A DNA stretch of 64,000 nt from Mobula hypostoma (taxonomy: Eukaryota). The stretch's first letter is position 1. Each line of letters starts with the position of its first letter. Below, one piece after another: positions 1-64,000 of this stretch. The notes under the pieces were generated by a model that searched no databases, was not told the origin of the DNA, and saw nothing but the letters and a program-made list of their open reading frames with translations. A program made the translations under genes and the position numbers. The DNA is taken from positions 45,944,001 through 46,008,000 of the forward strand of contig NC_086108.1 of NCBI RefSeq assembly GCF_963921235.1, read 5' to 3'.

Positions 1-225
1 TGCAGATAGAGTGAAGGTGCTCAACGCAGCAGTGCCCAATCTACGTTGGGTCTCACCAATGTAGGGTAGCCTGCATCGGGAGCACTGGATACAGTGGCAG
101 CCCCAACAGATTCACAAGTGAAGTGTTTCCTCACCTGGAAGGACAGTTTGGGGTCCTGAATGAAGGAGCAGGAGGAGGTGAATGGACAAGTGTAGCTCTT
201 CTGCTTGTGGGGATCAGTCCTACAC
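1..225 (-). mobile_element. Penelope-like element remnant (GIY-YIG region)
   Basis: Translates as SFQVRKHFTCES, similar to the other Penelope-like copies in the window. Confidence 0.7.
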
Positions 226-280
226 ACTTCCTTGGCTCTGCACTGTTTTCTTTTCATTTCAGCTTAATTTAAATTCCCTT

Positions 281-1718
281 TAGAAACATAGAAAACCTAC
301 AGCACAATACAGGCCCTTCGGCCCACAAAGCTGTGCTGAACATGACCTTACCCTAGAAATTACCTAGCGTTACCCAAAGCCCTCTATTTTTCTGAGCTCC
401 ATGTACCTGTCCAGGAGTCTCCTAAAAGACCCTATTGTATCTGCCTCCACCACAGTCGCCGGCAGCCCATTCCACGCACTCACCACTCTCTGCGTTTTTT
501 AAACAAAAAATTTACCCCTGACATCTCCTCTGTACCTACTTCCAAGCACCTTAAAACTGTGCGCTCTCAACGCCAGCCATTTCAGCCCTGGGAAAAAGCC
601 TCTGACTATCCACATGATCAATGTCTCTCATCATTTTATACACCTCTATCAGGTAATCTCCCATCATCTGTCACTCCAAGGAAAAAAGGCTGAGTTCACT
701 CAACCTATTCTCATAAGGCATGCTCCCCAATTCAGGCAACATCCTTGTAAATCTCCTCTGCACCCTTTCTATGGCTTCCACATCCTTCCTGTAGTGAGGC
801 AACCAGAACTGAGCACAGTACTCCAAGTGGGGTCTGACCAGGGTCCTATATAGCTGCAACATTACCTCTTGGCTCCTAAACTCAATCCCACGATTGATGA
901 AGGCCAATGCACCGTATGCTTTCTTAACTACAGAGTTAACCTGTGCAAACACGAGGAAATCTGCAGATGCTGGAATTTCAAGCAACACATATAAAAGTTG
1001 CTGGTGAATGCAGCAGGCCAGGCAGCATCTCTAGGAAGAGGTACAGTCGACGTTTCGGGCCGAGACCCTTCATCAGGAAACGTTGATTGTACCTCTTCCT
1101 AGGGATGCTGCCTGGCCTGCTGTGTTCACCAGCAACTTTTATGTGTGTTGAGTTAACCTGTGCAGCAGCTTTGAGTGTCCTATGGACTCAGACCCCAAGA
1201 TCCCTCTGATCCGCCACACTGCCAAGAGTCTTACCATTAATACTATATTCTGCCATCATATTTGACCTACCAAAATGCACCACCTCACACTTATCTGGGT
1301 TGAACTCCATCTGCCACTTCCTAGCCTAGTTCTGCATCCTATCAATGTCCCGCTGTAACCTCTGACAACCCTCCACACTATACACAAAACCTCCAACCTT
1401 TGTGTCATCAGCAAATTTGCTAACCCATCCCTCCACGTCTTCATCCAGGTCATTTATAAAAATCACCAAGATTAGGGGTCGCAGAAGAGATCCCTGAGGC
1501 ACACCACTGGTCACCGACCTCCATGCAGAATATGATCCGTCTACAACCACACTTTGCCTTCTGTGGGCAAGCCAGTTCTGGATCCACAAAGCAATGTCTC
1601 CTTGGATCCCATGCCTCCTTACTTTTTTAATAAGTCTTGCATGGGGTACCTTATGAAAAGCCTTGCGGAAATCCATATAGGCTTTACCTTCATCAATGTG
1701 TTTAGTCACATCCTCAAA
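281..1718 (-). mobile_element. CR1-type LINE, 5'-truncated, interrupted by a hairpin insertion at 948..1150
   Basis: RT motifs [14 protein letters not shown] and LVRPHLEYC; tagaaaca-type 3' tail at 281. Confidence 0.9.
948..1150. mobile_element. Short Penelope-derived inverted-repeat (fold-back) element with a hammerhead motif
   Basis: Arms ~984-1054 and ~1077-1150 are reverse complements; flanked by direct repeat AGTTAACCTGTGCA (934-947 and 1151-1164). Confidence 0.85.
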
Positions 1719-2383
1719 ACTTTTCATTTTATTTTCTCTACAAAGGGAAAACTGTATATCCCCATTTTGTATAATATCTAATAAATGGATGTTTTTCTTT
1801 AAATCTGAGCTACGAGCCAGATTTTCTATTTTCTTGTTATAAGCTATTAACTTCTGAGAAAAATGGAGAAGGAAGTGGTACCCTCTGGTTGCTAGCCTCA
1901 CAGTGTAACTCAGAACTGTGTCCCCTGAAAATACTGGGAATACGCCACGTGACACTCTGAGCCTGAGGCTCCATTCAGTAAGATATTCGCTTTAATGTTC
2001 TCTTTTGCATAATCTACCTTGTAATAAAGAACAGCAGAAAAGATGCGATGGCTTATAAGGTCCTTTTATTTCTGCTGTTTCATTCAATGCTTCTGTGTGC
2101 TTGAGGGCTTCATATTAACTTGAATGTGACAGTTAATCAGAATCAGCTTTCTTTAGGTCATATTTATAATGGAGGTTAATAAAATCATGATGGGAATGAG
2201 GCAACCGGCTTAACAAATACAGGAAAAAATATAATTTTGCCCTATTCCTGCAATTGAATAAAATTGGGCATTCTTAATTTTGCTGCTTTAGACTGAAAAG
2301 AGGTGAGAAGGAGATCACCTCTTCAGGTAGAATTTGAATTAATTGTCTTTATTTAAAAAAATGACTTTGTTTTCCATTGACAG

Positions 2384-2422
2384 CGTGTTGCTCTCAGTAT
2401 GGAGGACGATGGATTACCCTGA
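2384..2422 (+). CDS. Putative last coding exon of an unidentified convergent gene (RVALSMEDDGLP*; alternative frame VLLSVWRTMDYPETNRVAST*)
   Basis: Good acceptor (tttgttttccattgacag) and a short coding-like stretch, followed by about 2 kb of TE-free AT-rich 3'UTR-like sequence containing TATTTATTTAT. No upstream exon found in the window. Confidence 0.4.
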   Translation, partial: RVALSMEDDGLP

Positions 2423-4589
2423 GACAAATCGTGTCGCATCTACTTGACCTACAGATTCCCCACATCAAACGATGCAGCAGCTGTACCAGTCAAGATTGGA
2501 TGCCCAGTCACCAGAGAGAAAATTTCTAACATCTAAATGATGTGTATTTTTGTACTAGCAGATCATTTTTATACTATAAATGAAACACAAAAAAGGGACT
2601 TTTTTTTTGCACTGATTGAACACCAGAAAGAAATGACACTGGCTATAAGTGTCAACTCCAATTCCTTACATTTGTATAGAATAATGCTGCACTTGCACGC
2701 AGAACCCCTTCACAGCTATATTTCTATCTTTTTGTAAATAGTCTTAACAGTACTCGTTGCAGTTTGAAGTTTTGCTGAGAGCTTAATTTGTTGAAGCTCC
2801 CCATTGGCATAAACTACACAGGATTGAAAAAAAACAGGTATTTATTTATGGATTTACTTCCTGGACAGACATGGTTATGTACATATGAAATGAAATAGAA
2901 AATATTTTACTGCTGCTGCATTTTGCCTTTTCTGTACAGTGGAGCCTTATTTGCATATGTTTATACAAAAGGAGAATGTATTTATAAAATTGGGAAATGT
3001 GTGGATGCTTGCTTCTTTATGTATTTGTCTGACTCAAGCAGAGCAAATTTCTTTGAAGGGACAAACTGGAATGTCCAATTAACTATAAGTGAATGCTCGC
3101 TGCATATTTGCTCTGCTATGAATTTAATTTTGTTTTCAAATCTCTGCAATTTTTTGTAGTTCAGTTGTTAAAAGTTTTTCATTTCATAACTTAAATGTAA
3201 CTGTTCTGATATTTGAATGGAGAATGGAATAACCTGGTATTGAGCCTACAGAGCATTGGCTAATGCCCCTTTAGGAGGAGAAAGGAGAGATAAAAAGCAA
3301 TCAGTCGTAATGCATTCACAGTGAGTACTGTCAGAAATTTCAGATGTGGAACTTGTGCAGCCTAAAGTTCTACCTATGATAAGTTTCATGGGTGAGAAAT
3401 GGAAATATGGTAGAAGGGCTATGGGTGATCTCTCAGTACCCTCAAGGGATGTTTGAAGAGCGAGAAGGGTGATGTCAGGAGGAAACACATTTAGTATAAA
3501 ATGTACATATTGGATCTGCAGTACAGATCAAGTAAAAGTCTGCCTTTTGAATAACTTTAAGACTGATTTCCTTAAAATAGCCAAAGGTTTTGTAAGAGAT
3601 GCATTAAAATGGTTTTCTTTTCTAAACCTGATACAATATTTTTCTGAGGTGAGGTGGAAATCTATCAAATTTGTATCTGGTTTCCCTGTATATTTGCATA
3701 TTTGTAATATTTGATCTGTATTGATGTTGAGAGGGGAATTTTGGTTGTGTTTTTACCTTGATCAGGATATCTTGTAAAGCAGATTTCTATGGCTTGTATT
3801 TGTATTAAATTTGAAGTTGGTAACCCAAGATTAAGAACATTAAAGTAGTCACCTAGAACAAGCCTGGCTAAACTCTTTTTTTGGTGTAGTAGCTCATAAG
3901 AAGAACAACTCATAGGAAGTGCATGTTGCTTATCTCTGTACTAAAGGTGAAGGGGAAATTACAGCCTCTTGGATATATCATCAAAGTACGTTTTCTCCTT
4001 GGGTACAAAATCCACAATAACAGAGCCAATCATAATTTAAATCCAGCAAGATCTAACAAATATGATCAGACTTCGATTAGTTACCAGCCCAATTACTCAG
4101 CATAACCTGTGATTTACAACGTAACCACTAATGTTCTAAGCAGTATATTATTTCTTATCTGTGCTTGTCTATATTATTAGACACGGATTGCAGAATTATG
4201 CCACTCAGCCCATCAGTTCTGTTCCGCTATCTAATTGATCATGGCCGATTTATTATCCTTCTCAACCCTATGCTCCTACTTTCTCACCGGTAAGACATTA
4301 TAAAGTAGATGCACTTACTTTGATATCTAGTTTTTCTATCAGCAGGCAAGTGTAATAAATCAACTCGCTGAGGGCCAAGCTATGGCCCTCTTCGCACTAA
4401 TTACAACGCGTCATTTCAAAAATGAGCCACTTTTTCCTGTCTATTTAAAATCCTCACTTCCAGATAAGAAGCTCCATAGTCCCATGAAGGCTAACTTTGG
4501 ATTGTACGTTTTGTTTGCAGCTTCTTATTGAACGCTACTTGAAAGCCCAAACTGTATTCATTGCGTCCTGGAGCAACGCAGTATGGGTA

Positions 4590-5575
4590 CAGGTCCTGCG
4601 GTCCAATGATTGCACGCCAGCCATGTTGCCCACCCATCGAGTCCCAAATTCCTGCATCGGCCCATATCCCTCTAAGCCCTGCCACTGCATGTACCTATCC
4701 AAGTGGTCCTTAAATGATACAATTGTACCTCCCTCATCCGACAGCTCATTCTATATACTCACCACCCTCCATGTGGGAAAACTTGCCCTTTTCCACCTTA
4801 CTGCAAATATACCTCCCCTAGTGTTGGACTCCTCTGCCCAGGGGTAAAGGTTGATATCATTCGCCTTATTTAGGCCTTTCATTATTTAAGATCACCCCTC
4901 ATTTTCCTGTGCTTCAAGGAATAAAGATCTAGCCTGGCCAACCTCTCAGACCCTCTAGTCCTGGCAACATCCTTGTAAATCCTTGTGGCAAAGTTGTTTC
5001 CCATGATGGGGGAGTCTAATATGAGAGGGCATGACCTAAGGATTGAAGGGTGCCCATTCAGAACAGAAATGAGAAGAAATTTTTTTAGTCAGAGGGTGGT
5101 GAATCTATGGAATTTGTTGCCATGGGCAGCAGTGGAGGCCAAGTCATTGGGTGTATTTAAGGCAGAGATTGATAGGTATCTGAGTAGCCAGGACATCAAA
5201 GGTTGTGGTGAGAAGGCGGGGGAGTTGGACTAAATGGGAGAATGGATCAGCTCATGATAAAATGGTGGAGCAGACTCGATGGACCGAATGGCCGACTTCT
5301 GCTCCTTTGTCTTATGGTCTTATGGTCTAAATCATTTCTGCCCTCTTTCCAGTTTAACCAAGTCTTTTCTAAAACAGGGTGACCAAAGCTGTACATGGTG
5401 CAACTTCACCAACGGCTTGTACAACAGCAATACAATGTCCCAACTCCTCCGCTCAACGGCCTGACTGATTGAAGTGAGAGTGCTAAATGGCTTTTTCAGC
5501 ACACTGCAGAGTTTGCTTTCAATGACCTACGCATTTGTACTCTCGGGTCCCTCTGTTCCATTACACTCCCCGGTC
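4590..5575. mobile_element. Nested CR1 3' fragments: minus-strand copy interrupted by a plus-strand copy (4985..5328)
   Basis: ORF 4985..5233 reads [14 protein letters not shown]; (TATGGTCT)n tail at about 5313-5328. Confidence 0.8.
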
Positions 5576-5719
5576 ATTTCTGCACTGGTTTTATGCTAAC
5601 CCTTCACTCCAGCTTAGACATAACTTTAAGAAACTCAATTTTATTGTATTGAACTTTTACTGAGAAATCTGTGACTCGTTCCTAATAACACATTAATAAT
5701 AAACTATAGGAAAGTTGTA

Positions 5720-6500
5720 AACCCAAAATACTCTGCAGATGCTGGGGTCAAAGCAACACTCACAACACGCTGGAGGAACTCAGCAGGTCAGGCAGCATCA
5801 GTGGAAAAGATCGGACGACGTTTCAGGCCGGAAACCTTCGTCAGGACTGTAGAGGGAAGGGGCAGAGGCCCTATAAAAAAGGTGGGGGGAGGGTGGGAAG
5901 GAGAAGGCTGGTAGGTTCCAGGTGAAAAACCAGTAAGGGGAAAGATAAAGGGGTGGGGGAGGGGAAGCAGGGAGGTGATAGGCAGGAAAGGTGAAGGAGG
6001 AGTAGGGGAAAACAATGGGTAGTAGAAGGAGGTGGAACCATGACGGAGGTGATAGGCAGCTGGGGGAGGGGGCAGAGTGAAATAGGGATTGGGGAAGGGA
6101 ATTACCGGAAGTTGGAGAATTCTATGTTCATATCAAGGGGCTGGAGACTACCTAGTCGGTACATGAGGTGTTGCTCTTCCAACCTGAGTTTAGCCTCATC
6201 ATGGCAGTAGAGGAGGCCATGTATGGACATATCTGAATGGGAATGGGAAGCAGAGCTGAAGTGGATGGCTATCGGGAGATCCTGTCTGTTGTGGCGGATG
6301 GAGCGGAGGTGCTCGACGAAGCAGTCCCCCAATCTGCGTCGGGTTTCACCGACGTAGAGGAGGCCGCACCGGGAGCACCGGATGCAATAGATGACCCCAA
6401 CAGACTCACAAGTGAAGTGTTGCCTCACTGGGAAGGACTGTTTGGGGCCCTGAATGGTGGCAAGAGAGAAGATGTAGGGACAGGTGTAGCACTTGCACTT
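5720..6500 (-). mobile_element. Penelope-like element 3' fragment (GIY-YIG endonuclease, purine-rich UTR, pLTR)
   Basis: ORF 6102..6428 reads [23 protein letters not shown]...EH...HF; hammerhead-like motif at about 5815-5848. Confidence 0.9.
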
Positions 6501-6637
6501 ACAAGTGCTGGAAAGTTGTCCTACCTTCTCTCTTTGGAAAATTAAGGTTGCATTTGTTACTTTTAATGGGTATAGTAACTCAAAATTATTTATAATTTTT
6601 ATAATGTACCTGCTATTTCCTTACAAAATGTATGCAG

Positions 6638-6643
6638 TTTATT
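6638..6643 (-). promoter_or_regulatory. Candidate polyadenylation signal (AATAAA) for ovoA
   Basis: tttatt on the plus strand about 0.9 kb downstream of the stop, in an AT-rich TE-free tract. Not verifiable without transcripts. Confidence 0.3.
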
Positions 6644-7566
6644 CTCAATCCTAAAATATACAGCGTTTTAAAGAGCAAAACAACGTAATCATCTCCTCTA
6701 CTAGTTTCTTCTAAAATTCTATGGGTTAGGACGTGAGAATTTAATTTAATCCTAATAATTAATTTAGTATCACTTATGAACTGCTATTAAATTCTTAATT
6801 TTCTACAGATCGTTGATTCCTTTCTGTACTTTGTTACTTCTGTACTGATGAGAATTTTCAAGTAAAACATAATTGAAATAAATCTTTCCACATTTTTTTA
6901 GGATCATTTTAAAGATACAAAATCCTTAAGGCAACATTGGCAAATAACTAACCAAACAAAGAGTTTTAAGGTAAACATATGGTGTAATGAGAGACCAGAC
7001 CAGATTAATGTTCACTGTAACTGTAACCTTTTAGTAAAGAGTATTTTGTACACTGAAATTAGAAATGTCTATTTAAGGACACAAATCATATTTCAAAGTA
7101 CAATAGATGATTAAGTGTTGAAAATAATTTATGCAGGAAGTTTCAAACAAGGTTATATCAATGGTCATGAGTTTTTTTTTTGGTTATATACAGACCTTAT
7201 GATGATTGCCCCAAAAGCAGCACCAGCAAAGTGTATGGTTAATAACTCGCTAGTTACACACAAGAAGTTCATGGAACTGAGGAATAATGAAGCTACTTTA
7301 TCATCTACCAGTATTATGTATGGTCATTAAAAGGAACATGCTCAGCAAGGCCAAAAACTTACACAATACATCTCTGTGAGAGCTTAATAAACCTAGGCAA
7401 AATTCAATCAAAACATAATTCTGGAGGAATATAATAAAAACAAATCATTTCTCCATAGGCATTTACTGTAATACTCAGAAATGAACATTACTCTTTCAGC
7501 AGCTCCTTGGAGACTTTGTCACTAATCTTCATTGTCACTGATACTGGAGTCTGTGGGATGGTGCGG

Positions 7567-7645
7567 CTACCAGATGGTAACAAAAGTAACTCCTTTGCCT
7601 TGGTTTCTTCTGCTCTCGATTTCCCTTTCTTCCACAAAGGACCAC
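7567..7645 (-). CDS. ovoA: ovoA last coding exon: [26 protein letters not shown]
   Basis: Acceptor ttgtcatgtag; phase fits the previous exon (CA|G); ends in a terminal beta-strand (VTIW) and TAG at 7567-7569. Confidence 0.8.
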
Positions 7646-10600
7646 CTACATGACAAGTTCACATTTTACCAGAAGCATTTTGAATAATTCCCCTACAATT
7701 ACGTTTTTTTTTAACCACCACTTTTAATTTCCTCCACAAAATAAAGATCATTGCCTGGTTATAAGTCAGATAGTCGCCCCAGCTGTTCCAAACTGTGTTT
7801 AAAACACTTTTTTAAAACTATAAACAGAAAAGGCACCTGGGCAAGTTCAGGCATCCTTCTTTGACAAAAGGCTCTTTAACCTTGTTCTACAAACAACAGG
7901 AATTCTGCAGATGCTGGAAATTCAAGCAACACACATAAAAGTTGCTGGTGAACACAGCAGGCCAGGCAGCATCTCTAGGAAGAGGTGCAGTTGACATTTC
8001 AGGCCGAGACCCTTTGGCCTGAAACGTCGACTGCACCTCTTCCTAGTTAACCTTGTTCTTGTTGTTTACCTGATCTTCCAGATCAAGGTCTCACAGCCAG
8101 GGAGTGTTAGTAAATTTCAGTCAGCATAGCCGTACAGCATGATGCTTACCCAGACTGCCCTATGTTTAGATGTGAGCATCAGTAAACATAACCTGTTTGT
8201 GATGTGGATTGAAATTCAGACACTGGGGGCAACCACTCTGTTCATTCTCAACTGCTGTATTGGGATTTCTGGAGGGGGACACTCAACACAAAATATGGAA
8301 TTTCAGACGGTTACATTCCCCAGTTATAGCATTAATGTGCGAGTAGAAGGGTTTACTTTAACTAGGTGTGATTATCTGAGTTAGTTTAGCACAACATCAC
8401 GAGCCAAAGGGCCTGTTCCTTTGCTACACTATTCCATGTTCTAATGCATCTGTCTTGTTTACATGCTCCTATTTCTGATTCAGAGGCTCCCACTGGGTCA
8501 AGAATAATAGATTTGAATCACTATGGGTTGATGTTTATCCTAAAGGACTTGAGCCTTTTGTGTTCTGCACGGATTAATATTATGTGTCTCATTTTCAAGC
8601 TGCTGGCCACATCACAAAAATTAAACATTCTTATTCTTCTCAACCTTTGCACCCTTTCCCCAATCATTCTCCAGTTGTCCAGCTGAGTAAACCCACTTTC
8701 TCTCAATATTATTTTTCTTTATCCAGTCTTGGCAAAGATTGCCTCCTCTAGGTCTTGGCTCAATCCTACACTATTATATACGATTTCTGCTGGGCCTCCC
8801 TCATTACTCATTTGGTCAAGATCATCCTGCAAAAGCAGTGCCCATTTCTGCATTTACATTACCATCACCCAATCTTGCCTCCTCTCCCCCCCCCCCAACC
8901 TCAATTTCTCCTCCACTACAGAAAATTTCTCTGGCTCTCTCTTCCACCCAAAACCAAATGAACAAAAAAAATTCTGCTAGTGCTATTGGGTATCCCTTTC
9001 CGAGATTACATTTTCCAATGTTCTATAGATTCAGGATCAGTTCCTGCGGATTGGAGGGTAGCTAATGTTATCCCACTTTTTAAGAAAGGAGGGAGAGAGA
9101 AAACAGGCAATTATAGACCAGTTAGTCTGACATCAGTGGGGGGAAGATGCTGGAATCAATTACAAAAGATGAAATAGCGGCATATTTGGATAGCAGTAAC
9201 AGGATAGGTCCGAGTCAGCATGGATTTATGAAGGGGAAATCATGCTTGACTAATCTTCTGGAGTTTTTTGAGGATGTAATTGTGAAAATGGACATGGGAA
9301 AGCCAGTGGATGTAGTGTACCTGGACTTTCAGAAAGCCTTTGATAAGGTCCCACATAGGAGGTTAGTGGACAAAATTAGAGCAAATGGTATTGGGGGTAG
9401 GGTACTGACATGGATAGAAAATTGGTTGGCAGACAGGAAACAAAGAGTAGGGATTAACAGGTCCTTTTCGGAATGGCAGGCAGTGACTAGTGGGGTACCG
9501 CAAGGCTCAGTGCTGGGACTGCAGCTATTTACAATATACATTAATGATTTAGATGAAGGGATTAAAAGTAACATTAGCAAATTTGCAGATGACACAAAGC
9601 TGGGTGACAGTGTGAAATGTGAGCAGGATGTTATGAGAATACAGGGTGACTTTGACCAGTTTGGGTGAGTGGGCAAATGCAGTTTAATGTGGATAAATGT
9701 GAGGTTATCCACTTTGGTGGCAAGAACAGGAAGGCAGATTACCATCTGAATGGTGTCAAGTTAGGAAAAGGGGAAGTACAACAAGATCTGGGTGTCCTTG
9801 TTCATCAGTCACTGAAAGTAAGCATGCAGGTACAGCAGGCAGTGAAGAAAGTTAATGGTATGCTGGCCTTCATAACAAGGGGAATTGAGTATAGGAGCAA
9901 AGAGGTCCTTCTGCAGTTGTACAAGGTCCTGGTGAGAACCCAACTGGAGTATTGTGCGCAGTTTTGGTCTCAAAATTTGAGGAAGGATATTATTGCTATG
10001 GAGGGAATGTAGCTTAGATTCACTGGGTTAATTCCAGGGATGGCGGGAATGTCATATGTTGAAAGATTGGAGCGATTGGACTTGTATACACTGGAATTTA
10101 GAAGGTTGAGAGGGGATCTGATTGAAACATATAATATTATTAAGGGATTGGACACGCTAGAGGCAGGAAGCATGTTCCCAATGTTGAGGGAGTCCAGAAC
10201 CAGAGGTCACAGTTTAAGAATAAGGGGTAGACAATTTAGAATGGAGTTGAGGAAAAACTTTTTCACACAGAGGGTTGTGGCTCTGTGGAATGCTCTGCCT
10301 CAGAAGGCAGTGAGGCCAATTCTCTGGATTCTTTCAAGAAAGAGTTAGATAGAGCTCTTAAAGATAGCAGAGTCGAGGGATACGGGGAGAAGGCAGAAAC
10401 AGGGTACTGATAGCGGATGATCAGCCATGATTACAGTGAATGGCAGTGCTGGCTCGAAGGGCCGAATGGCCTTCTCCTGCACCTATTGTCTATTGTCTAC
10501 TACAGGCAACTCTCTCAGATCTGATTGGTCAAGCCTGATGAGGTCACAAACAACACGAGTTCTAAACTATATTTCTGTACTATCATGGAGATCATACAAT

Positions 10601-13600
10601 TGCATCTCTAGATTTTGCCTTTGCCTCAGCTTATCTGCAGCTGGAACCCTCACTCATGCCGATATTACTTGTAGATCAGTATTCCAATGCATGTTTGATG
10701 ACCTCTGTTTTACCATCCTTAAAACTGGTGTATAACCTTGTCATAACCTTATGTCCATTGGCTCATCACGCTGATACTCACTGGCCCTCACTTTCTTCAA
10801 ATTAATCAATATTTGACATCAAGTTTCCAAGACTTGCTTTTAAATCCCTACATAGCCTTAACTAATCCTATTGCTATAATCATCTCCACCCCTTTAATTA
10901 TTCAAGATCTCTATTCCATTTGGACACCTTAAACTTCTCTGCATTTGACATACTATCATTGATAGCTATGCCTTAAATCTATAAAGACTAAAGCCATTGA
11001 ATTATTCCCTTAATCTGTTTATCTACGCTTCTTTTCATGCACCATTTTAAATCTTTCTCTATTACATTGTTCTCTGTTAGTTTCTTCTATTTCTCAGTAT
11101 TCAATTTTATTTGGGGTTATTTTTAATTTCAATCATTGAAGCTAATTAGTTGCAAAAGATAAAGTCTGGGGAAGGTTGAGATTAATTTGAAAATGGAGTC
11201 TCAAAGAAACATAATTCTCAATGAGTTGATTATTAAAGTATGAAACATTTTAAAACAAGAGCAAGTAATTTTAATACATTACCTACACATAAGCCTAGTC
11301 TACAAAGAAGCAAATCTAATAAGCAACAAGGTTATATTTACCAGAAGGATATCAACAGGAGCAATGACAGATGGAAACACACACACATAATGCTGGATGA
11401 ACTCAGCAGGCCAGGCAGCATCAATGGAAAAGAGTTCAGTCGATGTTTCGGGACAAGACCCGATGAAGGTTCTTTTCTGTACTCATTTTCCATAGGTGCT
11501 GCCTAGCCTGCTGAGTTCCTCCAGCTTTCTGTGTGTATTACTTGGATTTCCAGCATCTACAGATTTTCTCTTGTTACAGATGGAAACACTTTAGCCCAAT
11601 CTTACCACACAGCTCTGTTATTCCAAGGATAACAAGTGATATGAACATCTAACATACCTGATTTGTTCAAAGCTGTACCTTATAACTAGAATCACTCACT
11701 CTGCTGATTAAATAAAGTTCCCAGCTTACACAATGATGCATATTTTTAAAAAATATTATGAACCTCAACACAAATCATATTTGAAATAATAGATTAATTA
11801 TTTTATAATAATACAAATATTATTAGATCTATTTATGAAGCAGTAAATTCATAAATATGCAACTTTTCTTTTTGGTCTGGCAAAAGAAATTAATGCACTT
11901 TGTGATGTTAGGCATTCTAATTTACCTGATATATACATAATAATTTAACGTAGGTCAGGCATTTAGTAAAAGAAACTCAGAGCAGGTAAATTTTGACCCC
12001 TGCTTTGTACTGTGGAATGAAGGAAAGGTTCATAAGGTTCCCTTTCCAGCACAACCCATAGAATAAAATATCTGCTGGTCCCAAATTAATTTACGATTTA
12101 CCTCCCAGAATTATTGTCAGCACTACTCATTAATGGCTGAGCTGAGCTGAAGAGCTTATGCAAACAATCCAGGGCTGCTTTGCTCCTATGACTAAATTGA
12201 TTTAAATATTTTTAAAAATAAAATTCTTCAATGGTAGGAATTATAATTAACCTAAGTAATCTTGGGGATGCAAAGGTGAAAATAAGGACAGCTGATTTTT
12301 ATGTAGCAAATAGTAATGTCACAATGAGGCAGATAATCTATTTTTATGATGTTCAATTGCAGGATAAAAATTGGCTAGGGCATCAGGCATAAATAATTTC
12401 CCTCATTTTTTTTTGTCTTTGATTTCCCCTCTTTGCCTGTGAAAGTAGTTGAGGCCTCTATTCACCGTTTTATCCAATAATATATCTCTCTCAGTGATGT
12501 ACTGTACCTAGATGAAGAAATGGATCGCAAACTTCCCACTTGGCTATTTTATGAGACCACATCACTTTGAATCAGAACTGTGAAGAATGAGGAAAGGAAG
12601 ACTGCAAAAGAAAATTAACAGTTTCCTCTTTGCCTGCCTGGCCTCCCATCACCCACTGCTCCCATTTTCTTCTGTAGTTCAGCCAAGTCCATCCCATTCC
12701 AACATGAAATAATCTGGTCACTTACTGTTTTCTGAGTTCTTGAAACCTTTGATGCAAATTGCTCCTCTTCCACTTCTCTGAGATGATGACGACCAAACCT
12801 TTTGATTGCACGACACCAGACAAGCGTGCTAGCCAAGCTGGCAAATAAAGAAGGTAGCTTTTCAATAAAATATTAGCAACACTCAAACACCGCCATGTCC
12901 TGAAACAAACACTATTTGATTGTGAAGCAACAGGGAGTGACAAAGAGACTTCCACATTCAATTATGAAGTGCACAAGTCAATAAACCTGGTGTAAAATAT
13001 TTTAAACGATCTATAATAGGTAAGTTGGAAGTCCAAGTTACTTCTTCTTGAAACACTTCAACAAATGCTCTCACAAACTCCCAATACCGTATTTTTGCCC
13101 ATTTCATTAAGCAGTTTTTGCAACAAAATTTTTCCTTGATCTTAAACTCCAAATCCACTACCCCACTCCTTGGATCCCCATTGTGGTGGAGTCGATATTT
13201 ATGGCAAGGTCTTTCACTGCAGCTTATTTCAAAATGCAGATTTCATTCCTTTCTGTCTTTGCTTTGCAAATGACAGGCTTTTAAAATTCAAGCCTATGGC
13301 ATCTGGTTGTCAGTTGCTGTTTATTTTTCTCCAATACCCTTTTCATTCTCAATGATGTCTTTAGTTCTCCAACGAGACTTGTCAAAATATAAAACAAAAA
13401 GAGAACTTTAGCAATACCTTCAAGAATTTAAAGGTGAGTACTTTTGTGAAAAAGGACTTGACAATCATTCCCTCATTTGCCTTTGATGGAATGACATGTC
13501 ATCCCTGAATGGACCAATAAAGCACAAAAAGGCAACCCACGGCAACTCTAATTCTCCTCAAACAAAAAGAGTATTTCAATCACCTTTTCATGAAATAGGA

Positions 13601-16600
13601 TAAACCATGAATTATGTTGGAACTCTCAGCACAGAAGTAGATTATTCTACCAAATTGGTCCAAGCTGCTGGGGAGACCCCTGAAGAGTCTGTCAATATCC
13701 TCCTTCATTTTACCCTCTTATCATATCTCTAAAAAATAACCTCTACAAATATACTCCTTTTTCATATTTATCAAGATTTCCCTTTAAGTTTATCTCAATT
13801 ATTCAATGTGATATCAAGAACCATGTTCCTGCTTCTCCCTGGACAGAGGAGAGCCTGATCGCCTTATTAGTGACCGTCTGTAAAGGATTTCCTAACATGT
13901 TCTAACCTCACAATGGCATCTCATTTTCATATTTTAAACACCTCTAAAAAGTCATTCCAGCCTTCTCCTTGCTAATGAAAAATTGAGTTATTTGATTTTT
14001 TTGGTTCATTTCTAGAAGAGCCTAGAAAATAAAACTGAAATGGAGTCAATCAAATATTCAGATTATTACTTAACTTTAAGGTATTCATCATCATTAAGAA
14101 ACTTGAAAAACAAAGAATCTTGTTTATGAAGAAAAAAATCTAATCAGCTCATAGGAAATTAATGCAAATGATAAAGGGGATCTTATTCAGTTAAATTTCC
14201 TTAATGGAGGGAGATGACAACACAATCATTGTTTTTCGTAGACTCTTGCACTGCTCTGTTTAATGTCACCAATAGGCATTGGCTGAAAGTAGACATGATA
14301 TGAAAAATTTCATTCTCCTGTGACATGAAGGGCTTCTCCCATCCTGTCATTCTCCAGTTGTCGTCTCTTATCAGGTCGGAGTAACTGAACTGTGAATACA
14401 TTTTCCCATATATCATCCACAGATAAAAACGTTCAATCATGTGTGCTTATATCATTGTTAATTCCTCAACTGCCATTTATTATATCAAAAACTAACAGAC
14501 AATTCATTGGAATTATGTCCACGACTAAATTCTTTGATTCACATTATTACTTTTGATGTTATACCATAAAATATTAAGCAGTTGTCTTTTTTACTATTTA
14601 AAAGGGACACTGCTTTAATGAACAAGTGGCAAATGTATTTTCAAAACATTTAAATCATAATGTGTTGGTGACAGAAACTGCAGTAAAATGCAGATCATGT
14701 TATGCAAGATTGAGTCTTCAAAACGAAGACTCATTTATTGATTTTATTTCTCCTTCCTTCCCATCTCAGGAAAAACCTTGTTGCAAATTAAATTGCCCAT
14801 TAATTTCCAGAACTATAGTGCAACCATTATAAAGACATCTTACACACATCACAACACAGATCAAATACACAGACGAAACTTATTTAAAGGGGAAGGAAGT
14901 GCAGTGGATTAGCACTCTCTGAAGCAGATTATATTTGTGGGTATTCTCAATTTGAATTCCAAGTTGTTGCAAATTCATGACACAACAGATATGTCTGTTG
15001 ATAACAGTGTGTATCCTTTTCTCATCTTTGGAGATACAAGTGACTGCAGATGCTGGAATATGGAGCCAGATAAACACACTGCCAAAGGAAATTTGCATCT
15101 GTGGAGGCAAAGGACAGGTGATATTATTGGTCAACACCCTGCATCAGGACTGAGATTGTGAAGCGGAGAGCTGAGGCAGGAGATGTCAAGTAATAGGTGG
15201 ATCCAGGTGAGGTTGGACGGGTGGGATAAGGAGGGATGAAGATACTGACCAAGGTTGGACAGGTGGGATAGGGAGGGATGAAGATACTAACCAAGGTTGG
15301 ACAGGTGGGATGGGGAGGGATGAAGATGCTGACAGAGGTTGGACGGATGGGATAGGGAGGAATGGAGATGCTGACAGAGGTTGGACAGATGGGATAGGGA
15401 GGGGTGAAAATGCTGACAGAGGTTGGACAAATGGGATAGGTATGGATGAAGATATTGACAGAGGTTGGGCAGATGTGATTGGGAGGGATGAAGATACTGA
15501 CCGAGATTGGACAGGTGGGATGGGGAGGGATGAAGACGCTGACTGAGGTTCGACAGGTGGGATGGGGAGGGATGAAGATGCTGACAAAGGTTGGACAGAT
15601 GGGATAGGGAGGAATGGAGATGCTGACAGAGGTTGGACAGATGGGATAGGTATGGATGAAGATATTGACAGAGGTTGGGCAGATGTGATTGGGAGGGATG
15701 AAGATACTGACAGAGGTTGGACAGATGGTATAGGGGAGGGATGAAGATACTGACTGAGGTTGGACAGATGGGATAGGTATGGATGAAGATATTGACAGAG
15801 GTTGAGCAGATGTGATTGGGAGGGATGAAGATACTGACCAAGGTTGGGCAGGTGGGATGGGGAGGCATGAAGATGCTGACTGAGGTTGGGCAGATGGGAT
15901 AGGGAGGAATGCAGATGCTGACAGAGGTTGAGCAGATGTGATTGGGAGGGATGAAGATACTGATCGAGGTTGTACGGGTGGGATGGGGAGGGATGAAGAT
16001 ATTGACCGAGGTTCTATGGGTGGGATGGGGAGGGATGAAGATACTGACCGAGGTTGGAGAGGTGGGATGAGGAGGGATGAAGATGCTGACAGAGGTTGGA
16101 CAGATGGGATAGGGAGGAATGCAGATGCTGACAGAGGTTGAGCAGATGTGATTGGGAGGGATGAAGATACTGATCGAGGTTGTACGGGTGGGATGGGGAG
16201 GGATGAAGATATTGACCGAGGTTCTATGGGTGGGATGGGGAGGGATGAAGATACTGACCGAGGTTGGAGAGGTGGGATGAGGAGGGATGAAGATGCTGAC
16301 AGAGGTTGGACAGATGGGATAGGGAGGAATGCAGACGCTGACAGAGGTTGGACAGATGGGATAGGGAGGGGTGAAGATACTGACAGAGGTTGGACATGGG
16401 ATAGGGAGGGAATGAAGATACTGACAGAGGTTGGACAGATGGGATAGGGAGGAATGTAGATACTGACTGAATTTGGACAGATGGGATAGGGAGTGATAAA
16501 GATACTGACAGGTTGGACAGATGGGATAGGGATGGATGAAGATATTGACAGAGGTTGGGCAGATGTGATTGGGAGGGATGAAGATACTGACCGAGGTTGG

Positions 16601-19600
16601 ACAGATGGGATAGGGAGGGATGAAGATACTGACAGAGAGTGGACATGGGATAGGGAGGGAATGAAGATACTGACAGAGGTTGGACAGATGGGATAAGGAG
16701 GGATGAAGATACTGACCGAGCTTGGACAGGTGGGATGGGGTGAGTTGAAGATACTGACCGAGGTTGGACAGGTGGGATGGGGAGGAATGGAGATGCTGAC
16801 AGAGGTTGGACAGATGGGCTAGGGAGGGATGAAGATGCTGACAGACAGATGGGATAGGGAGGGATGAAGGTACTGACTGAGGTTGGGCAGATGGGATAGG
16901 GAGGGATGAAGATACTGACTGAGGTTGGACAGATGGGATAGGGAGGGATGAAGATACTGACTGAAGTTGGACAGATGGGATAGGTATGGATGAAGATACT
17001 GACCGAGGTTGGGCAGATGGGATAGGGAGGGATGAATATACTGACAGAGGTTGGACAGATGGGGTAGGGAGGGATGAAGATGCTGACAGAGGTTGGGAAG
17101 TGATACCTGGAGGTGACAATGGGCTGCAGATTATGGAATTTGATAAGAAAAGAAAGTGATGAGTGACATCAGATAAGAAAGGGTTGGTAGGCAGAAGACA
17201 CAGTAGGGAAGGTAATAGGGGATCAACTGGATGATAGTAGGAAATAATAGGTGATCAACTGGGCTGATAGTCAGATGGAAGCAGGTGTGAGAGTGGAAAG
17301 AAACTGCGTAACAGGGCTGGAAAGAATGGTTTGTGTAACAGGATGTGGGTCAGTCAGAATAGAGAAAGGAACAGATGGACTGTAAGTTACCTGAAATTGG
17401 AGAATTCATTGTCTATGCCATTTGGTGTGGACTACCATGGTGGAATAGGAGATGGTCACCTAGCACAGCATCCAATTGTAGTGGTTTTTTGATTAGGATT
17501 TTTATGTAGTTGACTGAGAACAATCTCAATGTTTTAGGCAGAAATGCTTCGTATTTCTTTACCCTGCAAATGCCATCTCATCTCCACATTCAATTTGCAG
17601 CAGCTCAGATCCCAAAATAATGGTTCTATTGACTAAATACTTAGGCAGCTGAAGTAAAAATAATGAGGCATTGAAATAACATCTTCTTACTTTCTTTACT
17701 TTGCAGTCTTTTTAAATAAATAAATTAATAAATTTATTACATCATTACATCAGAAATTAATACATCAGGAAGGGTCCTGATGAAGGGTCTCGGCCTGAAA
17801 CGTCAACTGTACCTCTTCCTAGAGATGCTGCCTGGCCTGCTGCATTCCCCAGCAACTTAGATGTGTGCTGGTTGGTAAGAACTCCCGTTCCATTCCCTAG
17901 TGTTTCTGGGACTGTTGCAACTGTTCTGATGACCACATCGTCTACATTGATGCTTCCTTAAATATGTCAGGGCTCTCAGCTGTATCCACTCAGTTACCTC
18001 TACTGTTACTCTCACCCCACTTCTCCCATGTAAATACTGAACCTTCTACCCCTCTAACCCCGATATTCAATAGATCCTATGCAATTTCCACTACACCTAT
18101 ATGTTGGCTCCCCAAACAAATCTTCCTCTCCTGTCCCCTACAGCATTCCTAAAGGTTCAACTACTCTAATGCTCTGATTCACTCTTCTGTCTCCAGCTGA
18201 GCCCTCTCCCCAGAGCATCTTTCCTATGCAATCTCACAAGAGTCAACATTGCCCTTTGCCTCTTCCTTTTCCACAGTCCAGGAAGACAAAAGGTCCTTCC
18301 AGGTGAAGAGGTCACCTACTTGTATTAATTCCAATCTGTTGTGCTGCATTTAGAATCAGGTTTAATATCACTGGTATATGTCGTGAAATTTGTTAGCTTT
18401 GTGGCAGTACAATGCAACACATAACAACAGAGAGAAAACTGTTCACACTGTTGTCCCCCCATAAAGAAGAAACCTCTGACAGATTTGGTGACCAGTGTGA
18501 AGAACACCCCTATTCAGTTGGCAAGAGCAACCTTGAGGTTCCAGTTGCCTGTCAGTTTCATTCTCTATAATGCTCCCACCCTGAGTTCTCTGTCATTGGC
18601 CTTTTCAGCTTAATGAAAGCCAACATTTTAGCCCCAGCGACAGCATCTCACCTTCTAACAAGGCACAATGCAGCCCTCAGGATTCAACACTGATAACAAT
18701 CTCAGATAACCAGATTACTCAGTTGTGTCACAATTTACTGGTTATTAATGAAAGGTCATCCTGTAATTTTATCTCAGATTTATAGTGTTTTGTGTCTCAC
18801 AGTTCCAGTTTTGCTTTTTCTCCTTAGCTTTTTCTCAGTCATTTCCCTCTATTTACATTTCCACCAGAGCAATCAGCTGTGATTACCCACTTTTATCAAC
18901 TCCTCTCTGATAACACTGACACCACTCTTACCATCTGTCTCTCGTGATCTCGAGTTTATTCTACACAGCTTGCTCTCTTCTTTCTCTGCAGTATTAAACC
19001 TGTTTATTTCCAATTCTTCTTGGTTCTGATGACAAGTCATCAACGACAGGTGCTAATTCTATTTCACTCTCCCCAGCTGCCTAATCTGCCAAGTATTTCC
19101 ATCATTTGCAGTTTATAATGTCTTGTTTACTTTGTGAAGATGCATTCAAATAGTACAGCAAAGTTCTGAATAACACAGACACATGGAGAAAATAACTCTC
19201 TGCTGGGACTTGCAGGGAAGATAACTCGGCTGGGACTTGCAGGGAAGATAACTCTCTGCTGGGACTTGCAGGGAAGATAACTCTCTGCTGGGACTTGCAG
19301 GGAAGATAAATCTCTGCTGGGACTTGCAGGGAAGATAAATCTCTGCTGGGACTTGCAGGGAAGATAGGTCAAACTCAAAATGACTTTACTATTTTATGGA
19401 AGAATTGAGAGGGCTTGACAAATTCTGTGAAAAGGAAAGAAAACATTAAGCAAAATGTGAAGACAAATTTCAGAGACCAACACGCTGTTCTAAAATGAAG
19501 AATCAGAAACAATCAGTAAATCAAAACATTTCTAAATCTTTCACATCCATTGCAATGTTTGTTACCAATTTGTGTGATCTCCATTAACATTTATTACTTT

Positions 19601-22600
19601 TCAAGAGTTTGTCTGAGTGATTTGCTTTCATTCCAGGCGATTTTAGTTTGCTGCTTTAAGTATTTTCCTGGTGTGAGCTCACACGGTAAACACAGACAGA
19701 ATGGTTTGCCATCGTAGCAGAGGGACATGGGTGTAAAGTAATGAAACTGCAGGTCACAGTTAGAAAAACATGGGATCCTGGGATTCTAAATAGAAGCATA
19801 GAGTACAAACAAATGGGTATAATAAATCTCAGGTACAGATATATAGAATATATTTTGTTTTCTTTCTTAACTCCTTCTCTTGTGAAGACACAGTGCCAAA
19901 GACTGTCACACCACGAAGCAGACCTCTCAGTAGCTGCCTTCATTGGTTACCTTGCATGTGTGGGGTTTAGACATTAATCAAAAAAGTTCTTACAAGCTTA
20001 AAAAGACATGCTAAACCAGCACTAGCAAATATTAGGGCAGTCAATTTCTATTCTGCAGACACAAGTTTTATAAACTATGCTGGTCCACCCAGTGGTAAAT
20101 TTTTAATGTTTTATGATTTTATTAGATCCCAATTGGATTATAATTTTAGCAACTACTAATATATTGAATGCAATAGATCTAATAACAGTGCCAGTTTAGC
20201 ACCATAATTAGCATATCCTTTTATTGAGTACAGATCTGAGAGACCATTTTCAGTTTTGCTTGAATCTCTGGTTTGTGAACAATGTCCTCTTTATGGTTCA
20301 TACTGTATGCTCTAATTAGCAATTATAATAAGACTTGTGCCAAGCCTTGACAAAGGATACCTTCAGCAGTGCACAGTCTTGTAACTAATGTACCTTAAGT
20401 TATATTTGAGGCTTTATGAAATTGACTTCTAGCCTCTACATGGAATAATTCTCTGGAATTAGCCTCCAGTAAAAGTTATTTATGTTTACTGCATTTGGAA
20501 GCTCACTCCTGAAGACAATGCTAAACAGATTACAACATTGTGTGAGTATATTATAAATGCCTCAAGATTTCGAGACAGGGAATGAATGTGTCCACACAAT
20601 TTTAAGTATATTTGGCAACACCACAGGGGTTGAAGTTCTTGACACTAATGGGGAATGGGATTAATTGTAGCACCCACTTTTCCATAAATTGCAGGTGGTA
20701 GTGGAGGAACTTTATGTGAAAACAAAGCAAGTTTCAAAATATCAGTGTATTAAAGTGTAATAAATATTATGTTGCATACAGAATAAGTAATCTGTCTAAA
20801 AGTCTACCACATACAGTCTGGTATCACAGCTGGCTAAAATGCAGTGTTTCCATAGAGTAATACAGCACAAAAACCGGCCTTTTGGCTCATCTAGTCCACA
20901 CCAACCAAGATTTGCATTTAAGCTTTGTCATTGTCCCATTGACAATGCTTGGTCCACATTCTTCTAAGCCTTTCCTATCCATGTAACTGTCCAAATGTTT
21001 TTAAAATGTTGTTATTGCTTACAAGGTCAAAGTTGGTCCTTGTTGTGAAATAACATTCCACTTTTTAAAAATGTTCTTAGCGTTACGAATACTGAGTGTT
21101 TAAGATTGGTTCATTAAATATCGCTTCTCCTCTTGTGAGTGGCCACTTCATTAAGTACAGCTGTACACCTGCTCATTAATGCAAATTTATAATTGGCTAA
21201 TTGTGTGGCAGCAACTCAATGCATAAAAGCATGCAGACATGGCCAAGACGTTCAGGTATTGTTCAGTTCAAATAAAATGTGGCCGTGGGATGATTGCTGG
21301 TGCCGGGCATAGTAATTTAAGTATCTCAGAGACCTCCTGGAATTTTCACACACAATAGTCTCGAGAGATTACAGAGAATGGTGTGAAAAGCAAGAAAAAA
21401 TCCGGTGAGCAGCAGTTCTGTGGGTGAAAACACCTCGTTGTGAGATTGGTCAGAGGAGAATGGCCAAAATGGTTCAAGCTGACAGGAAGGCGACAGTAAC
21501 TTAAATAACCATGCGTTACAATGGTGATGTGCAGAAGAGCATCTCTGAACACACAACACACAAATTTTGAAGTGGATGTGTGACAGCCGCAGAAGGCCAC
21601 ACTGGTTTCACTGGGTGTATCTAATAAGGTAGCCACTGGGTGTATATCCTAATGGATCCAGTCAGCATCCTCAGAGCTAAAGGAAGACCTGCGGTTAGAA
21701 ATGCTGAGACTGCAAGTTCTGCTTCTGAGACAGAGGGGACATTTGCTGTCAACTTTCAACAGCAGAGGAACTCAAAACGCACAGCAGAAACCTTATATAT
21801 TTTTGTACTGTTTTTGAAATGACAGAATTTCAAGCTTCAAGAGACCTTTCAGAACTCATGGAAATAAGCAATCTATTAAAACAGTTTTCTCCAGAGGTGG
21901 CAGAGTTGGATGATCTTTGATTTGGCAATCTGTTAAATTAATAAATTATGCTTAACATTATGTATTACATCATTAAGATAACATTAGCACTGTCCTAATC
22001 ATGGCTTGTATAAAAATTCAGTAAATCTTACCTGAGGGATTGAGGGTACGATCAAGGAAATCAAGAAGTATAAAACTATGATGTCCAACTTCATTAGGAA
22101 TCCAAGTAAGCTGAAAAATCAAGAGTCCTTCCATTAATATCCTAATTGTGCTAATTATCAGTAAGCTGCCTCCGTGAGAGTACTGCAGCAACTAGAAAAG
22201 AATAAGGTTAAACTGAGGAGCCAAAAAAGGTCACTTTGTCCCTTGCTGTCATGACTAGCATGTGATACAACAACTATGCAAATGTGGACATTCAAAGCAT
22301 TCGACCTCTATCAACTAATCCATAACTAACCTATGAGATTGGTGAGGAAGAGCACTACATGGTGAACCATAGGTCCAAGGTCATCTGTTCCTCCCACTCA
22401 TGCTGCAAGGGAGTTCTCCGGAATTGACCTGGTCTCTATTAATTAATGTAAATGAATTGGGGCTCTAGGGAGTTTGGAATCAAGTACGGGTCATTTCATA
22501 GAGCACCACATTTACCTGGTTGCCTAATTGAAGAAGTTCTAAGGCATGTACATGTCATGTCTCCAATTACTCATGCGCTGCATTAAAAATGTAACAAATT

Positions 22601-25600
22601 TGCATATAAATGGCTCTGGAGCCCCCTTGGGAGTCTGTCTCATAGATCGAGCTACCCACTGAATTCCTTGTTACACACTGAGGCCACTGCAGTCAGGCTA
22701 GACAGGGTGACATATAGAAGACAAATTGTTCTCCAGTGCAAAGGATACAAAAAACAGGAAACATTGCAGCACAGATCAGTGGAGTTGTGATAAATCCAAA
22801 AGGAAATGTCAAAAGTGAAAGCCAACAGAATGGGGTACATGGGTTTGTGGAATGGGCAATCACATAGTCCTACTTTAAAAATAGATTGACTTCCATGTGT
22901 ATATCAATAAGAATAACACAAAATAGATGTGGAGCGAACACTCATAGTGTCACTGTTTAAAACATAAAGAGTTCCAGTTTAAGACAGAGTTGAAGCTAAA
23001 TTTCATCCCCCAGAGAGTTGAGGACCATTGGAATTTTGTTTCTCAAAGGGCAGTGGATTGTTTTTTCAGTCAGAGACAGAAGGGGTGAAAGGTTGAGTGG
23101 GCAGGCAGAAATTCAGAGTTGAGGAGATAGTTAGATATACCATGATTCTATTGAAGTGCGGAGAGGCTTTCAGGAGTCAAGGAACAATTCTCTGCTCCAC
23201 GATTGTACACTAGATACGTACTTTTATATAAACAATGTTTGCAACACTCAAAATGTTTACCTGTTTGAACATCACCCTGTCTCTGTCCAAGTACTCTGGA
23301 ACCCTGATCTCAGTATTCCAGTGCCCCGTTTGTTTTAGCTGCTGTGCAGCATCAATGAACCTTCCATTGTAGTCTATTCCAATGACCTATGAAAGAAACA
23401 TTTTAAACAATCTATGTGAAGAATGGTGTTGCTGGGTACTCAGAATTGGACAGTTCATGATGAGGAAACATTCCTGGCTCACAGGCTTACTCATGTTGAA
23501 AGACTAGGATGGTCGGGGTTTCCAAAACCTGCAATCAAGTTGTATAAATGTTCTTTATAAACACATTTGGAAGTTTATCACATTACATGCACAAATATAA
23601 TTTTTCCCATTATTTCCTTCAGTTGTTCATCACAAAGTTCATCACGATGAGAGGCATTGATCGTGTGGATAGTCAGAGGCTTTTCCCCAGGGCTGAAATG
23701 GCTAACATGAGAGGTACTCGGAAGTAGGTACAGAGGATATGTCAGGGGTAAGTTTTTTTTACGCAGAGAGTGGTGAGTGCATGGAATGGGCTGCCGGCGA
23801 CGATGGTGGAGGCGGATACAATAGGGTCTTTTAAGAGACTCCTGGACATTACATGGAGCTTAGAAAAATAGAGGGCTATGGGTAACCTTAGGTAATTTCT
23901 AAGGTAAGCACATGTTTGGCACAGCTTTGTAGGCCGCAGGGCCTGTATTGTGCTGTAGGTTTTCTATGTTTCTACAATGGTCCAGCTTGAAGAATGAAGA
24001 AAATTGCTCCCCACCTACGAGAGTTGGCATTCATTGCTGAGAAGGGCTGTAGCTGAGAACAGTGGCAGTCCCGGATTCAGTCTCTGATCTACAAACAACC
24101 GGCTGCCCCTCATTGGCCGGTGTTTATCAGGCCATAGCGTAAGGGTTAATGATGGGGAAAAAGCTTTCTGTTCTGTGGAAAACTGCAATTTCATTGAACA
24201 CAAATCCCCACCTTCTAGAATAATTACTCGGGTTCAGATAACCACTAATAATGGGATGAGCCTCAGTAACTTCATCACAGGATTGAAATGGAAAGAAACA
24301 ATTTATTTGTAATTCCAATAAATAAAGTCAATTCAAACAGCACCTTATGAAGCAGCTGTGTCAACATGAACGACAAGAGCCCAGTTCCACTGCCCAGGAC
24401 AAGGCCTGTTGTCCCAAATAGCTGATGTTCCCTGATCACCTGCTTGCACACTCCAAACACCTGGCTGCAGTAACCACTTTCACTCAGGCCTCTGTATTCC
24501 AAATCCAACTGCTCCTGAGTAAACCAGACAAAATAGTAAGGTTTTCAGAACTTCCTAGACTAAAATTTCACAAATGTTCAGCAACAGCAGTATAACAGGC
24601 TCAGACCCCCCTCTGAGCCTTCCTTGGCATCAGGAATGAAGTATTAAACAAGGAATGAATATTATCACTGACCAAGATTCAGTGAAGCCTCAGACTGACG
24701 CCAAAATGGGCAGATTGTAAAAAGGATTAATTTATGATTGTGCTAAATCGTATCCTCCCTATGAATCACTGTTCTGGAAATATATCCACTGATCTTGGTT
24801 GGCTTCAAGAATCTTTGTTGAGAATTAATTTCAAAGGTCATAGTTATTCCTCCATGGACTGAAAAATCTCTACCTTTTCTTTTCTCCTAAACCCCATTTC
24901 TAATTTCGGCAAATGAGCTCATTGTAAGAAATGAAATGTGTTTGTGTGGTGAGCATGTGATTCCGCTGGCGTTAAGAACAGGCTTGTTGGGGGAAGCAGT
25001 ACTATGCTGGACATTACTAGCATTCTCTGCTGGATCATTACAGATGGCGATTTGCTCTACTTTGTGCCCAACAGCCCAATGACTCGCCTGCCCACGTGAT
25101 TATACATGAAGTGTAATTGTGAGATGAAATATGATCAGAGCAAAACCTGCACAAAATTTCTGGTTATGAGGCCTGAAAATATGATAAGAATTTGAAGAAA
25201 ACTGGTCCTGGAGTAAAACTCAAAAACTTTTAAATGATCTAAATAACATCTTCATGACTTGCTGGACTAAAATTTAGGGTTTGCAGGGCATTTACAACAC
25301 TGACCCTGTCAAGTGGTTGGCTTTACACAAGGATTTAAGTACAAAGTTAACAATAAGCATTTGAGAGCAAAAGAAGGTATGCTAAACCTTTTTTGCTTCT
25401 TGTTTATTAAAGTCAGAGTTGTTTGTTGCTGGTAACCCTCAGATCAGGTACCAGTGCAAGGGAGAGAGGAATGCCCAGTCCCACCCCAACCACAGCTCCT
25501 CCTACAGAAATGTGACACCCAATTGTCTCTCCGAGCGGGAATTAATTTAGCTGCAGTTCTATGCTAATCTGCATTAGGTGTTAAGTGTAGTAGCAAAACC

Positions 25601-28600
25601 ATTTCATAATTTAGTTAGCACATTAATGAAATATACTAAAACTATTTACTTTCTCTCATTTTTTCCATCTGGTTTTAAGGTAATGACAAAATAATTGCTG
25701 TTTCATGGTGACTAAACGGAGAATTAGCTCTCTACCAGCATTGACCCCAAGTGCTGTTGTATGTCTCCCTGATGATAATACACATGTGCTTACAGTCACA
25801 CCATCTCCAGCTCTTCAAAGACTGGACTGGAATTTATGTGAAGGAAGCTTGCGCTGATTCTGATACAACGGCCAAGTGGAAGATGCTGCTGTTGGGTTGT
25901 GTGATCTTCCTCACCCTTTCCAAGGCTGACAGTAGCACGCAGCTCTTTCTCGGGGTTCATTATTTCATGAAACTCCGAACCAAAACTAAAGGATTTCACT
26001 TGCCCAAAGAGTCGGAGGAAGAATGTTGTCTTTCCTTCACAAAGAAAACCCTACCACACTGATGAAAATGCTAACCGATGATGAGATTCTGAGTTCACTG
26101 ATTAGGGTTACGGCTCCTCGAACTCAAGTGAGTATGATACCACTGATTTTATCTGGGGCATCTGTAGGTGACAGTATGAATGGTCTTATACCCCAGGGCT
26201 AAGAACAGGAAAATGAGCCAAGTTCACGCGATTGCAGGCAATATATATAGTGAGTGAGAATGCAGCTGGGTCTCGGCCACACTCACCCCACTCCTTCTCC
26301 CATGAAATAATAGCCTGGCCACAGAGTGAAGCAATAGCTAATGTAGCTTGGTGTTTGATGGGGAGGGTGGATCTGATTATGTGGAGCTTTGCATGGGTGT
26401 GCCACACTTCAGTGAAAGGAATAAAAGAAAATTTGAGGTAAGAGCAGAATATTTTCGTGTCATTTTCTAGTGGTTCAATGAAAGGATTACAGTGAGCTTT
26501 GCCTGAAGCATTCCTTCAAAGGGAAAAAGAAACTTGGAATTCAAATACTATGGAATCAATATGCAAAACTTTTTGTTTCCCACTTGGGATTTAGTGTTAC
26601 AATTATATATGGTTGTTCTACATGGTGCCAAAAGACTTATTACTAACACTCTTAACATTAAACCAGTTCTGTTCAGGACTGTTTGAAGTGAGGGTATTTA
26701 ATTCATCTCACACAGAAAGCTTGTAAAAGATTTATCTTCAGAGCATCCAGCTATTTGAACTTGTATCAAATGACCTTGTGGACTGTTTTTCCTCATAAGC
26801 ATGCATGATTGACCTACCTGCACAGCAACATCTGTCTCGTAGTTCAATTGAGTGTTACTGCTGGGAACTGGTATCAGTTGTACCGTCTCCTTGGGGAGAG
26901 CGATGGAGTTATCTGCAGAAAACACAAGCTCCTTCAGTGGAAATCTTGTTACTGAGGAAAATGCCAAGTAATTGTAATTCAAAGCGTAAAGGATTCTTTT
27001 CTCTGCTAGCTACTTCTTATTTCATAAACTATTAGTACTACCTGTCAGAAATGCTAATCACATTGCTTAACATTTGCACAGTTAAAGGAACACTGAACCA
27101 TATCAGCAATATTTGAATAAAGTCTACAGTCAAAGGTGCAATGAGGGACGTGACAGTCTCAATTTATTGATGATCATTATCACCTGCTGAAGCAACTACC
27201 ACCAGAACAGACCATAATGTGATCATGTCATTACACTTCCCATTATCAAATGCAACTTCTTATACCTCTCAAATGATACATAAAGCCTTGATACGAATTG
27301 AAGTTAAATGATTGTGGCCAGACTGGTTCCAGTGATGCTCTGTTCAGTGACTTTCTTGTTGTGACTCAGGCACTTACATGAAAAAAAAATTTCTCTTGTT
27401 TTATGCAAGCAAAAATCATATATCTAATGATTTTTTGCCCTTGAAATTTCAGGTAACCAGGAGAGATGTTTTAATGGTCTTAATAGTTTCTGGATATCAA
27501 GACTCAACCTGAGCTGAAATTGTATTTGTTATGCTTTATACAAACATGATGCATTAGAATCATCAAGGGAAGCCGTGGGAAGTGCTTAGAGTGATGAGAG
27601 ACCTGACTTACTCTGGAGAAATTCAGTAGGTCAGATAGCATCTATGGAAAAGAATAAAGATCTTTTTGAGCCAAGTTCTTTCATTAGGAATGGTGAAGAG
27701 TTTTAGCCCAAAACATTGACATTTTATTCCTTTCCATAGATGTTCCCTGACCGGCTGAGCTCCTCCAGCATTTAATGTGTGCTACTTTGGATTTCCAGTA
27801 CCTGCAGAATCTCTTGTGCTTATGATTACTGTGTGCTTTTACCTGCCATCCTTGGAGCAAATCCTTCAACATTCACCACTGTGACTGGAGTCTGTAACCC
27901 ATGGCAGGTTCTGGCCAAGCGGAAGCCCAAGTGCTGGAAAAAATGCCTTCTAAAAGCAAATCTCGCAAATCTTGAAGCCTCATCACCTGTTGAAATCCAA
28001 GATCCACCCTATGAATACAGAAATAAAATTAGAGAGAATAATGGTACTATGATACGATAAATATTGCAGCATTCAAGGTTACCTCACAAAATCAGAAATC
28101 ACTAAAACAGTCATTGAAATATTTATGAAGTGTGGACACTTATAGTGGAGGAAAATACTGGAGGAACTCAGTGGACCAGGCAGCAACTGTGCAGGGAAAG
28201 AAACAGTTGTCATTTTGTGCTGAGGCTGTTCATCAGGACCGGAAAGGAAGAGTACAGAGTCGGAATAATAATATAGGGGGAGGGGGTCTTGGCCCAAAAT
28301 GTTGACTGCCCATTTCTCTCTATAGATGTTGCTGACTTCCTCCAACATTTTGTGTGGGTTGCTAAAGATTTCAAACCTGCACAGAATTTAAAGACAAGTT
28401 TATTTCTGTTCTTTTAATTACTCCATTGTATTTTTTGCCTGTGTTAAGGAAGGAACAAGTCTAATTTGTCATCAACTTGACAAACACAAAAAATGTAAGC
28501 ATGGGAAAAGGAAACATGACACTATTGAGAATGATTTTGTTGTTCTAGTGCTTGAGGTGAGATTGTGTGCAAAGAGCCTTTATGCACCAGGAAGAACTTG

Positions 28601-31600
28601 AGGCTACTACTCAATACAATGAAAAATACTTCCCCTCCCAAAACATATCTGTAACCTTAGTGACACTGGTTAATTAATCTTATCCCTGAGGCATCAACTC
28701 AGCAGCACAACTCGGTAAGCAAGGCAGTGTTGGCTTTGATGTTGTGTACAAGACCTGAACCAATTACTTCAGCTGATTCTTGAGATGGTGGTAACATTAA
28801 AAACAGGAATATTATAATTATGTAAAGGATCAACAACTCCCCTCTTAAAATGTTTCCCTACCAAATTCAAACTGTCTTTACTTTTAAAGAGGGAAAGAAA
28901 TGTCAAATCAGATGTAATCTGCTTCATCTTAATTGTCAAATCAAACAATTACACATTTAATCATTTTCTAAACTTCTCCACTTAACCCTTGCCTGCACCA
29001 CTTGATAGAAAATCCTTCTCTCACCATGCTGCTCAAGACCATATTTGACCGCATCCCACCAACACCTAGTTCCAAAGTGTTCAGCGCATTGAAATGATTT
29101 ACTTGTTCAGGGAAACATCAGCCTCATGTACTTCATTATGATGAAATGTGAGACCATCTGCAACATTTCTTTCCAGCGAATTTTGTCATATGAACTTTAG
29201 TTGTGTTTGAAATCAGCTGTCACCCAGGCGGTACTCAACAAGAGGAAGGGTCAGTTCATCAGGGTCTTTCAAATAAACGTCCAGGATGTTGCATGTGAAT
29301 TGGTGCAGATTGCCAGGAACTTAAAGCCCAGATAGACGACGGAGTCTGTAAAATGTTTTTTTCAGGAATTTCCATACACCTTCAGCCAAAATAATTACAG
29401 ACATAACTCAAAAATTGGTGCACTTGTTGGATAAGAAGGAAGGTTTTCAAAGGATAGTGAATTGTAGATATGAGCAAAGACATGGCAAACGGAGTTTAAT
29501 CTGGGCGAGTGCGAGGTACTGCATTTTGGGAGCTGAAGTATAGAGGTAACGTACACTTTAATTATAAGAACTCGTAAAAGAATTGTTGTATATAGGGATC
29601 TTGGTGTCCAAGTCCATAGTTCCCTGAAAATCCACAGCACACATAGGTTAGGGAGTAAAGAAAACACACAGTATATTTGCTTACATTGGCTGGGGCAATG
29701 AGTACAAGAATCAGGGAATTGTGTTGTAGCTGTACAAAATGTTAGGCTTAAATTGGAGTAGAGTTCAGCTCCTATTGTCCCATTACAGGTAGAATGTTAA
29801 AGTTTTAGAGAGGTTCACCAGAATGCTGGCTAGATTAGAGAGTATCAGCTATACGGAGAGATTGAACGGACTTAGATTATTTTGCTGGCGCATTAGAGGC
29901 TGAGGTTGACCCATAGAGGTTCATAAAATTATGAGAAGCATAGATAGGGTATATAGTCAGAGTCTTTTTCACAGAACAGAAATACCAAATACATGACAGC
30001 ATAGTTACGAGAGAGGCGGATCGTTTAAGGTATGATTTTTTTTACACATTGAGATTGGTGGAAGCCTGGAACACATTGCCAGAAATGGTGATGGAATTGA
30101 GATCAACACATGAACGTGAGGGGAATGGAAGGATATAAACCACGTGCAGGTGAGAATAGAGGGAGTAGTTTCATTTGGCATTATGTCACAGCAGCCACGT
30201 TAGATCAAAGGGCTCTGCTGTTCCATGTTCTACTGTCACACCATGTTCATGTGGTGTGGGAAGCCACAGAGGGGCAGGTGAGGTTTGTTATATTTTATAA
30301 CCTCAAAACACTACTGGGTTGACAGTGACCTTAAAATCATCACAGATCCTGACAGACACATTCTTCTTGGCTACTGGGACCACTGGTGTTGCCTATGGAC
30401 TCCACTCAACCTTGGACAGAATCCCCTCTCCATGAAATCTAGCTCACTGGCTATGGAGAACCAGACAGGCTTTGTAGAACTTGGGTGTGCCATTTTCTTT
30501 TAACGCAATGTTACCCTTGATATACACACAAAATGCTGGAGGAACTCAGCAGGCCAGGCAGCATCCATAAAAAAAAGTACAGTCTTCATTTCAGGCTGAA
30601 ACCCTTCGGCAGGACTGGAGAAAAAAAGCTGAGGAGTAGATTTGAAAGGTGGGGGGCAGGGCAGAGAGAAACGGCAAGCGATAGGTGAAACTTGGAGGGA
30701 GAGGGATGAAGCAAAGAGCTGGGAAGTTGATTGGTGAAAGAGACAGAAGGCCATGGAAGAAAGAAGAAGGGTGGGCGGAGGAGCACCAGAGGGAGGTGAT
30801 GGGCAGGCAAGGAGATAACATGAGAGGGACAAGGGGATGGGAAATGGTGAAGGACGGGGTGGGGTGTGGCGTGGGTGAAGGCATTACTGGAAGTTTGAGA
30901 AATCAATGTTCATGCCATCAGTTGGGGGCTACCCAAAGGGAATACAAGGTGTTGTTCCTCCAACCTAGGTATGGCCTTATACTGACAGTGGAGGAGGACA
31001 TAGATGGACATATTGGAATGGAAATGGGAAGTGGAATTAAAATGGGTGGCCACTGGGAGATCCCGCTTGTTCTGGTGGACGGAGCATGGATTCTTGGTGA
31101 AACAGTCTCCTATCTACATTGGGTCACACCGATATACAAGAGGCCGCACCGAGAGCACCGAACACAGTAAATGACCCCAACAGACTCACAGGTGAAGTTT
31201 TGCCTCACCTGGAAGGACTGTTTGGGGCCCTGAATGGTAGTGAGGGAGGTGGTGTAGGGGCAGATGAAGCACTTGTTCTGCTCCCAAGGGTAAGTGCCAG
31301 AAGGGAGATCAGTAGGAAGGAACAAATGGGCAAGGAGGTCACGTAGGGAGCGATCCCCGCGGAAAGTGGGTGGAGGGAGGGAAAGATGTGTTTGGTGGTG
31401 GGATCCAATTGGAGGTGATGGAATTTTTGGAGAATTTTGTGCTGGACAGGGAGGCTGGTTGGGTGGTAGGTAAGGACAAGAGAAACCCTATCCCTGTTGG
31501 TGAGGATATGTTTAAGTTTTCCATTGCCACCCTTGAGCACTGCTGTGGTCCTATCCAGTACCTTTCTTAATTTGCTTTCAGCTGATGCTTTTGCAGGGGA

Positions 31601-34600
31601 TGTGGCATGGAAATTGTGTATGGATCAGCCAATCACACCCTACATTGTTGCCCCTCATGTGGTATGTGGTATTTTTACCACATACAAGCCCAATGTGGCT
31701 TGTTGGTTATAGTATCTCACTGTTACGAATGCCATTCTCAGAGAGGTTATCTATTCTCCTTTGTAAATTCTTAGTTGGATACCTGCAGGCTTCAGTTCAA
31801 TATCTTTGAAATGCTGTTCTAATTCACTTTGTGGAATGACTGAAACAGCTGAGCCAGTGCCCAACTTAATTTGAATTAATTTGCCTTTCATTTCTGGTGT
31901 AACTTATCGCTTGTCTATTGTTAGTTTTCACTTTGTAAATCTCAAGGCTACATAGTCTGTGTCATTCTCATCATTATCAGATTTTTCATTAGCAGCATGC
32001 TGATTAGTGCTCTTTTTGAAACTGCAACTTAACTTTTTATCTTTATCTCTTCCCCGGGCAGTCCATTTACTTTTGTTTGTCCAATATGCTTTTCGTATGT
32101 GTCCTACTTTGTTGCATTTTCTGAAAGTTTTAACTTTAAACCTGTATTGTTCTGGTGTATGTGAGGCCCTGCCACAACGGTAACACAATTTGTTTGGCTG
32201 GGCAGGTTTCTGTTTAGACATTTCAGTTTTGTTCATGCACACTTTCATTCCTGACTACAGCTCAATTACACTTCTTTCTACTGTTTCCATTACTACAGCA
32301 ATTTCAAATGCTCTTTTTAAAGTAAGTTGTACTTCAGTTAGGAGCCATTTTTAAATGCTTTCTTGTAAGATTCAACAAACTAAACAATCTCTCAGTGCAT
32401 CATTAAGCTCATTACCGAACTGACAAAGCTCAGACAATCCCTTCAACTCAGCACATACGCTGAAATTGGCTCCTCTTCCTTTTGATTCTACTTATGATAC
32501 CTAAAGCACTCTGCCACATCCACCATCAAGTTGCTGAAGATGCTCGGGATCCATGGTCAGACTCTACAGCAAACCATCAGAGCCACATCAGAGGCGTGGT
32601 AAGAAGCAGTCAATGGCTTTGGATCAAAGTGAAAGGTCCTCTCCTGGGCTCCAAGATTACATCAAGAGTCGGAAGACATAACAGGAGGTGACTCTAGGAT
32701 GCCAGAAGTCATCATCGAGCCCTTCAGAGACATAGTGGGCTAATCGAGGAAGGAGGATGACTACTTGAAAACCCCTGCGTGTCAACCCTTCGTCAGGACT
32801 CATCTATAGGACGAAGTACAGTTGATGAATGGTCTCGGCCCAAAATGTCGACTGTACTTCTTCCTATAGATGCTGCCTGGCCTGCTGCATTCACCAGCAT
32901 TTTGTGTGTGTTGCTCAGTACTAAATGTTTCTGCTTTAATTTTACAATATCAGCAAAGCTCATTTCTGCTGGTTAGTTAGAGTAGTTAAGCTCCTAAGCA
33001 AACTGTATGTCTTTAAATCCAATGCATTCAGCAAAATTGGTACTTGCTTCTCATTGGCTATTCTATTTGCTTTAAAATACTGTTCAATTTACTCCGTATA
33101 CAATATCCAGTTATCTGTTACGTGTTATGTAATGAATGACGTAATGTAGCCAGCCATTTCTGCTATTTTAAATTGATTACTATCAGCCAATACTCATTGT
33201 TTATGAACCCATGAACCCTTCGGTTTTCTGCCTTACTTTTTTAAAATTTGACCGTATCTTCTCTTCTGAAGAACAAGTGCTCCGCTGCTTTTTATTAACT
33301 TGAGCATTTCAGTTTCATTTTAAAAATGCCTTGTCATCACTGTTACATTTCGTAGCTTACCTTTTGCACACTTGCTCATCCTAGTTCATCCAAATGAAAG
33401 TTTTCTGTCTGAGCATGGGTGCAGATCTGATTCTGCCAATCAGGAATGCCACAACAGGTCTTCCTGAATCCCTGGTGAAAACTTCAATCAAAGTTCTATT
33501 GTCACAATGAGATCCTCATAGGCATAATTTTAGGTGAATCTGCCTGCCTTGGGAAGGAATCTCATTTACCACAAGCACGCAATTAATGGGAGTGATCCAG
33601 TTTTGAACAATTATGCAGCCTATTTATTTTGAACCTAGTTATTTTCTGCTTTTATTTCACAGGTCCAGCACTGGCAGTTTTTTCTCCTCCCCATTTTCGC
33701 ACACAACTACATGGTTTCTGTGATGTAATGGTGAGTTATAATGAATCCTTCAGAGATGATTTATGTAACAATGAACCCACCAGAATTATCATATGCTTGC
33801 CGTCGAAACAGGGGGTGGAGAAGTCATCGTACAGGTATGTGGTTTCGAAGCCTGGAAGCCCATTAAAATGATCTTCTGTCCATTCCCAGACATTACCAAA
33901 CACGTCATGAAAGCCTGTCTCGTTGGGTGGATACATAGTCACAGGCTGCAGGGTAACAGAAGAAAGAACAACGTCAAGCACACACTGAATTTCCACTACA
34001 GGAAGGATGTCAAAGCACTGAAGTGAATAAGCACACCATTAGTGAATTTGAAGCTGCTGAATCTTTGGATGAACCTTCATTTCTAATGCATCACGAATCT
34101 TCTTGAGGGTTAGTAAAAAATAATCGCATACTCACGATAACACTTAACTGGTGAATCCCATTTCTCTCAGGCAGATAGCAATGTATGCTTGGTGGTAATC
34201 TTCTTTTGTCTGTTACACCGCTGGCCTTTAGGGCAGCAATGAAAGGCCGCCATCTCTGGCGGTGTTCACGGCTTCCTTCATCATGTCAGTAGGTTCCTCT
34301 CAGTTTACTGTCAGCCATGCAAGTCCCGGGTGGAGACTTGGGAATTCCATGGCACATGAATATACAAGGATTCTTCATTGCTGTTTCTGTGACAGCTTTG
34401 TTTGACCAGTCAGCGTTGTTAGCCCCAAGCTGAACCCCCGAACCTGGAGGATCGGTGGATCACCCCTAGTCTGGCCTCTGCACTTTGACCTGTTGGCATG
34501 GGTGACCCTACCAAGAGCCAAAGCATAAAGCCGTGACTCCAGTCAGCATAGCTCTTCAGGTCATTGAGGAATGCAAGCCTCCAAACCCAGTGACAAGGTT

Positions 34601-37600
34601 GTGTCCTCTTGGAGGACTTGCTTGTATAACTTGCAACTATTAGCACTGAAAATCTCAAATTTTCCTAAAAGTTAATCTTATGACTATTTAGTGTTTAGTT
34701 TCATAAAGTATTGAGAAGAAAATAATCTACAACTCACTATTTCCAAGGGATGTAGTGATAGGTGGGTTAGGAGAAAAGTTTTACCTACCGTTGGTGATCC
34801 AAAAGTCAGGTTGATGTTGTGTTTCTCCTTTACATTATCACAAAATATTGGATCAGAAGTAACATCACCTCCCAAAGGCTTCTATGAAGAGTGTGTGGGA
34901 ATGTTATTAGGATAACTGTCTGTATTTTGGCTTTGTACAAATAGAAATTAAAACTCCATACATAAAAGGACAAAAGGAATAACTTTGAGCTTGATACAAA
35001 AGCGCCAAAACAGGTTAAGGCCTGTTTTACATCATCACCCTTGGCACAATTACCACAATGAGGTTAATTTGAAGTTATTCAGTCAGCCAGCCACAGAGAA
35101 CAACATCAGTCATTGAAAACAAAGCCTGATATTCATGGCAATGCAAGCATTATATCCTGAGTTCACAGAAAGACTTGATTACCAGTACTATTCAATGTGA
35201 CAATGAACATTTGAAACGGGGAAAGCCTAGAGTTCAAGCCCTGGTCAGTTAGCTATCCCACAACTTTACACTGTAGATACCTTTTGTAATAGATTAAAAA
35301 TTGCTATCAACTGATGAACAGCCGGAGAGGAAACTAGACTTTTGTTACTACCTTCTTGCATATATTTAATCTCCTGATAAATTCCTTTCATTTGGTAGAA
35401 TATTTGACTCCTGCATAGTCCACATAGAGAATGTGCATTTACAAAAGGGAATTACAGGACTTCCAAGATGTAGTGCATGGAAAATGGCCCTAAATGGTTT
35501 CCTACATGGAGTCCTCCATCAGAACATAGAACAGTACAGTTCAGGAACAGGTCTTTTAGCCATTCTCCCCATGTCTGTGCAGAGCTCAACGCAAAATTAA
35601 ACTGATCCCTTCTGCCTGCACATGATCCATATCCCTCCATTCCCTACAAGCCTCTTAAATGCCACTCTTGTTCCTGCTTCCACTACCACTCCAGCATCAC
35701 ATTCTAGGCACCTACCACTGAGTAAAATAACTCAGCCAGCACATGACCTTTGATCTTCACTCTTTCACCCTAAAGCTATGCCCTCTAGTGGTAGAACCTT
35801 AGTCCAACAGAACTGGCGCCACCGTCCGTGAATTTGCAGAGATGCTCAACGCAAACAGACAGATGAGAAGGAGACATGATAAACCTTGATCTGAAGCAGC
35901 CAGAAATACTCGGAAATATTGTCCTTCAACTTGAGAGTGAAATCACAGGGAAAAATCTACGAGAAGCAAATGACCTGGCAGCCATATTTCAGTTAAAGTT
36001 TGGACTGCAATACAAGAATCCACATGGGCCTTGTTTGTGAATGGAAAGTTGTTCTCAAAAGAAATGAGTTGAGAACTAAGTGTTTAATTGTCCAGAATTA
36101 CATAAAGAGTCATGGTGTAGGGTGAGCTGAGGTTTGGTAGTGCAGGCACGTGTGAGGATGTGAGGATTCAGGGGTGGTGGTTAAGCAGTGGCGATGTGGA
36201 GTCGCTGTTTATAAGAAGCATCAACAGGTGATACCATGAACTCTTCAGATTCCAAGCAAGTGACCTTCAGTTCACCCACAGGGCATTTATATCCGGAACA
36301 TGAACCAGAAAAATGAATACCTGTACAAGTGAATATTAATGAACTGGGATTGGGAGAGGCATAAAGTACCCAATAGGAGAGAAGTAGCAGATGGAATCAC
36401 CCGGTAACAGGAACAGGAGGAGAGGAAAGGGAGGGAATGAATGAGAAGGCCGAGAGGTAAAAGCAGTAATAAAAAATCTCAGATCAGGCTTGTGCAGACA
36501 GATGGATACATAAAGAATTAGGTTTGCATACTCCAGCAGTAGACTAGAAAACAGGGGATCTCGTATCATAAAACAGCATTGTTATACTTAGTACACGTAG
36601 TTCCCTAATATTACAATAAAATGTTACACTGTCTTCACTCAGCTCCCAGGCAACAGGTGCAAAGATTACTGGATCAAAAACCTTTCTGAACACTGATCTG
36701 CTCCAGACGGTGTGACTTGCACACTCCCTGCCATCTTTCCATGACCCACTAATTCGCAGGATTAGTTGGTATCTTTACCATCTTCTGCCCTGACCCAAGT
36801 ATCTGATGGAGTACTTCTGGTGGAGGACACTACTTTCCATACAGTTAACAACAGGAATTCTGCAGATGCTGGAAATTCAAGCAACACACATCAAACTAAA
36901 TCCCACTTCCTCCAAACTAAAGGTGTAGCTATGGGCACCCGTATGGGTCCTAGCTATGCCTGCCTTTTGCTTGGGTTTGTGGAACAATCTATGTTCCGTG
37001 CCTATTCTGGTATCTGTCCCCCACTTTTCCTTCGCTACATCGATGACTGCATTGGCGCTGCTTCCTGCACGCATGCAGAACTCATTGACTTTATTAACTT
37101 TGCCTCCAACTTTCACCCTGCCCTCAAGTTTACCTGGTCCATTTCCGACACCTCCCTCCCCTTTCTAGATCTTTCTGTCTCTGTCTCTGGAGACAGCTTA
37201 TCCACTGATGTCTACTATAAGCCTACTGACTCTCACAGCTATCTGGACTATTCCTCTTCTCACCCTGTCTCTTGCAAAAACGCCATCCCCTTCTCGCAAT
37301 TCCTCCGTCTCCGCCGCATCTGCTCTCAGGATGAGGCTTTTCATTCTAGGACGAGGGAGATGTCTTCCTTTTTTAAAGAAAGGGGCTTCCCTTCCTTCAC
37401 TATCAACTCTGCTCTTAAACGCATCTCCCCCATTTCACGTAATCTGCTCTCACTCCATCCTCCCGCCACCCCACTAGGAATAGGGTTCCCCTGGTCCTCA
37501 CCTACCACCCCACCAGCCTCCGGGTCCAACATATTATTCTCCGTAACTTCCGCCACCTCCAACGGGATCCCACCACTAAGCACATCTTTCCCTCCCCCCC

Positions 37601-40600
37601 CCCTCTGCATTCCGCAGGGATCGCTCCCTACACAACTCCCTTGTCCATTTGTCCCCCCCCATCCCTCCCCACTGATCTCCCTCCTGGCACTTACCTGTGT
37701 AAGCGGAACAAGTGCTACACATGCCCTTACACTTCCTCCCTTACCACCATTCAAGGCCCCAGACAGTCCTTCCAGGTGAGGCAACACTTCACCTGTGAGT
37801 CGACTGGGGTGATATACTGCGTCTGGTGCTCCCGATGTGGCCTTTTATATATTGGTGAGACCCGACGCAGACTGGGAGACCGCTTTGCTGAACTTCTACG
37901 CTCTGTCCGCCAGAGAAAGCTGGATCTCCCAGTGGATACACATTTTAATTCCACATCCCATTCCCATTCTGACATGTCCATCCACGGCCTCCTCTACTGT
38001 AAAGATGAAGCCACACTCAGGTTGGAGGAACAACACCTTATATTCCGTCTGGGTAGCCTCCAACCTGATGGCATGAACATCGACCTCTAACTTCTGCTAA
38101 GGCCCCACCTCCCCCTCGTACCCCATCTGTTACTCATTTTTATGCACACATTCTTTCTCTCACTCTCCTTTTTCTCCCTCTGTCCCTCTGAATATACCTC
38201 TTGCCCATCCTCTGGGTCCCCCCCCCCTTGTCTTTCTTCCCGGACCTCCTGTCCCATGATCCTCTCGTATCCCCTTTTGCCTATCACCTGTCCAGCTCTT
38301 GGCTCTATCCCTCCCCCTCCTGGTCTTCTCCTATCATCTTGGATCTCCCCCTCCCCCTCCGACTTTCAAATCCCTTACTCACTCTTCCTTCAGTTAGTCC
38401 TGACGAAGGCTCTCGGCCTGAAACGTCGACTGTACCTCTTCCTAGAGATGCTGCCTGGCCTGCTGCGTTCACCAGCAACTTTGATGTGTGTTGCTTTCCA
38501 TACAGTTGTTTTGGAGGCCAGATGTTTGAAGCCAGAATTCCAGCAGACAGTTTTCTTCCTCAGCAGGTTGGTTGCTGTGGTTTACTGCAACTAGTTTGGA
38601 TCATTAAATTCTGGGCAGAGCCTGAACTCCAGGGCCTCCCGAAATCTCAATGACTCAATATCTAACACACACTATATTTTCAAGCTGGACCACAAGGGGA
38701 ACTGAACTGACAGCTTAAATCTTAACAGTATTAGGCGAACTTCTTTTAACTTTCTAAACCATGATAGCTCCTAGACCTTGGTCTCAATACCTCCTTGTGC
38801 AATTGGATCCTCGATTTCCTCATTTGCAGATATCACTCAGTTTGGATTGGCAACAATATCTCCTCCACAATCTCCATCATCATAGGTGCACCACAAGGCT
38901 GGGTGCTTAGCCCCTGCTCTACTCACTTTACACTTAATGCTGTGTGGCTAAGCACAACTCCAATGCCATATTCAAGTTTGCTGATGACACCGCTGTCATA
39001 GGCCGAATCAAAGGTTGTGAAAAATCAGCATATGGGAGGGAGATTGAAACTCTGGCTGAGTGGTGACATAATAACAACCTCTCACTCAAAATGTCAGCAA
39101 GACCAAGGAGCTGATTATTGACTTCAGGAGAAGGAAACCAGAAGTCAATGAGTCAGTCCTCATCGCGGATCAGAGGTGTAGAGGGTCAGCGACTTTAAAT
39201 TCCTTGGTGTTATTATTTCAGAGGGTCTGTCCTGGGCCCAGCATGCAGGTGCAATTATGAAGAAATCACAGCAGCGCCTCTACTTCCTTAGGAGTTTGCC
39301 AAGATTCAGCATGACATCCAAACCTTTGACAAACTTCTATAGATGTGTGGTGGAGAGTATACTGACTGGCTGCATCACAGTCTAGTATGGAAACACCATT
39401 GCCCTTGAATGGACAGTCCTACAAAAGGTAGCAGATACAGCTCAGTCCATTGCGGGTAAAGCCTTCTGCACTGTTAAGCACATCTACATGAAAGCAGATT
39501 TCCTGTTGTCACAGGAAAGCAACATTTATTATCAGGGACCCCCACCACCCAGGACATGCTCTCTTTTTGCTGCTGTCATCAGAAAGCAGGTACAGAGCCC
39601 CAGGACTCACACCATCAGAATCAGGAACAGTTATTACCCCTCAACCATGAAATTCTGGAACCAAAGGGGACGACTTTTCTCAACTTCACTCGCCCCATCA
39701 TTGAAATAAGGAGGGGGAGGGGGAGATCCAAAGTGATAGGAGAAGACAGGAGGGGGAGGGATAGAGCCAAGAACTGGACAGGTGATTGACAAAAGGGATA
39801 TGAGAGGATCATGGGACAGGAGGCCCAGGGAGAAGGAAAGGGAGATGGGAGGAAAACCCAGAGGATGGGCAAGGGGTATAGTCAGAAGGAGAAAAGGGAG
39901 AGAGAGAGAAAGAATGTGTGTATATAAATAAATAATGGATGGGGTACAAGGGGGAGGTGGGGCATTAGCGGAAGTTAGAGAAGTCGATGTTCATGCCATC
40001 AGGTTGGAAGCTACCCAGACGGAATATGAGGTGTTGTTCCTCCAGCCTGATTGTGGCTTCATCTTTACAGTCGAGGAGGCCGTGGATAGACATGTCAGAA
40101 TGGGAGTGGAATGTGGAATTAAAATGTGTGGCCACTGGGAGATCCTGCTTTCTCTGGCGGACAGAGCGTAGGTGTTCAGCGAAATGATCTCCCAGTCTGC
40201 GTCGGGTCTCGCCAATATATAGAAGGCCACATCGGGAGCACCGGGCGCAGTATATCACCCCAGCCGACTCACAGGTGAAGTGTCACTTCACCTGGAAGGA
40301 CTGTCTGGGGCCCTGAATGGTGGTGAGGGAGGAAGTATAAGGGCATGTGTAGCACTTGTTCCGCTTACAAGGATAAATGCCAGGAGAGAGATCAGTGGGG
40401 AGGGATGGGGGGGGACGAATGGACAAGGGAGTCACGTAGGGAGTGATCCCTGTGGAAAGCAGAGCGGGGGGAAGGAAAGATGTGCTTAGTGGTGGGATCC
40501 AGTTGGAGGTGGCGGAAGTTACGGAGAATAATATGTGGGACCCGGAGGCTGGTGGGGTGGTAGGTGAGGACCAGGGAACCCTATTCCTAGTGGGGTGATG

Positions 40601-43600
40601 GGAGGATGGAGTGAGAGCAGATGTGCATGAAATGGGGGAGATGTGTTTGAGAGCAGAGTTGATGGTGGAGGAAGGGAAGCCCCTTTCTTTAAAAAAGAAG
40701 GACATCTCCCTCGTCCTGGAATGAAAAGTTTCATCCTGAGAGCAGATGCGGCGGAGATGGAGGAATTGCGAGAAGGGGATGGCATTTTTGCAAGAGACAG
40801 GGTGAGAAGAGGAATAATCCAGATAGCTGTGAGAGTTAGTAGGCTTATAGTAGACATCAGTGGATAAGCTGTCTCCAGAGAAAGAGACAGAGAGATCTAG
40901 AAAGCGGAGGGAGGTGTCGGAAATGGACCAGGTAAACTTGAGGGCAGGGTGAAAGTTGCAGGCAAAGTTAACGAAGTCAACGAGCTCAGCATGCGTGCAG
41001 GGATCTAGAGATAGAGACAGAGAGATCTAGAAAGGGGAGGGAGGTGTTGGAATCTCAGGGTTGGATATGGTGACATATATTAATTTTGATAATAAATTTA
41101 ATTTGACCTTTGCACCCTTCCCCAAGTCAAGCCCAACAACAAACAGGTGAAGAAGATTTTATCCGAAGATAAATCCCCTGATTCTTTGATTAAAAAGATT
41201 TATCTGAAGACACAAGGAAGGCTTTTGAAATGTGAAGACCCAGAATGGCTGAAGTTTGCAAACAGTGGATAAAATGAAGGCATTATTGGATTAAATTTTA
41301 TGTGCAGTATCTCCCTTTGTATTTACAGTGACAGCAAATCCTTTATGAAGTCACAAACACAAAAAAGTGCATGGTTATTTTGCATATATTCAACTCCTCA
41401 GAAAACTCGATTGCGTACCTGACTGCCAGATCGAATCCGATGATGTTCAGCTTCAGTGAGGAGGCGATATCCATTGCCTTTCCACTTACAAAAGGCCTTT
41501 GCTTCGTGATAGTTGACTTCCACTGGCCAATCCCAGGGCATTGGGAGGATATCAAACAAAGCTCTATACCTGTAGAGGTTAACGGGCTTCTCAACTTCTG
41601 ACACCAGTTTAACATAGTCTTCCCACAGTTTCTCCCTTCCCACCAAGGAAATGCATACTTGGTCCAGGGTTCGCCAGGTCTCTATACCTCGTTCAAATAG
41701 GTGTCCTTTCAACAACAATTAGAAGTAGAAACATTGCCTGATTCTAGTCTGCTCCAGAAGGGAGGTAAAACGGATACTGCTGAACATGCTAATGAGGATA
41801 AAAATTGAGGCATCCCAAACACCTGTTGCCTTACAATCTATCCCTGAGGTGGCCAAGCAGGTATCTTCTAAAATCCTACCGACTTGCAGGAAGGGTTCCT
41901 ACAAACAGGGTGCAGCAAATGTGATGCACTATTTATGAAAGGATGAAGAGAGAAAGAAGGGAACCAGCAACCTGTCAGCCTGACATTGGTTGTCAGGAAA
42001 TGCTGGTTATAAAGGACAGAATACAGTGTGTGGAGACTTGGAAAAGAATGACATGATTGAACAGAGTCAGTATGGGTTTGTGAAAAGGAAACCATGCTTG
42101 ATAAATCCATTTGAATTTTTTGAGGATATATCTAGTAGATGGGAGGGGTGCGGGGAACCAGTGACGTGCTGTATTTGAATTTTCAAACAGTTTTTAAATA
42201 TATCTTCACAAAAAGTTGTTGATCAAGACGGGTGTACATGAAAGTGGGGGGAAATATAGAAGCATGGGTTGGGAGCTGTTTACCAGTGAACAAACACAGT
42301 GAAGGCATAAACGGACATTCTCAGACTGGCAGGCTGGGACTAATGTGGTACCACAGATCAGTGCCTAGGTACTAACTGTATGTACATCAGGAAAGAGTTG
42401 AGTAGGATGGGTCTGCGTTCTCCACAAAGGAATAAAAGTTGACCCAATTGAGACATAACAATATACCTGGAAGGCTTGACAGGATTAATGTGAGGAGGAT
42501 GTTTCCTCTGATTAAGGAATTTTGAACCGGAGGCTACAGTCTCAAAATATGGATTAGGTCATTTAGGACTGAAAGGGGAGCCTTCTTCATTTGGAGATGA
42601 ACAGGCTTTGGAGTTCTCAACCTGGAGATCTAAGGTTTAGTCACTGACTGCATTCAAACTAGTTGTTGATAAATTCTCTGATTGTGCAATGAATCACAGA
42701 ATCTTGGGTAGGGTAGGAAAATGGTGTTGGGGTAAAAGACTAACATTTTCAAATCAAATCAATTCAAATCAAGTTTAAATATCATTCAAACCATACATAG
42801 ATACAGAGAAACAAGACAGTGTTCCTGAGAGGCCAAAGTGCAAAACATTCAAAATAGCAAGCAAACTTCAAAGTAGCTAGTAACATGCAAAATAACAACT
42901 AACATAATAGAAGCATACTCAAAAACTAAAACATATATATAGTCCGAGATCTGGAGCGACAATATCTGACAATCGATGGTACAATGTGCAGACAATCCAG
43001 CCTGTCATTCCACCACTCCAACACGGGAAGGCAGCACTGAGAGGAGAGGCCCGGCCCGAGCTGAGCACGGGCACCTCACTTCAGTGCTTCCGTGTCTCTC
43101 ACTTGGCCTGCAGCAACAGGCAAGCCCGAGGCTTGAATGGAAAAGCAACTAGAGGGGCTGAATGGCTTTCTCCCACTCCATTTCTTATGCAGATTTCATT
43201 GCCGTTACTATAACATGTCATTGTTGATGGGCTGGACAAATTAATCAATTATTTATTTAGTCACTTTCAATTGCTCTTCCTCTGATCCTTTCTGCTATTC
43301 ACTAACCAGATTCGGGCTCGAGAAGGATTCAAGCTGTGCCCCCACCTCCATAAACCAATGACCTCATGCGGGCACTGTAATTATCACGAGTGCTTGGGGA
43401 AATCTGTGGCACAAAGCTTATCCATTACTGACAAGGAACCCACAGGAATGTAGCTCTTGCATGGGACACTCACAGTTACCAACACTGGCAATCACAAACA
43501 TGAAATAAATGCAAGGTGGAGACCATTCCGTCAAAACAACTAGGAGATAATTGAATGAATAGTTTGTGTTTTGTGGCAATGCTGACAGGAGCTTTAGACT

Positions 43601-46600
43601 TAGAGGAACTTGTGATAATTAATTGCATTCCATGGTAACTACCTGTACTCTGGCAATTCTTCTCCATTCCAGTTCTTCTCGATACCATTCCAGTGTCCAT
43701 TTAGACTGTTGCTGTGAGGTTCATCCGTGCGAACAGCTTTAACGTTAGCTTTATCTGGCTGACAATGAGAGTAACCTGCAAGGCTACCACCACAGCCAGA
43801 CTTGCATCCTATTGAAAAATGAAGTTAAAACATTGTCTGCATTGTAGAAAAGAATGGCCAAATCCAAATCTTTTTTCCCCCTTTTCTGAAGGTGATAATT
43901 CATGAAGTGACTGATAAGGACTGTTCACAATTAGTCACATGACTGCTTGTTTTGCAAACATTGACAGAGAACGTTGCTGAGCTATTCCAACATGAGAGGT
44001 GACACTGACACTGGCTTCCTCCTTACAAAGGCCTACCCAGGAACCACCGCACTACAACTTCTGCGAACCCTGCGACACTGCTCCTTCAAGAGGCAAATTA
44101 TCATCCTCCAAGTTCCAACCTCACTGAGATCAGTTAAGGGTTAATCTTGATATATATATGGCTTGGTACATTTAGAACAGGCAGCATCTATGGAAAAGAG
44201 TACAGTCAACATTTCAGGCTAAACCCCTTCAGCAGGGCTGGAGAAAAAAAGCTGAGGGGTAGATTTAAAGGTGGGGGAAGGGGAAAGAGAAACACAAGGT
44301 GATAAGTGAAACTTAAAGGGGGAGGGATGAATGTCCCCACCCCCTCTCCTTCACTATTTTCTATTCTCTTTTCCCTCTCTCACCTCATCTCCTTGCCTGC
44401 CCATCGCCTCCCTCTGGTGCTCCTCCCCCCTTTTCTTTCTTCCATAGTCTTCTGTCTCTTTCACCGATCAACTTCCCAGCTTTTAACTTCATCTCTGCCC
44501 CCTCCAGGTTTCACCTATCACCTTGTGCTTCTCTCTCCCCTCCCCTCACCTTTTAAATCTACTCCTCAGCTTTTTTTCTCCAGTCCTGCTGAAGGGTCTC
44601 AGCCCAAAACATCAACTGTATTCTTTTCATAGATGCTGCCTGGCCTGTTGAGTTCCTCCAGCATTTTGTGTGTGTTGCTTGGATTTCCAGCATCTGCAGA
44701 TTTTCTCTTGTCTGGGTTAAGCTGTATGGGTCCTAATGCCCTTCCCTTGGACAACATTGGTGTCGTGGAGAGGGGAGATTTGAAGCATGGGCAACTTTTG
44801 GTCTTCCACACAACCTTGCCCAGGCCTGCGCCCTGGAGAGAGAGTGAAGACTTTCCAGGCGCAGATCCATGGTCTCGCAAAACTGGAATTCTACATCGTA
44901 CAGGAAATACTTAACAATGGTCCAGTCATTGCCAGTACTTTCAGTTGCTTCTGAAATTCCACAGGAAACATTCGAGACTATGAGTTACTGACGTTACCTA
45001 CACTAGATAAGGAAGCTTGCACTTGCATGTTCGCTCACGAACGTAAATTTTATCAGTTTAATATGCCAGGTATTTTTAGAATAAAGGGCTTTTAGAGGAC
45101 AGGAGGGAATAGTGTCTACCTGAAACACAATTTATGAACTTGTACTTAAATAATAAAAATAAATTAGTAATTAAGCATGCACAATGATCTTCTCCATCAA
45201 GTTCCCAACATATTTTATGCAATGGACTGATACCATTAAGCAAGGGGTCGGTGGACCCTAGGCTGGGAGACCCTGCCCTACAAGGACTATGGAGCAACTA
45301 ATTGGAGTCGTAATGCTAAAGATAGCACTTTCAAACCTAACTCCATTATATGCGCATTTTCCACAGGGATTGAGGGCTCATGGACTAAATTCTAATAAAC
45401 CAAGTTGCTCAATTAACACAGTGTCTAAGTTATTAGTCAGTTATATCCATTTTATTTTCAAAGTGCCATCCCAGGTGAGTGAATTGCCTGACGTAGAACT
45501 AGGTTGATTAGTTCATTTAAAAACAAACGGCTACCTGGTTGGTGTAGATGGTAATTTTGAATATGGAAGCTGCAAGTAAATTTTTTGTGAAAGATTCCAA
45601 AATCTTCCAATTACCTATTGATTCAGAGACAGTTAATATGGTAAAAATGAATGGGACATGTGGACTAAGTAATCTGAAGTAATAAATACTGATCCAAAAC
45701 TGCAAATGAGAATTGGGGCACATGTAAAATTATACTCTGAGAATGTTCCCTGCACAATAAACTTTAGGAATATTTAAATTACATTTAAGACCATAAGATA
45801 TAGGAGCAGAATTTGGCCATTCAGTCCATCGAGTTTGTTCCACATTCCACCATGGCTGATCTTGGATCCCACTCAATCCCATACACCTGCCTTCTAGCCA
45901 TATCCTTTGATGCCCTGACCAATCAAGAAACTATCAATTTCCACTTTAAATATACCCCCAGAGGGCCTCCACTGCAGTCTGTAGCAGAGCATTCCACAGA
46001 TTCACCACTCTCTGGCTAAAAAAAATTCCTCCTTACCTCTGTTCTAAAAGTTCATCCCTCAATTTTGAGGCTGTGCCCTTTAGTTCTGGATAGCCCCACC
46101 ATAGAAACATCCTCTCCATATCCACTTTATCTAATCCTTTCAGCATTCAGTAGGTTTCAATGAGATTCCCCCACATTCTTCTAAATTCCAGTGAGTACAG
46201 GCCCAAAGCTGCCAAATGATTCTCATATGTTAATCCCTTCAATCCTGGAATCATCCTCGTGAACCTCCTCTGGACTCTCTCCAATGACAATGAAATAAGG
46301 GGCCCAAAAATGTTGACAAAACTCCGAGTGCAGACTGACTAGTGTCTTACAAAGCCTCAGCATTATCTCCTTGTTTTTATATTCCATTCCCCCTGAAATA
46401 AATGCCAACATTGCATTTGCCAACTTTACCACAGACTCAATCTGTAAATTACCCTTCTGGGAGTCTTGCATGAGGACTCCCAAGTCCCTTTGCACCTCCG
46501 ATGTTTGAATTTTTTCCCCATTTAGATGATAGTCTCCACGATTGTTCATTTTACCAAACTGCATTATCGTACATTTCCCAACACTGTATTCCATCTGCCT

Positions 46601-49600
46601 CTTTTTACCCAACCTTTCAACTTGTCTAAGTCCTGCTGCAATTGCTTTATTTCCTCAGCACTATCTCCCCCTCCACCCATCTTTGTTTCATCCTCAAACT
46701 TTGCCTCAAAGCCAGCAATTCCATTATCTAAATCATTGACAAAGATTGTGAAAAGTAGCGGTCCCAATACTGGCCCCTGAGGAACACCACTAGTCACTGA
46801 CAGCCAACCAGAAAAGGCCAGTCACTGCCTCCTGCCTGTCAGCCATTCCTCTATGCATTTCAGTATCTTTCCTGTAACAACATAGGAGTTTATCTTGTTA
46901 AGCAGCCTCATGTGTGGCGCCATATCAAATGCCTTCTGAAAATCCAAGTAAATGAAATCTACTGCCTGTCCTTTGCCCACCCAGCTTGTTACTTCCTCGA
47001 AGAACTTTAACAGATTTGTCAGGCAGTATTTCCCTTTACAGAAGCCATGCTGACTTTGTTATCATTAGTCTCTAAGTACCCCAAAACCTCATCCTTAATA
47101 ATAGACTCCAACACTTTCCCAACCACTGAGCACCACACATAAAAGTTGCTGGTGAACGCAGCAGGCCAGGCAGCATCTCTAGGAAGAGGTACAGTCGACG
47201 TTTCAGGCCGAGACCCTTCGTCAGGACTAACTGAAGGAAGAGCTAGTAAGAGATTTGAAAGTGGGAGGGGGAGGGGGAGATCCGAAATGATAGGAGAAGA
47301 CAGGAGGGGGAGGGATGGAGCCAAGAGCTGGACAGGTGATTGGCAAAGGGGATATGAGAGGATCATGGGATGGGAAGCCCAGGGAGAAAGAAAAGGGGGA
47401 GGGGGGAGAACCCAGAGGATGGGCAAGGGGTATAGTGAGAGGGACAGAGGGAGAAAAAGGAGAGAGAGAAAAAGAATGTGTGTATATAAATAAATAACGG
47501 ATGGGGTATGAGGGGGAGGTGGGGTATTAGCGGAAGTTAAAGAAGTCGATGTCCATGCCATCAGGTTGGAGGTTACCCAGACGGAATATAAGGTGTTGTT
47601 CCTCCAACCTGAGTGTGGCTTCATCTTTACAGTAGAGGAGGCCATGGATAGACATATCAGAATGGGAATGAGACGTGGAATTAAAATGTGTATCCACTGG
47701 GAGATCCTGCTTTCTCTGGCGGACAGAGTGTAGGTGGTCAGCAAAGCGGTCTCCCAGTCTGCGTCGAGTCTCGCCAATATATAGAAGGCCACATCAGGAG
47801 CACCGGACGCAGTATATCTCCCCAGCCGACTCACAGGTGAAGTGTTGCCTCACCTGGAAGGACTGTCTGGGGCCCTGAATGGTGGTAAGGGAGGAAGTGT
47901 AAGGGCATGTGTAGCACTTGTTCCACTTACAAGGATAAGTGCCAGGAGGGAGATCAGTGGGGAGGGATGGGGGGGGAACGAATGGACAACGGAGTCGCGT
48001 AGCAAGCGATCCCTGCGGAAAGCGGGATGGGGAAGGCAAGGATGTGTTTAGTGGTGGGATCCGGTTGGAGGTGGCGGAAGTTACGGAGAATTATATGTTG
48101 GACCCGGAGGCTGGTGGGGTGGTAGGTGAGGACAAGGGGAACCCTATTCCTAGTGGGGTGGCGGGAGGATGGAGTGAGAGCAGATGTGCATGAAATGAGG
48201 GAGATGTGTTTGACAGCAGAGTTGATTGTGGAGGAAGGGAAGCCCCTTTCTTTAAAAAAGGAGAACATCTTTCAAATCTCTCACTAGCTCTTCTTTCAGT
48301 TAGTCCTGACGAAGGGTCTTGGCCTGAAACGTTGACTGTACCTCTTCCTAGAGATATTGCCTGGTCTGCTGCGTTCACCAGAAACTTTTATGTGTGTTGC
48401 TTGAAATTCCAGCATCTGCAGATTTCCTTGTGTTTGCCCAGCCACTGAGGTTAGGTTAACTGGCCATAATTTCCTTTCTTTTGCTTTCTCCCCTTCTTAA
48501 AGAGTGAAGTGACATTTGCAAATTTCCAGTCCTCTGGGACCACACCAGATTCAAGTGATTCTTGAAAGATCATGACTAATGCATCCATTATCTCTCCAAC
48601 AACCTCTCTCAGGACTCTGGGACATAGTCCATCTGGCCCAGGTGACTTATCCACCTTAAGGCCTTTCAGTTTGCCTGGAACTTCTTCTTTTGTAATAGCA
48701 ATGGCACTCACTCCTGCTCCCTGTCACTTACGAACCTTTGGCACACTGCTAGTGTCTTCCACAGTGAAAGTAAAGTACTCATTAAGTTCATCTGCCATTT
48801 CTTTGCCCCCATTACTACCTTACCAGCATCATTTTCCAGTGGTCCAATATCAACTCTCACTTCCTTTTTACTCTTTATATAATTGAAAAAACTTCTAGTA
48901 TCTTGCTTTATATTATTGGCTCGTTTGCCCTCATATTTCATTTTTCCCTTCTTATAGCTTGTTTAGTTGCCTTTTGTTGGATTTTAAAAGCTTCCCAATC
49001 ATCATTCACTTTTGTTACATTACAAGGACATAAGAAATAGGAGCAGGAGTCGGCTATCTGGCTTGTTCTACTATTCAATAAGATCATGGCTGATCTGGCC
49101 ATGGACTCATCTCTGCCTACCTGCCTTTTCCCCTTAAACCTTAATTCTCCTACTATGCAAAAGTCTATCCAACTTAGCCTTAAATATATTTACTGAGGTA
49201 GCATCCACTGCTGTATTGGGAAGAGAATTCCACTGATTCACCTCTCTCTGGGAAAAGCAGTTCCTCCACATCTCCACCTAAATCTACTCCCCCAAATCTT
49301 GAGGCTATGTCCCTTAGCTCCAGTCTCATCTACCAGTGGAAACAACTTTCTTGCCTCTATCTTATCTGTCCCTTTCTTAATTTTATATAAGATCTCCTCT
49401 CATCCTTCTGAATTCCAGAGAGTACAGTCCCAGGCGACTCAATCTCTCCTCGTAGTCTAACCCCCTCATCTCTGGAAACAACCTGACAAACCTTCTCTGC
49501 ACTGCCTCCAAAGCCAGTACATCCTTCCTCAAGTAAGGAGACCGAAGCTGCACGCAGTATTCCAGGTGTAGCCACACCAGACCCCTGTACAGTTGCAGTA

Positions 49601-52600
49601 TAATCTCCCTGCTCTTAAATTCAATCCCTCTAGCAATGAAGGCCAACATTTCATTTGCCTTCTTGATAGCCTGCTGCATCTGCACACCAAATTTTTGTGA
49701 TTCATGCACAAGCACTCCCAAGTCCTTCTGCACAGCAGCATGCTGCAATTTTTTTACTATTTAAATAATAATCTGCTCTTCCATTTTTCCTTCAAAAGTG
49801 GATGATCTCGCATTTACCAACATTGTACTCCATCTACCAGACCCTTGCCCACTCATTTAACCTATCCATATCTCTCTGCAGACTCTCCGTATCTTTGCTT
49901 TTTGATTTTCTTCTCAATTTAGTATCATCAGCAAACTTAGATACACTACACAGTCCTTTCGTTAGTGTATATCATGAACAGTTGTGGGCCCAGCACCGAC
50001 CCCTGTGGCACACCGCTCACCGCTGAATGCCAACCAGAGTAACACCCATGTATCCCAACTCTCTGCTTTCTATCAGTTAACCAATCCTCTATCCATGCTA
50101 ATACATCACTCCCAACTCTATGCGTCCTTATCTTATGGATAAGTCTTTTATGTGGCACCTTATCGAATGCCTTCTGGAAATCCAAGTAAATAACATTCAT
50201 CTGTGCCCCTCTATCCACTTCGCTCATTATATCCTCAATGAACTCCATTGTTTGTCATACAAGACCTGCCTTTGCTGAATCCATGCTGCGTCTGCCTGAT
50301 GGATTCATTTCTTTCCAGATGCCTCACTATTTCTTCTTTAATGATAGCTTCAAGCATTTCCTCATCTACAGATGTTAAACTAACTGGCCTATAGTTACCT
50401 GCCTTTTGCCTACATCCTTTTTGGAACAGTGGTATGGCGTGATATTCGCCGTCTTCCAATCCCCTGGAACATGCCCAGAGTCCAGAGAATCTTGGTAAAT
50501 TATCACCAAACCCTCGACTGTAACTTCTGTCATTTCCTGCAGTACCCTGAGATGCATTCAATCAGGACCAGGGGACTGATCTATCTTCAGGCCTACAAGT
50601 TTGCTCAGCATTACCTCTTTACTGATAATTGGATGAGGGAGGATTTGGCTAGTGTAGACTGGGAACACAAGCTATATGGTAGGACAGCTGAGGAACGGTG
50701 GAAGACTTTCGAAGAGATTTTTCACGGTGTGAAAACTTCTGTCATTTCTTTCAGTACCTTGGGATGCATTTCATCAGGACCAGGGGAATAATCTATCTTC
50801 AGGTCCACAAGTTTGCTCAGCACTATCTCCTTAGTAATAGCTATTGTATCAAGGTCCTCGCCTCCCATCGCATCCACAACATCTCTCTTTGGTATGTTCG
50901 ACGTGTCCTCTACCCTGAAGGCCAACACAAAATAGTCATTCAAAGCCTCTGAAAATTCCTCATGTTACGTACCCCGTAACTGGGTTGCCAAACCAGCAGA
51001 AATGGATCACTCAGTTGGAGTCTGGAGTACTAGAACTAAGAAAGTTTTATTAAAGAAACAAGCAACACAGTAATCGAAAGGATAATAAATGCAACAATTC
51101 AACAATGATAACCACACATGTGCACAGAATTAAGATAACAGCATCAATCAAGCTCTATCGTTGTCTAGGGGTAAATGACCAAATTTCAAAATGACTCAAA
51201 GTTCAGTTCGCAGTAATCGTTTCCATGGCGATGGACAAGGTGGGGGAAGAGAGACAGAGAGAACAACTCATCATTCAGCACAGCTTCACTCACAGACCAG
51301 CGAGATTGCTCACGAGCAACTTTTGGGCGGGTCCTTGGTGATGTCACCTGAGGTCACCGACTGTGACCCCTCCTCCAGATGCGGTCGATCCTCTGCAGTG
51401 AACCCGGCACCCAGGCAAGGGCGGACACACACCGGGTTCCCGCTGATCGTACCTTTCCACCCTGTGCGTTGTCCGGTACTTCTCACCACTCGTGAGAGGC
51501 GCACCGCTTCCAGGGTCTCGTTACCTCGGGTGGCGTGTGTGTCTGTCTTAGCGAACCTGTCCCTTTTTATCCCCCTGCTGGGGTATCGCCTGTCCATCAC
51601 TTCAAACAGTTCAGGGTTCAAAGGGGGAGCCGCTCCAGACAGCTCCCTCTCCCACGTCCCTCCATTACACATCTCCAGACGCTGCTCCATTGTTCCTTAT
51701 CTCTCCTTCCCCTGAGGGCAGGTGGCAGACCAACTGCTGATGCCACTGATGCTAGCCCAGGCCAGCAAACATCTTAATTTTATGTGTATTCTCGTAACAC
51801 TCATTACCCAATATCAATTCCCCCTTCTCGTCCACCAAGGTACCCACATTCACTTTAGCCACCTTTTTCTGCTTTATATAATTATAAAAAACTTTTACTG
51901 TCTGTTTTTATATTTCGTGCTACTTTATTTTCATATTCCAGCTTCCCTTTCATTATTGCTCGGTTTATTAGTGCTTTTTAAAGTCTTCCCAATCTTCCAG
52001 TTTCCCACTACTCTTGGTGACTGTACACACAAGCTTTTAGTTTGATGCCTTTTTTTATTTCCTTAGTTACCCATGTCTGGCTCTCCCCACCCTTACTGTC
52101 CTCGCTTTTTACTGGAATATACTTTTGTTGAGCACCGTGAAAAATCTCTTTGAAAGTCTTGCACTGTTCCTCAACCATCCCACCATATAGCCTGAGTTTC
52201 CAGTCCACACTAGCCAAATCCTCCCTCATCCCATTGTAGTTTCCATTGTTAACGCATAATACACTGGTTTTAGATTGAACTATTGAAACCTATTGAAACT
52301 ATTGCACCCTGCATTTGTTTGAGAAACTCAATTATACTGTCCCCTTTATTTGCCCCTTCCTTGGCTTTTATGCAGTGCTTAATTTCCCTTGTCAGCCACG
52401 GTTAACTATCCCCGCCATTTGAGAACTGCTTCTTCCCTGGGATATATCCATCTTGTGAACTATTCCCAGAAACTTCAGCCACCTCTGCTCTGCCATCATC
52501 CCGGCCAATATCCTCCTCCAATTCACCTGGGAAAGCTCCTCTCTCATGCCTCTGTAATTCCCTTTATTCCACTGCAATACTGCTACATATATCTTGTGCT

Positions 52601-55600
52601 TCCCCCTCTCAAATTGCAGTATGAATTCAATCATATTATGATCACTGTTCCTAAGGGTTCCTTTACGTTAAGCTCCCTAATAAGTTCTGGGTTATTACAT
52701 AACACCCAGTCTAAGATGGCCTTTCATCTAGTAGACTCAAGCACAAGCTGCTCTAAAAAGCCTTCTTGCAGGCATTCAACAAATTCCCTCTCTTGCGATC
52801 TGACACCAGTCTGATTTTCCCAATCCCCTTGCATATTGAAGTCCCCCATTACAACTGTGACACTACCCTTATTACATGCCTTTTCCAGCTCCCTTTGCAA
52901 TCCCAACCCCACATCTTGGGTACTATTTGGAGGCCTAAATGTGATTCCCAGAATGTTTTTTTCACTCTTGCAGTTTCTTAACTCCACCCACAAAGATTCA
53001 ACATTCTCTGACCCTATGTCACCTCTTTCTAAAGATGTAATTCCATCTCTTAGCAACCGAGCTACACCACCGCCTATGCCTTCCTGCCTGTCCTTTCAAT
53101 ACAAGGTATATCCTTTGATGTTAAACTCCCATCTATGGCCTTCTTTTAGCTACGACTCAGTGATGCCCACAATATCATAACAACCAATCTATACTTGCAT
53201 AAGTTCATCCACCTTATTGTGAATGCTATGCACATTTAAATACAGCACTCTCAGCCCTCCAGTCTTCACCCTTTTGAACTTTGCCTTTTTGGCATGTGTT
53301 AACTTGAGGATAGTAATACATCAGCTTTTGTCATTGTGTATGAAACCATAGAAACCATAGAAAAACTACAGCACAGAATAAGGCCTTTTGACCCTTCTTG
53401 GCTGTGCCGAACCATTTTCTGCCTAGTCCCACTGACCTGCACACAGACCATATCCCTCCATACACCTCCCATCCATGTATCTGTCCAATTTATTCTTAAA
53501 TGTTAAAAAAGAACCCGCATTTACCACCCTGTCTGGCAGCTCATTCCATACTCCCAGCACTCTCTGTGTGAAGAAGCCCCTCCTAATGTTCCCTTTAAAC
53601 TTCCCCCCCCTCACCCTTAACCCATGTCCTCTGCTTTTTTTCTCCCCTTGCCTCAGTGGAAAAAGCCTGCTTGCATTCACTCTATCTATACCCATCATAA
53701 TTTTATATACCTCTATCAAATCTCCCCTCATTCTTCTACGCTCCAGGGAATAAAGTCCTAACCTATTCAACCTTTCTCTGTAACTGAGTTTCTCAAGTCC
53801 CGGCAACATCCTTGTAAACCTTCTCTGCACTCTTTCAACCTTATTAATATCCTTCCTGTAATTTAGTAACCAAAACTGAACACAATACTCCAGATTCGGC
53901 CTCACCAATGCCTTATACAACCTCATCATAACATTCCAACTCTTATACTCAATACTTTAATTAATAAAGGCCAATGTACCAAAAGCTCTCTTTATGACCC
54001 TATCTACCTGTGACACCACTTTTAGGGAATTTTGTATCTGTATTCCCAGATCCCTCTGTTCCACTGCACTCTTCAGTGCCTTACCAGTTACCCTATATGT
54101 TCTACCTTGGTTTGTCCTTCCAAAGTGCAATACCTCATACTTGTCTGTATTAAACTCCATCTGCCATTTTTCAGCCCATTTTTCCAGCTGGTCCAAGACC
54201 CTCTACAAGCTTTGAAAACCTTCCTCACTGTCCACTACACCTCCAATCTTTGTATCATCAGCAAATTTGCTGATCCAATTTACCACATTATCATCCAGAT
54301 CATTGATATAGATGACAAATAACAATGGACCCAGCACTGATCCCTGTGACACACCACTAATCACAGGCCTCCACTCTGACAAGCAATTCTCTACTACCAC
54401 TCTTTGGCTTCTTCTATTGAGCCAATGTCTAACCCAATTTACCACCTCTCCATGTATACCTGGCGACTAAATTTTCCTAACTAACCTCCCATGCGGAACC
54501 TTGTCAAAGGCCTTACTGAAGTCCACGTAGACAACGCCCACCGCCTTCCCTTCATCCACTTTCCTGGTAACCTCCTCAAAAAACTCCAATGGATTGGTCA
54601 AACATGACCTACCACACACAAAGACATGTTGACTCTCCCTAATAAGTCCCTGTCTATCCAAATGCTTGTAGATTCTGTCTCTTAGTACTCCCTCCAATAA
54701 CCTACCTACTACCGACGTTAAACTTACCAACCTATAATTTCCCAGATTACTTTTCAATCCTTTTTTAAACAACGGAACAACATGAGCCATTCTCCAATCC
54801 TCCGGCACCTCACCCGTAGACACCAACATTTTAAACTTATCTGCCAGGGCCCCTACAATTTCAACACTAGTCTCCTTCAAGGTCTGATGGAATACCCTGT
54901 CAGGTCCTGGGGATTTATCCATTTTAATTCGCCCCAAGATAGCAAACACCTCCTCCTTTTCAATCTGTACAGTTTCCATGATCTCACTACTTGTTTCCCT
55001 TAATTCCATAGACTTCATGCCAGTTTCCCTAGTAAATACAGACAGAAAAAACCCATTTAAGATCTCCCCCATTTCTTTTGGTTCCACACATAGCCGACCA
55101 CTCCGATCTTCAAGAGGACCAATTTTATCCCTTACAATCCTTTTACTCTTAAAATACCCGTAAAAGCTCTTGGATTATCCTTCAATAGACAATAGACAAT
55201 AGACAATAGGTGCAGGAGTAGGCCATTTGGCCCTTTGAGCCAGCACCGCCATTCACTGTGATCATGGCTGATCATCCACTATCAGTATCCAGTTCCTGCC
55301 TTATCCCCATAACTGTTATCTTTAAGAGCTCTATCCATCTCTTTTTTGAAAGCATCCAGAGACCTGGCCTCCACAGCCTTCTGGGGCAGAGCATTCCATA
55401 TATCCACCACTCTCTGGGTGAAAAAGTTTTTCCTCAACTCCATTCTAAATGGCCTACCCCTAATTCTTAAACTGTGGCCTCTGGTTCTGGACTCACCCAT
55501 CAGTGGGAACATGCTTCCTGCCTGCAGCGTGTCCAATCCCTTAATAATATTATATGTTTCAATAAGATCCCCTCTCAGCCTTCTAAATTCCAGAGTATAC

Positions 55601-58448
55601 ACGCCCAGTCGCTCCAATCTTTCGACATATGACAGTCCCGCCATCCCAGGAATTAATCTTGTGAACCTACGCTGCACGCCCTCAATAGCAAGAATGTCCT
55701 TCCTCAAATTTGGAGACCAAAACTGCACACAGTACTCCAGGTGTGGTCTCACCAGGGCCCTGTACAGCTGCAGAAGGACCTCTTTGCTCTTATATTCAAT
55801 TCCCCCTGTTATGAAGGCCAGCATGCCATTAACTTTCTTCACTGCCTGCTGTATTTGCATGCTTGCTTTCAGTGACTCATGTACAAGAACACCTAGATCT
55901 CGTTGTGCTTCCCCTTTTCCTAACTTGACTCCATTTAGATAATAATCTGCCTTCCTGTTCTTACCACCAAAGTGGATAACCTCACATTTATCCACATTAA
56001 GCTGCATCTGCCATGCATCTGCCCACTCACCCAGCCTGTCCAAGTCACATGGATTCTCATGACATCCTCCTCACATTTCACACTGCCACCCAGCTTTGTG
56101 TCATCGGCAAATTTGACTGCCAAGGCAACCTCATGTCTACTTTTAACCCTCCTGATTTCCTTCTTAAGTATTTTCTTGCACTTTTTATACTCCTCAAGCA
56201 CCTTATTTATTCTCTGTTTCCTACACATGTCATACAACTCTCTCTTCTTCTTTATCAGAGTTGCAATATCCCTTGAGAACCAAGGTTCCTTATTCCTATT
56301 CACTTTGCCTTTAATCCTGACAGGAACATACAAGCTCTGCACTCTCAAAATTTCTCCTTCGAAGGCTTCCCAGTTACTGATCACATCCTTGCCAGAGAAC
56401 AACCTGTCCCAATCCACGCTTTTTAGATCCTTTCTCATGTCTTCAAATTTGACCTTCTTCCAGTTCAGAACCTCAACCCTAGGACCAGATCTATCCTTGT
56501 CCAAGGTCAAGTTGAAACTAATGGTGTTATGATCACTGGAACCAAAGTGCTCCCCTACCCACACTTCCATCACTTGTCCTAACTCGTTTCCTAACAGGAG
56601 ATCCAATATTGCATCCCCTCTAGTTGGTACCTCTATATATTGATTTAGAAAACTTTCCTGAACACATTTTACAAACTCTAAACCATCTAGACCCCTAACA
56701 GTATGGGAGTCCCAATCAACATGTGGGAAATTAAAATCCCCTACCACCACAACTTTTTGTTTCCTGCAGTTGTCTGCTATCTCTCTGCAGATTTGCTCCT
56801 CCAATTCTCGCTGACTATTGGGTGGTCTATAATACAACCCCATTAATGTGGCCATACCTTTCCTGTTTCTCAGCTCCACCCATAAGGACTCAGTAGACAA
56901 GCCCTCTAATCTGTCCTGGCTGAGCACTGCTGTAACATTTTCCCTGACAAGCAATGCTACCCCCCCACCTTTCATTCTTCTGCCTCGATCACATCTGAAA
57001 CATCGGAACCCTGAAATATTAAGCTGCCAGTCCTGCCCCTCCTGTAGCCAAGTTTCACTAATTGCTATAACGTCATAATTCCACGTGTCAATCCACGCCC
57101 TCAACCAGTCTGCCTTCCTTGCAATACTCCTAGCATTGAAATATATACACCTCAGAAGTTTTTCACTACCACTCACAACCTTTCTATTTGTGGCTGTGCT
57201 TGAACTTTTAATATCATTTATTTTCACCCCAACCACACTGTCAGCTCTGGCACCCTGGTTCCCATCCCCTGCAAATCTAGTTTAAGGCCACCCCAACAGC
57301 ACTAACAAACCTCCCTGAAAGGATATTGGTCCCCTTGTAGTTCAAGTGTAACCCGTGTCTCTTGTACAGGTCCCACCTGCCCCAGAAGAGGTCCCAATGA
57401 TCCTGAAATCTGAAACCCTGCCCCCTACACCAGTTCCTCAGCCACTTGTTCATCCTCCAGAGCATCCTATTCCTACCCTCACTGGCACCTAGCACAGGTT
57501 GCAATCCTGAGATTACCACTCTCGAGGTCCTGCTTTTCAACTTCCTACCAAGCTCTCTATACTCACTCTCCAGGACCTCCTCACTCTTCCTTGCTATGTC
57601 ATTGGTACCGACGTGCACCACGACATCTGGCTGATCACCCTTCCACTTCAGGATGTCATGCAAGCGATCAGAGACATCCTTCACCCTGGCACCCGGGAGG
57701 CAACAAACCATCCTGGATTCTCTGTCATGACCACAGAACCTCCTATCTGCACCTCTAACTATCGAGTCCCCTATCACTACCACTCTCCTCTTTTTCCACC
57801 CTCCCTTCTGCACTGCAGAGCCAGACTCAGTGCCAGAGATCCGGCTACTGCAGCTTGTCCCAGGTAAGTCATCCCCCCCAACAGTATCCAATACGGTATA
57901 CTTGTTGTTGAGGGGAATGGCCACAGGGGAACTCTGCTCTGCCTGCCCTTTCCTCTTCCCTCGCCTGACAGTGACCCAATTTCCTGTGCTCTGCTCCTTT
58001 GGCGTAACCACCTCCCTGTAGCTACTATCTATAATCTCCTCATTCTCCCGAATGATCTGGAGGTCATCCAGCTCCTGCTCCAGTTCCCTAACGCATGCTT
58101 AATACTAATTCCTTTTATTGTCAAAATACTGACTTACTTTGGTTTCATTTCAAATATTTCTTTTGTTAATATATTTTTTACCATTTGCTCCACAAGGTTC
58201 AATGTCAGGTAATGAAAGAAACAGTACAATTTCTGAACTATTGTTCTAACTCTTCCGGAGTTGGAGAATCCAACTGATTCGTACCTTTAGTACAGACCCA
58301 GAACGTAGGATGCTGAGCCTGACGAAACTTCCTCCACTCCCAGCCTTCCTTAGTCCAGTAGTTTTCCTTTACATATCCTCCATCCTGCACAAACTTCCAA
58401 TATTCTCCGTTTGTTATCAGGTACTTGCTAGCTTGAAACTCCGGCACA
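7567..58448 (-). CDS. ovoA: OvoA-like ovothiol biosynthesis enzyme (5-histidylcysteine sulfoxide synthase / mercaptohistidine methyltransferase), 5'-partial, 12 exons in window
   Basis: Manual splice model: complement(join(7567..7645,12726..12837,22032..22110,23261..23386,24344..24514,26818..26912,27843..28008,33781..33945,34789..34881,41419..41569,43643..43808,58285..58448)). All introns are GT-AG and all phases chain (1567 nt, 521 aa + TAG). Motifs: [78 protein letters not shown], then MTase-like LGSGTG...VIGIDY. Confidence 0.9.
7889..8046. mobile_element. Short Penelope-derived fold-back element
   Basis: Inverted arms around 8005-8015; 13-bp TSD TTAACCTTGTTCT at 7876-7888 and 8047-8059. 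Confidence 0.85.
9000..10499 (+). mobile_element. CR1-type LINE, 5'-truncated, frameshifted RT
   Basis: [33 protein letters not shown] and KFADDTK; (CTATTGT)n tail. Confidence 0.92.
11381..11575. mobile_element. Short Penelope-derived fold-back element
   Basis: Inverted arms; 14-bp TSD ACAGATGGAAACAC at 11367-11380 and 11576-11589. Confidence 0.8.
12726..12837 (-). CDS. ovoA: ovoA exon: [37 protein letters not shown]
   Basis: Acceptor tttatttgccag, donor CA|gtaagt; 112 bp; phase 1 to 2; matches the MTase 'L...G.LVI.S' strand. Confidence 0.85.
15030..17460 (-). mobile_element. Decayed Penelope-like element whose purine-rich UTR contains an expanded minisatellite
   Basis: pLTR-like ctgcagatgctggaa ... 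catcaggact at 15044-15151; GIY-YIG C-terminal-like remnant (ttacctgaaattggagaattc) at about 17387. Confidence 0.6.
15200..17097. repeat. 42-bp minisatellite, about 45 copies (GATACTGACAGAGGTTGGACAGATGGGATAGGGAGGGATGAA)
   Basis: Periodicity visible directly; 210-bp (5-unit) higher-order duplication, seen as ORFs at 15938 and 16148 with the same first 67 aa. Confidence 0.95.
17772..17870 (+). mobile_element. Solo Penelope pLTR fragment with hammerhead motif
   Basis: gtcCTGATGAagggtctcggcctGAAACgtc followed by the shared pLTR sequence. Confidence 0.8.
18060..18710 (+). mobile_element. Highly decayed Penelope-like fragment with a small inserted LINE tail (about 18350-18425)
   Basis: Weak similarity to the other copies (tccttccaggtgaag; ggattcaacactga). 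Confidence 0.45.
19192..19366. repeat. 29-bp tandem repeat, 6 copies (ATAACTCTCTGCTGGGACTTGCAGGGAAG)
   Basis: Read directly from the sequence; the second copy is 2 bp shorter. Confidence 0.95.
21136..21643 (+). mobile_element. Non-autonomous Tc1/mariner-like DNA transposon
   Basis: Imperfect TIRs agtggccacttcattaagtaca / tgtatctaataaggtagccactg with TA at the right end; internal transposase-like remnant (agcatctctgaacacaca). Confidence 0.7.
22032..22110 (-). CDS. ovoA: ovoA exon: [26 protein letters not shown]
   Basis: Acceptor atttttcag, donor CAG|gtaaga; 79 bp; phase 0 to 1; LDR..NP segment. Confidence 0.87.
23261..23386 (-). CDS. ovoA: ovoA exon: [42 protein letters not shown]
   Basis: Acceptor tctttcatag, donor CAG|gtaaac; 126 bp; post-motif I V.GIDY..RFI..A..L...G. 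Confidence 0.9.
23630..23975 (+). mobile_element. CR1 3' fragment
   Basis: Similar to the reverse complement of 281-620; tttctatgtttcta tail. Confidence 0.85.
24344..24514 (-). CDS. ovoA: ovoA exon, MTase motif [58 protein letters not shown]
   Basis: Acceptor tttactcag, donor AAG|gtgctg; 171 bp; GxGxG loop followed by xxSFxL. Confidence 0.88.
26818..26912 (-). CDS. ovoA: ovoA exon, linker: [32 protein letters not shown]
   Basis: Acceptor ttttctgcag, donor CAG|gtaggt; 95 bp; phase 1 to 0; YETD motif at the start of the MTase region. Confidence 0.85.
27600..27820. mobile_element. Degenerate Penelope-derived fold-back element
   Basis: Inverted pLTR arms (ctggagaaattcag ... ctgagctcctccag). 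Confidence 0.6.
27843..28008 (-). CDS. ovoA: ovoA exon: [55 protein letters not shown]
   Basis: Acceptor gtattcatag, donor CAG|gtaaaa; 166 bp; GGSW...[11 protein letters not shown] marks the end of the FGE-sulfatase-like domain. Confidence 0.93.
28140..28370. mobile_element. Degenerate Penelope-derived fold-back element
   Basis: ctggaggaactcag ... catcaggac ... ctgacttcctccaac. Confidence 0.55.
29400..30235 (+). mobile_element. Decayed CR1 3' fragment
   Basis: Degenerate RT C-terminal and 3'UTR similarity to the other CR1 copies. Confidence 0.7.
30310..33345 (-). mobile_element. Decayed Gypsy/Ty3-type LTR retrotransposon (gag, protease region, RT start), interrupted by later insertions
   Basis: Gag N-terminus MAGYI...[19 protein letters not shown] (about 33156-32920); zinc knuckle CYRCG..SH / CNKVGH (ORF 31928..32248); RT start [36 protein letters not shown] (about 30440-30315). 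Confidence 0.8.
30524..31503 (-). mobile_element. Penelope-like element 3' fragment inserted in the Gypsy pol region
   Basis: [30 protein letters not shown] and LVLTYHP; pLTR at the left end. Gypsy coding resumes on both sides. Confidence 0.88.
33781..33945 (-). CDS. ovoA: ovoA exon: [55 protein letters not shown]
   Basis: Acceptor ccctgcag, donor CTG|gtgggt; 165 bp; GNVWEW and the OvoA-type YDDFS.P.FDG.H motif. Confidence 0.93.
34789..34881 (-). CDS. ovoA: ovoA exon: [31 protein letters not shown]
   Basis: Acceptor ctcttcatag, donor ACG|gtaggt; 93 bp; phase 0-0; NINL..GSP segment leading into the PV of the next exon. Confidence 0.85.
35520..35790 (-). mobile_element. CR1 3' end fragment
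   Basis: agaacatagaaca tail; translates as EGYGSCAG. Confidence 0.7.
36847..38493 (+). mobile_element. Penelope-like element (RT plus GIY-YIG), 5'-truncated, with an inverted partial pLTR at the 5' end
   Basis: [31 protein letters not shown], then GIY-YIG; 14-bp TSD CTTTCCATACAGTT at 36833-36846 and 38494-38507. Confidence 0.95.
38395..38432 (+). ncRNA. Minimal type I hammerhead ribozyme motif in a Penelope pLTR
   Basis: UAGUC-CUGACGA-stem II-GAAAC-GUC^-GACUG. Stem I is UAGUC/GACUG; palindromic ACGU replaces stem III. Confidence 0.75.
38768..39700 (+). mobile_element. Decayed Rex1/Babar-like (CR1-group) LINE fragment
   Basis: CNWILDFL...[25 protein letters not shown] C-terminus. Confidence 0.75.
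39705..41050 (-). mobile_element. Penelope-like element fragment (RT C-terminus plus GIY-YIG)
   Basis: ORFs 39965..40258 and 40283..40705; closely similar to the reverse complement of 37070-38360. Confidence 0.92.
41419..41569 (-). CDS. ovoA: ovoA exon: [50 protein letters not shown]
   Basis: Acceptor ctctacag, donor CAG|gtacgc; 151 bp; FGE-sulfatase PV.V...EA.AFC.W...RL.TEAE motif. Confidence 0.92.
41800..42740 (+). mobile_element. Highly decayed CR1 fragment
   Basis: [22 protein letters not shown] remnant. Confidence 0.7.
43643..43808 (-). CDS. ovoA: ovoA exon, Cys/Gly-rich insert: [56 protein letters not shown]
   Basis: Acceptor tttcaatag, donor AG|gtagtt; 166 bp; phase 1 to 2, exactly bridging the flanking exons. 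Not in the ORF track in this frame. Confidence 0.85.
44178..44711. mobile_element. Penelope-derived inverted-repeat element (UTR plus pLTR)
   Basis: 44178-44330 is the reverse complement of about 44480-44642. Confidence 0.8.
47131..48436 (-). mobile_element. Penelope-like element with inverted pLTRs, each carrying a hammerhead motif
   Basis: GIY-YIG remnant; inverted arms ~47131-47260 and ~48268-48400; TSD CCCA(A/G)CCACTGAG at 47118-47130 and 48437-48449. Confidence 0.92.
47192..47229 (-). ncRNA. Minimal type I hammerhead ribozyme motif
   Basis: Minus strand reads UAGUC CUGACGA AGGGUCUCGGCCU GAAAC GUC GACUG. Confidence 0.75.
49023..50727 (-). mobile_element. CR1-type LINE 3' part with an inverted 5' segment (about 50625-50727)
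   Basis: [13 protein letters not shown] and [11 protein letters not shown]; the plus-strand piece reads [16 protein letters not shown], upstream CR1 sequence in the opposite orientation. Confidence 0.85.
50728..53300 (-). mobile_element. CR1-type LINE upstream part (APE endonuclease region), interrupted by a solo LTR
   Basis: ESLWVELRN...RPPNS...VVMGDFN (ORF 52724..53056); [14 protein letters not shown]. Confidence 0.85.
50963..51799 (-). mobile_element. Solo LTR (837 bp), probably Gypsy-type
   Basis: TGTTACG...CGTAACA inverted termini; 4-bp TSD CTCA (50959-50962 and 51800-51803); minus-strand AATAAA at 51046-51051. Confidence 0.88.
55184..56113 (-). mobile_element. Nested 5'-truncated CR1 (same subfamily as 9000..10499)
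   Basis: (CAATAGA)n tail at 55184-55209; starts at KFADDTK; the host reading VALAVK|(V)KDNP resumes across it. Confidence 0.9.
57277..58011 (-). CDS. CR1 ORF1 fragment with SGNH/GDSL esterase domain
   Basis: [19 protein letters not shown] and HGLHLN motifs. Confidence 0.85.
   Translation of the reverse strand: MVTPKEQSTGNWVTVRRGKRKGQAEQSSPVAIPLNNKYTVLDTVGGDDLPGTSCSSRISGTESGSAVQKGGWKKRRVVVIGDSIVRGADRRFCGHDRESRMVCCLPGARVKDVSDRLHDILKWKGDQPDVVVHVGTNDIARKSEEVLESEYRELGRKLKSRTSRVVISGLQPVLGASEGRNRMLWRMNKWLRNWCRGQGFRFQDHWDLFWGRWDLYKRHGLHLNYKGTNILSGRFVSAVGVALN
58285..58448 (-). CDS. ovoA: ovoA exon (first in window), FGE-sulfatase-like domain: [54 protein letters not shown]
   Basis: Acceptor ttcctgtag, donor G|gtacga; 164 bp; EgtB/OvoA-type TNGEY..FV.DGGY motif. 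Confidence 0.92.
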
Positions 58449-58663
58449 CTACAGGAATGTATTTAGAATAGTTAAAGAGAAATATTTGCATGCATATTGC
58501 ATACACAATTACTAACCCCTACCCACCTCACACATCTTTCTGGAGGACAGAGTCGGACAGCCAGTCAGTCAAGTCTACATTGGTCTAAAGAGCAATTCCA
58601 TTCCTTCATTTATTTTCTCATTTATCTCTTACAGTCGTAGAATACTATAGCATAGAAACAGAC

Positions 58664-58911
58664 TGCTGGCGGTTTGATGTTTATCTTTAGAAGCTTTTTG
58701 TATGACGCATGGCTCCGGGGTTGAACACCTAATGGGGGTTTTGTTCTCACTTTACCTTGCTTAGTAGGAGTTTTTTTCTTTTTTTTGTCACCAAAATTTT
58801 TTCAATCTTTAAAATAATGTTTTTTTTCTTGAGACATTGTAAGTGCTGTCTACTTCGATGTACTCTTGTTAATTTTGGATAATAATAATAAAAAGATTTG
58901 AAAAGAAAGAA
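58664..58911 (+). mobile_element. Short retroposed insertion with A-rich tail (probably an L1/Tx1-like 3'UTR)
   Basis: 15-bp TSD AGCATAGAAACAGAC at 58649-58663 and 58912-58926; AATAAA followed by an A-rich tail. Confidence 0.75.
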
Positions 58912-58977
58912 AGCATAGAAACAGACCCTTCAGCCCATTAACATGCCGACCTGGTCTCCTGCCGAGTCCCATCTACC

Positions 58978-61900
58978 TGCACCTGGACCATATTCCTCCA
59001 ATCTCCTCTCATCTATGTACCTATCCTGCACCTAGACCATATTCCTCCAATCTCCTCTCATCTATGTACCTATCCTGCACCTAGACCATATTCCTCCAAT
59101 CTCCTCTCATCTACGTACCTATCCTGCACCTAGACCATATTCCTCCAATCTCCTCTCATCTATGTATCTATCCTGCACCTGGACCATATTCCTCCAATCT
59201 CCTCTCATCTACGTACCTATCCTGCACCTGGACCATATTCCTCCAATCTCCTCTCATCTATGTACCTATCCTGCACCTAGACCATATTCCTCCAATCTCC
59301 TCTCATCTATGTACCTATCCTGCACCTGGACCATATTCCTCCAATCTCCTCTCATCTATGTACCTATCCTGCACCTGGACCATATTCCTCCAATCTCCTC
59401 TCATCTATGTACCTATCCTGCACCTGGACCATATTCCTCCAATCTCCTCTCATCTATGTACCTATCCTGCACCTGGACCATATTCCTCCAATCTCCTCTC
59501 ATCTATGTATCTATCCTGCACCTGGACCATATTCCTCCAATCTCCTCTCATCTATGTACCTATCCTGCACCTAGACCATATTCCTCCAATCTCCTCTCAT
59601 CTATGTATCTATCCTGCACCTGGACTATATTCCTCCAATCTCCTCTCATCTACGTACCTATCCTGCACCTAGACCATATTCCTCCAATCTCCTCTCATCT
59701 ATGTACCTATCCTGCACCTGGACCATATTCCTCCAATCTCCTCTCATCTATGTACCTATCCTGCACCTAGACCATATTCCTCCAATCTCCTCTCATCTAT
59801 GTATCTATCCTGCACCTGGACCATATTCCTCCAATCTCCTCTCATCTACGTACCTATCCTGCACCTAGACCATATTCCTCCAATCTTCTCTCATCTACGT
59901 ACCTATCCTGCACCTGGACCATATTCCTTCAATCTCCTCTCATCTATGTATCTATCCTGCACCTGGACCATATTCCTTCAATCTCCTCTCATCTACGTAC
60001 CTATCCTGCACCTGGACCATATTCCTCCAATCTCCTCTCATCTATGTACCTATCCTGCACCTGGACCATATTCCTCCAATCTCCTCTCATCTATGTATCT
60101 ATCCTGCACCTGGACCATATTCCTCCAATCTCCTCTCATCTATGTATCTATCCTGCACCTGGACCATATTCCTTCAATCTCCTCTCATCTACGTACCTAT
60201 CCTGCACCTGGACCATATTCCTCCAATCTCCTCTCATCTATGTACCTATCCTGCACCTGGACCATATTCCTCCAATCTCCTCTCATCTATGTACCTATCC
60301 TGCACCTGGACCATATTCCTCCAATCTCCTCTCATCTATGTACCTATCCTGCACCTAGACCATATTCCTCCAATCTCCTCTCATCTATGTACCTATCCTG
60401 CACCTGGACCATATTCCTCCAATCTCCTCTCATCTATGTACCTATCCTGCACCTGGACCATATTCCTCCAATCTCCTCTCATCTATGTATCTATCCTGCA
60501 CCTGGACCATATTCCTCCAATCTCCTCTCATCTATGTATCTATCCTGCACCTGGACCATATTCCTCCAATCTCCTCTCATCTATGTATCTATCCTGCACC
60601 TGGACCATATTCCTCCAATCTTCTCTCATCTACGTACCTATCCTGCACCTGGACCATATTCCTCCAATCTCCTCTCATCTATGTACCTATCCTGCACCTG
60701 GACCATATTCCTCCAATCTCCTCTCATCTATGTATCTATCCTGCACCTGGACCATATTCCTCCAATCTCCTCTCATCTATGTATCTATCCTGCACCTGGA
60801 CCATATTCCTCCAATCTCCTCTCATCTATGTACCTATCCTGCACCTGGACCATATTCCTCCAATCTCCTCTCATCTACGTACCTATCCTGCACCTAGACC
60901 ATATTCCTTCAATCTCCTCTCATCTACGTACCTATCCTGCACCTGGACCATATTCCTCCAATCTCCTCTCATCTATGTACCTATCCTGCACCTGGACCAT
61001 ATTCCTCCAATCTCCTCTCATCTATGTATCTATCCTGCACCTGGACCATATTCCTCCAATCTCCTCTCATCTATGTACCTATCCTGCACCTGGACCATAT
61101 TCCTCCAATCTCCTCTCATCTATGTACCTATCCTGCACCTGGACCATATTCCTCCAATCTCCTCTCATCTATGTATCTATCCTGCACCTGGACCATATTC
61201 CTCCAATCTCCTCTCATCTATGTATCTATCCTGCACCTGGACCATATTCCTCCAATCTCCTCTCATCTATGTACCTATCCTGCACCTGGACCATATTCCT
61301 CCAATCTCCTCTCATCTACGTACCTATCCTGCACCTAGACCATATTCCTTCAATCTCCTCTCATCTACGTACCTATCCTGCACCTGGACCATATTCCTCC
61401 AATCTCCTCTCATCTATGTATCTATCCTGCACCTGGACCATATTCCTCCAATCTCCTCTCATCTATGTACCTATCCTGCACCTGGACCATATTCCTCCAA
61501 TCTCCTCTCATCTATGTACCTATCCTGCACCTGGACCATATTCCTCCAATCTCCTCTCATCTATGTACCTATCCTGCACCTGGACCATATTCCTCCAATC
61601 TCCTCTCATCTACGTACCTATCCTGCACCTAGACCATATTCCTTCAATCTCCTCTCATCTACGTACCTATCCTGCACCTGGACCATATTCCTCCAATCTC
61701 CTCTCATCTATGTACCTATCCTGCACCTGGACCATATTCCTCCAATCTCCTCTCATCTATGTATCTATCCTGCACCTGGACCATATTCCTCCAATCTCCT
61801 CTCATCTATGTATCTATCCTGCACCTGGACCATATTCCTCCAATCTCCTCTCATCTATGTACCTATCCTGCACCTGGACTATATTCCTCCAATCTTCTCT

Positions 61901-62365
61901 CATCTACGTACCTATCCTGCACCTGGACCATATTCCTCCAATCTCCTCTCATCTATGTACCTATCCTGCACCTGGACCATATTCCTCCAATCTCCTCTCA
62001 TCTACGTACCTATCCTGCACCTGGACCATATTCCTCCAATCTCCTCTCATCTACGTACCTATCCTGCACCTGGACCATATTCCTTCAATCTCCTCTCATC
62101 TATGTATCTATCCTGCACCTGGACCATATTTCTCCAATCTCCTCTCATCTATGTACCTATCCTGCACCTGGACTATATTCCTCCAATCTTCTCTCATCTA
62201 CGTACCTATCCTGCACCTGGACCATATTCCTCCAATCTCCTCTCATCTATGTACCTATCCTGCACCTGGACCATATTCCTCCAATCTCCTCTCATCTACG
62301 TACCTATCCTGCACCTGGACCATATTCCTCCAATCTCCTCTCATCTGTGTACCCATCCTGCACCT
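58978..62365. repeat. 49-bp minisatellite, 69 units (TGCACCTGGACCATATTCCTCCAATCTCCTCTCATCTATGTACCTATCC)
   Basis: First TGCACC at 58978 and last at 62359; the difference of 3381 equals 69 x 49. Only a few recurrent substitutions. Confidence 0.98.
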
Positions 62366-62954
62366 GCTACTTCTGCTAGCAGCTTGTTCCAGATTCGCAC
62401 CATCTTCTGAATGAAGAAGTTTCTCTCCAGAATTCCCTCTGAATATTTCACCTTTCACACTAAACCTATGGTCTCTAGTTCTACTCTCACCCAGCCTGAG
62501 AGGAGAAGCACCAGTCCTTACCTCTCATAACTTTGTACACAGTACCTCCATAAGACTTCCCCTCATTCTTCTGCGATCCAGGCAATAAAGTCTTAACTGA
62601 TTCAACCTTTCCCCATAACTCAAGTCTTCAAGTCCAGCAACAGCCTGTAATTTTCTCAGCACTCGTTCAAGCTTATTGATGTTTTCCCTGCAGATAGGTG
62701 ACCAAAACTGCACATAATACTGAAGACTCTGCCTCAGCAACATCTTGTACAATGTCAGCATTAACAGCCCAACTCCCGTACTCAACGCACTGCTTTATAA
62801 AGGCCAATATGTCAAAAGCGTTTTGACCCTATCTACTGTGGTACCACATCAAAGAATTATGGATCTGTATTCCCAGGTCCTTTTTGTATGTCCATCATCC
62901 ACGACCTCAACTCCCCTCAGGTCCTACTAGTCACCTGTGCTCTGGAGGCAACTT

Positions 62955-63085
62955 ACATCCATAAGGAACACAGGGCACCAGGAGGAAAACCAAGCAGGCA
63001 CAGGGAAAACATGCAAATTCAGAAGACAGCACTGGAGGCCAGGATTGAACCTGGGTTGCTGGGACTGTGAATCTGCAGCTCCACA
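62955..63085 (-). mobile_element. tRNA-derived V-SINE (HE1-like) fragment
   Basis: Minus strand has the B-box GGTTCAATCC followed by V-domain-like TTTGCATGTTTTCCCTGTG...GGTTTTCCTCC. Confidence 0.65.
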
Positions 63086-63204
63086 GTTAAGTGCTTTTTG
63101 GGATGTAGTTTACTTGAGGAAATCAGCGAACAATTTGTCTGCAGCATGCTCCCACAAAGAGGAATAACATTAATTTTATTCACAATGTTTTCTGGTGCAG
63201 CATA

Positions 63205-63893
63205 GAGGGATCAGAAGTGGAGAGAGTGAGCAATTTCAAGTTCCTGGCTGTCAAGATCTCTGAGGCTCTAATTTGGTCTCAACATATCAATGCATCTATA
63301 AAGAAGGCAAGACAGTGGTTATATTTCATTAGGAGTTTGAAGAGATTTGGTTTGTCACCTAAAACACTCAAAAACTTCTACAGATGTACCATGGAGAGCA
63401 TTCTGACAGGCTGCATCACTGTCTGGTGTGGGGGTAGGTGGGGTGTTGGAGGGCTATTGCACAGGACCAAAAGCAGCTACAGAAAGTTATAAAATTAGTC
63501 AGCTCTGTCTTGGGTACTATTCCCTGTAGTATCCAAGACATCTTCAAGGAGTGGTGCCTTAGAAAGGCGCTGTCCATTATTAAGGACCCCTGTCACCCAG
63601 GACATGCCCTCTTCTCATTGCTACCATCAGGAAGGAGGTACAGAAGCCTGAAGGCACACACTCAGTGATTCAGAAACAGATTCTTCCCCTCTGCCATATG
63701 ATTCCTAAATGGACATTGAACCTGTGAACACTAACTCACTTTTTTTAAAACACACATAGATACACACTTACTGTAATTGAATTATTTATTATTTTTGTTT
63801 CTATATTATCATGTTCAACTGCTGCTGCAAAGTTAACTAATTTCACAACACATGCCCATTACAATAAACCTGGCTCTGATTCTGATTCTGATT
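63205..63893 (+). mobile_element. Rex1/Babar-like LINE 3' fragment
   Basis: ERVSNFKFL...KKARQWLYF...[17 protein letters not shown] and HPGHALFSLLPSGRRYRS; (CTGATT)n tail. Confidence 0.85.
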
Positions 63894-64000
63894 AAAATGT
63901 GTCCTTTAGGCAGAACATGATATTGTTACTATTGTTGCAGCCAGCCCACTTTTAGACAGAAAATGGGCTGTAGATGTGGACTGGTTATTCAGAGCTCTTA

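Follow-up and report, generated by a model that had tools for sequence, protein, structure and literature searches.

A nonsense codon, probably of recent origin, interrupts the ovothiol gene ovoA in the ray Mobula hypostoma

Microbial OvoA couples histidine and cysteine into a sulfoxide, which lyase and methyltransferase steps then convert to ovothiol (PMC10696552). Among animals, the gene has been described from the sea urchin, where it has 19 exons, and from the cartilaginous fish Callorhinchus milii; the losses reported there are confined to bony vertebrates, nematodes and arthropods (PMC4768315). Bony fish, which lack ovoA, nonetheless have ovothiol in their lenses, for which dietary uptake has been proposed as one substitute (PMC6572425, PMC9029387). 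Here, we describe the ovoA locus of the ray M. hypostoma, starting from a window of 64,000 nucleotides (G000:C50:45944001-46008000, where G000 is the genome assembly and C50 the contig). The ray gene shares with the Callorhinchus and sea urchin enzymes the DinB-like, FGE-like and methyltransferase layout and the HX3HXE motif, and it has 19 exons, as in the sea urchin (PMC4768315). Over aligned residues, its product is 53% identical to OvoA of Paracentrotus lividus and 60% to that of Callorhinchus.

The presence of OvoA in cartilaginous fishes, mentioned in the preliminary description of this DNA, is thus already in print (PMC4768315), and one-chain models that include both parts of the active site exist for 16 of the 18 chondrichthyan species in the protein collection used here, the other two being split. 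An intact ray ovoA would for these reasons be ordinary. Both the gene and its presence in this lineage are thus as expected; what did not turn up in the literature searched is its fresh nonsense break. PMC4768315 treats cartilaginous fish as keepers of the gene, whereas the frame of this ray is cut at codon 189. Likewise, the sulfoxide synthase domain of Hydrogenimonas thermophila OvoA (8KHQ, residues 7-455) is a single chain (PMC10696552), and that of the ray is split by the stop. The situation also differs from that of bony fish, in which no orthologue was found (PMC6572425, PMC9029387): a single codon spoils an otherwise whole ray gene, and sister species are at hand for comparison.

Structure and family of the ray gene

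Twelve exons lie in the window on the minus strand, running from 58448 down to 7567 (a span of 50,882 bases, of which 1,567 nt are coding). Each of the 11 introns that separate them has GT-AG ends, and the joined frame is open for 521 codons, an event with a chance of about 3e-13 at the local stop frequency of 0.054; the preliminary description had proposed just this spliced frame, and we confirm it. The two protein motifs that it singled out, of 13 and 12 residues, occur on that same strand, at 33831 and 27954, respectively. Using ray and shark homologues as guides, and 50 kb of additional sequence upstream of the window, we mapped the whole gene to 19 coding exons, of which the window holds exons 8-19. 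Seven more lie upstream, as far as an ATG at C50:46037388. In the full gene, 18 of 18 introns are GT-AG and there are no frameshifts; read through with an X at the lone internal stop, the product has 757 residues.

The first seven exons, all on the minus strand and beyond the window end, are exon 1 with the ATG (G000:C50:46037315-46037388), exon 2 (G000:C50:46036958-46037022), exon 3 with R59, Y65 and H68 (G000:C50:46022730-46022842), exon 4 (G000:C50:46019586-46019654), exon 5 (G000:C50:46017447-46017587), exon 6 with H163, H167, E169 and the premature TAG (G000:C50:46010265-46010391, 2.3 kb past the window) and exon 7 (G000:C50:46008483-46008600). Intron 7, which leads to them, occupies window positions 58449-64000. 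Within the window, also on the minus strand, follow exon 8 (58285-58448, codons 236-291), exon 9 (43643-43808, codons 291-346), exon 10 (41419-41569, codons 346-396, with Met356), exon 11 (34789-34881, codons 397-427), exon 12 (33781-33945, codons 428-482, with the catalytic Tyr466 and Phe469), exon 13 (27843-28008, codons 483-538, with the OvoA-type motif F499-A500-F501 and FRRHFFQH), the linker exon 14 (26818-26912, codons 538-569), exon 15 (24344-24514, codons 570-626, with the methyltransferase glycine loop G610, G612 and G614), exon 16 (23261-23386, codons 627-668, with D631), exon 17 (22032-22110, codons 669-695), exon 18 (12726-12837, codons 695-732) and the coding part of exon 19 (7567-7645), which ends with a derived TAG at codon 758. 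A former coding tail and 3′ untranslated part extend from 7566 to at least 7330, as far as a contig of run X5 covers them.

The introns contain long tandem arrays and, judging from open reading frames, LINE-like reverse-transcriptase fragments. In intron 7, a 49-base unit is repeated in 69 copies with 96% matches (58976-62366) and yields long false open reading frames; intron 17 has arrays at 15209-17096 (42-base unit, 45 copies) and 19188-19366 (29-base unit, 6 copies). On the minus strand of intron 8, at 55282-57281 and 57277-58098, broken long frames resemble LINE ORF1 and endonuclease/reverse transcriptase and are presumably of CR1 type.

Two RefSeq proteins of M. hypostoma are letter-identical to parts of this product: XP_062920045.1 corresponds to residues 1-188 and XP_062920042.1 to residues 356-757. 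These models are probably not independent of G000. The identity marks the animal as this devil ray or a very near relation. From this match, we identify the two "uncharacterized" RefSeq genes as halves of a single ovoA gene. Our searches of G000, one of which had a stricter first pass and which give a lower bound on copy number, returned no second ovoA beyond this locus. There is a weak match to the exon 12 peptide at G000:C58:24059257-24059337 (26 bits over 27 residues, E 0.04), perhaps a SUMF-family exon.

Sequence comparisons place the gene in the OvoA family rather than with EgtB or SUMF1, as the preliminary description had proposed from the domain architecture. The orthologue of Hemitrygon akajei, 92% identical, scores 635 bits against the OvoA model TIGR04344 (cut-off 400) versus 157 against the EgtB model TIGR03440 (cut-off 360). 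The 402-residue piece identical to the 3′ half of the ray gene scores 222 bits on TIGR04344, with the same cut-off of 400, as scanned with this partial protein. Is the gene instead an ergothioneine synthase of EgtB type IV, or SUMF1-like? Some shark copies carry the database name "ergothioneine biosynthesis protein 1-like", and among structures the Hemitrygon orthologue matches EgtB-IV 8VIH at 405 bits, nearly the 406 bits that it reaches on OvoA 8KHQ. Because these two scores are almost alike, a motif is needed to tell the families apart. According to PMC11030361, OvoA carries (Y/F)AF where EgtB-IV carries NWF, and the OvoA composite is RxYH--DxHxHYF(Y/F)AFx. Mapped through the alignment, the ray gene matches this composite at R59, Y65, H68, D100, H163, H167, Y466, F469, F499, A500 and F501; NWF is absent and FAF stands in its place. 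A methyltransferase-like domain at the C-terminus and the two TIGR scores also speak against EgtB, and SUMF1/FGE-family chains reach only 21-30 bits versus the 406 bits for OvoA with the same Hemitrygon query. Taken together, we consider either alternative barely credible.

Three iron-binding histidines are encoded, H68 in exon 3 and H163 and H167 in exon 6, where E169 completes HX3HXE (HERIHLE). Residues R62, Y68, H71, H162, H166, Y406 and F409 of 8KHQ (PMC10696552) correspond to R59, Y65, H68, H163, H167, Y466 and F469 of the ray. The Tyr of LYDDFS in exon 12, suspected earlier to be catalytic, is indeed this Tyr466, which aligns with Y406 of 8KHQ; Y406 in turn has been equated with Y377 of EgtB. 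In a quick tree of 29 rows, which contained no EgtB, EgtB-IV or SUMF1 rows, the gene is sister to Hemitrygon plus Hypanus (support 100) within the chondrichthyans (support 100). No bony vertebrate is named among the best 120 of 7,717 protein matches, many of which are nameless.

The C-terminal methyltransferase-like domain keeps the GxGxG loop and D631. It scores 61.5 bits on TIGR04345 (cut-off 170; the sea urchin scores 65.6) and matches the methyltransferase domain of 8KHQ weakly (6 bits). The Asp that precedes the SAM glycine loop in exon 15 (24344-24514) is Val or Ile in all 14 chondrichthyan rows; this Asp is present in sea urchin and bacterial OvoA, and is also missing in mussels. We considered a dead methyltransferase in sharks and rays and found the idea unsupported, since mussels are without the same Asp and the sea urchin scores equally low.

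The premature stop at codon 189

Exon 6 carries an in-frame TAG at codon 189 (G000:C50:46010287-46010289), 22 codons after H167 and thus between the iron ligands and the catalytic Tyr466. No further inactivating lesion came to light in the gene. In 27 of the 27 aligned homologues that cover this column, from rays to bacteria (29 alignment rows minus this gene and one partial row), the residue is Trp. The codon lies 2.3 kb outside the window, and the preliminary description had called the gene intact and credited the animal with a functional endogenous thiohistidine pathway. The gene is in fact broken, and a working pathway is unsupported, given a nonsense codon in both DNA and a spliced, RNA-like contig. 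The upstream HX3HXE exons that were to be sought beyond position 64000 do exist, in the form of HERIHLE in exon 6, although it is this same exon that the TAG disrupts, a kind of damage that the preliminary description had itself named as counting against its view.

Two runs from this ray reach codon 189. In the DNA run X1, which may be the source of G000, one contig spans it (L013:1664-2620) with 0 differences. Run X5, by its listing, comes from a different sample and a different study of the same organism; it is RNA-like by our guess, yet spliced. Its contig, of depth 59.4, leaves out precisely the predicted intron of 1,664 bases and has 0 differences, which puts the TAG in the spliced message; the loose end of the contig matches the beginning of exon 8. 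By such loose ends, X5 contigs join exon 7 to exon 8 and exon 18 to exon 19. The depth of the spliced contig, far above the intron depth of 2-14, implies that the message is not wholly destroyed. One X5 contig of 2,555 bases ends within exon 19 (window 7616-7645), versus 2,225 modelled coding bases to that point; a retained intron, an extra exon or a long leader may therefore exist. Run X10 reaches just the beginning of exon 6, short of codon 189.

The ray is represented by two samples, at most two animals: S1 (one of its four listed runs was used) may be the source of G000, and S2 is possibly the same animal. Still, the DNA run and the spliced run, the latter from another listed sample, show TAG and no other letter. 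This makes it very unlikely that an assembly error explains the stop and that ovoA is in fact intact, even though the rest of the gene appears constrained and one-chain models prevail among chondrichthyans. All runs were available as contigs, which drop rare variants, and low-level editing or a minor allele could therefore escape notice. We consider it highly probable that this ray has a 19-exon ovoA which is transcribed and spliced, and in which the TAG at codon 189 likely makes a null allele, that is, a young pseudogene.

What would the stop do? By analogy with 8KHQ, the intact OvoA of relatives would be one chain in which H68, H163 and H167 hold the iron and Tyr466 would help couple histidine and cysteine into the sulfoxide; the C-terminal domain is predicted to methylate the product, with lyase and methyltransferase steps completing ovothiol. 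In M. hypostoma, translation would end at residue 188, in a piece that has the iron ligands and lacks Tyr466, Phe469 and the FAF motif. A restart at Met356 in exon 10, the first in-frame ATG past the premature stop, would give a piece without iron ligands, and residues 189-355 are in neither predicted piece. Because the stop codon cuts ovoA in two, the animal is likely unable to make ovothiol. A stop more than 50-55 nt upstream of an exon junction usually triggers nonsense-mediated decay, and codon 189 lies at least 140 nt upstream of 12 later junctions, which makes the ovoA message a predicted target. By the same reasoning, if the X5 animal also had a Trp allele, decay of the TAG message would be expected to leave that allele dominant in the mRNA.

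It is conceivable that the stop is bypassed, through A-to-I editing of UAG to Trp, through read-through or through pairing of two separately made halves, such that some enzyme is produced. UAG is a favored ADAR triplet, and editing yields exactly a Trp codon; moreover, the transcript undergoes splicing, no active-site residue has been lost and the A that would be edited is paired in the local fold. Against this stands the X5 contig, which is unedited. Searched over about 3 kb, the strongest partner strand (-31.9 kcal/mol) falls inside the range of 18 control 41-mers (-24.7 to -40.4). The base that follows the TAG is A, which is not known as a context that favors read-through. As for two halves, 12 out-of-frame ATGs precede Met356, and neither half would contain residues 189-355. 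Overall, we think a bypass improbable.

Rescue by exon skipping was also considered and rejected: of the blocks tested, 13 skips are in frame, and whenever exon 6 is skipped, H163 and H167 are lost along with the stop. Exon 6 has one in-frame GT before the stop, the use of which as a donor would delete 21 codons; such an earlier donor was unseen among the 15 joints listed out of 60.

Age and fixation of the null allele

Having weighed these alternatives, we return to a null allele and ask how old it might be. Run X6, which comes from a different organism, has TGG at codon 189. Over four long pieces that total 2,545 bases, it has 60 differences from G000 (2.4%), and since this close a relative has the Trp codon, the break is likely recent. 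Run X6 covers 3 of the 19 exons (6, 7 and 19) and carries R185S; coverage of so few exons falls short of proving its gene intact.

Apart from the stop, the M. hypostoma gene gives no hint of prolonged decay. With Pristis as outgroup, there are 16 lineage-specific amino-acid changes here versus 29 in Hemitrygon (p = 0.07); two other outgroups give 12:20 and 15:23. None of the three comparisons is significant, and all have fewer changes here. Relative to the 3′ piece of Hypanus, the counts are 8:5, this gene first. Of 318 columns that do not vary among eight other chondrichthyans, this gene deviates in 15, a figure that counts the stop, compared with 14 for Hemitrygon. Long-term decay was thus set aside, there being no frameshift and no excess of amino-acid change in the relative-rate counts, and for the same reasons the break looks young, which we grade as likely from the sequence comparison. 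One caution is that, had the gene been fully neutral since the split from the X6 organism, about 27 coding substitutions and 1.3 nonsense changes would be expected on this branch; because as many as 1.3 nonsense changes are predicted, a single stop cannot separate an old loss from a new one. As we read these sequences, the stop at codon 189 arose after the split from the X6 organism, and selection would have held the gene over most of the lineage, keeping ovoA until recently.

Fixation of the null within the species is close to an even call, and we lean slightly toward it. In the other case, the stop segregates, the sampled animals are homozygous and the species still has working Trp189 alleles. 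A single inactivating change, with no frameshift and no amino-acid excess, seen in two animals at most, would be compatible with that. In contrast, both samples carry only TAG, and homozygous nulls are likelier if the allele is common. We give segregation appreciable weight, somewhat short of an even chance.

A second stop tells a different story. The TAG that closes the 521-codon frame (7569-7567, codon 758) is derived as well; the older stop, TAG TGA, lies 15 codons further on at 7524-7519, and X5 contigs cover exon 19 joined to exon 18. Runs X13 and X16 have AAG (Lys) at codon 758. Of the 13 other chondrichthyan rows, 11 likewise have Lys, and the remaining two are short isoforms that end earlier. 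The X6 organism shares the TAG, which directly follows the last conserved Trp, and the Chiloscyllium protein ends two residues further. For these three reasons, we take the codon 758 stop to be older than that at codon 189 and, as far as sequence can indicate, likely harmless. Separately, run X13 (organism E) has R739G and S734F in exon 19 (window 7626 and 7639-7640, respectively), both absent from run X16.

Other cartilaginous fishes and the supply of ovothiol

Two uncharacterized RefSeq orthologues, those of Hemitrygon akajei (772 residues, 92% identical) and Pristis pectinata (776 residues, 86%), keep 17 of 17 key positions. Unlike this ray, both have Trp189, and both have Lys758 followed by a tail of 15-17 residues. 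The Callorhinchus model is without the last two exons. In exon 3, codon 57 (Arg57 of PDRLRLP) is Gln in this ray, Hemitrygon and Hypanus, and Arg in the other aligned chondrichthyans. In RefSeq, the ovoA of Hypanus sabinus, the second of the two split species, is divided between two models (proteins P0323 and P0010). The 301-residue model keeps Trp189, with exons 1, 7 and 8 missing; the 343-residue model starts at Met431, and exon 11 is in neither. This split may reflect separate decay or assembly gaps. If it is decay, then rays of the stingray lineage could now be losing ovothiol synthesis repeatedly, by a fixed nonsense codon here and separately in Hypanus sabinus, while Hemitrygon keeps the gene. 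We put this forward tentatively and think it rather doubtful. Were it true, it would replay the bony-fish loss among close living relatives and would let dietary replacement be tested.

How might such an animal obtain ovothiol? Food likely supplies it, by analogy with the proposal for bony fish. Devil rays feed on zooplankton. Copepods and decapods possess ovoA (PMC8623360). Both points speak for a dietary explanation. However, the filter-feeding Rhincodon (whale shark) and Cetorhinus (basking shark) keep 775-residue models, which weakens a simple explanation from diet.

No report of a broken ovoA in a ray appears among the matches listed from the openly searchable literature, subscription papers lying outside that search. 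In the main text of a mobulid genome preprint (10.64898/2026.10.27.761883), "ovothiol", "pseudogen" and "gene loss" have 0 occurrences; its supplements could list the gene. The break corrects the picture of cartilaginous fish as uniform keepers of the pathway. With relatives that have Trp189 for comparison, this ray and its fresh null would serve as a natural knock-out for the question of whether ovothiol comes from food or by another route.
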